Source: Alloascoidea hylecoeti (lineage: Eukaryota). Taken from it: 64,000 bases of DNA. The stretch's first letter is position 1. The number at the start of each line of letters is the position of its first letter. The stretch is from NCBI GenBank assembly GCA_001600815.1, contig BCKZ01000013.1, forward strand, positions 124,001 to 188,000. The letters run 5' to 3'. Shown here piece after piece: positions 1 through 64,000 of the stretch. The notes under the pieces were generated by a model. It was given only the letters and a program-made list of their open reading frames with translations, made no database searches and had not been told where the DNA came from. A program made the translations under genes and the position numbers.

Positions 1-304
1 ATTATTACCAAGGAGAATTTGGTATGAATTGGTCATAGGTTGGCGTTATGTACAAAAATTAATTGGTGCTATTTTAAAAGATTATTTCACAGTTGGATTA
101 AATTCTTAATTAGCCATATATTCAAGATTAAATTAGTAATCCGTGTTGTAAAAAATGATTAGTAATTTTGATCAAAGTCATTCAATTATGAAAATTATTC
201 AGCGTTAAGTGGTCGATATTTACCTACAGTAATTTCACTTAATATAGGACACTTGGAGGACTAATTATTCGGACGTGTGATCATTAAATAATCAGATGCA
301 ACTG

Positions 305-1461
305 AAACAATAACTCGGAATAACAAACATTGGCATCTAGAGTAGATCAATTATACCTATATACTTGATATGATAGAATTCTTTATTTAGCACCAAACAA
401 ATAACAAACATTTGCATTTTTAGATCCATATCACTAATTTGTATTCTTTAAACAACACAACCCCACCATAACCCATCCTCATCTGTAACACCTAAAAGAT
501 TATATTATCATCTAAAATAAAATTGATAAAATATGATATTCAATTACAAATAATAAATTATTTTAGCCTCATCTCAGACCATTCAAGTCAGCAATATCAT
601 TTTCCTTTCCAACTTTTAATTGTTCTTCTATTTCTTTACTTGAAATTTTTTTAAGTTGTGGTTTACTACTGGAGAAACCGAAATCTATAAAGTAAATAGT
701 TCCATCAGAAATTTCAGATTCTAATCACACCATGTCATATCAAATAGATACTGATATAAATAAAGATATTAAAGTTGAAGATTTTCCAATAAGAATTGAT
801 AATAAAAACAAATGTTTTAAAATATCACCCAATCAAATATGTGATTTTGAATAATCAGCGTTTGCTTTTGCATTTTATTTTATTTATCAGAAAATCTATC
901 AAATTCTTTGAAACACATTCAAAAAAAAAAGGTGAATAACGCCGTTAAAAATCTTTTAAATTGTTTACGCAAAACTCCGAGCGAGATTAATTTGGATGCA
1001 GAAAAACCGAGATCTGAATTAAAACAATTACTACGAAAAGAATTCGGCGAAAAAGAAGTTAAGTTTACTCACTCGTATGGATTTATATTTAAACAAATAT
1101 GTTTTAACAGAATCGGAGCTTAACGGCATGTGTATTCAATATGCATGGAACCGAAAATATCATAGTCAAGTAATGAAATTGTCGAAGGAATTATTTGAAA
1201 AAATAAACAGAAATCAAAATGTACAAATACCAATGGAAAATGAAAATGAATATATGTTAAAAATCTACGATCCTTTTTGTGCTTTTAAGGGCTATCGACG
1301 TTCTAATCAGATGCCCAAAAAATGTTTTCAACATTTTGCAACTGAAAATATCAAACATATTGTCTAATAAAAGATTATAAAAGGTCTATACATTTTATTC
1401 CAAACTTAATTTGTTTTGGATTCATTGAATTCAAATCTGATTCTGGTGCACAAGAAAACGA
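305..1461. pseudogene. Rearranged fragment of the nuclease-kinase family (3' end reversed at 305-712, middle part forward at 713-1461); left arm of an inverted repeat
   Basis: Near-identical to parts of the 55.6-57.0 kb copy; ORFs 908..1123 and 1077..1367 are identical to the minus-strand ORFs 2067..2282 and 1823..2113. Confidence 0.8.
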
Positions 1462-2877
1462 CAAGTCAGCAATATCATTTTCCTTTCCAACTTTTAATTG
1501 TTCTTCTATTTCTTTACTTGAAATTTTTTTAAGTTGTGGTTTACTACTGGAGAAAATCTATAAAGTAAATAGTTCCATCAGAACTTTCTATAAAATTGTG
1601 TTTTATGTCACCGTGTATAATGTTATAGGAATGAAGAATCAGCAGATTTTCTTTTGCTTTTTGGAAGATACTAGGATCTGTCCGGTGTTTTGCCTTTGAT
1701 ATAGTCCATCAAAATGAAAATACCGCCATCGTTTTCTTGTGCACCAGAATCAGATTTGAATTCAATGAATCCAAAACAAATTAAGTTTGGAATAAAATGT
1801 ATAGACCTTTTATAATCTTTTATTAGACAATATGTTTGATATTTTCAGTTGCAAAATGTTGAAAACATTTTTTGGGCATCTGATTAGAACGTCGATAGCC
1901 CTTAAAAGCACAAAAAGGATCGTAGATTTTTAACATATATTCATTTTCATTTTCCATTGGTATTTGTACATTTTGATTTCTGTTTATTTTTTCAAATAAT
2001 TCCTTCGACAATTTCATTACTTGACTATGATATTTTCGGTTCCATGCATATTGAATACACATGCCGTTAAGCTCCGATTCTGTTAAAACATATTTGTTTA
2101 AATATAAATCCATACGAGTGAGTAAACTTAACTTCTTTTTCGCCGAATTCTTTTCGTAGTAATTGTTTTAATTCAGATCTCGGTTTTTCTGCATCCAAAT
2201 TAATCTCGCTCGGAGTTTTGCGTAAACAATTTAAAAGATTTTTAACGGCGTTATTCACCTTTTTTTTTTGAATGTGTTTCAAAGAATTTGATAGATTTTC
2301 TGATAAATAAAATAAAATGCAAAAGCAAACGCTGATTATTCAAAATCACATATTTGATTGGGTGATATTTTAAAACATTTGTTTTTATTATCAATTCTTA
2401 TTGGAAAATCTTCAACTTTAATATCTTTATTTATATCAGTATCTATTTGATATGACATGGTGTGATTAGAATCTGAAATTTCTGATGGAACTATTTACTT
2501 TATAGATTTCGGTTTCTCCAGTAGTAAACCACAACTTAAAAAAATTTCAAGTAAAGAAATAGAAGAACAATTAAAAGTTGGAAAGGAAAATGATATTGCT
2601 GACTTGAATGGTCTGAGATGAGGCTAAAATAATTTATTATTTGTAATTGAATATCATATTTTATCATTTTTATTTTGGATGATAATATAATCTTTTAGGT
2701 GTTACAAATGAGGATGGGTTATGGTGGGTTGTATTGTTTAAAAAAATTTGTGATATGGATCTAAAAATGTAAATGTTTCTTATTTATTTGGTGCTAAATA
2801 GAGAATTCATATTGAGTAGATATGTATTTTTTTTTCCGAGTTACTGTTTTAGTTGTAAAATTTCTTAATAAAATTCT

Positions 2878-2878
<1 letters not shown>
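1462..2878 (-). pseudogene. Second rearranged fragment of the nuclease-kinase family (middle and kinase part on minus strand; 3' end flipped at about 2478-2878)
   Basis: Minus strand reads LKIYDP...IPNLICFG...GGIFILMDYIKGK...LHSYNIIHGDIK with frameshifts; 1729-2850 is the reverse complement of 305-1461. Confidence 0.8.
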
Positions 2879-2911
<33 letters not shown>

Positions 2912-2939
2912 NNNNNNNNNNNNNNNNNNNNNNNNNNNN
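2912..2939. other. Assembly gap inside a long poly-T run
   Basis: N run flanked by about 30 T on each side. Confidence 0.99.
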
Positions 2940-2940
<1 letters not shown>

Positions 2941-2970
<30 letters not shown>

Positions 2971-4125
2971 CCTTTAAAATTTTACAATCCGAGATACATA
3001 CATACATACATCCCAAAACCTCTTACTCGTCCGAGATCGGCAAATATTTAAAAAACGAATCTTTAATATATATATATATATATACGAATAATTCATAACA
3101 ATTCCAACCAGGAATAAAATCAATCTTTATCGTAATAACTACCGTGTGAGCTGTTGAAAATAGCATTGACTAAATTTGCAACTAGAAAAGATAAACATCC
3201 CGCTATTCAGCTTTTGTAGAACGAAATGAGCCTATTAATATTCTCTTCATTTTTAAATAAAACTGGAACTTTTAAACTAGAAATTCCAGCTTGTTCTCGC
3301 ATCAAAATTCATTTGGAACAATGCAATACTTCATGATCGAAGGTTAGCTTATTCTCTCCGCAATGATCACACGGGATTGAATCCGATGCCAGGTACATTT
3401 TTGTTTTATATTCGATCACGCTAGTATCACTTACCAATTGCGAAATGACAGAGCTAATCTGTTTGTCTAAATCACCTGTGAAAGCCAGTAGGGTTTCTTT
3501 ATGTGATGTTGGAACTTTGAGTCTGTTTGATTGATTATATTTGTACAACTCACGAATATTATTGGCTGAGAAAACCTGAATCTATTTCATTTTCAAAAAA
3601 CCAAATTTCAACTTCTTGCTTCCAAGCTAGTTGTTGATTTAAGATAGGAAGTAACTTTATTTTTAAATTATGCTTTATGATTTAATGATGCGATTAACTC
3701 AAAATTGGTTGTATTGATGATGTTGAATTTTCATTTTCCATTCCTTTTGTGATGCATTTTCTATTTCTTCAATAGTTACCTTCTCTACTTCATAAGAAGA
3801 TTTGGTAATAGTTTTGGGGATTACATCTTTCTGTGGAAAATGATGTTTTTTACACTTTTCAGCTAGTTGTTTAAAAAATCCATCCAGTGTGATATATTAT
3901 TTAGTTCGAGTAATCTCAAAGCTTTCCAAATATTGGTTTTATTTCGGGTTTTAAGATATTGATTCCAACAATTCTTTTTCGCTTTTTTGATAGCAATAAT
4001 AAATCGTTCCCTAGTTAACTTAATTTCTTCAGAATAGAGTCGTTTGGCTTCTAGATATTGTTGATGGGTTTTTTTTAACTTCCTCTGTCCACCATCTTTT
4101 TGAATGAAACGAGAGATTTTTTCAT
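2941..4125 (-). mobile_element. Degenerate, internally deleted non-LTR (LINE) retrotransposon 3' end with poly(A) tail
   Basis: Poly-T on + strand; minus strand encodes the ORF2-type C-terminal knuckle CDHCGENKLTFDHEVLHC (3309..3548) and pre-RT motifs AIKKAKKNCW...NIWK and KVTIEEIENA; no RT core seen. Confidence 0.65.
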
Positions 4126-4130
4126 ACATA

Positions 4131-4184
4131 ATGTGGGCGAATATATAAGTCAAAAAGTGGGCGATATTTACGTAAAGTATTGTA
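4131..4184 (-). repeat. Isolated terminal-repeat fragment of the TTCGRCCAC element family, ending at TA
   Basis: gtgggcgaatatataagtc..aagtgggcgatattta matches 52351-52390 and the reverse complement of 57760-57810. Confidence 0.6.
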
Positions 4185-5351
4185 TATTATAAATCATAAA
4201 TAAAATTTGAAGGCCTTAAGGCTTCATACAATTGATAATTGATCGTATAACCTACATGCCTATAAGTCATCAAACACAAGCACAAGCCCGAACATCGACA
4301 TAAACACCACAAAATAACAATAATGCAACTAAAATTCAAAAGAATGTTTCTAACCATGTTAGAATGAATTTGGATATTTTTTGTGATTGTATTATTTCAT
4401 TTGATTGACCTTTATTATACTTATCTATCATTAATTTACATAAATTTGAGTATATTAGAAGTAAGCAAAAACTATGAAACATATATATATCCAACTCTTT
4501 TGCGATCTCAAGAGGAATAATAATGCGTTACCATCAGATGAAACGGTTATATTAATATTCATAGACAAAGAGTATCTAGTAACAAAAGCTTTCTATTTAA
4601 TGATGTATTTTAGAATAGCGATATATGGATTGTGTTGGATAAAGATTCCTACAATTACAGCTGTTTTAGACCCTCCGGAAGCTTTGGCACAAACACCTTT
4701 ACAGTCATAACATGTTAAAAACGTGGAAAGCTCTGAAATAACCCTGATATAGTGCTATGTGAAAATTGGGCATTTGAAAGATTGAGATGTGAAGAGCATA
4801 TGTGAAGAGCATATGCATTTTTTTTTAAAATGCATACGTTTGATCGGAAAGTTTAATTTTGGAGAAGCCCATACATTTACCTTAAAAAAGTAGTATATTT
4901 TGAACGTGAAACTATCAGTTTTCTTTTTAAAATTGGGTATGCATAATGGTTTCAGGTGGGGGGATTATAAATGTTAAGGATTCCTAGGGGAAAGTGGAGA
5001 AGGGTAGGGTTTGTAATTATCGTTTTTAAACTATTGAACTATAAGGAGATGCTTTGCCCTCAATGATCATAAGTTTCATTAGCAAATAACAATTACGGAA
5101 TTTGCAATTGTGTATTTTTTACTTGATCGATCGGATCTAGATCTAGCGCTAGTGCTTAATTGCGAGATGGCACTTTGATTCCTGGGCGCATTGCATATTG
5201 ACACACTCCTCGTGCTATCCTATACATCATTACTTAGTTACTCGGCATTCTATCCACTCTTAATTATCAAGTTGTGAACAAAAAGTAATCCCCACAAAAC
5301 AATCCAGCCGTAATAAAAATATAAATAAATTACAAATTAAATCATCGGAAT

Positions 5352-5433
5352 TAAATTAAAAATTAAAAATTAAAAATTAAAAATTAAAAATTAAAAATTA
5401 AAAATTAAAAATTAAAAATTAAAAATTAAAAAT
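5352..5433. repeat. (AAAATT)n microsatellite, about 12-13 units
   Basis: Directly visible hexamer tandem array. Confidence 0.95.
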
Positions 5434-5767
5434 TGTCAAGCCATATCCCACGTGATGTTTTTGTTGATCAGCTGAGTTTTCTGAAAACTTTAAGTTAACC
5501 GAAAAAAGTTAAAAAACCCTGATTCAAAAACCGGATGCATACGTCAATTTTCAATGTAATCTTGATGATCGTGATTATTATTATTGTCTCAGAATTTTGA
5601 CATTTTTTATAACTCGGCGCGCGACATTTTTAGTTTTAATTATAATTATTATGAAAATGTTATGAAAACTTACGATATAATGAACAAAACCAACAAATTT
5701 GATTATTATAAAACTATTTACTATTTATTTAACAAATTTAAAAAAATAAATTTGATTCTGAAAAAAG

Positions 5768-7507
5768 TTAAGCTTGAACATTAATAAAATCTAAAGAATG
5801 TTTATCAACATTAACAATCTCATCTTTTAAATTATCATGTAAATCTTTTCCAGATAATCTTAATTGTTCATCAGTCCAAATTGGTTTAACTTCTTCTAGA
5901 TTTGATTCACCAACACCACATAATCCACCAATTGAAGCATAATCATCAATTCTATTTAATCCGATTTCATTAAATACAGAATCCAAAGATTCAATTAAAT
6001 GATTACAATGTTTTTCATCATGTCCTGGTGTTGGAGTAATTCTTAAACGTTCATGACCAATTGGTACAGTTGGATAATTAATTGCTTGAACATAAATTCT
6101 ATATTTATCCATTAATAAATCAGAAGCTTGTTTTGCCTTTTCTGCATCACCAACTAAAACAGGAATAATATGTGATGGATTTGGTACAACAGGAATACCA
6201 ATATTATGTAATTGTTTTTTAACAAATCTTGTATTTAATTGTTGACCAACACGATCATCCATTGTTTGACGTTGATATTCGATAGCAGTTTTAGCACCAG
6301 ACATAACAACGGGTGGTAAAGAAGTTGTAAAAATAAAACCTGGTGCATAAGATCTAATCCAATCAACAAATTTACTTGATCCAGCAATATAACCACCAAC
6401 AACACCAAATGCTTTACCCAAGGTACCAGTAATCATATCGACTCTATCCATAACAGTTTTAAAACCAGGATTTTCACGACCAGATCTTAAATGAGCATTA
6501 AAATCCAAATGTTCTGCAACTCCTGCACCATGTGGACCATACATACCAACAGCATGAACTTCATCTAAAAATGTTAAAGCACCATATTTATCAGCTAAAT
6601 TACAAATTTCTTCAATTGGTGCAATTGAACCACACATTGAATAAACAGATTCAAATGCAATTACTTTTGGTGTTGTTTTTGGATATTGTTTCAATTTAGA
6701 TTCTAAATCATTTAAATCATTATGTTTAAATATGACTTTTTTTGCACCTGAATGTTTCATGCCAACAATCATTGAATTATGATTTGATTCATCTGAAAAA
6801 TAAACACAACCAGGTAATTTTGATCCCAACAATGATAAAACTGCATCATTTGCAACATAACATGATGAAAATACCAATGCAGCTTCTTTTTTATGTAATG
6901 AAGCTAAAGTACTTTCCAATGCAATTGCATGACGATTATGTCCTGCAATGTTTCTTGTACCACCAGCCCCTGAACCATATTTATCCAAAGTCTTATGCAT
7001 TGTTTCAATAACATATGGATTTTTACTCATACCAAGATAATCATTTGAACACCAAACAGTCACTTTATCATCTTCTTTTGCACGGTGGGCACGAGGGAAA
7101 TCATGCGCAAGACGATTGATATTATTAAAATAACGATACGATTTATCGTGATGTTTTTTTTCCAATTGATCTTCATATAATTTTTCATATTCAAATGATT
7201 CAGAAGCTGCTGCTACAGGAGTGGTAGGGATTGCATTTTTCATATGAGGACATAAACCCTTAGAAGTGTCAAACACGCCAGCTTGGGCATGGATTTTGTC
7301 CAAGGAAGGGATTTGGGCTCTAACAGGATTAGTAGCATGGGAATAATGCTTGACATGTGATCTAGCGTCCAAAGCCGGGCCCATAATAGGACAAGAATGG
7401 GCCTTGACAGTCAAAGTAGAGGTTGAAGCCATAGAGCGCAACGAAGCAGTGGTGGTGTGCTGGATAAAGGGGCACACAGCCTTAGATTGACGGGCGAGAG
7501 ATTCCAT
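5768..7507 (-). CDS. HEM1: 5-aminolevulinate synthase, mitochondrial
   Basis: 579 aa; [28 protein letters not shown]-lysine motif TLGKAFG; N-terminal CP heme-regulatory motifs. Confidence 0.97.
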
Positions 7508-7635
7508 GTTTCTGATGGTGAAAGTGAAAAAGTTGGGGAATGGAGAAAAGAAGAGGTTTCCTCGGACGTTTTAACATAATTGCATGCTTTACCCGGACAC
7601 CAGCGACTGAGCCGAGGCGTAATCTGCAGCACGGT

Positions 7636-7766
7636 GATTGGCTGCCTCCGGACGCCACACATTTTCCACGCACGGCATCTAAGTCCCGCTGTGGCTGGTT
7701 CAGCCAATCACAGTTCTGAGCTTCATGTCACGTGCATGTCACGTGGGCATGCTACTCACATTGGCC
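7636..7766. promoter_or_regulatory. HEM1 upstream region with CCAAT boxes and two tandem TCACGTG E-boxes
   Basis: gattgg ~7636, ccaatca ~7704, attgg ~7760, catgtcacgtg twice at 7724-7745; CCAAT (Hap complex) control of HEM1 is known in yeasts, function here inferred. Confidence 0.5.
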
Positions 7767-8588
7767 AACAGAACAGACCCAGTCACTTAAGTCAGAACTG
7801 TAATCTAATGGAAACTCAGAAAATCCCATTAAAAAGTTCTTTTGTACGTCGACTGGTGCGGTTGTGCTGCTGCCACTAACACTGACACTAACATCTGTAT
7901 AGCCTGTTCCGGAAAACACCCTGAAAGACTTTGCTGACAAGGTACTTGCTGTTGTTGCTGTTTGCGTGGGTCCAACTAACACCATATGACAGGCTTTTAA
8001 GGAGGTGGAAACCTCAAAAGTTCCAGATGGCGATGCTCCCCAGTTCGTATCCGTATGTTTAATATCTACAACAATGTATTCGATGATCACCAATCACCAA
8101 CTAATCAACCGGAAATGTTTAGAACGAAATCTTGAAACAAGCAAATGGCGTTCTTACCGATGATTATAAACTTCTTGTGCAGGCATCAATAGTTGCGGTT
8201 GGAGGTAAAGGTGAAAGTGAACTTTTCATTAAGACCTCTATTTCTGCGTTGTGGAATGCTGAAAAAGATGGAGCTTGGAGTTATAGCTACAAATTAAACC
8301 ATCATAAAACCATTGTTGTTAATGTTACTTGGATTTATATTGGAATTGATAAATAAGAAATAGCATTTAATAATAACTTCCCGATTAGTTAAATTTCATT
8401 TCGAAAGTGTTTTTGCTTTGCTGTCTGTAAAACCCAAACACCCCCTCCCTGATTTTTATTCACTTTCACCTCCTCGCTTTAATTTCGCTCATTATTTAAA
8501 ATATTTGATTGTTTTTAAACATCAAATAAATAAGTCTCTGTTCCTCATCAATCTCATACCTATAAATAAAAAAGAAAAAAAAGGAACA

Positions 8589-11500
8589 ATGAGATCTGCT
8601 CAAAATTCAAATCGATCTGGGAATGTTAATGGTTCTACAAAACGCCCTCAATCTTCTTCATCATCTGTAAATTCATCAACTAATTCATTAACAAATACAA
8701 ATTCTAATACAAATATAAATTCAAACTCTCAAGACAAAAAATCAAATAAAAGTAATACTTGGGCTAATGTTGCTAATCATGCAAATCAAAGTCATTCAAA
8801 AAATAATAATGGTAATGGTATAAATTTCTCAAATTTACCACCAACTGTTGATCCATCTGTAGCTGTTAAACATATGCATGATAGATTATTATACCTAATT
8901 GCAAAATCCATTGTATGTTTCTTTTTTCATATTTTTGAAGTATAAATATAAATACTAATTTTTTTTTTTTGATAGGGTCTGAAAGTTATTGTTACAGTCG
9001 CTTCAGGTGCAAGATATTCAGGTATATTATCATCTGCAAAAACAAGAGATGAATTTGGTGTTATTTTACAATTTCCTGAATTAATTTCAACCGCTCCAGG
9101 AGAAGAAGATTTAAAAAATATTGAAGAAAATTCTTGTAATACTTTAATTATTTCTCCAAAAGATTTTATGGATTTGGAAATATTTAATGTTAATTTATCA
9201 TCTTCATCACCAACAAATCAAAAACAATCATCTTCTTCTTCGTCACCTTCTGTTTCTACATCAACTTCAAATTTTAAAACTGATTCTGATATTTCTCGTT
9301 CAAAACAAATTGAAGAAAAAGTTTTAGAACGTTGGATTCCTGATGATTCATCAAATGAATTAGATTCTCGTTTAACATTTGATAACGAAACAAATGATGG
9401 TTCATGGGATCAATTTGCAGTTAATGAAAAACAATTTGGTGTTACATCAACATTTGATGAACATTTATATACTACTAGAATTTCAAGAGATGATCCAAAT
9501 TTTAAACAACGTGAAAAAGAAGCTGAAAGATTAGCAAAAGAAATTGAATCTTCAAATCATGGTGGGAATTCTCATTTAGCTGAAGAAAGAAATATTCATA
9601 TTGATGATTCTGGTTTAGATGAAGAAGATAAATATTCTGGTGTTGATAGACGTGGGAATGATATTTTAGCTCAATTAAAATCAAATGCTGCAAATAAATC
9701 TTCAAAATCTTCATCAACAGCTGCTGTTGCAGCAACAACAGATGAAAAAGAAAAAGAAAAAGAAAAAGAAAAATTTGTACCTTCAGTTTTAAGAGCTGCT
9801 CGTTCAAAAAATGGTATTTTTCATGATCCTGCTATTATTAGTGGAACTTTAAAAGAATCAAAAGTTGTTTCTCTTCCTAATCGTCCAAAAACAACAACCC
9901 CAACAAATTCTTCAAGAACAACAACCCCAGTAAATGTTTCAAGAACAAACACTCCAACAAACGTTTCAAGAACCAATACACCCGTTAATAATGTTAAAAT
10001 TAAACCAGTTGTTCCAAAACCTGATATTCAAAAACCAATTCAAAAACAAAATGTTCAAAAATCAATTTCTGTAAAACCTGTTGTTCCAAAACAAAATGTT
10101 TCAAAACCAATTGTTCCAAAGACAGTTACTCCAAAACCAGTTGTTCCAAAACCAACTGTTTCTATAAAACCAATTGTTTCAAAACAAATTGAAAAACAAA
10201 CTGAAAAACAAACTGAAAAACAAACTGAAAAACAAACTGAAAAATCAAAAGTTAAACAAAAGGATTTCCCATCTCTTAACCCTACAAAACCCACCACAAC
10301 TTTTAATGCAAATCCTAACCCAACTTTTCATAATGAATCTAAACGTCTATCAGCCCGTTCTGAACTTAACTCCTTAAAAGAATTCTCTGCTAAATTTAAA
10401 GTAAGTAGTCCAATTCCAGATGATTTATTACCAATCCTTACAAAAGATAAAAATAAACAAGAAGAAATTCGAAAATCATCAGCTGCAAATTCATCAACAT
10501 CATCATTAATTAAACCAATATCATCATCAACAGTTTCACTTGATAAAAAATTAATTAAAGAGGAACAATCAAAGATAAAAGAACAAAGTACACCAATGAT
10601 ACAACAAAAATCATTAGGTGAGAAATTATCAGATATTGAAGCTGGTAAATCAATAGGTCCTTTAAAATCACCATCTCCATTAACAAATACTTTATCAATT
10701 TCATCATCATCACAAGAAAATACAACCACAAAAAGTCCAAAATTAGAAAGGAAGAAATTAAATCCTGCTGCTGCTTCATTTAAATTAAATCCAAGTGCTG
10801 CTTCTTTTACACCAAGAATTCCAGTAGGATCTCCATCTTTAGATCATTCAACAAGACATGCATCTACACATTCAATTAATTCTGGAATTGGATCAGGATC
10901 TGGATCAGGATCTGGACAAAATAATAATAATCATTATAATAATAATAAATCAAGAAATATTAATCCATCTACATTTTTTGGACCTAAAAAAATTATAAAT
11001 ACATCAGATTCTCGTAAAACATTAAAATCTGGATTTAATATGTTTGAAAAGATTAAAATTGAACATATTGAAAATGTTAAATCTGAAGATGTTGAAAAAA
11101 ATAGTCCAATAATAATTGAAAGAGCTTATGTTACACCACCTACATGGACAACAAATTATGATCAATCACATGAAGTATTATTCCCAACTTTAGAAAATAT
11201 TCAATTTGAACAACAACAACAACAGCAACAGCAGCAGCAGCAGCAGCAACAACAACAACAAGGATCATATTATCAAAGTCAAAATCCGATGCAACCAATA
11301 CCTGCAACACCAATGGCATTACCAATGGGTATGATGCCACAAATGATTTATGATCCAATGTCACCACAATTTATAAATGGACCACCTGGTGGATTCATCC
11401 AAGGAAATGCTGGATATCCAGTAGCATATGGTGGAGCAATGGGTAGAATTCCAAATGGTTATGGTGGTGGAGTTCCTGTTCAACCACCAAATATGATTCC

Positions 11501-11681
11501 TGGTCAACCTCCTTATGCTTCTCCTCAACAACAAGGTGCATTTTCTCCAAGGATGGCATTTATGCAACCGAATATACCACCACAGTATGGGAATGGTGGA
11601 TATTATGGACCTCCTCCACAAGGAATGATTATGAAGAATGGAATGGCGATGTCTCCACAACCTGGATTTCAAAAATATTAA
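8589..11681 (+). CDS. PBP1: Ataxin-2/Pab1-binding protein; exons 8589-8912 and 8976-11681
   Basis: Intron GTATGT(8913)...TACTAAT...TAG(8975) joins HMHDRLLYLIAKSI to GLKVIVTVASGARYSG in frame; LsmAD motif WDQFAVNEKQFGVTSTFDEHLYTT; PAM2-like LNPAAASF/LNPSAASF; 17-Gln tract. Confidence 0.93.
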
Positions 11682-11798
11682 TTAATGTATTGATAAAATT
11701 GATAAATGAAATATGTAAGTTTGTTTGTGTGGGTTAATTGATTAAGATTAATACTAGCAATTGGAATGAAGACAAAACTAGCAATAGGAAACAAACAG

Positions 11799-11833
<35 letters not shown>

Positions 11834-12302
11834 AAAAAAAAAAAAAAAAAGAAAGAAAACAACAAAAGAAAAAAAAATTGAGAAGGAGAGAAGGGGAGAG
11901 AAGGGAAGAAAGGGGAAGTAAGAAAAATATGGGAAAAAAAGTGAAAGAAAGTGAAAAGAAATGAAGGAAACATAATCCTCAAATCTAATTCAATTTTATA
12001 ATTAGTTATCCTACACATTTTGATCGTAGTAGATAACCAATGATAGTCAACATCTATGATTTCTTCTTGGTATGAAAATAAAATCAATTACAATCATGGA
12101 TGAAATATGAAGATGAGATGGAAAAAAAAATTAAAGATTCAATAATAATAGCTAATTTAAACTTATAAATACTACTACTTATTATATTTTGATCTTTTGC
12201 TTCTAGTTGAAATCTAAGTCTAAGTATCTTTATAATTTATAATCTATAATTAAATGTTTATACTTTATACTTATAATTAAGACTATATGATTATCACCTG
12301 TA

Positions 12303-13489
12303 CACTCGGTTGAAGACTATAAATTGGTGATCTTTTTCTGACACCCAGGGAATTTGGAATATGAGTAAAAATTACTACTCAATTGTTAAAATAAGCAGAA
12401 GGCTTAATATTGAACATTCAATCGTTCGGTACATCGTAAATAAATACAACTACTCTTCTAGAATAACATCTCCAAGAATTAAAAAGTCAACCAAACTAAC
12501 TGTTGTTGCGGAGAATCATATTCCGAAAGTTGTGAAATAATTTCTCTTGAATACTTTTGAGGAGCAGGCTTCAAAGTTATTCATTGGTATATCAAAGGCT
12601 GCCTAAATCCTCTTCTGTAAAAACATGAATATGAAATGGTTTTGGCACGTAAATAGTCTTATCTGAATAAGAAGAACTAAATTAATGATAGAATGGTATT
12701 GTCTACATATAGATTGAAGTGGTCTCATAATATTTGGGATGGTGTTGTATTTAGTGATGAATATTCGGTCGTACACGATCCGGATCTGGAAAAGTATATG
12801 GGCCCACAAAAGCCACGCCAGGCCTTTAAATTAAAAACTACTCATATTAAAGGAAATTCTGAGTGTGTGGGTATTCAGTTATATGCTGAAATTTGGAAAG
12901 GAAACCGTGATTCACTGTATAGAGTGGTTCGGAATCCTAATTGCACAAAAAAAGGAGCCATCACACACATTCCTACGTACAGCTTCTGGAAGAGGCCTTT
13001 TTTGATGAGATTCCCGAGTATCTCATATTAAAGAAGAAGAACATATATATCCATAAAGCTAAGATCATGATGAATTTGTTTTGTGGAAAGGATATAGAGG
13101 TGTTATAGTGGCCGCCTTTTTGAACGGACCTGAACTTAATTGAGGTGGAAATTCCCCATAAAAGTTCATCAGATGAAATTGCGATTATGAGCCTTCCATA
13201 TGTAATAAAAGTGAATAAATACCTAGTGTTAATGGTTAATGTCTCTTTCAAGATACTGGGGCCTCGTAGATCAGGGTATCATTGACTCCATTTCTCGTAG
13301 GTATATGGCGTTAAGTTGACCAACAAGAAGTATTAAACTTACAATCTCAATTTTCATGTACTAATACAATCAAGAATTTACGGAACATTATGTACTATTT
13401 TAAGAACTGTTTAAAGCTTTGTATATTATTCAGTGGGTGGTTATATGGTGGGTATAAAAAGATCACCAACTTAAGTCTTTAACCGACTG
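12303..13489 (+). mobile_element. Tc1/mariner DNA transposon with both ends, transposase pseudogenised
   Basis: Imperfect ~40-bp TIRs (cactcggttgaagact..ttggtgatcttttt / aaaaagatcaccaacttaagtctttaaccgactg), TA on both sides; remnants WDGVVFSDE and EVL*WPPF*TDLNLIE. Confidence 0.85.
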
Positions 13490-13789
13490 TACCACTTTAT
13501 ATAGTACTAAGTATTGACACTGGTAATATAGACGCGTTCCTAATCTTCTCGTTGTCAGCTATATTGATTTATACTGTATGAATCTGTTTGTGTTAACGTT
13601 AAAGTCCTTTTTCATCTCCTACTAAATCTCAGACGATTTCAAACCATTTAAAGAAGGACTTTTCTCCCATCTTCTTATATAAATCAAAAATCTAATTTAC
13701 TTAAAAGCCAGCTGTGACAGATATTAAGAAGTATGATAATAATCAGGATAATAAAGACAAAGAGTAGGAATAAAATATCGACATGAATC

Positions 13790-14801
13790 TGTTTCAAAGA
13801 ATTTGATAGATTTTCTGATAAATAAAATAAAATACAAAAGCAAACACTGATTATTCAAAATCACATATTTGATTGGTAATATTTTAAAACATTTGTTTTT
13901 ATTATCAATTCTTATTGGAAAATCTTCAACTTTAATATCCTTATTTATATCAATGTCTATTTGATATAAAATGGTGTGATTAGAATCAGAAATGCATCCA
14001 AAAGGAGTTTTAGAAAGAGGACACCGGTGAACAGATTGAGTTAAAATTTTGTTAAAATTGTCAAAGGGATTTTCTATGTCCACGATAATATTTGGTTTTT
14101 TTAGTTCTATATTTATATAGATATTGGAATCGGTTTTCACGATATAATTTGAAAATGGATTAATATTTTGAATATTACTTTATTCTGATGTTAATTCTGG
14201 CTGTTTGGGTAAAATTTGTAACTTTAACTTTCTTTCATATAGCAACCTAATTATCTTTTCGGTTGGAGAAATTTGTGGTTCAGGAATTGTCGTTAAGACT
14301 AAAGTGCGTTATTGGTGTTCTAGGATTGTACAATAATAAAATTTAGATCTCGTTCGCTTTTGAAAACTTGTTTTGTAACCATTCCAACTCTTTTTTAAAA
14401 TTAAGATCACAATTGTTCAGATTTTGATTAATTTTTTTGATACCATGTATTATAGAGGACACTCTATTACTTGTCGGTGTTGGCTTTCTACTCTTTTTTA
14501 AAGGCGTGCTTGCGCCTGGGCTTGGGTTTTAGGTCTTGAACAGCAAAAAGTCTGGTAGTGGGAATATTCAGCAAAAATAAAGCCGAGAGTTCAGGATTAA
14601 GTTCCTTGTCAAACCAATGAACAATGGTAGATATCTGTTCATATAGGACGTTTAAAATTCTGGATCATTAAAATTTCCAAAATCAGCTAGAAGATCGTCA
14701 GTATCAAAGAGCAAGTCTTGACTATTATCTTGACTATTAGAGCGATGTTCCAGAACAACTTTCTTATAGTTATTTAATTTATCTGTTATTAAATCAGACA
14801 T
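13790..14801 (-). pseudogene. Nuclease-kinase family copy, 5' half only (kinase missing)
   Basis: Starts MSDLITDKLNNYKKVVLEHRS; contains SNYIVKTD..IELKKP..ILTQSVH..FGCISDSNHTILY; stops and frameshifts. Confidence 0.8.
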
Positions 14802-14829
14802 TGGACACCAGTGTGTGTGATAAGATTTT

Positions 14830-15600
14830 TCATCATCAAATCATCACTAATGCGAAATCGAGCCCTCAACCTTTCAGTTGCGGACCGGACCCTCCATTTG
14901 GTTGTAGGTAGTTTGCCACTGAGGTTTGTGAAACAACCGCTTCTCTCTCTTATTTTGTTGTTCTTGAATTCGGACTCATAGAAAAAGTCCATTTCTTGGG
15001 AGTGATCATTTTTATCTTCTTTTTTCTTATTTTCATTCATTTTATCGTTTGCATTCGCCGTAGTCTCCGTTTCTATTAGTTTCCGGTGCATCATCTGAAT
15101 GAGTTTCTATATCCATCTCGGTGTCAATTGATAGACTTTTTTGTTTCAACCTCCTTGTTGACAATGAGTTTTCTGGTTTCTTCTGTATCCTTTGTTACGT
15201 CTTCCTCAATTTCATTCTCTCCTTATTGTTTGCTAGGGCTGAAGAAACCTCTTTTTGAATATGTACTTTCTTCCATTTTTGTCTTTCACTGTGAGCAATG
15301 ATCCATTTAGGATCGGTAATATCCACATTTTTCGATCTCTCTTGTTCATTCACGAAGAGGCTTTCATGGTGCGCTAACTCCATGTCCAATTTTTTTGATA
15401 CTCGATATCTATCAGTGGAAAATTTTTGCATTGCTTGTGCGAATGCGGAGTCTCGCCACAGGAGAAACAGGAGGGAGCTTTTTTGCATTCCCTTTTCGAA
15501 TGAGATCTGGATGAACAAATCGGGTAGAACCGAATGTTGGTCAAAGGTTTGATGAGGATATGATGAGTAACTCCCTCCTTGATATTCTCTTTTTTTTTTT
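14830..15600 (-). mobile_element. Retroelement fragment, probably LINE ORF1 zinc knuckles
   Basis: Minus-strand frame near 15380-15530 reads YPICSSRSHSKREC-KKAPS-CFSCGETPHSHKQC (two CCHC-type knuckles), followed by a charged low-complexity region. Confidence 0.55.
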
Positions 15601-15824
15601 ATTTAACCATAGATCCTTTTATTAATACTTAATAGATTAATAGGAGTTTGTTTCAGTAAAAGGAAACGTTGTTGTAAAACAAAAATAATAGAGAGAAGCG
15701 GTTCTTTTACACCTCATTACCAACGTTTCCGGCGTAGTGGCAAATATATGTATAAAATTTTGCCCATCGAGTCTAGGTAAAGAACGGATGAAAAATCTTA
15801 CCACACACACACTGGTGGTGTCCA

Positions 15825-16620
15825 ATGTCTGATTTAATAACAGATAAATTAAATAACTATAAGAAAGTTGTTTTGGAACATCGTTCTAAAAGTCAAGACT
15901 TGCTCTTTGAGATTGACGATCTTCTAGCTGGTTTTGGAGATTTTAATGATCCACAATTTTTAGACGTCCTATATGAACAGATATCCACCATTTTTCATTG
16001 GTTTGACAAGGAAGGTGATCCTGAACTCGGCTTTATTTTTGCTGAATATTCCCACTACCGCACTTTTTGCTGTTCAAGACCCAAGCCCAGGCGCAAGCAC
16101 ACCTTCAAAAAAGAGTAGAAAGCCAACACCGACAAGCAATAGAGTGTCCTCTATAATACATGGTATCAAAATTAATCAAAATTAATCAAAATCTGAACAA
16201 CTGTGGTCTTAACTTTAAAGAAGAGTTGGAATGGTTACAAAAAAACAAGTGTTCAAGAGCGAACGATCCATATTTTATTGCACGTACAATCCTTGAACAC
16301 CAATCACGCGCTAGTCTCAACAATTCCTGAACCACAAAATATTTTCTCCAACCAATCAGGTTGCCATGTGAAAGAAAGTTAAGGTTACACGTTTTACCCG
16401 AGGGAATTAACATGCAATATCCTTACAACTATAGAACTAAAAAAACCAAATATTATCGTGGACATAGAAAATCCCTTTGATGACAATCTCAACAAAATTT
16501 TAACTCAATCTGTTCACCGGTGTCCTCTTTCTAAACTCCTTTTGGATGCATTTCTGATTCTAATCACACCATTTTATATCAAATAGACATTGATATAAAT
16601 AAATATATTAGCTGAAGATT
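15825..16620 (+). pseudogene. Nuclease-kinase family copy, 5' half only, inverted relative to the 13.8-14.8 kb copy
   Basis: ORF fragments 15825..16118 and 15973..16185; IELKKP and ILTQSVH retained, PD segment deleted. Confidence 0.8.
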
Positions 16621-17024
16621 GAAATACATGTATCAGAGTCCCCGAGTTTCAACCCGAGTTTTGAAATGCCAAAAAGTTCTGTGCCCTATTCCCACGATAT
16701 TAGGGTTCAGCTGCGTGTAAACAATGACATTATTTAATCTGAAACATCAATTGTCCTTTTCCCGCTTTGAATTGAGGTCTATTTGTAGCATTGTAGCGAG
16801 TGGTGGTTGCTTAAAAAGAAGGTAAGCAGTTTTACGTGCCGTATTTATGAATCTTTGATTTTTCCCTAGTTCAAGGACCCCATTGCGAAGGGGCCTGCAA
16901 AATAGCCCAGTTTATTTCAACATATGGCTGAATATTTAGCCTATATCATAACACGGTTGGTCGAAAGTGGCCGAAATTAAGTAGATTTGAAACGCTTTTA
17001 TTAATCCTAGCTCGAGCTTGTCTT

Positions 17025-17700
17025 TTATCCAGAATCAGTTAATTTAATATGTCCTTGATGATCAATTAAAAAATTATCAGGTTTTAAATCACGGTGAACA
17101 ATTCCTTGTTCATGTAAATCGTTAACAGCCATAACAATTTCAGCAGTATATTGTTTTGCCCATTCTTCTTGAATTGTACCCAATGCTTTTAATAATGATG
17201 CAAAATCTCCACCATTTAAATATTCCAAAACTAAAAATAAATAATCTTTATTTTGAAATGTATATATAATTTTGCAACAAATGAACTTTCTGTTTGTGAC
17301 ATCATAATTGCTCTTTCTGCTTTAACATTTGTCACTTGCTTTTTTGAAATCATATCTTGTATCAAAAACTTTAATTACAAAATATTCATTTCTTTTTGCT
17401 AAATAAACACTAATTGGATTTATAATTTCATAATCTCTAATTGATGGTGCTTAAGATTTTTGTTGAGGAACTGGGAAATTTGTCATCATCAATGGTGATA
17501 TTGGTGCTTTATCAGAACTCTAGGTACCAGCATTTAACAAGAATCTTTTATTTACACGACCAATTGAACTATTAGATCATTAATGTTATTATTTGATGAT
17601 AAAACTACTAATAGCGATAATTCAGCAACGGCTGATCTTCCTCTGCTTCGAGTCCCCATAATACTTGACCTTGGACTATCATTTTTATTTTGCTATTATT
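17025..17700 (-). pseudogene. RIM15: Fragment of a RIM15/Greatwall-type AGC kinase
   Basis: QVTNVKAERAIMMSQ, TFQNKDYLFLVLEYLNGGD, HRDLKPDNFLID..GHIKLTDSG*; DFG changed to DSG, immediate stop, frameshifts, Gly-loop missing. Confidence 0.75.
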
Positions 17701-18801
17701 CTTTTAGAAATCTCTATATTTTCTAAATTTATTGATAAATCATGAGATGTACATATGACATCAATGGAGTATTAATAAGTATGATCTAGAGATATAGCTA
17801 TAGTATCTTAATAATAATATATTGATTTCACCTGCTGTATAGTTACTTTTTAAAAATGATTTAAGAATTTGCGATTCTTAATTGGCTTAAAACTTAATTT
17901 CATAATTTTAAGCTTGCAATTGTATATCATATGCTATTTAATAATAAAAATTTTAATAGATTAGTATAAATTAAAATAAAGAAACAAAAACCTCATTATA
18001 TCTTATGGATATTATAATACGCATAAGTATGAAAGATTACTACGAAATAGTATGAGTGAGTAATTTCCAGTAAGACTGAGTAAGTTTACCTCATCATTAA
18101 ATATTCAAGACATTATTACGAAGAATATTCGCCTATACACATTCAGATGTTTATTCTCTAAAATTTCCAACTGTAAAATCAATGATGAAAATCTGTATTA
18201 GCGTTCAAATTAGCTCCAAATTCGATTATAAAGTTTTGCAGTTTCAATTGGTGGATAGAATTCTCTGTGGCTAAGATAGGATATGTTATTAGGATTACTT
18301 GCCTACTTTCGTAATTATGCATGAAGGGAAGGGGAAGACATGAACAATGAGATCACATCGCACGACCTTCGAATTCAAGCTTAAGACAATGGATTCAAAT
18401 GTCTCACATGGGTAATGCCAAACCTCCAAATGTAAATAATGTATAATAAGTCATATATATCCAGTAATATTTAATCAATTTATAAAGAAAAATATATACA
18501 AATGAATGTGAGTAACTATAAATAATCAATTGCAATATGGGGTAAAAAAAATACCAATAAAAAAAAAACATTAGCAATTTATAATATTAATAGAAAAGTT
18601 TCAAAAAAAGTTATCCCAATTAACACACTTTAATTCTGGAAAAAACATAGTCAACTGTTCTTTTTCAAATATATAAAAAATTTATGTATATATATATAAA
18701 TCAATCAAGAAAAACAAAAAATTGTGACAATGATTCCTTCATGAAATTAGCTATAGTTGAAGTTTGGATAGACTCTGATAATGATAGCAACTAGGAATGA
18801 T

Positions 18802-19740
18802 TTAGACAGCATGAACAAATTCATTCTTATCTTTTACAAGCTCTTTCTTTAAATCAGTTGCACTAATATCTGGAAACTCATTAGAAGGAACTCTTGGAAA
18901 GTTGATTGGCTTTGTTTCAAAACTGCTTGTTGTGTACCTTGCTGTTGACTCGCCATGTGGGATTGATGAAAGAGGAGATACCGGAGAGAATGCACTGGTA
19001 TTAGCAGAAACTGGAACTTCAACATCTGCAATGGGTGTGGTGGCGACAGGTTTGGTGGCAACTGGATCTGCGGAAACTGGTTTAGGAGTAGAAGTATTTG
19101 GCTTACCAGCAAATCTGGAACGGGCAACCTCAAATTTGGAATGATATGGAGCAAGAGTTTCGTTAATTCTGGAACGAAGAGGAGCTGCTCTCTCAAGAGC
19201 TCTTGCTTTGGCTACCTGTAAGTGATCCTTTGCTGTATTAACACCTGAAATGAAATGTTCGTCAATTTCTTGTTGGAAACGAAGATAAGTAACAGGGACA
19301 GAAAAGAGAGTTAATGTGGTGATTAATGCCAAGGTCCAGACAGAAGCAATTCCACTTAATTTATGAAGAAACCAAGTTGAAAGCGCAGCAACAAATGTAC
19401 TATAAGGATTTTTGGCGAAAACCAAATCTTGGATTGAAACAAGTGAATCATTAACATTCTTGAAAATCAAAGAAAAGAATGCTTCAGCTTTGTCTTGTGG
19501 AACGGTAGTGTAAGCGGGGGCCAATTTAGTAACAAATCCATTTTGTGACTTTTGTAATCGTCGACCAGCATACTCTGCGATACCGGATATGAATAAAACA
19601 GGATACGCTAAAATCAATCCCAATCTAAATAAATTAAGATATTTAAACACAAAGAGTGCTGTCAAAATAGAACCGAGAGTTTTAGCAGAGGCAATGGGGT
19701 TTTCCCAAGATAAAACAGGAGGAATTTGAATGGCAGGCAT
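18802..19740 (-). CDS. RTN1: Reticulon-like ER membrane-shaping protein
   Basis: LSWENPIASAK start, two long hydrophobic hairpins, Y..FQQEID motif; first ATG at 19740. Confidence 0.82.
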   Translation of the reverse strand: MPAIQIPPVLSWENPIASAKTLGSILTALFVFKYLNLFRLGLILAYPVLFISGIAEYAGRRLQKSQNGFVTKLAPAYTTVPQDKAEAFFSLIFKNVNDSLVSIQDLVFAKNPYSTFVAALSTWFLHKLSGIASVWTLALITTLTLFSVPVTYLRFQQEIDEHFISGVNTAKDHLQVAKARALERAAPLRSRINETLAPYHSKFEVARSRFAGKPNTSTPKPVSADPVATKPVATTPIADVEVPVSANTSAFSPVSPLSSIPHGESTARYTTSSFETKPINFPRVPSNEFPDISATDLKKELVKDKNEFVHAV

Positions 19741-20021
19741 TATCAATTGAAACGAAAATTGAAAAAAAATGATGTGATGGAAGAGAAAAAAGAAGAAAGA
19801 AGTTTTCCATGAAAGAAAGCCGTTTTATGATGACATACATCCTTACATCATCGCACTCAAATTATTTCTATTATCATATGATAACATTAATATAATATAT
19901 TTTTATTATAACTACGTTTGTAAATATATATAAATTAAAAAAAAAAAACTATTCAAAGAATCAAGATTTCGAATAGAATTGAAAACATTAATATCTTTCA
20001 GAAAATATATAATTAAGAGAA

Positions 20022-20651
20022 TTAACAGGCACATCCGGTATTATCAGAAGGAAGATTAATATTAATTGCATCTTCATAACCATCATTGTATTCTTCAGTT
20101 TCATCTTGAATTAACGCATTTCTAGCAATTACATTAAATGCTTGATCAACATTAATACCATCTTTAGCACTAGTTTCAAAATATGGGAATCCGCCGGATC
20201 TTTCTCCTAATTGAGCACAATAGGCCTCAGCTCTTTTCGTACTAACAACTCGCTTACTTTCTTCAACATCTATTTTATTTCCAATGATCACAAATGGGAA
20301 TGTATCTGGATCCCGAGGATTTGCTTGAATTAAAAATTCATCTCTCCAACTTAACAATGATTCGAAAGATTTGGCATTGTTAACATCATATACTAAAACA
20401 CAACAATCGGCTCCCCGATAAAATGCAACACCCAAAGATTGAAATCGCTCTTGTCCAGCTGTATCCCATAATTGCATAGTGACAGTTTTATCATCAATAT
20501 CGATTTCTTTAGTTAGAAAATCAGCGCCAATAGTAGCCTTGTATTGAAGAGTAAATTTACCATTGACATATTGTTGTATTACAGAGGTCTTTCCAACCCC
20601 AGAATCACCGAGTATAATAACCTTTAAAAGTGTCTTCTTTCGTGATGACAT
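20022..20651 (-). CDS. YPT7: Rab7 family GTPase
   Basis: [50 protein letters not shown]-terminal CxC. Confidence 0.96.
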
Positions 20652-22998
20652 TTTTTTTTCTTTATATCTTTTTTTTCTTTGTTTGTTTCTGTTAACTGTT
20701 TTTGTATTTCTAATTTGGTATGTATTTGTCCCAATATTTATAAATGTCTTTCAACTCTATACTTGACGCGTAATTATTACAGATTATAGAAGTAAAATGA
20801 AAGTTATCAGACTTCTAAAAAGAAGAGGTTTCAAACGGAAAAAGAATGTTTTTTTTGATGAGATTCAAAGGAAACAAAGATTAGGGATAAAGAAATGTGG
20901 GACTTTAAAAACGGGTGGAAGGAGGAAGTTCCAAGGGCTATTATTTTATTTGCATGTTGAGAAAACACTTGAAGAAGGTAGACTTAACCTTTTGTTCTAC
21001 TTGACCTCATGTTTGAGAGAGATAATAGCTTTGATGAGAATTTGTCTTAAATATACAAATAATCATCTTGGATATTTTATTTACTACTGTACTTAAACTT
21101 TCAGTATTTGGAGATAATTTATACATCACGAAACTTATACAGTACCAAAGTAGTAGCATGGTAGATTTTAGGTTGTTTTTACGATTTATATATGAACTAG
21201 TAGGTAGTGAACATATAAAAACCTTATTAGAACCTAATAGAGAGGGTGGCAACAAATTTAAATATAGTCAGTGATAGAACTCTCTCTCCATCGCGACGAG
21301 GTCAGTAAATAAAATTAGTGCCAAAACAGGGTGGCAAACAAACATAGTAAATGATGGAGGACTCCTTAGTGCCACGAGGTCGGTAAGTAAAATTAAATGA
21401 TAATGCTGAATAGCACACACATCCTTATATTGGTAAATCAAGTTGATGAAAATCTCAGAATAGTCATTTTAATAACTATTTATTGATAATTAATCATTAA
21501 TAATAGTTCTGGACGTGATCTTTGAAAGCTTTCTAGAATACTACTGAAATGATGATTATAATTAACAAATAAGTAAATGAAAGACAAATCGTCATTGATA
21601 TTGGAAAAGCATAATTAAATATAGCTATATATATTACCATAGTTAAATCAGGTAATTGGACCTTGCGTAAGGATTAAAATGGGGCAATAAAAACATTTCG
21701 GCATATATAAACGACATGCTTCACCGCAATATTAAAAAATTATTTTGTAAAACGAAAAGATCAGAAAGTCGTATAGAATGGGGGTACATGTAAATGTGGT
21801 TCTAGGAACAACATTTGAATGCTCCGAATTTTTAAAAATAAGTAGACCGACATAGGTCCCATTCTGTTCCAGTTCATTCCTATCGGCCGCTCTTATTGTT
21901 CTGAGAGATTTTAGAGTTGTTTGTGAATAAAGAGACAAGGTGGATTATATCTTATGCTTCAAACCAATAAAACAGTAATTCTAATTAAATCTACACAAAC
22001 CACAAAACTAATTTATCGACCAACCAAAGCAGTTTTGTTAAATTGACCAAATCTGTTTGTGTGACTATAGTACGTATAGCCAAATTTAAATTTCTCTATC
22101 AAATTAATTGACTTGCAATTGTATTTAGTTTTCTAGTTTGACAAATTCGTTTCCTAGATAATTATTATTAGTGTATATGATATATGGCAATTATTTATTA
22201 TGAATTGTTTTTACTCAAACAAACGAAAAGTACTTTTTTAATGACAGTAAAAGGAATTTTTTATCACATGCGATCAATTAATCTTAGGAGTAAAACTCGT
22301 ACGCAAATCCGACTAGCCTAATCGTAGCAGTGAAAATAATAATTTTAGATTTATGATAAAGTGGATATATTCGACCCCAAACAACTAGTGCGGTATGAAG
22401 ATCTGTAAAATTTCGGCCCAATGTAAATTATTTTCAATTATTTTGTCTACCTTCAACGAGTACTTTGAGTTGCATTATGTATTCAATTTCATTCTAAATA
22501 TTTACATAAGTTAATCATATCACTTGAAATTGATGCAATACTAAGTTATTATTACTAACCCCATCTTAGATAGATCTCCTCATAATTAGATCTAGATACT
22601 TAGATTATTATTAGATGAAACGACAATCATATCACCTTGGATCTTATAACTTTAACAGTTATAGACCATGTTCTCCAAAACTATAAAATGTAACATTTAT
22701 CGATGAAACTGCAAGTAAAATGTTACAAGTAGATGGTATAAAGTTAGTATGTATATTGTAATTGGATGAATATTGCTGTACAAAATTGCGAAATAATTCC
22801 TTATTGGCCCACTAATTAGTTAAACTGCAAGGACTAAATAATTCTTAATTTCCATTGGACCCAAAACGGAAAGTGGATGCGTTGAATACTACACCTATTT
22901 CCAGGTAGATAACCGTTATTTTGAAATCTATATAAGATGAAAAATCCCCACGTTTTATATTCTATTAAATTAAATCTATAATCATAATTGCATAGAAA

Positions 22999-24999
22999 AT
23001 GTCTCAAGTTCCAACTACAACCCCGTTTGATGCCATTCGGCCTCAAGAAATATCTCTTACTTCAACTCTTTTGAAAAATGCACTTCCTGATTCAAAACTA
23101 CTGTTCACTGCGATTGATAGACAAGAACCTCCCAAAGATAAAGCTCTACAATGGATCCAGGCAGATCGACATGGTGGATCTTACCCGAACTTACCACGAA
23201 TCACTTTTTCTTATTTCGTTAAAGCTGGTTCTCCAACTCTTTACAAAGCACTGGTTAATGTTTCACAGCGTCATGTTATCACCATTCAACCCCAACCAGA
23301 AGGGGTAGTGGGTCCAATGCAAGGTGAAGATTATATGGAGCTTGAGAAGGTTTGTATGGATCATCCTGCAGTAAAAGCTGAGATTGAGAAATTGAAATTA
23401 CCGAAGGGGGTTACCCCTTGCACTGATCCATGGATATATGGAACTGATACGTTAAATGAGAAGAGAACTCTTATTCAATTTTATATGTATTTAAAAGCAA
23501 ATGATCATCCAGAAACAAATCATTATTCCTTACCTTTAAAATTTTCTCCTGTTTTTGATGGTACAACTAGAGAATTTTTAAGAATTGATTATTTACCTGG
23601 TGGTGCTGATGAAAAAACTATTCCAACTCAACCATGGAAACCTGTTGAGTGTGTTGAATATCATGCAGATTTTTGCGATGAACCTCCAAGACAAGTTAAA
23701 CCATATGTTGTTCAACAAGCTGAAGGCCCATCATTCAACACCTCTGGAAATACTTTAGAATGGTTAGGCTGGAAAATGAGAATTGTTACAAATTATCGTG
23801 AAGGTGTTGCTCTTTATGATGTTTCTTTTAAAAATCGTGATGTTTTTTATAGAATCTCATTATCTGAAATGACTGTACCTTATGGTGATCCACGTGCCCC
23901 ATTCCATAGAAAACAAGCATTTGATCTTGGTGATTGTGGATTTGGTCATAATGCAAATCAATTAAAATTAGGTTGTGATTGTCTTGGTTTTATTAAATAT
24001 TATGATTTTTACAGAACTGATAGAAAAGGAAATCCAATATTAATGACAAATACTGTTTGTGTACATGAACAAGATTATGGTCTATTAATGAAACATGTAA
24101 ATTATAGAAATGAAAAGGCTTTTGTTACAAGAAATAGAGAACTTGTTATTCAAACAATTGCAACTGTTGCAAATTATGAATATATAATTGAATATATTTT
24201 TGATCAAGCTGGTGGTATTGATATTCAAGTAAGAGCAACAGGTATTTTATCAACAATGCCAATTGATGAAGATGTTGTTGTACCATGGGGTACAAACGTT
24301 GGTCCAGGTGTTATGGCTGCTTATCATCAACATTTGTTATCTTTTAGATTAGATCCTGCGATTGATGGTCATCAAAATACTTTTTGTTATGATGATAGTG
24401 TTCCTTTACCTTATCATCCAATTAAAAACCCTTATAAAGTTGGTTTTGTTACTGAAAGATCAATTGTTGATAAAGCAGGTGGAGTTGATCAATCACCTTT
24501 TACAAATCGTGAATATAAAATAATTAATGAAAATAAAATTAATAGAATAACTAAAAAACCAGTTGGTTATAAAATTAGTTTACCAGCTGCACAAATGATT
24601 ATAATGGATAAAGATAGTATGAATACTAAAAGAGCACATTTTGCAACAAAACAATTATGGGTTACAAAATATTCAGATGATGCATTATATGCAGCAGGAG
24701 AATTTACAAATCAATCAAAAAAAGATACAGGTTTAGAAGAATGGGCAAATGGTATCGATAATGTTCGTAATGAGGATATTGTTTTATGGGCAACTGTTGG
24801 CTTTACTCATATTCCAAGACCTGAAGATTTTCCTGTTATGCCTGTTGAAATTCATACCGTTCATATTAGACCAAATGGATTTTTTGAAAGAAATCCAGCA
24901 TTAGATGTTCCACAATCAAATCAAAATTTTAATAAATCAATCTTAGTTAATGAAAGTGTTGGGGATGTAAGTAATTGTTGTTCAAAACAAAATTTATAA
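22999..24999 (+). CDS. Copper-containing primary amine oxidase
   Basis: 666 aa; TPQ consensus TVANYEY, copper ligands HQH and THIPRPEDFP, AFDLGD motif. Confidence 0.95.
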   Translation: MSQVPTTTPFDAIRPQEISLTSTLLKNALPDSKLLFTAIDRQEPPKDKALQWIQADRHGGSYPNLPRITFSYFVKAGSPTLYKALVNVSQRHVITIQPQPEGVVGPMQGEDYMELEKVCMDHPAVKAEIEKLKLPKGVTPCTDPWIYGTDTLNEKRTLIQFYMYLKANDHPETNHYSLPLKFSPVFDGTTREFLRIDYLPGGADEKTIPTQPWKPVECVEYHADFCDEPPRQVKPYVVQQAEGPSFNTSGNTLEWLGWKMRIVTNYREGVALYDVSFKNRDVFYRISLSEMTVPYGDPRAPFHRKQAFDLGDCGFGHNANQLKLGCDCLGFIKYYDFYRTDRKGNPILMTNTVCVHEQDYGLLMKHVNYRNEKAFVTRNRELVIQTIATVANYEYIIEYIFDQAGGIDIQVRATGILSTMPIDEDVVVPWGTNVGPGVMAAYHQHLLSFRLDPAIDGHQNTFCYDDSVPLPYHPIKNPYKVGFVTERSIVDKAGGVDQSPFTNREYKIINENKINRITKKPVGYKISLPAAQMIIMDKDSMNTKRAHFATKQLWVTKYSDDALYAAGEFTNQSKKDTGLEEWANGIDNVRNEDIVLWATVGFTHIPRPEDFPVMPVEIHTVHIRPNGFFERNPALDVPQSNQNFNKSILVNESVGDVSNCCSKQNL

Positions 25000-25259
25000 T
25001 TTAAATATATTTGAAATTGTATATAATATGCATATAATTATAGGTTGTTTCCCTAAATGAAATCATTTGAAGTAATTTTTCTCTCAAAATAAACTAGAAC
25101 TATCCGTATTATAGAGTCATTCCACTTACTTTCGGCCACACTCATCACTAATTATCGGTAACTAATTTTCAGCCGCATTATTGCCGGTTTATATCCACTG
25201 TATGTGGATTCTGGATTTTTTATGGAGGTAAGCGATTATTGGTAATCTATTAAGTATAA

Positions 25260-25550
25260 CAGATCTATAACTTTGATAACATCAAGAATTAGAAAGATCA
25301 ATTCACCTATCCGTAGGTACTTGAAACACTTCTATACTATACTATACTATAACTGTTAGACCACTAAATTATAAGTAGGGAATTGCTAGGACCCCGAAGT
25401 TACAAGACAACAAGAAAATGAAATCGTCTTATTTTAAATTTCTTTGTGAGATAACTGGAATGAAAAGCACCTGAAGATATGAAATAACGGGATATCGAAT
25501 GCTTAAAGATTCATCAAAGAGGTGTTTGTTACAAGACCAAATTGATAATT
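25260..25550. repeat. Non-coding repeat, diverged inverted copy of about 33540-33780
   Basis: Shared blocks acatcaagaattag.aagatc, tatccgtag, ttataagtagg, caagaaaatgaa.tcgtctta, gaaataacgggat. Confidence 0.8.
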
Positions 25551-26029
25551 GAAAATGATTTAGATCCCAATAAACCCCAAAATTTATAATTCCTAAAGGG
25601 ATTTAATAGAAAAAGTGGAAACCATTTTTTAGGAGCAGACCCAACGATAATAAAACAAGTCGGGATCATAAAAAATATTATGGCCCAAAAGCTCTCTTGT
25701 GTGAATGTGGAGGTAAATATTGGAGAATTTGGTACAGGTATCACTTTTAATTCGCCATTGAGGAAGGATTATATAGTCACTGTAGTGTGTGTATTTTCGA
25801 CATTCTGGAATTCATTAATTAGTTACTAGGTGACCCATTTCATTATTGAATGCTATTTCGTCATTTGCTCCATAATAATTTTCTCGCCAGATTCGTCAGG
25901 CATGTGAATATCAATTAGCCACGAATTGGTGTGTACCGGTATAGTTTGTAATTACAGTAATACGTTGATTCGAAGGAGGGACAAAGTATTATGGGGATAT
26001 TTGTAGACATTCATTGTTTTTCCCCTTCT

Positions 26030-26719
26030 AATTTTTTATGGGCGTTCAGATGAATAGACAGGAATTGTAGCTGTTCTAGGACCGATTCCTAATTCAAAGA
26101 AAAATCTTGTGATAAATGTATGCCACCATATACTTGAAAAAGCTTTCCACAGACAAGTCAAAGCTGAAATCAAATGAGAAATGAAAGTTATTCTTTTTCT
26201 ACCAAAAGGTTCATTCAAAATTTTGGCTAAAAAGCAAGAAATACAGCAACAATGATATTATCCTGAATTCATTAAACATTATCGTTAATTATTTCTCCAA
26301 GTTCAAATAAATTTGATAACAGTCTTATCCATACCTTGAACTACTAACGAACATAAAATCACCAACAGATCATTAAATTCTCAGAAAGCCATCACTCATG
26401 CCCCATCCAATCCCTGAGAGTTTGTTTTACTTTCTCAGATATAACATGTAAAATTTTATACCGGTATACCATTTATTCAGAACCTTCAGGGTCTCTAGCA
26501 ATGGTACCACCTTTTTAGAGTTTAATATCTACTTGTGATCCATTTGAAGAGCATAAGCTCCAGGTATATTCATACTATATTACTCCTTCTGTAAAATAAA
26601 ATGGTAGATCTAGATTGTTGATATTTTTAGTTTGCTTGTGTCATGAGAACATTTTCCGTATGAACAAGCTTTAGTTTCCTCAAGTGAGAAACAGGTGCGC
26701 TTCAATTACATCTCTCCAT
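26030..26719 (-). pseudogene. MFS sugar/polyol transporter pseudogene, 5' fragment
   Basis: VQGMDKT, NEPFGRK, TRFFFELGIGPRTATIPVYSSE; many stops; 5' end homologous to 31430-31540. Confidence 0.75.
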
Positions 26720-26851
26720 AGGTAGTGAATTCAAAACCATTAAAAAGATTAATTATTTGTGTGTGACATAATACTATCGGGGGTAAATTTGGGAGTGTAC
26801 TACTTTTTAAATATACCATAGAATATCTTCTAGAAATATGTTAAGCGAAAT

Positions 26852-26908
26852 TTGAAGTAATTCTAATTGAAGTAATTCTAATTGAAGTAATTCTAATTGA
26901 AGTAATTA
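26852..26908. repeat. 15-bp tandem repeat (ttgaagtaattctaa), about 3.7 units
   Basis: Directly visible. Confidence 0.9.
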
Positions 26909-26999
26909 CAACCAACTGGCCGGATATCTAAACATATAATTTAAGTAACCATAGTTCTTCAGTTTCCAAAATAAATTGAACTTACTGAATTATCAGTAA

Positions 27000-27420
27000 A
27001 GCAAATCCTGGGACTAAATCACGATGAATTGGTTTTGTGATAAGGATATAGTATAGAGGTGTTGGAGTGGCCGCCCTTTTCACTGGGCCAGCACTTATGG
27101 AACCTCCTCAAAATCTTTCATCAAGAGGCAGGAATTGCGATTTCGAACCTTTCACAATGGTGTCAAAATCAAGAAAAGCATAATGTTTATGTCACTTTCA
27201 AAATATTGGGACCTCGTGGATGAGGATATCACTCATAATATGATTGACCCCATGCCTCGTAATTAAGGTGGCAGCCATTTATAGAGTCAAGGGCTCGAGA
27301 AATAAATATCAAACTTAAAATATCATTTTCTACACAAAAATAAAAGATGGAATTTGCGGTATATTAAGTACCATATTAAGAACAGCTTAAGGCTTTGTAG
27401 AGAGTACTCAAAAGATTGTT
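27000..27420 (+). mobile_element. 3' fragment of the Tc1 family seen at 12.3-13.5 kb
   Basis: IEVLEWPP motif and downstream DNA homologous to 13090-13425. Confidence 0.7.
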
Positions 27421-30400
27421 ATAATATTTGCATTTTTGCTTGGAGTAGTATCAACTTAAATTATTAAGAAACCCGACTTTGTTTTACAATATATAATAGA
27501 ATTTAGAGTGTTATTGATATTTTTTATGGTTGGTGTAAGTGGAACGACAACCGTTCACGCAGATACACAGTAAAAAGACAAAAACTATAAAATTCAACCG
27601 AATTATTTATTGTTACACAAGTTGTATGTATCTTTAAGGAGGCTTAGGGGAATCTGTTTATAGGTTTTAGAAGTCTTTGGCGTAGAATACGCCATAAATA
27701 TGGGTGCATGTCCTCCGGAACATTTACTATTTCCATGGTTTCAACTTTCAATGTCGAAATATCATCTCATTCGCGTATACGTATTAACTTTAGAAGATGA
27801 CCTATTCAAATTTTCCAGTGGTTTGCATGACTCTGCCGTTTATATGTGTGGACATGGCGAATGGTGCGGAGGACGTGCATCCATCTTTACGAAGTCTTCC
27901 GCCTGCTGAAAGATAGTACTTCTAAAAAATCTATAGTGTGGGTCACTGAAAATGAACATTGATATCCTTTTTCTTCCCTCGAATATTGCTCTACAGAAAT
28001 TGCTTGCAACTTCATACGGAAGTACAAATACATGCATATGCAACTATTATACATATATTCGTCTAGATGAGGTAAAATGTACTACTTATATATGGAGGGG
28101 CTATAACTTATAATTAAGAAATAGGGATAAAGAATTTGACAAAGAAGTGTAGAAATTAATATGAAGCGACAGGATTTACATATATCATTTATCTACCTTT
28201 TGTTATATTTCATATAACTTAAGTTATTTTGGTGTTAGCTCTTTTGGGTTTCCAAAATATATTTTTATTTTCAATGATGACGACAAGATATATACATAAA
28301 TAAGAAATTGTAATAATATATTGAGTTGAGAACCTGAGACACTGTATATTAAATAAAGGTTTATCTATTTATATACCGAGCTATCTATTTGAAATGAAGT
28401 TCAAATGATGTGGTGTAGTATATTATGACATACCCCCACAACAAGAGAGTGGTTTAACTACTTGGTATTGTAGATGTTGAGACGATGTTGTTGATGTAAC
28501 TGGTGAATTAACTTCAAAGTGCATCTACCCAGCTAATGATAACATATGGTTGAACTAGGGTGAATTATCCCGTTTAGTTGGATATTTGTTGTAATTATCA
28601 TGGCCTTTGACATAAGAAGAAAGATACAATTGGATATATAGATCTGTTAGGATTAATGAGGTTGATCAGAAAAGTTACCATTTTTATTTTCATTGGATGT
28701 CTTAATTGACTGAATTATAGTTGTATGACATTTTCGTGCTGGTATATGATTTGAGACTTGTTTAATCCTGTTGAATGAATGCTGTTGTATGAGTCTTGTT
28801 TATATGAGTCTTGTTTATATTGTATTTAGTGACGAATGTTTGGTCGTTCCAATCTAAAAAACTATACATTCGACAACGGTAAAACCAGGCATTTGAACAA
28901 AATATTATTTATAATAAAAGGAAGTCTGGGTAAATCATCTTAATTTCCGATCTAATACTCCCGACATCAAACAATGCAATTGTAATCACTTAGGAAGCAT
29001 AATATGAAAAATAGGGTGATTATTGTTATTTAAAATTCAAAGGAACTTTTTAACTAATCACGATAGTTTCTTTAGCACTTTACCTTAAGTCATTTTCGTG
29101 ATAGCTATTTTTCTTGTACAAATTCAAAAACAATATTGATTTAAAATTTATGAAACATACAATTTGGAAAGGAAAATATACTAATAATGCGTACTATCAA
29201 AACATAAAAATTAAGTGCTACGCTTAAATACTCTGTTCTAGTAGTTATAAATATAAATGTCTTGATTTTGGGCGATGGATATTCATTTTTAGACCTATTC
29301 AACCATATATATTTCCCTTATGGCCGCATATATGGAGATATAAATGATCATTCTGCGACTGAGTAGATTTTAAATCAATCGTAGCATGATTATATTAATT
29401 AAACTAGACCTAATTTATAACTAGCATGTAGATATTTCTTAACCTATGTCATTATAATACCAAGTCTGAATCTACAATTAAATTATTGATAAGTGTACTA
29501 CATGTTAATGTAACTAAAGTTGACTAATATATAATATGTTTCTGGGTCTTATAGTTGCACTTGACAATCTTCATAATAGTTGCTACATCTAGATATATGC
29601 TTGACATTGATAATTTTAAAGTATACATGTATTGTTAGGGCTTTTGGTGATCCAATTGTTAAACATTTACATTTATTTTATTTGTGAGGATAGAGTTATT
29701 ATTAAAATCTTCCATCTTGCTCTGGCAAAATTCAATTACTATAAAACTTTTTATTTTAAAGACGAACATTAAGATTAAATCATTACATAATCCATAAATG
29801 AAAAATAATTGCCTCTGGTTGTAATTGTTAAGAAGTTGAGTTTGTAAAACTTTAATTAATGCTACGCGTATGCATATTCATATATACTTGATTGGGAACT
29901 TGCAAGAGTGCCATTTCTTTTGCAGGGTACCGGTACATAATACCCGTTCATGTATATGCAGCTATTAAGTATCATGAAAAACACAAAAATCTAAAACCTA
30001 TTTTAAAATTCAACAAAATTATTCCCCATATAAAAATTAAATTTATCTTTAATGAAACACAGGAGAATCTAGAAATCATTTTTAATATGGTACGGATTAT
30101 CGAAAATGAACAGGCTTTAGAAAAATCAAAAGAATCTGACCAGAACACCAAAATCAGTTCATTTATAATATGAAAGACGATGAAAGGTAGATAAATGGAA
30201 ATTATAGATCATGTCGTTTCAAATTATTTCTTGCACTTCTCTATCAATTATTGTTTCCCTATTTCTTAAATATTTAGGCCTCCAGATTGAATGATCATAC
30301 AAATATTTAAGAAGTAGGGTCAAGTTCGCAGTATATAATCACGTACAATAAAAGTAGTAGATTTTACTTTATCTAGATGAGTGTATGCATATGACTGTTG

Positions 30401-30497
30401 TGTTATTTCCTTATGGCGTAATCAAACTTCAACTGCATGCATATTTCTTGTTGCGGAAGAAAAAGGATGTTCATTTACACATATTTAGAAACGGTTG

Positions 30498-30858
30498 GTT
30501 CAGCAGGTGGAATACGTCGTAAATATGGATGCATGCGCTCCGCACCATTCACCATTTCCACGGTTTCATTAAGGTATAATATAGGAAATATCATCGTACT
30601 TGTGTTAACTCTAGAAGAAGACCCAGTCAATTTTGGGCTGCTCATCTATTGCATATATTGGATCATATCGGCGCTAATTCATATATGTGCTAGAATCACG
30701 CAAAGCACTTAACACAGTGTAAAAATTGACTGGGTCTTCTTCTAGAGTTAACACAAGTACGATGATATTTCCTATATTATACCTTAATGAAACCGTGGAA
30801 ATGGTGAATGGTGCGGAGCGCATGCATCCATATTTACGACGTATTCCACCTGCTGAAC
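30498..30858. repeat. Perfect inverted repeat: 137-bp arms (30498-30634 and 30722-30858), 87-bp spacer
   Basis: Arms are reverse complements by eye; ORFs 30437..30712(+) and 30674..30877(-) share an identical peptide. Confidence 0.93.
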
Positions 30859-31458
30859 GGTAAACGACACCAAACACTCTTAGAAGCTATAAAAAAATAA
30901 TTGAAAGATTCTCCTGTGACTCATCAAAGAAAAATCCACTTCATATATAGAAACAATTTTTTTCCGCTTACATCAACTATGATAGAACAAATATCAAAAT
31001 TACTTGGTTCCTACTCCCTGTTCTAGCTTTCCAGGACTTCAAAGAAATGATAATATAAAAAATATGCTGATCACTCTAAATTTTATTATATTGTACACCA
31101 AAGACATTTGTCTTACAATATTGATATTAATTGAGTAATAAAGTTGCTGATCATTCTATAAATATAACATTAATTTTCCAATATTTGCTATATTACAATC
31201 CATGTAAACGTATTGGAAAAGATTTATTTAGGTAGAACTTTATATAATTATTGATTGTAAAGAATGATAAAACAGGATGATATATAATTACAAATATAAG
31301 AATCAAAGATTATCACACGAGCTATACTGTAGCTAGTATATATAAGGACCTATCTTCCTACTTTTCATTTCTCCTCTATTAATATTACAACTAATAATTA
31401 TTTCCTTAACTGGTATGAACAATTGAAAGTGATTATGATGGCTTTGAATTCACCAGCT

Positions 31459-33060
31459 ATGGAAAGAAATGGTTAAAGCCCATCTGATTCTCATCTGGAG
31501 AAACCAGAACTTGCTCATAGATAAAATATTCCCATAGCACAGAATCCAGCTGAATATATCTATAATCTATTACTTCAGCTTACAGAAGAAAGGGTAATGA
31601 ATATATCCAGAGATCATACTCTTCAAATGATATTGAACTCCCTAAAAAAGGTTGCATCATCGTCATAGATCGTGAAGGTTTCGAATAAATGGGTATGATC
31701 TTTTTATCTGGTATTTTTATATGGGGAAGTAAAAAAAACTTATAGGGTGATCTGGCACATGGATGAAGACTTTCTAAAGATTTATGGGTATTGATCATTT
31801 TATGCTCACTGGGTGTAGTTCAAGGTGCAAATTCTATCCTGAAGATATAAATCTTTCTGTTGTTATATTTCTTGAGTTTTAACTGATGCTTTGGATAATC
31901 CTCTTGGAATAATTTTCATTTATTCTTTTATTTGAGCTTTGACATGTCACTGGGTTACTTTTCCACAAATTATTTGAGTGCATACATTTATTACAAAATC
32001 CTTCTTGGGATCAGAAATCGGTCCTGATTCTGCTAAAATACCTGTTTATATTTCTGAATATACTCCAGATAAAATGAAAGGTTATAACGTTATGTATCAT
32101 CATTGAATTTTTATCATATTAAAGATACTAAACATACGCTTGGACAAAACTGGAGACTGATGTAGGATCAGCCTTGCTTTCAGCAGTTATTTTGTGTTGA
32201 ACGATAGTTAGCTGTCCCGAATATCCGAGATGGCTCAATGGTAAAAGTAGACAGACTGATGCTTTTTGAAGTATGAAGGGTTTAAAGAACTTGGAACTAA
32301 TAACTCCATGAAAATTTATTTTTGTGTTATTTTAGAACAAGAAGAAATATTGAAGAAATAGAACTTGGGAATTATTTACTATTAGATCTTGGATTCTTAT
32401 TGGTAAACATTCTGTGCTATCAATGTTAACGCTTACTACTGCCCCAGAATATTTGATGATTCTAGGTTTGGCGAGATCCAAGCTTTACTTGGTTCATAGG
32501 GGTTTGGTATGGTTAGTCCGTTGTTTACATTACCAGCTATTTTTATAATTGATGAATTGGGAAGGAGAAGACTATCGTTATCTATTTTAAATTATTAGTT
32601 TGTTGTACAATACAAAGCACCATAACAATTAAAACAAAGTTCCAGGTTGCATACCAACTATAGGCATCCCGTCGTTCAAAAGCTGCAAGTAATGAAGGCC
32701 ATGTTACTGATAGAATAAAATTGAAAACCCAAGATGTAGCTTACCCCATTCCTAATTCACAGATATATAATGGGAACGTTTCGGCTGATTAGGTAAATGG
32801 AACTGATCTTGCATTTTTATTGTTTTCTTGAATCCAGAATGCAAATTCTGGAATTAATAGAAATTTGCGCGGTTCCATTTACTTACGCAGCTGAAGCTTT
32901 TCCGTATATATTCGGGAATTAGGAAGTGGTGGCCTAAATGATTGTTTTTCAATTTTATTCTATCAGTAACATCGTCTTGATTACAAGCAGATTTTAAACT
33001 ACAGGATCCCTTTGGCTGGTATGCATCCTGGGACTTTGTTTTTTTTTATGGTGCTTTGTA
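31459..33060 (+). pseudogene. MFS sugar/polyol transporter pseudogene with an internal inverted duplication
   Basis: SLGVVQG, IGPDSAKIPV, CPEYPRWL, DELGRRRL, VPFTYAAEAFP, FNFILSVT, GWYASW; heavily disrupted. Confidence 0.8.
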
Positions 33061-34049
33061 ACATTAGAATAATTAGAAACTGTCTTCTCTCCTCCAGTTC
33101 ATATATTATAGTATTAATATAATTTATTATTTTTAATAATCAAGGGGTAGTTCAGCGAGTTGACTACTACGTATATTGTAGTTATACTAGCTTTATAGTG
33201 GAAACATTCTCCAATGTCAGCTTATTAGATCTCGATGGGTATAGGGCAAATTAGTAGTGTGATCTGCCAGTTATTGAATGACTTGTTAATTAAACTCTTT
33301 GAAAAATACTAATTTGTCTACGAGGTTGTATCTCTTAGTGCCGCTCTGTGTTCCATTTTTTTTAATAAATTGAACTCATACATATACCAAATCTCCCCAT
33401 TAATCTTCGGGTACCCATTCACATAGGATAGTTTCTGTGGCATAGTTCCTATTTATTCTATTCGATATCTTTAGAAAACATCACTCTTGCGGTTTACTAG
33501 ATTCTAATCATCACCAAATCAGTCCTGTCACCTTTTTTCAATCACTTATTTGATCAAATTTCAAGCATTCAAAATCCCGTTATTTCTTGTCTTCAGATCC
33601 ATTTAATTCCTGTCCTCTCTCGAATAAAGCTTAATATAAGACGACTTCATTTTCTTGATGTTTTGAATTTCGGGGTTCCCGCTGCAATTCCCTACTTATA
33701 ATCTAGTTTTTTAAGGGTTATAACAGCTACGGATAAGTAAACCGATCTTCCTAATTCTTGATGTCATTTAAAATATAGATCCGAAAATTTGGAGGAATCA
33801 ATGTTACAGGATTTCAATTAGGGAATTAACCTATAATTATATATGTTGAGAGCACCTTTCTGGAATACGAAACACCTATAATTAAGGGGGAAATGCTACG
33901 GCTCTCTTGCTTGATTTTCTTGGAAATATATGATAAAACATTGACTTCCTGAAAATACTTCTTTGTCTAAAACTCCAGGTATATCACCAATCAACTCAGA
34001 AGACGCAAGTTCATATAGAGTCATTTCACTTAATCTTGACTTCCTCGTA

Positions 34050-34330
34050 GACTAAATATTAGGCCGCATGAGGTACTGAAATTCGGCTACATTATAAACT
34101 AATGTTGGGCACATTATGTATTTTATTTGACCACATTATAGACTATAATGCGGCCTCTCCATTAAATATGTTAAGCAACAAATATTGATGAACAAAAATA
34201 GCTTATTTGTTGAACTAATAATCGACAGTGTAGTGACGAATGTTGGGTCACTTAAGGTACTAAATAATCGCTTACTGGATACACTAATGTTCGGCCACAT
34301 CATTGAATAAATATATCATTTGACACACTT
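34050..34330 (+). repeat. Degenerate array of TTCGRCCAC-like motifs upstream of the F-box gene
   Basis: taaatattaggccgc, attcggctac, tgttgggcac, tttgaccac, tgttcggccac at about 20-bp spacing; similar to the 51.8 and 57.8 kb arrays. Confidence 0.55.
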
Positions 34331-34460
34331 GACCCCTTTGTCACTAGATTTCACAAGTAAATTGTAACCCCCTTATTTTCTTTCTACATTATTATTAGAA
34401 AAAACCATAATATTATTGAAAACCACTAGTTTTCAATACTAATTTAAACAATTACAATAT

Positions 34461-35723
34461 ATGTTCTCACCCAAAAGTACTGGGACGAGAATCGACTTTG
34501 TTCCCGACCTCCCTTACGAAATATTTGATATAATCTTCTCAGATTTCCCAATCAAAACTTTACTTAATTGTAAAAGAGTTTCGAAATTATGGAAACAAAT
34601 ATTTGAAAATGATCGTATATGGAGATCAAAATTTCAACAAAAATCTTGGAAATACTATAATGATGATTCCGAAACTGATTCTTGGTATGAATTATACAAG
34701 GAACGTCATCTATTAGAATTGAATTGGAAAAATGGTACATTTACTCAGCATAGATTAAGTGGTCATTCTCACAGAACATGTTGTGTTAAATTTTTCAAAA
34801 ATTGGATTTTAACCGGTTCAAGCGATTGTACAATAAGAATTTGGGATAAAGAAACTTTTCAATGTTTAAGAATTTTAGGTAAACTAAATCTTAAAACTAA
34901 AGGTAGAGGACCACCAGGTTCGGAAAAGTTGGAATCAACAAAAGAGTTTCATTTCCTTGCAATTACTTGTATGGAAATTAATGATAAATATTTGGTTTCT
35001 GGTTCAGATGATTGCTCTTGTATAATTTGGTTATTACCAGAACTTAAACCAATCGATCGTCTATTAATACCGATAGAAGGAAGTTCTTCTTCGGGTATAA
35101 GAGATGTCGCTTTATACAATGATTATATTGTAAGTTGTGATTATTACCATGCTTGGGTTTGGAAATCAAGTCCTGATAATTTAGAACATCCATTACGATT
35201 TAATTTACAACACCATTTAAAAGCAGATACTTTCATTAATGGTATTTACGTTTATAACGGTATTATATATGTTAGAGATTTTGGAGCTATAATATTCTGG
35301 AATATTGAAACTGGTCAAATCATCCGTCTATTTCGATATGATCAAGTAAAATCCATGGCAGTAGGTGATCAATATTTATTTGTTGGGCGCAAACAAATAA
35401 CAGTTCGGGATTTACAATCAAATAAATTAGTAAATGATTTGCCAGAACAATATAACGGACAATATACGTCACCAGTTCAATTATCAGTATATGATAATAA
35501 ATTCATTTCTGTTTTTGAAGATTGTAGTATTAAAATTTGGAATTTAAACGATTTAAAATTATTTAAGGAATTCAAAAAATTAGAATATGGAGAATTATAT
35601 TTAAGGCCTGATTTTTCAATTGGTATTGATTCTAAAAGGCTAGCAGCTTTTTCTTTGTATGGTGATGCTGTTATTTATGATTTTACAGAAAATTTACGGA
35701 AAAAATATTTAAAACATTTATAA
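34461..35723 (+). CDS. F-box/WD40 repeat protein (divergent SCF substrate adaptor)
   Basis: F-box LPYEIFDIIFS..LLNCKRVSKLWK; LELNWKNG; WD40 GHSH..TGSSDCTIRIWD and VSGSDDCSCIIW. Confidence 0.9.
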   Translation: MFSPKSTGTRIDFVPDLPYEIFDIIFSDFPIKTLLNCKRVSKLWKQIFENDRIWRSKFQQKSWKYYNDDSETDSWYELYKERHLLELNWKNGTFTQHRLSGHSHRTCCVKFFKNWILTGSSDCTIRIWDKETFQCLRILGKLNLKTKGRGPPGSEKLESTKEFHFLAITCMEINDKYLVSGSDDCSCIIWLLPELKPIDRLLIPIEGSSSSGIRDVALYNDYIVSCDYYHAWVWKSSPDNLEHPLRFNLQHHLKADTFINGIYVYNGIIYVRDFGAIIFWNIETGQIIRLFRYDQVKSMAVGDQYLFVGRKQITVRDLQSNKLVNDLPEQYNGQYTSPVQLSVYDNKFISVFEDCSIKIWNLNDLKLFKEFKKLEYGELYLRPDFSIGIDSKRLAAFSLYGDAVIYDFTENLRKKYLKHL

Positions 35724-36364
35724 TCTGGTAACGAAAACTATCTAATGATGATAACATCTATTTATAGAGGGAGCTGATGAATTGGGGCCTGGACTAGACA
35801 CTAAGTTTGATCATCATAATAATGATATATGTTAGTGAGGGTATCTCTAGCTAGATAGTTGAAATAATTGAGTTTAACGGTGAAGATTACGACAGCTGAA
35901 GAATGAGGAGTATTATTAAACATAACAGAATTGGGATGACAAATCAAATGAAAATAAACTCACGATCAGTTATGTGGAATTGAAAATATATATTGTTGAA
36001 ATAGAACCTCACTCCTCATGCATGCGCGGATTTTACTTTCTTTTCTTATAAATATTATTAGCTTACACATTATGTGGTTATATCCTTATATTTTTAAAGA
36101 ATATTAACATCATTATGTATCCAAAAATATTAATATTGTAAGTTGTAATCGTTTCATAGAATTATCATGATGTGTGATAATCGTGGTCAATACTTGTGAA
36201 GCAAGATCTGACAGGAAATTGAGTCCTCACAAAACAAATTTGCAGTCTTTACTCTCCTTTTGTTGTAAAAGAAGATTCCAACTTCAGATTTAAAACTTGA
36301 TACACTGAATTCTCTATATCCCGGAAGTTTTTCATACTGTTGTCGGGGAATAAGTCCCATCGGA

Positions 36365-36450
36365 TCACGTGTATCTTATATTAGATTTTGGGAAATTCAT
36401 GCATGAAGTTTTTTTAGCCATTAAATTTTTTTTCATCCCATCTACCTCAT
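36365..36450. promoter_or_regulatory. Possible ribosome-biogenesis promoter motifs (TCACGTG and RRPE-like AAATTTT..TTCA)
   Basis: Motifs 70-160 bp upstream of NOP53; AT-rich context makes chance matches possible. Confidence 0.3.
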
Positions 36451-36520
36451 TTTTATATTCGTCTTTTTTGATACATAGATATTCTACTAACGAAATAAGT
36501 GAATATATATTTTTATCAAT

Positions 36521-37765
36521 ATGCCTGAATTAAACCGACCTGCAACAACAAAGCAGTCTTCTAGAAAAGGTAAACGAAGTTGGAGGAAGAATATTGATCT
36601 TACTGAAATTAGTACTGCTCTTGAATCTAATAGAGAAGATGAAATTATACTTGGTAAAAAATTTAATGATGAAACAGATAATTTATTCAAATTAGATACA
36701 AAAGGAGATGATAAAATTGATAATATGGTTAAACAACAACAAAAACAAGGAAAATTATTAAAAAGCGAGGAAATTTTAAATAAAAGAAGTGCAATTCCTG
36801 GACTAATACAAAAACATCATGAAAAAAAGAAGAAGAAATTTGAAGGTGTTTCAAGTAAAGAATTAACTCGTTTATTAGAAGTTGCTGGTAAAAAAGGTAA
36901 TAGATCATTAGCTGCTACAATAGATAAACATGGACTTGTTAATACACCAGTTTTTGATGTTTGGGGTGATGAACCAGATAAAGAATCAAAAAAAATAAAA
37001 AAAATATTAATGGATCCAATAAGTTCAAAAAAATCAGAAATAGTACCTTCATCAATGAAACAAGAACCAATATCATTTAAAGCTGATTCTAATAATGTTG
37101 GTAATGTTGATATTCCTCATGCTGGAAAATCTTATAACCCTTCTTTGGAATCATGGCAAGCATTGTTAAAACTTGAATATGAAAAGGAAAAGAAACGACA
37201 AGATCAATTTGAAGTTTTACGACTTAAGAAGGAAAAAATTCAACATTTAATTGATACTTTTGAAGAGGTTGAAGAAGGTGAAAGTGATGATGAAAGTGAA
37301 GAAGAAGAGCAAGATGTTTCTGAAGGATTAGGTTTATCTGCAAATAAGCCAATTATTGCTAAAAAGAAGACAAAAGCCCAAAGAAATAGAATTAAGAGAC
37401 ATGAAGAACGTTTAGCTTTAGAAAAAGATCTAAAAGAACTAAAAGCACAATATAAAGAACTTCAAAAAGTTGATGAAATTCAAAAAGAAGTCATTTTAAA
37501 AACTGAATCAAAAGTTGAAAAACAGACAAAACAAAGAAAACGACGGTTAGGAAAGCATTATATTATGCCAGAACAATTAGAAATAAAACTTAGTGATGAA
37601 TTATCTGGATCCTTGAGAACGTTAAAACCAGAAGGTAATGCTTCAAAAGATAGGTTTAGAAGTTTACAGGAGAGAGGAAAAATTGAAGCTCGTGTTCCTG
37701 TTGCAAAGAAGAGACGTTATAAACCAAATGTCACTGAAAAATGGACCTACAAAGACTTTAAATGA
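36521..37765 (+). CDS. NOP53: 60S ribosome biogenesis factor Nop53
   Basis: QSSRKGKRSWRKNID, LFKLD, GKSYNP, ELSGSLRTLKPEGN, C-terminal EKWTYKDFK. Confidence 0.95.
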   Translation: MPELNRPATTKQSSRKGKRSWRKNIDLTEISTALESNREDEIILGKKFNDETDNLFKLDTKGDDKIDNMVKQQQKQGKLLKSEEILNKRSAIPGLIQKHHEKKKKKFEGVSSKELTRLLEVAGKKGNRSLAATIDKHGLVNTPVFDVWGDEPDKESKKIKKILMDPISSKKSEIVPSSMKQEPISFKADSNNVGNVDIPHAGKSYNPSLESWQALLKLEYEKEKKRQDQFEVLRLKKEKIQHLIDTFEEVEEGESDDESEEEEQDVSEGLGLSANKPIIAKKKTKAQRNRIKRHEERLALEKDLKELKAQYKELQKVDEIQKEVILKTESKVEKQTKQRKRRLGKHYIMPEQLEIKLSDELSGSLRTLKPEGNASKDRFRSLQERGKIEARVPVAKKRRYKPNVTEKWTYKDFK

Positions 37766-37999
37766 TTTTACTTTTATTTTCTAATTTCCATATATCGTAT
37801 ATAACTGAGTTATATCTACTTTATAATTATATATCATGATCATATCGCTATATCAGTATCAATTATCTTCAAAAATTATCTAGCCTAACATTAATGTCAT
37901 TGTGAATAGAAACAGATGATACATGTATGATTATATATTGCATACGTATATGTTGTAATAATAAATAAACAAAAATAATCGCAAGCACACGGTCTCAAT

Positions 38000-40408
38000 T
38001 TATTGATATTTAGTTTCAAGTACCTTGTTAATCTCTTCAACTCTCTGTTTCCATTCATCTACCTTGGATAATTTAGCTTGTAAATCCCTAACCTCATGCG
38101 TAACAGAAGTAAGAGATTGTTGAGTTCCCATTCTTTCAAATGTCCATTCTGTCCTATCTTCTCCAACACCTAAAGTTAATCTAGCATCATGATATTTCAA
38201 TAAATCAGCCCTATGACTTAAACTAATAATAGTAATCCCTTGTTTTTTACAAATATCAAATAAATAACCTTCAATATCTGCACTAACAGCAGAAGTTGAT
38301 TCATCTAATAAAGCAAATTTCGGATTTTTAAATAATAATCTTGCAATTGAAATACGTTGTTTTTCACCACCAGATAAAACATCTTTCCATTCTTTGATTG
38401 TATTTAAACCACCTTCTCTTGCAATTAAATATTCTAATTTAACATTTCTTAAAATTTTAAAAAGATAATGATCATCAATTCCTTTTGATATCATTTCTGC
38501 TTGATTCATTGGATAAATAATTTGATCTCTTAAAGTTCCAATACAAAAATAAACTCTTTGTGGTAAAATCATAATTTCATTATTATCAGGTATTGAAAGT
38601 AAACCTCTATAAACAGGCCATAATTCACCTAAAATTTTTGTAATTGATGATTTTCCAACTCCATTTGAACCTGTTATAAGTAAATGTTCACCTGGTTTAA
38701 TAGTTAATGTTAAGTTATCAATAAGTAAATGACCTGATTTATTTCCACCTTTTGGAATAACAATTGGAACATGTTCAAATCTTATACCATTGAATTGTCT
38801 TTGGATTGTCCCATGAATATCATTTAAACTATATGGTTCAATTCTTTCTTCTGGTCTTAATAATGTTTTGTATGATTTTGAATGAACTTGATGAAGTGTG
38901 GAAATCAAAGTGAAAACTCTAGAAGTATAACCTGCCAATTCCCCCAAGTCTTTAATAGCATACATCATACGACTTCCAGCATCGGCCAATGAAAGCATAA
39001 GTCGTTTATTTGTAATGAATTGCCTCATTCGACCTCTCACTTCTTTGGAAACATTTTTAGTTGCAGATGATGCCTTTTTAGGAGATTCAGATGATAAAGA
39101 TTCTATTGGTTTTCTTTTAACTTCAACCAAACTATCATGACCACCAAGAATAGGTAAAAATATTGGAATTGAAGAAAAAGCATAACCTAAAGCAGACCAA
39201 AAATATTTTACTGTAATATCTTCAATCATATTATAACTAAATCTTAATTCAGATACTTTATTTTTATGAATCATTAATTTTTTAAAAGATTGTTCTATTG
39301 ATGATCTTTCTAAATTAGTACCATCATAAAATGCAATTTCTTCAGAATTTGTAATTAATCTTGTATGAGAATAACGATAATCTCCTTCAAGTTTCGCACC
39401 TTCAGCTGCTAATTTTCCAAATTGTGGTGCACAATTTTTTAATAATGTTGCAGAGGCAAAATAATTTCCAAATATTCCAATAACTGCTAAAGGACCTAAA
39501 TTTTGTTTTAATTGATATGTAAAAAGTAATAAATCAACAAATGGTTTACCTAAACTTGAATATAATGAAGCAGCTGATGTACAAAATTTTTCAACATCTG
39601 ATGTAATATATTGATCAATATTACTTATTGATTCATCAATATTTGAAACATGATAATAAGAAAGTTTTGAATCAAGATATAAATCATGAATATACCTTGT
39701 TAAATGAGTTCTAAATTCTATACCAATTTTTCTTTGTAAATATTTTATAGCAGCATTTGTATAAGAAGCAGGAAATGCCAATAAAAACCATAAAACTATT
39801 CCTTTTATGAAAGATTTACCTTTAACTGATATTAAATCACGGACAATTCTTCCGTCTAATCTAGCAACCAAAACAGATAGATATGTTCTAAAAAACAAAA
39901 ATATTGCATGCAAAAGTAATAAAGCCGTACTCTTACAAAACAATCTGGGTGCAACAATTGACCAAATAGCATTGAATTGTCTTATAAATCTCATATTTAC
40001 ACCTGTTTTAGTATCGGATCTTACAGTAGCTCTTCTACTCAAAAATAATCTTCTATCAGCTTCGAATTGAGATTGTTTAACAGGTTTAATCCGAACTCTT
40101 GTTTTTTTACCATTATAAGGAATAAAAATCTCTTTATTACCATCTTGAAGTGTAACAGAAGAATTTTGTCGATGTAACAAATAAGGTCTTGAATCATTTT
40201 GTTCGCGTCTCTCTTTAATATATTGAGCAATGAAAACGAAAGTACTAACACCGGTTGTTCCAATAGCCGTGGCAAGGAACATAAAAAGTGCGGGGGAAGA
40301 TTTCAAGAGATGATATTGGGCCTTCAATCCACCAGTGCTGTTCAACACCTGGAGTAATAGGATTAAATTATCCTTCAGATCCCTTTTCAGAGTTGAAACC
40401 ACTGCCAT
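38000..40408 (-). CDS. PXA1: Peroxisomal ABCD half-transporter for fatty acyl-CoA import
   Basis: RTYLSVLVARLDG, NSEEIAFY, FITNKRLMLSLADAG, Walker A GSNGVGKS, LSGGEKQR, LLDESTSAVS. Confidence 0.9.
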   Translation of the reverse strand: MAVVSTLKRDLKDNLILLLQVLNSTGGLKAQYHLLKSSPALFMFLATAIGTTGVSTFVFIAQYIKERREQNDSRPYLLHRQNSSVTLQDGNKEIFIPYNGKKTRVRIKPVKQSQFEADRRLFLSRRATVRSDTKTGVNMRFIRQFNAIWSIVAPRLFCKSTALLLLHAIFLFFRTYLSVLVARLDGRIVRDLISVKGKSFIKGIVLWFLLAFPASYTNAAIKYLQRKIGIEFRTHLTRYIHDLYLDSKLSYYHVSNIDESISNIDQYITSDVEKFCTSAASLYSSLGKPFVDLLLFTYQLKQNLGPLAVIGIFGNYFASATLLKNCAPQFGKLAAEGAKLEGDYRYSHTRLITNSEEIAFYDGTNLERSSIEQSFKKLMIHKNKVSELRFSYNMIEDITVKYFWSALGYAFSSIPIFLPILGGHDSLVEVKRKPIESLSSESPKKASSATKNVSKEVRGRMRQFITNKRLMLSLADAGSRMMYAIKDLGELAGYTSRVFTLISTLHQVHSKSYKTLLRPEERIEPYSLNDIHGTIQRQFNGIRFEHVPIVIPKGGNKSGHLLIDNLTLTIKPGEHLLITGSNGVGKSSITKILGELWPVYRGLLSIPDNNEIMILPQRVYFCIGTLRDQIIYPMNQAEMISKGIDDHYLFKILRNVKLEYLIAREGGLNTIKEWKDVLSGGEKQRISIARLLFKNPKFALLDESTSAVSADIEGYLFDICKKQGITIISLSHRADLLKYHDARLTLGVGEDRTEWTFERMGTQQSLTSVTHEVRDLQAKLSKVDEWKQRVEEINKVLETKYQ

Positions 40409-41268
40409 AATTGTTCAAAGTTTTGCAAAGAGATTTTTGAGTTTTGAACTAGAGAAGGAAGATAATTTCACTGACAATAATAAGATAACCAGCATGTGGA
40501 TGACAAATGATTATGTAATGTGGAGTGGGATCAATCACCTGCCAACACCCTAAATATTTTTGAATAAAATAAACCGTGGCTCAATTGCATTTGAACTATA
40601 ATATAATATTGTTTGGTGTAAAATTAATCTCGTAGCCACCGATAAATATACCCTTACCAAATAGTTAAAGGTACCGTAAATACGCGTATATTTGTATGCA
40701 AATTAGTTTTAGAATAACAATATTACTTTAATAATGCTGCTCTATGATTACAATATAAGAAAAAGTAATAATTGAAAATGCCTTTCAAATTTTCAATTTT
40801 CTTTTTCAAATGAAAATCTGTAATTTCAACGCCTTCTTAAACTTTCTACACTACTCGGGTTGGAAATTCGAAATGGCATTGTTATATATAAATTATGTTT
40901 CGTAGATCAGGCATTTGTGTTTCATCATTTATTGAAGAAATCTTATAATAACCTTCGATTGAATTGATAATTTATTCTAGAGGACTTCTAGATAATCAAA
41001 AAGAAAGTTACCAGATTTACTTAAAACAAGTATGGCTTCTGTTGCATTAATAATATTGAAGTTATAACAACAATGCATATTAAATGCAAGAGGAATAACG
41101 TGTTGAATTCAATATTGTTAAGGATAACAATTGAGAATATATGTTAAGGAATCTATAAATTCATGGGTCTCAATTGTAGAAATAACAATAATAGTATATA
41201 TAAGACAGGAAAATCCCCCTCCAGAATTCTTATAAAAATATACAAAACTTTATTATTAAAAAAAGATA

Positions 41269-42444
41269 ATGTCGAGTAAATCAATTCTTCTAGGGGCCTT
41301 GATTATGGCTTCTGCCACTATTGCTAGTGACTGTGCTTCTTTATATGGTCAATGTGGTGGTTCGAATTGGAGTGGTGCTACTTGTTGTTCTACAGGTACC
41401 TGTGTATCACAAAACGATTACTATTACCAGTGTGTAGCAACTGCTGATTCTGGTGAAGCTCAAGCATATTCTTCGGAAGATTCTGGTTATACATATACAA
41501 CTGCAACTTCTGGTGGAGCTGTTCAAGCGAGCACAGCTGCCGCTGTCCAAGCCAGTACTGAAGCAGCTGAAATAGATGCGGCCGCTTCGTCATCTACTGC
41601 CGCTGAGGTAGTTCAAGCCAGCACTACAGCTGAAGTAGATGTGGCTGCTTCATCTTCGGCTTCTGCTGAAGTTGTTCAAGCCAACACTGATGCAGCTGCC
41701 AAAGATGTGTCTACTTCGTCTTCAGTTGCTTCAGCTGCTTCCTCATCATCATCTTCTTCTTCTTCATCGTCATCTGGCACTGTTTATAACTTTGAGGAAG
41801 TTTCTAATGGGTTTAGTGGTACAGTAGAAGAGACAACAAGATACTGGGATTGTTGTAAGCCAACTTGTGCATGGAGTGGTTACGCCAATGTTACTGAACC
41901 AGTTCGATCATGTGAAGCTGATGGTGTTACAACCATTGATGATAATACACAAAGTGGTTGTGTTGATGGCTCAGCTTATGTTTGTAATGATAATCAACCA
42001 TGGGCATATAACAGTTCTCTTGCTTTTGGTACTATTGCAGCTAGTATTGAAGGTTATGGTCCATCTGATACATGTTGTTCATGTTTATTACTTACATTCC
42101 AATCTGGAACCATTGCTGGTAAACAATTTGCAGTTCAAATCACTAATACAGGTAGTGATGCCAGAGAAACATATACTGCTTTTGATTTATTAATTCCAGC
42201 AAGTGGTGTTGGTTATTATACAGAAGGTTGTACAGGACAATGGAATGATGCTAGTTCTGTTTGGGGTGAACAATATGGTGGTGTTGATGAAGCATCAGAT
42301 TGTGATGCTATTCCTTCTAGTTTGCAATCCGGCTGTGATTGGAGATTTGATTGGATGGAAGGTGTCAGTAATCCAACAGTTACTTATAAACAAATAGAAT
42401 GTCCTTCGGTTCTTACTGATATAACTAAATGTATTAGAGACTAA
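41269..42444 (+). CDS. Secreted GH45 endoglucanase with N-terminal CBM1 and Ser/Ala/Thr linker
   Basis: Signal peptide; CBM1 [25 protein letters not shown]45 [28 protein letters not shown]. Confidence 0.95.
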
Positions 42445-42582
42445 TCATAAGAACTTTTTTTAAAAAATTAAATCATTATACCCTTATTTAATTAACATGA
42501 TACTTTTTTTCCTTTTTACCCCTCTTGGTTATATATATCTTGTAATAATTCAAGTTGAATTTATAGATATATTGTTAATATA

Positions 42583-43487
42583 TCATTTAGTACCACTTTG
42601 AAATAAAAAGGTTTTTAAATCAGTCCAATGTTCTGAATGTTCATAAATAAAATCCATACTATGACCTAAACTTCTTTGTAATATATGAGGATGTTTTCTA
42701 TAATAATACATTACAATCCCCCAACATAAACTTGCAAAAACAGTATTTGAATTTTCACCAATCTTTTGAACAACTTGTCTTCTTGTTGATTTTATATTTA
42801 TAAAATCTTTATAAATTTTTGATAATTTAATTGCTAATATTTTACCAGTTGCTATTGTTATTCTTGAAAAAATATATAAAACAATTTGATCAGTTAATGC
42901 AGATTTAAATGAACCATTTGTTTTACCAAATATAAAATATCCTCCAATTGTTCCAGCAATTAAAGCTTCAAAACCATTTTTTTTATTTTGAATATCTGAT
43001 AAAAATCTTGGTTGATTTAATTTTTTAGTATTTAACCATATTTCATTTGTTGAAAGATTAAATTCAAAACATCTTAATATTTTAAAAATATATAAAATAG
43101 ATTTATAAACTATTGCAAACATTCCTAGGGCTTCACCGTGTTGTTTTGTAGCTTTCAAAATATGTTTTAATCTTGGAAGTAGTCTATAATTATGAAATGT
43201 CAATTAGATGATTGAGTTGCTATCAAACTACCAATTTCAAAAATACTCACGGACCAGATTTGAACAACAGTGATAATACCAAAGCATGACTAAATCTGAT
43301 TCTTGCTCCGTACACGAATCCTGTAATTGTCAAAGCATGTGAAGGTTAGTTTCCTAATCACCATAAAGGATTTAAATAAACTTCGATATGAATCACTATC
43401 CAACTTACCATTTCTCCCACTTTTTAAAATAGATAGAAGATCATGAAGTGCTGGATTGTCAAGTGCCTTTTGAATTAGATCAGTCAT
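42583..43487 (-). CDS. Peroxisomal membrane protein PXMP4/PMP24; exons 43487-43409, 43320-43251, 43183-42583
   Basis: GTAAGT and GTGAGT introns splice in frame to RNGFVYGARIRFSHALV..KSGP-LLPRLKHILKATKQH; QIVLYIFSR, FASLCWG. Confidence 0.85.
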
Positions 43488-43599
43488 GATTTTAATTATA
43501 TCGAATAATAATAATATCTAGAATATGTATTAAACCAGGGTAACTAAAACTGGTACCGATACCGATAGTGTCTTATTAAGTTGCGCTACTACAGGCACC

Positions 43600-45800
43600 A
43601 CAAGAAACACTAAAACATTTTTCAAAATTTAATAAGTTTATTGATTTCTATATAAAGGCACTCCTCTTATGTGAAACACAGGAGAATCTGGTAATTTTTG
43701 TTAAATGTAGAATTATTTTGGTGTCATTCAATAGTTGTCGTAAAAAATGGAGAAAAGTAACTCCGCATCATTCACTATTTCCAGGGTTGATTATGTTAAG
43801 AACATAGACACAATCTCGGCAAGCCCCTCACATGTGAATTAGCTCTAAAAGTCGAAGATGACTTAGATGACCCAATTAAATTTTCAAGCAATGCGAATGG
43901 CAGTGAGTGCTTTGTGTGGCTCTAGCACGGGGTATGAAGTTCTGAACTATGTATGTATAGGACTCAAACAGATGAGCAGCCTTCTCATCAGAATTCAAAT
44001 ATTCTTCCACAAAATCCCTAATCAGTTTATATTTTGTACATCAATTTCTTTAGGAGTTCCTCCGTATGCAATAGAGGTATTTTAAATCGGTTTGGTTGTG
44101 CTTTTTCACTGGACTTCTTCAAGACTTCTACGAGATTGAATGAAGGTAATACCTGTTTCTTCAAAGCCAGCAAGCATGTTATTGAAGGTCAATTTCTAGC
44201 TTTGACGCTTATCGTGTATTTCCAAGAAGCTTTTATAAGTGCAGAATTTCTGGCCGAAGTTAATTTTCCCCATGATACTCCTTGTGTAGCTTGAATGCCT
44301 CTTTCAGCTGAATAAAATGGAGAGAGTGTTTTTTTACCATAGCCTTTAGTGTATTTACCTCCCATTCATACTTTTTGGCGTTCTACATGTAAAAAGAAAT
44401 GATTCCAATGATCTCGTCGACTTCTTTGTCAATACAGTCAGTAGTCGCAGGAGGGGCAGCATATTAAATTTAATCTAATGTAATTATACTATGTAGTTTA
44501 TTTTCCGCCCGCAAAGCCATCTTCTTGTCACTTGAGAATTGTAAAACGTTGTGGTGATAATTGAAGTCTCCTGTTATAATGACTATATTATACTGTAAGA
44601 GACTCTTGTTCATCAGTCCGTGAAGTGTGAACTGGTGTATTATCCGTGTGTTGTTGCGACTTGCTGTTTTATTAATTTGTAGATGTGGATTATCAGTAAC
44701 CGGGTTTCAATGGAAAGGGATATGGAGTCATTATCGCTGTGATTCATTGGTTTCTATCTCCATAGTATCCATACTGCAATTGTGTTTCTGAAGAAGTAAA
44801 TTAGATGTTGTTTCGCTAGATGGACTTGAATCTTGTTTAGCTACATATTAACGAAAGATGGTCTCTGAAAAGTATAAACCAATAGAGAAAAAAAATTTTA
44901 AAGTTGGAATGGGTTTCCCGTGGTCTTGTGATATCGGTATAACTATATATCGCTAATTCTCTTGCATTCGATTTGACTCATTCTGATTGAATTGGTACCT
45001 ATTACCTATGCCATGACAGATGTTATGGCTCGCGCTAGTTATATTTTTAAATTTAGGAACAAGAACGGTGAATCCCTACTGGTTGATTGTGTACCTTGAT
45101 GGTTCCTGAACTTCCACTATATATAATCCCTCTTTTGATGCTCCATCGAGTAGATAATAAAGAACGTTTGGTGAGCGATGGTTGTTCTGAACGACCTTAA
45201 TAGGTTTCATCAGTCATTTCCTTATCTGTCGATGGTTTTGGCGTAGCTGTAATATACGGCTGAGACTGCTGATGGGCTGCTGCAGGTGTTGGGTGTTACT
45301 CAGAGACTTTGCTTCCGGCGCGGCTCGCGGTCCGAGTTTTCCTTCCTTTAGGAGTCTAATGTATGTATACTTGTAATCAGACTTGCGGGCCTTCTTGATG
45401 TTCGAAGAAGGTTTAGCTGCCTCTATCCATATCAGCCTTGGTTCCGAGGAGGGCTCGGCATACTAACGCTTCTAGAGTCTGCTGTGGTCTTCTGCAATGA
45501 GCATCGCGTCACTTCTGTCCAGTGTCATGTTTAGACCCATCATCTCAGTAGTAAAGGGTACCATGCGACTGCCGCAACTTCCTCTTATGTTCTTATATCG
45601 TCAGAGGGTTGCAGTATAAATCCCTCAGGGTGCTCCTAGAACAATTGCACCACACTCAATCATACCATTACTACGGGCGCGACGCCCTCTCTTCTGCCAT
45701 CTGTCGCAATAGTGGCATATTATAATTTTCCAAGTTTCCAATTCTCCTGAGGCTACTCTTAAGCTTCTCGCCATTGATATCGATAACGGTCGCAAGTTTT
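43600..45800 (-). mobile_element. Highly decayed LINE (ORF1 knuckles plus APE endonuclease remnants)
   Basis: Minus strand near 44560-44590 reads NIVIITGDFNYHH (APE GDFN motif); CHYC and CNCS..EHP remnants near 45620-45720; boundaries approximate. Confidence 0.55.
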
Positions 45801-46667
45801 TAAGCCTTGGGTAGATATAGCCCTTCCTGATGAAATAATGATAATTATTATTAAACGTGGGTAACTAAACGGTGCATCTATATGTGAACTATATAAACAC
45901 AAATCCAAAAACATTTGTTTTTTAGCTGACGGTTAATCTCAGCTGTATATATATTTAAAGTAATCTATAGCATTATCGTACTTTTTCCCATTAATTGAGC
46001 ACCTCCGTACTCAACAAGAATTGATATTTCTTTTTGTGACATTATGGATATCACCAATTATTTACTGCACGAAAGATGGTCGTTCAACATTTGCACAACA
46101 AAACATAGCTATAATTGGAATTTTAATGAGACTATCAAAGATATGGAGAAATTATGATTATAGATATAGTTGATTATTTTTATTACTATCTGGGCCTTTA
46201 ACATAAACCGAAGATTGACCAGGTCATGACAAAAGTTCCGTACGGAAGAACCGAGGTGTGGGACCCGAAGGTGGAAAAGTCGACTGAAGCAATGTCCTGA
46301 TGGATCCAAAAGACCAAAAACCAAAACAAAACATAAAAGATATGATTTTAATTCAGTAGAGAATAAATCCTGTAGATTAGATTTTGTTCTCCTTTTATTT
46401 TGTTTCTTAACTAGCTAATTAATTATATAACTATTTAATGCTTAGTAAGTTCTAGTGATCTCCAACTATGATTCATATTTAAAGATATAGAATAGTGAAA
46501 ACAGAAGTATAATATAGGCCCTTAATGGCCACTTGAAAGAAATAAAAAAGTAGAAAAAGGAGAAGTATATAATCTGTGGGAACAGAAACTAATCTATCTG
46601 AGAACTTGCGTAGATTATACCACACATCTCACTCTGACAAAAATCTTGTCACTCTTTTCTTTTGCCA

Positions 46668-47513
46668 ATGTCTGATTTAATAACAGATAAATTAAATAAC
46701 TATAAGAAAGTTGTTTTGGAACATCGTTCTAATAGTCAAGACTTGCTCTTTGAGAGTGACGATCTTCTAGCTGGTTTTGGAGATTTTAATGATCCAGAAT
46801 TTTTAGACGTCCTATATGAACAGAAAACTACCATTGTTCATTTGTTTGAAAACGAAGGTGATCCTGAACTGTCGGCTTTATTTTTGCTGAATATCCCCAC
46901 TACCGGACTTTTTGTTGCCCAAGGCCCAAGCACAACCACAGGCACAGGCACAGGTATACATTCAAAAAAGAGTAGAAGGCCAACAGCGACGAACAATACG
47001 GCATCCTCTAATACATGCTATCAAAATTAATCAAAATTTGAACAACTGTGATCTTAATTTTAAAGAAGAGTTAGAATGGTTACAAAACCAGTGTTCTAAA
47101 GCAAATACGGATGATTCAACTTCTGATATTGGTACAATCTTAAAGACACTAATAAGGCACGTTAGTCACATCATCGAAGCTAATGTTAAAGACCTCCTGG
47201 CCTTCAAAATATTTGCTCCAGGCGAAGATATAATTAGGTTGCTATATGAAGGAAAGTTAAGGTTACAAATTTTACCCGAACAGAATCTAAAGAAATTGGT
47301 ATTTCAAATATGAATCTAGTTCCAGATTATATCGTGCAAACCGATTCCAATATCCTTATAACTATAGAACTAAAAATACCAAATATTATCGTGGACATAG
47401 AAAATCCCTTTGATGACAATTTCAACAATATTTTAACTCAATCTGTTCACCAGTGTCTTCTTTTTAAAAATTCTTTTGGATGCAATTCTGATGTTAATCA
47501 CACCATTTTATAT
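46668..47513 (+). pseudogene. Nuclease-kinase family copy retaining PD..ExK but frameshifted and lacking the kinase
   Basis: ORFs 46662..47030, 46912..47313, 47310..47726: VPDYIVQTDSNILITIELKIP..ILTQSVHQCL..FGCNSD.NHTILY. Confidence 0.8.
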
Positions 47514-48551
47514 CTGTTTATACAACTTATTAGCTACAGCTCTAAGCCTGGGGATGATTGCGGGGTTCTTACTTGCCTCCAACATTTCATTATGTACAGC
47601 TGTGTCAATAATCTAAGGTATAATGTATGCAATAAATATTTATATGTTAAAATTTCATATCACGATATCACAATATTTGAAATTTATATGATAAAATTGA
47701 AATTGCAATCGATGTTTTGTATGTAATACTGTCTCATTATCTTTGGTTTTAATTATGTAATTATTACTATAATAAGATCTAGATGCATATGCATATATAT
47801 GTTCAACAGTTTTAGCTAATTGAATTAAAATACATAAAATATCTTGATGCTATAGTGATTCTATAAATAACCGTTTTAAATATTATCATTGTTTTAATTT
47901 GAGCTTTATTTTACTAAGTTTTACTTATAGATTAAACTATTATCATTAACGATTGATTGAGAGAGTGCCATTGTAGCTCACGGAATTAGTGGTGATGCGC
48001 AATAAATTTGACTCAAATTCTATTCTAAACAGACAGACAGGAAAAAATAGGTACAAATTTAAATATTGCGATGGCTTAGCTATTTCAATACTATATAAAG
48101 AAATTATAGATGCATTTAATAGATCAATTTTAGATATAATTATAATTAAAATGCAGAAAGTCGCTATATGTTTAGCTTTGTAGGCGTATTTCCAATAAAT
48201 GTTTATATGCATCTAAAGCTTAATTGGCTTGGTGGGATATCTTCTCATCATGAAACGTTAAAATCTCAAACCTTTCAAACCAATTATGGAAGTAATTATA
48301 TCGAACTATTGTTATACTCATGCCTAAGACATGATTAATATAATAGATCTAGATCAATATTTAAAGATGAATAGTTAAAAATCAACAATTGAGAAAACTA
48401 TTTAAACAGTTTGAAATTCCTCTTAATATGATTTTTCTTTTCTTCAATCACTGGTTGATTAAACAATAAGAGCAAATAAATTTTACTTTTATTACTTTAC
48501 AAACTAACTCCTTTTTTTCACTCTCAATTTCAATTCAATTTAAAAACAAAA

Positions 48552-49210
48552 ATGCTTTTTAACAAAGTTGCTGGTACATCTTTGATCTTTGCATCTGCTG
48601 TTTTTGGAGCAGCTGTTTNNNNNNNNNNNNNNNNNNNNNNNNNNNNNNNNNNNNNNNNNNNNNNNNNNNNNNNNNNNNNNNNNNNNNNNNNNNNNNNNNN
48701 NNNNNNNNNNNNNNNNNNNNNNNNNNNNNNNNNNNNNNNNNNNNNNNNNNNNNNNNNNNNNNNNNNNNNNNNNNNNNNNNNNNNNNNNNNNNNNNNNNNN
48801 NNNNNNNNNNNNNNNNNNNNNNNNNNNNNNNNNNNNNNNNNNNNNNNNTTGGTGGTTTTGGTCAAGGTTCTCAATCTGGCTCATACGGTGGTTCAGCACC
48901 AACTGGATCAGCAGGTGCCGGTGGTTTTGGTGGGTTTGGTGGTAATGGTAATGATAGTCAATCAGGAAGCTTCTCAGCTGCCGATTTTACTGGTTCCGCT
49001 GGTGACTTCGGAGGATTTGGTGGATTTTCACAACAAATATCAGGTACATTTGCTACAATTGGTACCTACGGTGCTGGATCTGGCTCTAATGCTTATGGAA
49101 CAGAAGCTGTGGAGTCTGATTATGCTGGAGCTTATGGAACAGAAGCCGTAGAATCTGACTATGAAACTGCTGCTGCTGTTGTTACTGCCGCCGCCACTGT
49201 CAGCGCTTAA
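48552..49210 (+). CDS. Secreted Gly/Ser/Phe-rich repeat protein, paralogue 1 (interrupted by assembly gap 48619-48848)
   Basis: Same signal peptide and similar C-terminus as 50805..51650; stop at 49210; frame offset attributed to the estimated gap length. Confidence 0.75.
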
Positions 49211-49819
49211 GTGAATTATATTTTATGTTTTACTTGAATGTAAAATGTGCTCAAGTATTTGATAATTATAAAAATATGTGAATACTAAATTTTACTTTTA
49301 TTTCTTCTTTTTTACAATTTTTTTATAAATATCCGTAACGGATGTAATCTATCCAAATTCAAATATAAGGCCAATCAATTGAATATTAAGTTTACACTTT
49401 TTTTAGACACTTCTCTAAAAAGAAATGGCGATATTATAAAGTTACTGATCAGTAAATACTCTATGGGATTTATTAAAATAGTGCATAATGTATTGTAAAT
49501 ATCGGTGATTAGATTAGTATATAAAATGAAAAATTAAATATAGCTAATGTTGGCAGCCTTAACGCTATAATATCACTCTACGATGCATGTAGTCACTCAA
49601 ATCAAGAATGATATTTTGATCGATTAGATACCAATATTCTGGAAGAAATGGATCTTTCTTTGTTTCTAAACAGTATGAAAGACTCATGATTGCAATTCCT
49701 GTTTTGTGATGCACTTTTTGGGGAGATACCAAATGTGCTCATATAGATTTAGATTCAGATCCTTGTTACAAAATCTAAACCAATTCGTTATTCCAGCTTT
49801 ATGAATAAGTTTATCCTGC

Positions 49820-50260
49820 ATTAATATGAGAACCTCCTTTCTAAATTCCGACCTATATCATAAAACTGACAAACCCAGACTTCCTTAAATAAGTTATAGG
49901 CTATCTTTGACATTCTAACGTTGAGCTTGGAAACCAGCTCTTCAAACGTATTCAAAGGAGAAGCTTTATCATCAGGATTTGATTTACCGTCCTATAATTA
50001 ATTTCTACGGGATTTTTGCTTCAGGAGCATCGGGGGTGTTACACTGGAAGAATTGCTAGAGTATTTCTTAAAGTGAACCGCGGATGAGGAGCTCATATTC
50101 TGTCTATTTTGGTGAATTAGAAGCTATGTCTACCTATACTTACATGTATTATATGTTCCAATCTGCAGCTTAGTTGGTTGTAAGTTCTTTTTATAATTAC
50201 AATTACCTGGAATTTCGCTTAACCGAATTCTAGAGGTGATTATATGGTATATTTAAACAG
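49820..50260 (-). mobile_element. Tc1 transposase remnant within the tandem unit
   Basis: Homologous to 58190-58950 with internal deletions. Confidence 0.55.
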
Positions 50261-50804
50261 GTGTGGAGTGTCTAGTAAAAAAGGATAGGCTCAATCTTTG
50301 ATCAGGTAAAGAGGCATCCGAATACTCGAATGTTCTTCAACTTCATTTTCATATAACGGATTAATATGAATATGCATAGTAAAACCCTGCATAATGCAAT
50401 ATGTACATGTACACACACAGATCAATTTTTATTTAATTATAATTAATATGCAGAAAGTTAAATTTATACAATATTTGTGATAGGCGTATTAAATTTGCAA
50501 TAAAGGACCCTCGTTATATGAAACGTTTAAAGCTCAAACCTTTCAAACTCTTCAAACTAATGATGAAATTTAATTTCGATTCACTTACCAAGCCTGAGAC
50601 ATGATATATAATATATCTGAATTAATGGTTATTTAAAAAATTCAAGAAAACTATTTAAACAATTCGAAATTCCTCTTAATATGATTTTTCTTTTCTTCAA
50701 TCACTGGTTGATTAAACAATAAGAGCAAATAAATTTTACTTTTATTACTTTACAAATTAACTCCTTTTTTTCACTTTCAATTTCAATTCAATTTAAAAAC
50801 AAAA

Positions 50805-51650
50805 ATGCTTTTTAACAAAGTTGCTGGTACATCTTTGATCTTTGCATCTGCTGTTTTTGGAGCAGCTGTTTCTGTTTCTGGTGATGCAACAGCAGTAGCT
50901 ACTGCTGATAGCGTCCAATCTGGAGCAGCAGCCTCTGGATCTTATGGTAATGACGATTCTCAACAATCTGGCTCATATGGTGGTTCAGTAGCAACTGGAT
51001 CAGCAGGTGCCGGTGGTTTTGGTGGTTTTGGTGGTTTTGGTCAAGGTTCTCAATCTGGCTCATACGGTGGTTCAGCACCAACTGGATCAGCAGGTGCCGG
51101 TGGTTTTGGTGGTTTTGGTGGTTTTGGTCAAGGTTCTCAATCTGGCTCATACGGTGGTTCAGCACCAACTGGATCAGCAGGTGCCGGTGGTTTTGGTGGT
51201 TTTGGTGGTTTTGGTCAAGGTTCTCAATCTGGCTCATACGGTGGTTCAGTAGCAACTGGATCAGCAGGTGCCGGTGGGTTTGGTGGGTTTGGTGGTTTTG
51301 GTCAAGGTTCTCAATCTGGCTCATATGGTGGTGCAGTAGCAACTGGATCTGCTGGAGGTTTTGGCAGTTTTGGTGGAAATTCCGGTGTCGGTGGTTTTGG
51401 TAGTCAATCAGGAAGCTTTTCAGTCGCAGATTTTACTGGTTCTGTTGGCAACTTTGGAGGATTTGGCTCATTTGATGGTGCTTCAGAAACAGGTTTTGGT
51501 GGATTTTCACAACAAATATCAGGTACATTTGCTACAATTGGTACCTACGGTGCTGGATCTGGCTCTAATGCTTATGGAACAGAAGCCGTAGAATCTGACT
51601 ATGAAACTGCTGCTGCAGCAGTTACTGTTGCTGCCACTGTCAGCGCTTAA
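50805..51650 (+). CDS. Secreted Gly/Ser/Phe-rich repeat protein, paralogue 2
   Basis: 281 aa; signal peptide; 87-nt (29-aa) units starting at 50964, 51051, 51138, 51225, 51312; aaaaATG start context. Confidence 0.85.
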   Translation: MLFNKVAGTSLIFASAVFGAAVSVSGDATAVATADSVQSGAAASGSYGNDDSQQSGSYGGSVATGSAGAGGFGGFGGFGQGSQSGSYGGSAPTGSAGAGGFGGFGGFGQGSQSGSYGGSAPTGSAGAGGFGGFGGFGQGSQSGSYGGSVATGSAGAGGFGGFGGFGQGSQSGSYGGAVATGSAGGFGSFGGNSGVGGFGSQSGSFSVADFTGSVGNFGGFGSFDGASETGFGGFSQQISGTFATIGTYGAGSGSNAYGTEAVESDYETAAAAVTVAATVSA

Positions 51651-51825
51651 GTGAATTATATATATTTACTTGAACGTTAAATATGTTTAAGTATTTAATA
51701 ATTATATGTATATCTATATGTGAATACTAAATTTTACTTTTATTTCTTCTTTTTTACAAATTTATATTATATATCTGTAAACAGTAGTGATACCACTTAT
51801 TATTGGACGAGGATTAAAGATTCGG

Positions 51826-52072
51826 CCGCTTTACACTTAATTTACGGCCACCCTGAACTAAATATTCGTCCACGTCATACATAAAGGTTCGACCACTTAT
51901 TGAATAAAGTATTCGGCCACTTCTTGAATTAAATACTAGCCCACACCTTGAATTAACATTCGACCACATGACTCCCAAATATTCGACCATGCTTGTAAAA
52001 ATGATCGACCACCCTACACTAATTTTTGGCCATCTATACTTTCAACAAGCTGCTGGATACTTGTTCGACTAC
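51826..52072 (+). repeat. Array of about 10-11 motifs, consensus TAAAtaTTCGRCCAC, period about 21-25 bp
   Basis: For example taaaggttcgaccac, taaagtattcggccac, taacattcgaccac, caaatattcgaccat, separated by variable 6-10 nt. Confidence 0.85.
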
Positions 52073-52191
52073 ATTCATGAACTATTCTTTTACATTGCCT
52101 CTTTTATATTAGTATAATCAACTCAACATTCTGAAAACCGCTAGCTAACAACTAACAGACAGAGGTAGTTTATAATCATAATACGCCCCAA

Positions 52192-52390
52192 ATGAGTACT
52201 CCAAGACCCAATGAATTTCTTTATGAAGATAGAAGAGGAAATTTAGTTGACGAAAATAATAATGAGGTCTATAATAGAGAATTAGATCCACAAAATGGAC
52301 CAACTTTGCCTCGAACTATTAATTCGACTTTGGGAAAATATTTCTCAACTGTGGGCGAATATATAAGTCTATAAGTGGTCGATATTTAGA
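52192..52390 (+). mobile_element. Putative truncated transposase 5' end fused to an inverted terminal repeat
   Basis: MSTPRPNEFLYEDRRGNLVDENNNE follows the array; 52346-52390 is the reverse complement of 57770-57815; transposase assignment rests on recalled similarity only. Confidence 0.4.
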
Positions 52391-52394
52391 TAAA

Positions 52395-52620
52395 CGGTAG
52401 CTTGCGTAAATATCGACCACTTAACCCTGTATATACAATTTTCATAATTAAAACTAAATAATTTTAATTAAAATCACAATTATTTTTCACACATGACCTA
52501 ATCTAATTTCGAATATATGGCTAATTATGAATTTAACCAAATTGCTAAATAATCTTCTAGGATAACACTAATTAATTTTTGAACATAATGCCAATTTATG
52601 ACCAATTAATTGTCACACAT
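52395..52620 (+). repeat. Second element end, homologous in inverted orientation to 1-225
   Basis: Shared taaatatcgaccacttaac, aattttcataatt, gaatatatggctaatta, aattaatttttg, tatgaccaatt. Confidence 0.75.
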
Positions 52621-52899
52621 AATTACCAAATTTTATTTTAATTAATTTCTATGGATGTGGCCAATCAATTTCCTAAAATAACGCCAATTAATTCCAGATG
52701 TAACGCTAATTATTGAAAATAGCGCTATTAATAGGTGGAAAAACTGTAATTAAAACTCTTTGGGATTTTACAGTAGGAATTATTTGGAACTCGATACCTC
52801 TTTTGTATCTGACATCTTTAAACTGTAGTTATTATCTGTATATTATTGTATGTATATATATATATATATATATATACCTGTTCTATAAATACAATTAGA

Positions 52900-54630
52900 A
52901 ATGGCTGACTATATAGTAACTACTAAATATCGAGCCTCATTTCATAAACTAATCAAAACAAACCTTAATATCTAACACTCCTTCTTTACCTTACTTAATA
53001 ATCATTTTATAAGGTAACTCTTCAGTTTCATAAAGGTGTTACTAACTGGTTTTATTAGAATATCTGAATAATTATCTTCAGTTGGTACTTTCTTGATAGA
53101 TTCAAAATGTTGATTCAGAAACAACCTGTTACGAATATATTTTATTCTTGTATCAATGTGGTAATTTCTTCCTTAAGACACTGGATTAGTTGCCCATTTA
53201 ATTACCGTGTAATTGTCTTCCAAATAATCAATTTTAATATCTTCACCATAGATAAACTTCAATAAATTCATTAATTTATCAAGCATTTCACAAGCATAGT
53301 CCAATGCTAGCAACTCAGATTCAGATGCTGATTTTGTTATAGCAGATTGTCTGCGGGANGCCCATCCTATAATGTTTCCATTAACCATTAAAATAACACC
53401 GGAAGTGCTTTTACGACTGTAATCTCCCGATTTGTCCGAATCCACGAAAACTGTTACTTTATCCTCAATGTTATCTTTATTATAAGATAANACGATACCT
53501 TCCTTCTTGGTAGATAATAAATAACGAGTAACTTGGTGTATCAATCTCCAACTTTCTTTGATTTCAAATGAGTAAATCTCCCTAGATAATTTATCGCGTA
53601 ACAGCAATCAATTCTTAACATATTTCCATGATAAATCAACTTACCAATAGCGGATCGATATGAATATTCTTTAATTATTTCTTTTTCATTCACTTCAATA
53701 TAATGATGTGGAATTTGGGGTAATTTGACCCTTTTAACTTTATATAATTGTCTAATCTATACACATTGTCACATTCTTTAAAACCCTTTCCAACCAAGTG
53801 GTCTTTAATGTGGGTTTGCCACAATGATGCTGAACGTTTCAATCCATACAAGGCTTTATTTAACTTTAGCACTTTGCCACCTTTATCTTCATCTCTTAAT
53901 CTAAAATAAAATGGAGGAAAATTCACATAAACTTCTCTATCATCTTCACGTAAATGTGCATTCAAGTATGCATTACGAACATCGAAAGTCACCATTTTGA
54001 ACTTTCTTTGAAGTCCATAAGTTATCAATAATAACAGTGCTTGAATTGATAATGTTGAAGATGTGTATTGATGATTGATTTCAGTTAATTCCTTATCCTT
54101 ATCGCCTCTTACAACACATCTTGCTTTTTCCACCTTATTATCACCAGCAATTTTCTCCGTCAACACCCATTGTGTAGGTAATATGTTGGTATTTGTAGGT
54201 ATCTTTTTGAATTTCCATTAAATCCCCAATAGCCTGCAATTCATCCAACATAGCAAACTTATACCTATCAAATATTGCATTTGATATCTGCTCTGTAGCA
54301 ATCACCAACCCAATGCTTTCACTTACGGCTTTTCGCATGCTTCTGGTAATTCTCCTATTATTAGTGATTGGAATTCTGACCTAATTGTTGTCCATTCTCA
54401 GATTTCGAGGTATCATTTCATCCTCTACTCCTTCTAAGATATTGTTTTTATTATCTGCCGTGCTCTTCAAAATATCTCCATCACCATTCAAATTGTTTAA
54501 TATTGGAACACTGATTTCTTCATGCTCCTTTACTAATTCATCATCTGAATTATCAATATCTCTATCAATATCTTTACCATTAAAGCATTGGGTGGGATTG
54601 ATCATGGATGATAATGGCAGGTTTTTCCAC
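52900..54630 (-). mobile_element. Ty1/copia LTR retrotransposon relic (RT and RNase H, PPT, start of 3' LTR)
   Basis: KARCVVRG, FDVRNAYLNA, LNKALYGLKRS, VDSD..RKSTSG, SASESE, EDN, HIDTR, DILIKP; purine tract aaagaaggag then TG at 52977 on minus strand. Confidence 0.9.
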
Positions 54631-55265
54631 AAAACAAAGAAACAATTGCTGCTGATTGGACTCAGAACAGAGATAGTGTCAAGAATAATATTTATGGGAG
54701 ATCTGTTTGGAAAAACTGGAAATTGAAACTATATTCAAGAAAACCTTTTGAAATGAGACAAGAAAAGTATGAAAATGCTATACCGAAGATTAAAGATTTG
54801 CAAGAAATATATTAAACTACTACCAAAGTAATAAATGGAGAGAAACCAAACAAAGACGCTACACAGATTGATAAACACGAAAAAAAGTTGGAGTTGATTT
54901 ATTGGAAAGCTTGCAATAAGTACTGATGAACAACGTAAACTGACTATCGGTATGGAGAAACGGAAAAATGACGATAATGGAAAAAACAAAAGGGACGAAG
55001 CCGAGGATAAAATGAAATAAAATTAATAATATTATATTTTTGTTGTTAATTTATATACTTGAATCATTAGTTTCTTTTACACCTATGGGAATTTGAATCT
55101 TATGGGAAGATTATGAATTTTTGTCAAAAACGTAATCAATATAGTTACTGTATTGCCTGTGATTACTGTTGTCCAGAGTCGTCTATTGAGTGATTATAGG
55201 GTTATGGACACACTCGTTGATTACTCATTGTTTAGCCTTTCAGTAGTCCCACATTTGTCTCTTGA

Positions 55266-55325
55266 TAGTTTCTTCTTCTACATAGTTTCTTCTTCTACAT
55301 AGTTTCTTCTTCTACATAGTTTCTT
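55266..55325. repeat. 17-bp tandem repeat (atagtttcttcttctac), about 3.5 units
   Basis: Directly visible. Confidence 0.9.
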
Positions 55326-55925
55326 TCTAGTTTAATCTTTACAGATAGATAGAACAAATATAGTCTAATATATATATTCTATCACAAATATCTTCTGAGA
55401 TTCATCTTATCCTATAAAACTACAGAAATTCAAATTTCCTTATACGAATTAAGATACTTGAAAGTGTAAGCATTAAATTAATTATATCTGTTAATAAAAA
55501 AGAGTTGAGAAATCTACCCCAAGGGTGAACCATCTCAGGATAGTTCTACTAAATTCCTTTAGGGTTCACGATTATTATTATTTCAACTGTTAGGCGAATA
55601 TTTTAAAATTATTAAATCTTCGAATTAGAATTTTATTAAGAAATTTTACAACTAGAACAGTAACTCGGAATAACGAGCATTGGCATCTAGAGTAGAACAA
55701 TTATACATGTATACTTGATATGATAGAATTCTTTATTTAGCACCAAACAAATAACAGACATTTGCATTTTTAGATCCATATCACTAATTTTTATTCTTTA
55801 AACAACACAACCCACCATAACCCATCCTCATTTGTAACACCTAAAAGATTATATTATCATCCAAAATAAAAATGATGAAATATGATATTCAATTATTCAA
55901 TTACAAATAATAAATTATTTTAGCC

Positions 55926-57606
55926 TCATCTCAGATCATTCAAGTCAGCAATATCATTTTCCTTTCCAACTTTTAATTGTTCTTCTATTTCTTCACTTGA
56001 ATTTTTTTAAGTTGTGGTTTACTACTGGAGAAACCGAAATCTATAAAGTAAATAGTTCCATCAGAACTTTCTATAAAATTGTGTTTTTTTATGTCACCGT
56101 GTATAATGTTATAGGAATGAAGGATCAGCAGATTTTCTTTTGCTTTTTGGAAGATACTAGCCTTTGATATAGTCCATCAAAATGAAAATACCGCCATCGT
56201 TTTCATGTGCACCAGAATCAGATTTGAATTCAATGAATCCAAAACAAATTAAGTTTGGAATAAAATGTATAGACCTTTTATAATCTTTTATTAGACAATA
56301 TGTTTGATATTCAGTTGCAAAATGTTGAAAACACTTTGTGGGCATATAATCAGAACGTCGATAGCCCTTAAAAGCACAAAAAGGATCGTAGATTTTTAAA
56401 ATATATTCTTTTTCATTTTCCATTGGTATTTGTACATTTTGATTTCTGTTTATTTTTTCAAATAATTCCTTCGACAATTTCATTACTTGACTGTGATATT
56501 TTCGGTTCCATGCATATTGAATACACATGCCGTTAAACTCCGATTCTGTTAAAACATCTTTGTTTAAATATAAATCCATACGAGTGAGTAAACTTAACTT
56601 CTTTTTCGCCGAATTCTTTTTGTAGTAATTGTTTTAATTCAGATCCCGGTTTTTCTGCATCCAAATTAATCTCGCTAGGAGTTTTGCGTAAACAATTTAA
56701 AAGATTTTTAACGGCGTTATTCACCTTTGTTTTTGAATGTGTTTCAAAGAATTTGATAGATTTTCTGATAAATAAAATAAAATGCAAAAGCAAACGCTGA
56801 TTATTCAAAATCACATATTTGATTGGTGATATTTTAAAATATTTGTTTTTATTATCAATTCTTATTGGAAATCTTCACCTTTAATATCTTTATTTATATC
56901 AATATCTATTTGATATAAAATGGTGTAATTAAAATCAGAATTGCATCCAAAAGGAGTTTTAGAAAGAAGACAACTGGTGAACAGATTGAGTTAAAATTTT
57001 GTTGAAATTGTCATCAAAGGGATTTTCTATGTCCACGATAATATTTGCAAACTAATTATCTTTCTGGTTGGAGAAAATATTTTGTAGCCCAAGAATTGTG
57101 AAACAATAGCTTCGTTGATGCGACTAACGAGCGTTATTGGTTCCTCTAAGATTGAAGCAATAATAAAATTTAGATCATTCGTATTTGCTTTTGAACACTT
57201 GTTTTGTAACCATTCCAACTCTTCTTTAAAATTAAAAAAAGATCACAATTGTTCGAATTTTGATTAATTTTGATACCATGTATTATAGAGGACGCTCTAT
57301 TTCTCGTCGATGTTGGCTCTCTACTCTTTTTTGAAGGTGTGCTTGTGCTTGGGTCTTGAACAACAAAAAGTCCGGTAGTGGGAATATTCAGCAAAAATAA
57401 AGCCGAGAGTTCAGGATCACCTTCCTTGTCAAACCAATGAACAATGGTATCTGTTTACGTAGGACCTTCAAAAATTCTGGATCGTTGAAATCTCCAAAAT
57501 CAGCTAGAAGATCGTCAGTATCAAAGAGCAAGTCTTGCCTAATAGAACGATGTTCCAGAACAACTTTCTTATAGTTATTTAATCTATCTGCTATTGAATC
57601 AGACAT
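55926..57606 (-). pseudogene. Most complete copy of the PD-(D/E)xK nuclease plus kinase-like family
   Basis: ATG at 57606 (MSDSIADRLNNYKK) to stop at 55926; kinase motifs ILKIYDP, IPNLICFG, ILMDYIKG, LHSYNIIHGDIKKHNF, IYFIDFGFS; several frameshifts; nuclease core deleted near 57045. Confidence 0.85.
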
Positions 57607-57759
57607 TGGAGGTTTTTTCGAAAGAGGGGTGTACATGCTGCTTCATCAGGTCATATTTCCAAACAACCGTCGAAAAGATAAACAGATTTCAAAAATTTGT
57701 GTTAAGTATGTGTACGACCAAAAACAATATAAATGTCACTAGATAAGTATGTACCTATT

Positions 57760-57940
57760 CAGTAGTTTGCATAAATATCGATCACTTAAAGAATCATATA
57801 TTCGCCCACAGTTGAATTACTAGTTCAACCACATAACGCGATAAATATTCGACCACATGATGCGTAAACTATTCGACCATACTTTGAATTAAATATTAGG
57901 CCACAACAAGCATAAAGGTTCGACCACTTCTTGAAAAGTA
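57760..57940 (+). repeat. Terminal repeat (cagtagtttgcataaatatcg...) followed by a TTCGRCCAC array
   Basis: About 7 motifs at about 23-bp spacing; units such as cataaaggttcgaccactt are shared with the 51.8 kb array. Confidence 0.8.
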
Positions 57941-58189
57941 TTCAACATGGTGCTCAATGCCTTATAGATACTGGAGATTAGATTAGTGTATAAAATGAAA
58001 AATTAAATATAGTATTCAGTGTTGGTACCCTTAACCCTTTACATTATGCCACTCTACAAAGACATGTTAGTCATTCAAATCTGATCCATTAGATATTAAT
58101 ATTCTGAAATAAACTCAAAAAATGGATGCTTTCTTCATTTCTAAAATGGAAGGTTCATAATTGCAGCTTCACGAATAATTGCATGAATA

Positions 58190-58950
58190 TGAGAACCTCT
58201 AGGAATCACATCAAAGGTTTTTTCCGGAAGTTCTATATAGAAACCTGTGGTGGATTCCTTTTTTCGGCTATTAGGATCCCCAATCACTCTATACAATTTA
58301 TTACAATCTCCTTTCCAAATTCCGGTCTATATCATAAAACTTACAAACCTGGACTTCCTTATCCCATAAATATTTTGAGATTCAAAGGCTTGGCATAATT
58401 GCTGTCGAGCATATACTTTTCTGGTTTGGGACCCTGTAACGATCAAACATTCGTCAATGAATACAACAACATCTCAAACTTCCAGAGACCACTCCACTCT
58501 ATGTTTGGATCACATTATTATGTTTCTGTGGTTCTTTTCCTTCATAGAATACATTTTACATTCCAAAAATAATCCTTATCCATGTTGTTTCAGAAGGGTG
58601 CTTAGTGGTCTTTGATATTCTAACTTTGAAGCTAGTACTTGTTACTCAAACGTATTCAAGGGGAAGCTTTTACAACCATCAGAATTTAATTTGCCACCTT
58701 TTTTGTAAGTTTTCAGGCTCTTTTATTGGAGGAAAAGTTGTGGCAGAAAAGTTGTTGGTGTATTTCTTTACCGTGAACTTCCCGGTTGAAGGTGGAAGCT
58801 TTCTGCCCAGTTCAGCGAATTAGAAGCCATGTCCTTCTATACTTATTATGTGTTTCAGTCTGCTTAGTTGGTTGCAACTTCTTTTTACAATTACAATTGC
58901 CTGGAATATCGATTAACAGAATCTTAGAGGTGATTCTATGTTATATTCGA
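58190..58950 (-). mobile_element. Tc1 transposase remnant related to the 12.3-13.5 kb element
   Basis: Minus strand HRVEWSLEV*DVVVFIDE..QAF..GIWKGDCNKLYRVIGDPN aligns with YRLKWSHNIWDGVVFSDE..QAF..EIWKGNRDSLYRVVRNPN. Confidence 0.75.
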
Positions 58951-59488
58951 TCATCGATACATCTAAACACTCAAATTCTCTTGATAATTATTCATTTTTA
59001 TTAACGGATTAATAGTAAAACAGTGCATAATGTTAATGTTTTACCGGGTGTATAAGGACATATTTATTATAACAGATCAATTTTTGATATATAATCATAA
59101 TTATAATATAGAAAAGTTGTTACATTATTTATGGTAGGCGTACTTCTTTATGCATATAAACTTTAAACTGGCTTAACAGGACACTCATCATGAAACCTGA
59201 TAAGCTCAAACCATTAAAACCTTTCAAACCATTCATGGAATTTAAAATTACTTTTAATTGACCTAACTATAGCTATATTTAACCTAAGACATAATATAAT
59301 ATATCTGAATCAATAGTTATTTATAAATATTTATGAAAACTATTTAAACAAATTGAAAATCTTCATAATATGGTTTTTCCTATTCTTCAATCACTGGTTG
59401 ATTAAACAATAAGAGAAAATAATTTTTGCTTTTATTACCTTATAACTCCTTTTTCCACTCTCAATTTCAATTCAATTTAAAAACAAAA

Positions 59489-60061
59489 ATGCTTTTTAAC
59501 AAAGTTGCTGGTACATCTTTGATCTTTGCATCTGCTGTTTTAGCTAAAAAGAAAACTACTAGTACTACCAGTACTACCAGTACTTCTACTAGTGCTGATG
59601 AAGAAATTGGAATTTTCAATTTTGCTGCTCTTTCTGTCGATGATTCAGCATTAATTACTTCTGCTGGTAGCGTCCCAACTGGTTCATATAGTGGTTCGGT
59701 ACCAACTGGATCAGCAGGTATTGGTGGTTTTGGTCAAGGTTCTCACTCTGGCTCATTTGGTGGTCCAGTACCAACTGGATCAGCTGGTGTAGGTGGATTC
59801 GGTGGATTCGGTGGAATTGGTAGTCAATCAGGCAGCTTCTCGGCGGCTGCCTTTACTGGTTCCGTTGGTAACTTCGGAGGATTTGGCTCATTTGATGGTG
59901 CTTCAGAAACAGGTTTTGGTGGATTTTCACAACAAATATCAGGTACATTTGCTACAATTGGAACTTATGGTGCTGGATCTAACTCTGCTGTAGCTGATGT
60001 AACAGAAGCTGCGGAATCTGAGTATGAAACCGCTGCTGTTACTGCTGTTGCCAGTGTTTAG
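59489..60061 (+). CDS. Secreted Gly/Ser/Phe-rich protein, paralogue 3 (fewer repeats, distinct KKKTTSTTS N-terminus)
   Basis: Same signal peptide from ATG 59489; shares GFGGFSQQISGTFATIGTYGAGS with the other two. Confidence 0.85.
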   Translation: MLFNKVAGTSLIFASAVLAKKKTTSTTSTTSTSTSADEEIGIFNFAALSVDDSALITSAGSVPTGSYSGSVPTGSAGIGGFGQGSHSGSFGGPVPTGSAGVGGFGGFGGIGSQSGSFSAAAFTGSVGNFGGFGSFDGASETGFGGFSQQISGTFATIGTYGAGSNSAVADVTEAAESEYETAAVTAVASV

Positions 60062-60752
60062 GTAAATTATATATTTTACTTGAATGTTAAATATATTCAG
60101 GTATTTGTCAACTAAACGTGAATGCTATAGCTGAAATTTACCTTCATTTCTTTTTTACTTGTACAATTCTATATTAACTCACGTATAAGCATAAACAGTA
60201 GTAATAGTAAAGCCATCCAATTCAAATGTATGAAAAAGAAAAATTAGATCATTCAAGCACTCAGATTCAGTTTTTTTTAATAGGACTATTAACAGTTCGA
60301 CTGTAAAACATCGTACTTGTTAATGTTGTGCTAGGCGCTTAAAATTTAGAGGTTTGTCAAACAAAACACAATTGCATGCTTGGCAGTAACGAAATGAGAC
60401 TTATCTCAACATTTTGATTTGCATGTTCATGAATTCATAATACATGTAAAGTAATTAAACATTGAAATTTTTTATTTCGTAATGAATTGGAAGCGTAGTG
60501 TTTGTTGCGAATAATAGCAAATTGTCTTCATTTTACATGATGAATTATACTTTCTAACTTAATCACATAATGGAATAACTACATTTATTGAGATAATAAT
60601 TATAACTTTACCAATATTAATAGTTTACAAATCATGTAATAAATACATAAACATATCATAAGTGATAATATATATATTTAATTTTGTCTTTTTTTCTTTC
60701 TTCCTTTATAATCATAGCCTATTAAAAGTTATAATTATAAAATATACAAAAT

Positions 60753-61673
60753 TTAGTAACCCAAAGCAGCTAAAGCTTTAACAGAATCAGTCTTAGCAAC
60801 ACTTGATTCAGCAGCAGCTAATTTTTTAGCAAATGCCTTCTTTTTAGCATAATAAGCGGCAGATTTAACCTTTCTCTTTTCTTCTAAACGATCAACAACA
60901 TCTTGATATTTCCAACCAACTTCATGAGACAATCTACCAACAGTTGTATATTTTCTACCAGGTTTTAATCTTAAAACTCTTAAAGCTTGTGGGACAACAA
61001 CTCTCTTCTTTTTGTCATATGGTTGTGGGATTCCTTCAAACACCTTAAGACGTTCAAGAGCAGCCTTTCCACGTGGAGTTTTATGGGCAACCATACCACG
61101 AAGAGCTTTATAAAAGATTCTCGATGGAGCTCTGAAATGGAATGGACCATGAGTTTTGTTGAATCTAGTTCCTTTTCTAAGATAAGCATGGTACTTTAAT
61201 TTATTTCGGAAAAATTCTCCAGAAATGTTTAAAGCTTCACATCTAACAATGACAACGTGTTGACCATTGAGAATTTGCTTTGCGACAATACTGGCGAGAC
61301 GACCAAGGAGATGTCCCTTACCTATTAAAAGAGTTAGAATTTTGTATTGGTAAATTGTCAAGATTAATGGAGATTGTTGTAATGTTCTTAGTTGAGTATT
61401 TGTCTCGATGGAGGGGTATCAATATTAATTCCTCTTTGATAATAACTCGATTAAATCTCCTTTTAATTGTATTTTCATAATCATTATACATTTCAATAAT
61501 TATTGTCGTAATATTTGCAATTTTTGTGATAAAAAGTAAAAAAAGTGCTTGAACATCACCAGTCTCCACAAATAGCATATATCCAATAATCACATTAAAC
61601 AATCAACATTGAATATAGATGAAATAGAGTGATGCGTACCGTCAATAACAACAACAGGCTCAAAAGTGCTCAT
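60753..61673 (-). CDS. RPL16: 60S ribosomal protein uL13; exons 61673-61640 and 61321-60753
   Basis: 318-nt intron GTACGC...TTCTAAC..TAG joins [11 protein letters not shown] to [23 protein letters not shown]; ends LAALGY. Confidence 0.95.
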
Positions 61674-61772
61674 TTTTTGGATGATTTGTGTTGAACATTT
61701 CAATGTTACAGAACTAAAATATGAGTGTGTTCCCACATATACGCTATCGGGACTACATCTACGAAGACCATC

Positions 61773-61789
61773 TTAGGGTTTGGCCCTAA
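61773..61789. promoter_or_regulatory. Inverted TTAGGG/CCCTAA pair, candidate Tbf1 element
   Basis: ttaggg-tttgg-ccctaa 100 bp upstream of the RPL16 ATG. Confidence 0.55.
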
Positions 61790-61829
61790 GTATCCATTTG
61801 TAACCATAATTTTATTTATTTAAATCTTT

Positions 61830-62697
61830 CTACGTTATAATTGAATATTTGTTTCCCGTTATTTGTGAATGACTTCTGACGACTCTTAAAATGATTCTTT
61901 GTTGTTGAACATTGTCGAAAGATGTCTCAATGGTTGTGTCGGTATAATGAGTAAACGGTTCTTTGTTTCCCTTTCCAATTATCTGATCAACGGTGTCAGC
62001 AAAATCATTAATGAATTCAAGAGAATGATAAACTTACCAGAAAATCAACATCAGTTGCGTTGGAACTCAACGAACGTAACTGTAGCATCAATCTAGATAA
62101 AGCAGACTGCCCTATTTAATTATAGTTATTGTAGTTGTTAATTATTATTATATTTAAATAAATAGTATTCGTACCTTGAGAGTAGTTGATGGCAGTTGAA
62201 GCGTTGATGGGGGCCCCAATGTCCTGGATCACAATTACTTTCAGACCATTGTTCAGATTGATATCCGCACCAATGGTTTTAAATTGTTCAGTAATCGCCC
62301 CGGAGATGGAAGTGGTGTCAAGACAGATCAGCATCTTAACCCTGTTGAGGACAGACTCCACGGAACAAACGTTGCTGGAACTTGAGGTTTTAATGGCCCG
62401 TCGTACTGTTTTAGCAACCCGGATGAAATCCTCTAAAGGAAAAGTAGCGGTTGTGTCGATCCATACGGCCTGTGCCTGACCGTTTGTGAACAATCTCCTT
62501 GAAAGTGTCCAGAACGCACACTATTTATTATTAGATGATCATGGCGATGATCATGAAGATGATCAAATGGAGTTACTTACATGCAAACTGGCAGAAGCCT
62601 GTTGACCAACCAACGACACCAAATTCCCACAGAACACCTCGGGGGTGGGGGCGGGGGCAGGAGGGAAGGTTGTGGGTTGAGGTATGGATGTGTTCAT
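61830..62697 (-). CDS. Small Rad51-paralogue-like (RecA-fold) protein, 4 exons
   Basis: ATG 62697; donors GTAAGT, GTACGA, GTAAGT give one open frame to TAG at 61830; AVWIDTTATFP, VLNRV, KVIVIQDIG; no GKT Walker A. Confidence 0.65.
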
Positions 62698-62880
62698 TAT
62701 GGGGAGGTTTACATAAGTTAGTTGGGTCAACTACAAGTTAAGTACAAAACAATTGCATTCTTTATAAATATTTAATTTACTACTTTCACTACTCCCTCCC
62801 AAAATTATATTCTTCACCACTTTTAAGACTCTGTCTTTATATAATTTATATCATCATATTCATATTCACCTAGTCATATA

Positions 62881-63652
62881 ATGTCGGACATAAAAGTCGC
62901 CTCCTCTTCACAAGATGATAATGCGCAACCCGATAAGGATAGAGATGCCGTGACTTTGAAAACTCAAACAAACGAGAATGAAAATACTTCCCTCAACTCA
63001 GAATCTCATTCTCACAATCATGATGATTTTCAAAAGGCTTCTGCAATGAATTTAATTACTGATGATGATGGTTCAATAGTTGAACCTTCTGATCCTTCCG
63101 TTCCTATTCTAAATATATCTTTCTTACCTTTGAATGGTGAGCGCATTTACATTTCCTTAGATTCAAGATATATCCTAGCTCATAAATTGGATGTTAAGGA
63201 TCCACACCATATTACGATCGGAGCCTTAATAAGTTCACTTTTTAATGAATGGCCTAAAGGTATGTTTATATCATAAAATCGAGGTTGTTATTGTTTTTTT
63301 ATATTAACATGTCATTTTTAGAATGGGATAGTCGTCCAAGTAGTACCGAAAACATTAGGTTAATTTTCATGGGAAGACCACTTGATACCACCGGTACTAT
63401 TGAAGGTAAATATATCTATAAATAAATCAATACTTTTTTTTAAAATTTTTTACTAACTTTTTAATTTTTCAATAATTTTACGCAGATAATAATATTAAAG
63501 AGAATAGTATTATTCATTTATCAATAAGACCCGATTCATTTATTGTTGCAACTAAAACAAAATCAAGAAACAGAACTAAAACAAATACTGAATCAACTTC
63601 AAATGATGATGATGGTAATAATAATTCTGGATGTTGTTGTATTATTATGTAA
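62881..63652 (+). CDS. Membrane-anchored ubiquitin-fold protein (UBL3/MUB-like); exons 62881-63259, 63322-63405, 63486-63652
   Basis: Spliced frame gives EWPKEW..IRLIFMGRPL..IIHLSIRP and ends GCCCIIM (CaaX); TACTAAC branch point at 63451. Confidence 0.82.
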
Positions 63653-64000
63653 TTATCATTTGGCCCTTTATTAAAAATTGAAAACAAATTTATATGATTA
63701 CAATTGATAGCTTATAAAAGGCTTTTAACAAATAAACAAATTTAATTAAACAAGATGATACAAGGCAATTATAAAAATGTTAACAAATAAAACAGATATA
63801 TAAATTTGAACAAAGAATAAAATTGATAATGTCATTCAATTAATGATCAATGAATTCCTACCACTTTTTTGATTCTCCTTTTCCTTTCGAATTCTTTATT
63901 TTTCTCTATCAATTGTTTCACATAACACCACGGCGCACGTTTAAATACATGGATGGTTTCTATTTTTTATATTTTATTCTTCATATTTCTTAAATATTTT

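Follow-up and report, generated by a model that had tools for sequence, protein, structure and literature searches.

Five loci in the window, the 64,000-nucleotide stretch of DNA analysed here, belong to a single family (copies A to E, Table 1), and we tentatively read them, at a little short of an even chance, as dead members of an amplified orphan nuclease-kinase family of the selfish killer-rescue or conflict type. The kinship of the five loci is far above chance, because their pairwise DNA identity is 77–98% over 130–1109 nt, with E values down to 0 (self-blastn and MAFFT). An earlier note on this DNA had listed six related segments, and all of them were recovered by self-blastn and MAFFT with coordinates agreeing to within a few tens of bases (299–1461, 1462–2878, 13784–14834, 15787–16620, 46639–47514 and 55626–57610). 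The segments are indeed related, but they are not six independent copies: since those within 305–2878 form one palindrome, they count as a single locus. When 11 family pieces were searched with tblastn, all 76 matches fell within loci A–E.

Table 1. Positions in the window of the family loci and of their main features.
Feature	Position	Strand	Description
Copy A	55626..57610	(-)	sole near-full-length copy, about 560 codons
Copy A, start codon	57604..57606	(-)	ATG
Copy A, stop codon	55926..55928	(-)	followed by ~300 nt of 3' flank common to the family
Copy A, linker and kinase N-lobe piece	56160..56585	(-)	142 aa; hinge ILMDYIKG
Copy A, candidate beta-3 Lys	56394..56396	(-)	in LKIYDP
Copy A, kinase catalytic piece	55988..56161	(-)	HGDIKKHN and IDFGFS; Pkinase, arch_bud32, PADLOC and PDB matches
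Copy B	299..2878		rearranged inverted duplication (palindrome) of the C-terminal two thirds only
Copy B, piece	299..715	(-)	
Copy B, piece	713..1461	(+)	
Copy B, piece	1462..2477	(-)	
Copy B, piece	2475..2878	(+)	
Copy C	13784..14834	(-)	N-terminal half; truncation at A-equivalent 56734
Copy D	15787..16620	(+)	N-terminal half, head-to-head with C; truncation at A-equivalent 56870
Copy E	46639..47514	(+)	best-preserved reading among the N-terminal halves; truncation at A-equivalent 56912
Copy E, candidate catalytic motif P-D-YIVQTDSNILITI-E-L-K	47322..47375	(+)	D 47325–47327, E 47367–47369, K 47373–47375

None of the five loci is intact, in agreement with what had been said of the window before, and the damage consists of frameshifts, stops, deletions or truncation. 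Copy A has eight frame breaks (~57448, 57234, 57047–57051, 56972, 56871, 56586, 56160 and 56006), of which that at 57047–57051 is a deletion of ~150 nt that removed PD..ELK. Copy B, which shares two frame breaks with copy A, is rearranged into palindrome arms (353–1461 and 1729–2827) that are 98% identical, and its junction at 1461/1462 corresponds to an opposite-strand joint, 55941/56197, in sequencing run X1. Copies C, D and E are broken halves with at least two frame breaks in each. Copy C has at least three, together with an in-frame TAA at 14180–14182 and SN in place of PD, and P0001 represents its stretch 13784–14308 with the TAA read as X; copy D has many breaks and a deletion of the PD segment; and copy E reads in three frame pieces (46668–47009, 47011–47289/47313 and 47250–47513). 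Every motif string quoted in the earlier note was located within the frame pieces: MSDLITDKLNNYKK in copies C, D and E, FGCISDSNHTILY in copies C and D, PDYIV-x9-IELKIP and ILTQSVHQCL in copy E, and LKIYDP, IPNLICFG, ILMDYI, HGDIKKHN and IDFGFS in copy A. Homology sets in within ~40–70 nt of the ATG and ends ~300 nt past the stop, so that the repeated unit is nearly gene-sized. Because dN/dS among the window copies is 0.5–1.2, no clear constraint is visible. The loci, their frame breaks and the read depth described below bear out the view that this is a multi-copy family that has been amplified and is decaying. The genes of the window are intron-poor and fungal. The copies adjoin other repeated families and retroelement debris, including an RVT_2 fragment at 53690–53995, as expected from the transposon surroundings noted earlier.

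The C-terminal domain is the best characterized part of the protein. Its HGD (56093–56101) and DFG (56033–56041), both on the minus strand, lie where the earlier note had placed them, and with LKIYDP they provide a candidate beta-3 Lys, the HxDxKxxN catalytic loop and the DFG of protein kinases. Pfam Pkinase matched a 63-aa kinase fragment with an E value of 1.8e-7 (its 31.3 bits fall just short of the 31.7 cut-off), the best NCBIfam match of the kinase piece (58–63 aa) was arch_bud32 (E 4.1e-9, at 36 bits against a family cut-off of 125), and in PADLOC the PD-T4-6 kinase matched it with an E value of 1.5e-7. In the PDB, 1171 distinct sequences matched this piece at E≤1 (best 5.9e-5), and the 60 matches listed were all protein kinases. 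The ESM Atlas neighbours of the N-lobe piece, at 0.90–0.94, were APH, YrbL, APH_6_hur and fructosamine kinase, and one clan (APH/kinase) was common to all ten best neighbours. A genuine kinase-like domain at the C terminus is thus well supported by these sequence matches. The domain resembles the minimal kinases of the Bud32/RIO type in its HGD loop, its DFG and a very short post-DFG region without an activation segment or APE motif; unlike them, it scores far below the cut-off, lacks a KEOPS context, is multi-copy and is fused to another module.

Upstream of the kinase lies a conserved central module, PD..(I)ELK..QSVxQC..FG.(I/V)SD..LYQ, which is probably an HsdR_N-like PD-(D/E)xK nuclease, a plausible assignment to which several weak matches converge. 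In copy E the spacing is PD-x14-E-L-K, with 16 residues from D to K, and P0004, a relative with 49% identity, keeps PD, IELK, TQSVxQC, TPFG, D and T(I/M)LYQIDI. Only two PADLOC matches at E≤1 were obtained for the nuclease-region proteins, both weak and both to nuclease families: PD_DExK on the FG..SD..LYQ stretch of P0002 (E 0.001) and SduA/DUF4263 on the PD..ELK stretch of copy E (E 0.065). The Atlas neighbours of P0004 were a cluster at 0.86 with PF27653 SPOK2_N in 11% of its members and, at 0.81–0.83, clusters of HSDR_N_2, BpuSI_N and HSDR_N; all scores of the nuclease piece were under the tool's 0.9 line, with a consistency count of 1/10. Two AlphaFold models, the check that had been suggested for this region, were both unusable (pLDDT 34–36); they place strands at PD and ELK and a helix at QSVxQ, and at this low pLDDT the predicted order H-E-E(D)-E(ELK)-H-E would fit the alpha-beta-beta-beta-alpha-beta core of PD-(D/E)xK enzymes, in which strand 2 carries D and strand 3 carries ExK. 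No significant match of the PD..ExK region to a restriction-endonuclease (REase) fold was found by HMM, profile or structure: Pfam gave only DUF6602 (E 0.016, in 1 of 13 members), HSDR_N and HSDR_N_2 did not match at E≤10, a PDB profile search returned 0 matches, and hhalign against 53 EcoKI-type HsdR N-termini gave probabilities of 0.1–0.2%. The motif grammar, (hydrophobic)-D-Y-(I/V)-(V/L)..(hydrophobic)-E-x-K, a helix and then a small-residue strand, is that of HsdR_N and HSDR_N_2 in type I restriction enzymes (ADYVL..VVEAK..ESYRY..YSTNG in the EcoKI type), whereas the window module has no helicase or methylase partner. The proposed Spok/Crinkler domain order therefore stands as far as the kinase lies downstream of the PD..ELK module, but the REase fold itself draws on sub-threshold matches.

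An exhaustive phmmer search of 1.84 billion representative proteins returned five family ORF fragments of 65–174 aa. None of six database ORFs of the family exceeds 174 aa, so the intact homologues envisaged by the earlier note were not obtained by database search; one of these ORFs, P0003, ends at 56972, a frame break specific to copy A. Family sequences also occur in a wood-decay metagenome. Judged by sequence comparison, the family is an orphan restricted to its lineage. Read depth was assessed in four public runs (X1–X4) from three studies. In all four, a variant differing by ~6% from copy A was present as single contigs at 10–14 times the flank depth (735 versus 59–63 in X1, 263 versus 26 in X2, 109 versus 6.5–9 in X3 and 100.5 versus 7–12 in X4). 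This variant is near-identical over 373–509 nt, which points to recent amplification or homogenisation, and by our reading each genome would carry some ten copies of the family or more; in its N-terminal part, up to 10 distinct contigs were found at one place. For all eight frame breaks of copy A, some contig carries a compensating state: +4 at 57449, -5 at 57234, -1 at 56972, +1 at 56868, -7 at 56581–56622, +23 at 56159 and +1 at 56004, together with an ELK segment that is present as a loose end at 57047, where A has its deletion. The -7 and +23 variants put the nuclease and kinase parts in one frame, and we infer that live copies would have a single fused reading frame. Since high depth coincides with variants lacking each of A's breaks, intact copies may exist elsewhere in the genome; many copies may be dead, because at three of the breaks the compensating state accounts for only 13–30% of the depth.

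The Spok killers of Podospora and other filamentous ascomycetes are described as one polypeptide in which an N-terminal domain with a coiled coil is followed by an unstructured linker, by a PD-(D/E)xK module whose nearest known relatives are HsdR nucleases, and by a kinase-like domain; killing depends on the nuclease and resistance on the kinase (Vogan et al. 2019, PMC6660238). The window family has a comparable set of predicted parts, namely an N-terminal domain, a linker, the PD..ELK module and a short C-terminal kinase-like domain (about 160–200 aa) with a catalytic Asp (HGD and DFG, with matches in four libraries), which supports a Spok-like layout. It is likewise multi-copy, patchily distributed and repeat-associated, and the SPOK2_N-containing neighbour cluster (0.86, 11% of members) is a further pointer. 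However, HMMER detected no similarity to Spok, the exhaustive phmmer search of representative proteins having returned fragments of the window family alone; the Spok features compared here are those of the published description. The Spok cluster C-x3-C-x13-C-x5-H-x7-H is absent, as had been noticed before: frame pieces 56587–56871 and 56160–56585, which separate nuclease module and kinase motifs, hold one Cys each, without this spacing. Furthermore, Spok has a QxxxY helix motif and a D-to-K spacing of 21 residues, whereas the window family has QxxxQ (Q-S-V-x-Q) and 16; its catalytic loop HGDIKKHN, unlike that of Spok, is of the Ser/Thr ePK/Bud32 type; and whereas Spok belongs to filamentous fungi, the host here has the look of an intron-poor yeast. 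Among the papers listed on the subject, no title or abstract reports Spok homologues in Saccharomycotina. About one sixth of Crinkler C-termini are REase-kinase (Zhang et al. 2016, as given by Amaro et al. 2017, PMC5289972), and in that account the nuclease is thought to be toxic and the kinase its regulator. The likeness to Crinkler/CR effectors is one of architecture alone, a putative REase-superfamily domain and a protein kinase in the same order; the header does not agree, since there is no Ubl header and neither LxLFLAK nor HVLVxxP occurs in any N-terminal frame piece of copies A, C, D and E (nearest string, ALFLLNIP). In addition, the window family shows no sign of secretion, its copies are decayed, and the organism is not known as a pathogen. 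The wtf/tdk killer meiotic drivers of fission yeasts, whose drive has been demonstrated experimentally (PMC7032740; PMC12930445), are, as these sources describe them, also lineage-restricted, multi-copy, fast-diverging, pseudogene-rich and near repeats, but their proteins are unrelated and have neither nuclease nor kinase.

We propose that the ancestral protein would have had ~560 aa in four parts: the N-terminal domain, a Ser/Thr/Lys-rich linker, the central module, in our reading a PD-(D/E)xK nuclease resembling HsdR_N, and a short kinase, similar to Bud32, that ends ~45 residues past DFG. If the parallel with Spok and with the REase-kinase C-termini of Crinklers holds, the nuclease would do the harm and the kinase would keep it in check; such a family could propagate selfishly, as an element of killer-rescue or conflict type, and copies that had become redundant or silenced would decay. 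Taken on its own, this toxin-antidote logic is rather doubtful. Its fullest form we consider distinctly unlikely: a Spok-type single-gene killer-rescue family that either diverged long ago or was assembled independently, in a wood-associated lineage of intron-poor yeasts, with the Cys cluster absent and the kinase Bud32-like, in at least ten near-identical copies, of which some would be intact elsewhere and those of the window a graveyard. If it were true, nuclease-kinase meiotic drivers would extend beyond filamentous fungi, the nuclease-kinase architecture would recur in eukaryotic genome conflict, and a toxin-antidote mechanism would be open to genetic dissection in a small, tractable yeast genome. 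Otherwise, the window is a clear-cut case of an orphan family between amplification and decay.

If the central module is no nuclease, the loci could instead represent a fast-evolving multigene family of small kinases, resembling Spok in domain order alone; such a family might be, among other types, a subtelomere-like, pericentromeric or repeat-island one, whose copies are born by segmental duplication and lost by neutral birth-and-death. We judge this somewhat unlikely. It draws strength from the kinase being the only firmly identified part and from the lack of significance of any single line of nuclease evidence, and it is favoured by the dN/dS values, by the position of the copies amid repeated families and retroelement debris, and by a repeat unit without defined ends (loose ends at 55685, 55790, 55849 and other places). 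However, two independent libraries and a language-model search all gave weak matches that converge on PD-(D/E)xK families and fall on the expected sub-motifs, PD and ELK are preserved at 49% identity in P0004, and the near-identical high-depth variant indicates recent amplification or homogenisation; these observations speak against it.

The same high depth could also fit a gene of an unrecognised transposon, virus-like element or linear plasmid of which the window copies are nuclear insertions or fragments, as could the almost exactly gene-sized unit, and captured plasmid or viral DNA typically inserts as rearranged fragments. ATNTGA, a match to the promoter box of the cytoplasmic linear plasmids of yeasts, occurs in the 80 nt ahead of 3/4 family ATGs and of 0/9 control genes; the three sites are not independent, because they are partly homologous. 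We nevertheless regard this origin as quite improbable, since terminal inverted repeats, target-site duplications and a common sharp 3' end were not seen and no transposase, polymerase or capsid gene accompanies the copies. Moreover, the N-terminal part is represented by the multiple distinct contigs, and the depth was nearly the same, 10–14-fold, in all four libraries of the three studies, as would be expected of a fixed number of chromosomal copies more than of a plasmid. It is highly improbable that the frame breaks are sequencing or assembly errors in copies that are really intact genes. Several breaks do sit in homopolymers, and the window has a palindromic start and N runs, but its long housekeeping ORFs are intact, and the truncations, the ~150 nt deletion and the breaks common to A and B are no homopolymer slips. 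Contigs of other runs match parts of copy A at single-copy depth with 0–1 differences (for example, 57264–57403 in X3 and 57047–57288 in X4), P0003 stops at an A-specific break, and the palindrome joint of copy B was found again in contigs of other runs.

Self-blastn, repeat finding and MAFFT alignment confirmed the multi-copy family seen in the earlier note, as one family of five loci, copies A to E (see the table). All motif strings quoted in that note were found in frame pieces of the window copies, and none of the 76 tblastn matches obtained in the window with 11 family pieces as queries lay outside these loci. On the scale of copy A, our reference for A-equivalent positions, the 3' limits of C, D and E all fall within 56734-56912 and copy B starts at 56940; identity between copies is 80-82% in the N-terminal third and 93-95% in the middle.

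The surrounding window is AT-rich (G+C of 28-39% in 2-kb bins) and, from 5.7 to 43 kb, contains fungal housekeeping genes that are intact and lack introns (class I/II aminotransferase, LsmAD protein, reticulon, Ras-family small GTPase, copper amine oxidase, F-box/WD40 protein, Nop53, ABC-D transporter and CBM1-GH45 cellulase). No tRNA genes were found in the window, and no telomere-like repeats at its start. The CBM1-GH45 endoglucanase gene fits a wood-associated lifestyle, and one sequencing run containing family DNA is a wood-decay metagenome.

Features of the window: family copies, states compensating the frame breaks of copy A, and neighbouring elements
Feature	Position	Strand	Details
Copy A	55626-57610	-	sole near-full-length copy
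Copy B	299-2878	mixed	inverted duplication, rearranged, C-terminal two thirds; arms 353-1461 and 1729-2827, 98% identical
Copy C	13784-14834	-	N-terminal half
Copy D	15787-16620	+	N-terminal half
Copy E	46639-47514	+	N-terminal half
Break in A	57449		+4; 13-37% of placed depth
Break in A	57234		-5; 16-38% of placed depth
Break in A	57047		ELK segment as loose end; four runs
Break in A	56972		-1; 90-100% of placed depth
Break in A	56868		+1; 0-31% of placed depth
Break in A	56581-56622		-7 in total; X1 only
Break in A	56159		+23; all depth in X1, X3, X4
Break in A	56004		+1; 82-100% of placed depth in X1, X2
Endoglucanase gene	41269-42444	+	CBM1-GH45, intact
ORF-poor region	24999-34461		9.5 kb; no ORF of at least 100 aa
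Inverted match	25348-25625/33722-33442		73%
Inverted match	26045-26740/32058-31438		63%
Inverted match	28110-28236/30273-30144		75%
Second repeated family	48117-51792, 57939-60206, 12514-13029		adjoins copies E, A and C
Tandem units of second family	50964-51349		87 nt, 4.4 copies, 96% matches
N run	48619-48848		within one copy of second family
GTGGTCGAAT-like cluster	51864-51990	-	5 sites
GTGGTCGAAT-like cluster	57800-57927	-	4 sites
Reverse transcriptase fragment	53690-53995	-	Ty1/copia-type; RVT_2, E 8e-14
CCHC-knuckle-like frame	15374-15598	-	between head-to-head copies C and D
Scaffold gap	2881-2970		T31-N28-T31 in long poly-T tract; outer edge of copy B palindrome

The domain order of the ancestral protein was read off separate frame pieces, without a joined sequence. 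An N-terminal region of ~100 aa (MSDLITDKLNNYKK...) is followed by a linker rich in Ser/Thr/Gly/Lys (..SKKSRRPT..), a second helical region (..EELEWLQNKCSKAN..LLYE..LQILPEQ), the putative nuclease module (PD..IELK..TQSVxQC..TPFG.(I/V)SD..T(I/M)LYQIDI), a linker of ~110 aa, the kinase and a tail of ~45 aa. The kinase contains LKIYDP (with the candidate beta-3 Lys), ATEYQ, IPNLICFG, ILMDYIKG (hinge), HGDIKKHN and IDFGFS. Two database ORFs of the family, P0006 and P0003, read through the second region and on to PD..ELK without a change of frame, indicating that these parts belong to one ORF. A separate overlapping kinase ORF starting from MDLYLNK was considered and set aside, because a contig with 7 bases fewer, listed in run X1 only, fuses both frames.

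The C-terminal kinase was borne out, its catalytic piece of 58-63 aa matching four libraries: Pfam (Pkinase, 31.3 bits against a cut-off of 31.7, E 1.8e-7), NCBIfam (arch_bud32, E 4.1e-9), PADLOC (PD-T4-6 kinase models, E 1.5e-7) and PDB (CDKL2 and PAK1 best, E 5.9e-5, with 1171 distinct sequences at E<=1). ESM Atlas neighbours of a 142-aa N-lobe piece, scoring 0.90-0.94, were APH, YrbL, APH_6_hur and fructosamine-kinase clusters, with one clan common to the best 10 of 10. Judged from these matches, the kinase domain is real; like Bud32-like minimal kinases, it ends shortly past DFG.

The central module plausibly has, and probably does have, a PD-(D/E)xK nuclease fold. P0004, a 49%-identical relative, retains all elements of the module motif, and EcoKI-type HsdR (ADYVL..VVEAK..ESYRY..YSTNG) has the same motif grammar. 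In PADLOC, the nuclease-region proteins gave just two matches at E<=1, both to nuclease families: PD_DExK against P0002 (E 0.001, over FG..SD..LYQ) and SduA/DUF4263 against copy E (E 0.065, over PD..ELK). Atlas scores for the nuclease piece were all below 0.9, the tool's own line, with a consistency count of 1 in 10; the named neighbours of P0004 included a 175-aa Ascomycota cluster (0.86), in which 11% of members carry PF27653 SPOK2_N, and HSDR_N_2, BpuSI_N and HSDR_N clusters (0.81-0.83). We take these named families and SduA to be PD-(D/E)xK nucleases. The restriction-endonuclease fold claimed earlier thus has a conserved motif and weak, converging matches on its side, but no significant Pfam, PDB or HsdR match: the sole Pfam match in the nuclease region was DUF6602 (E 0.016, 1 of 13 members), a PDB profile search returned 0 matches, and comparison by hhalign with 53 HsdR N-termini, over residues 1-270 and over residues 1-460, yielded probabilities of 0.1-0.2%, with a query alignment (Neff 1.6) that makes this result weak either way. 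NCBIfam and PHROGs gave nothing meaningful among the nuclease pieces. Two AlphaFold models, of P0004 and of P0001 (copy C, 13784-14308, read with TAA as X), had pLDDT of 36 and 34, respectively, too low for meaningful fold matching; in both, a helix and a strand precede two strands that carry PD and ELK, respectively, and a helix on QSVxQ and a final strand come after them, an order that fits a PD-(D/E)xK core but to which we attach little weight.

As the earlier note had stated, no copy in the window is intact; when the frame left open in most copies was chosen for each copy, all five loci were broken. Copy A has eight frame breaks, including a ~150 nt deletion that takes out PD..ELK; copy C has at least three, together with an in-frame TAA and replacement of PD by SN; copy E has two and is truncated; and copy D is the most fragmented. 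Two breaks, between EKEVKFT and TRMDLYLNK and between MDYIKG and SIFQKAK, are common to A and B, indicating descent from an already dead copy. In pairwise comparison of the copies, dN/dS by the Nei-Gojobori method was 0.5-0.85 for the N-terminal part, 0.6-1.4 for the middle part and 0.6-0.85 for the C-terminal one, and no selective constraint is clearly visible among the window copies. An assembly artefact is a very improbable source of the breaks: long ORFs near the family copies are intact, parts of A were recovered at single-copy depth in contigs from other runs, the joint of the copy B palindrome (55941 to 56197, opposite strands) was recovered in X1, and the database ORF P0003 terminates at the A-specific break 56972. 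The breaks in the five loci are not assembly noise.

The family is amplified in the genome. Between 31 and 45% of the sampled words of copy A were present in four public runs, of which X1 and X2 are one sample, X3 is from another study of the same organism and X4 is the metagenome; no RNA data were listed among runs containing these words. With contigs placed at >=80% likeness, the summed depth of family bins, which by the tool's warning does not equal copy number, was ~5-37 times the flank depth (in X1, 298-2248 save one low bin, against flanks of ~59-81); the low-depth stretch 57040-57193 of copy A was kept out of the interpretation. In each of the four runs, single contigs of one variant, ~6% different from A, stood at 10-14 times the depth of the flanks (735 against 59-63 in X1, 263 against 26 in X2, 109 against 6.5-9 in X3 and 100.5 against 7-12 in X4). 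A compensating state was found in some contig at each of the eight breaks of A, and by frame arithmetic each restores reading, the -7 and +23 variants placing the nuclease and kinase parts in one frame; the contigs show states per break, not the end-to-end intactness of one copy.

The family is also an orphan. An exhaustive phmmer search of 1,835,955,588 representative proteins with P0001 gave five matches at E<=0.001, all singleton ORFs of 65-174 aa on NCBI contigs of 2-34 kb, and a word-indexed search with a 158-aa kinase piece found one 96-aa fragment among similar lengths and nothing longer. A JGI metagenome scan gave a single locus (L002), which was rejected because it is GC-rich and bacterial and matches just one 8-residue pattern by chance.

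Spok proteins comprise an N-terminal coiled coil, domain 1, a PD-(D/E)XK domain with HsdR as best HHpred match and a QxxxY motif, a cluster of Cys and His residues and, at the C terminus, a kinase described as closer to ELKs; killing has been mapped to their nuclease, and resistance to their kinase (PMC6660238). SPOK1, for which an RNR3-type DNA-damage reporter has been used, causes DNA damage both in S. cerevisiae and in E. coli (PMC9972908), and about one sixth of Crinkler C-termini are REase-plus-kinase, the REase being thought to be the toxin (PMC5289972). The window family shares domain order and a short kinase with Spok, but has QxxxQ in place of QxxxY and, as the first reading had noticed, lacks the Cys cluster; its putative nuclease followed by a kinase would also parallel the REase-kinase order of Crinklers, whose header motifs are absent. 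By analogy, the family might at best work like these systems.

The overall interpretation in the earlier note is partly supported: it holds for domain order, amplification, decay and the kinase, whereas the pieces of nuclease evidence are individually weak. Our tentative reading, held at slightly less than even confidence, is of an orphan family, amplified and decaying, that has a nuclease-kinase layout and may represent a selfish killer-rescue element; a drive function as such is unlikely. That the copies are an ordinary kinase multigene family is somewhat unlikely, and that the gene belongs to a mobile or extrachromosomal element so far unrecognised is quite improbable.

Upstream of the family ATGs, ATNTGA occurs at -50 (A), -40 (C) and -72 (E) in the stretches scanned (57607-57686, 14802-14881 and 46588-46667, respectively), the sites of A and C being near-homologous and so not independent; it is absent upstream of copy D and within 80 nt upstream of all nine control genes (0.2 expected per 80 nt). 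The GTGGTCGAAT-like motif had 16 matches in the whole window at <=1 mismatch, against 2.0 expected, a number reached in 0 of 100 shuffles; its clusters lie within flanks of the second repeated family, ~200-320 nt upstream of the copy A ATG. ORFs of this second family (48552-49151, 50805-51650 and 59489-60061) had no Pfam match, and its tandem units encode a Gly-rich GGFGGFGGFG-type repeat. The frame 15195-15602, overlapping the CCHC-knuckle-like text, had no Pfam match; together with the reverse transcriptase fragment, this text looks like retroelement debris. The ORF-poor region contains nested, diverged inverted matches symmetric about ~29.2 kb and might represent either a centromere of the inverted-repeat type or a palindrome that has decayed.
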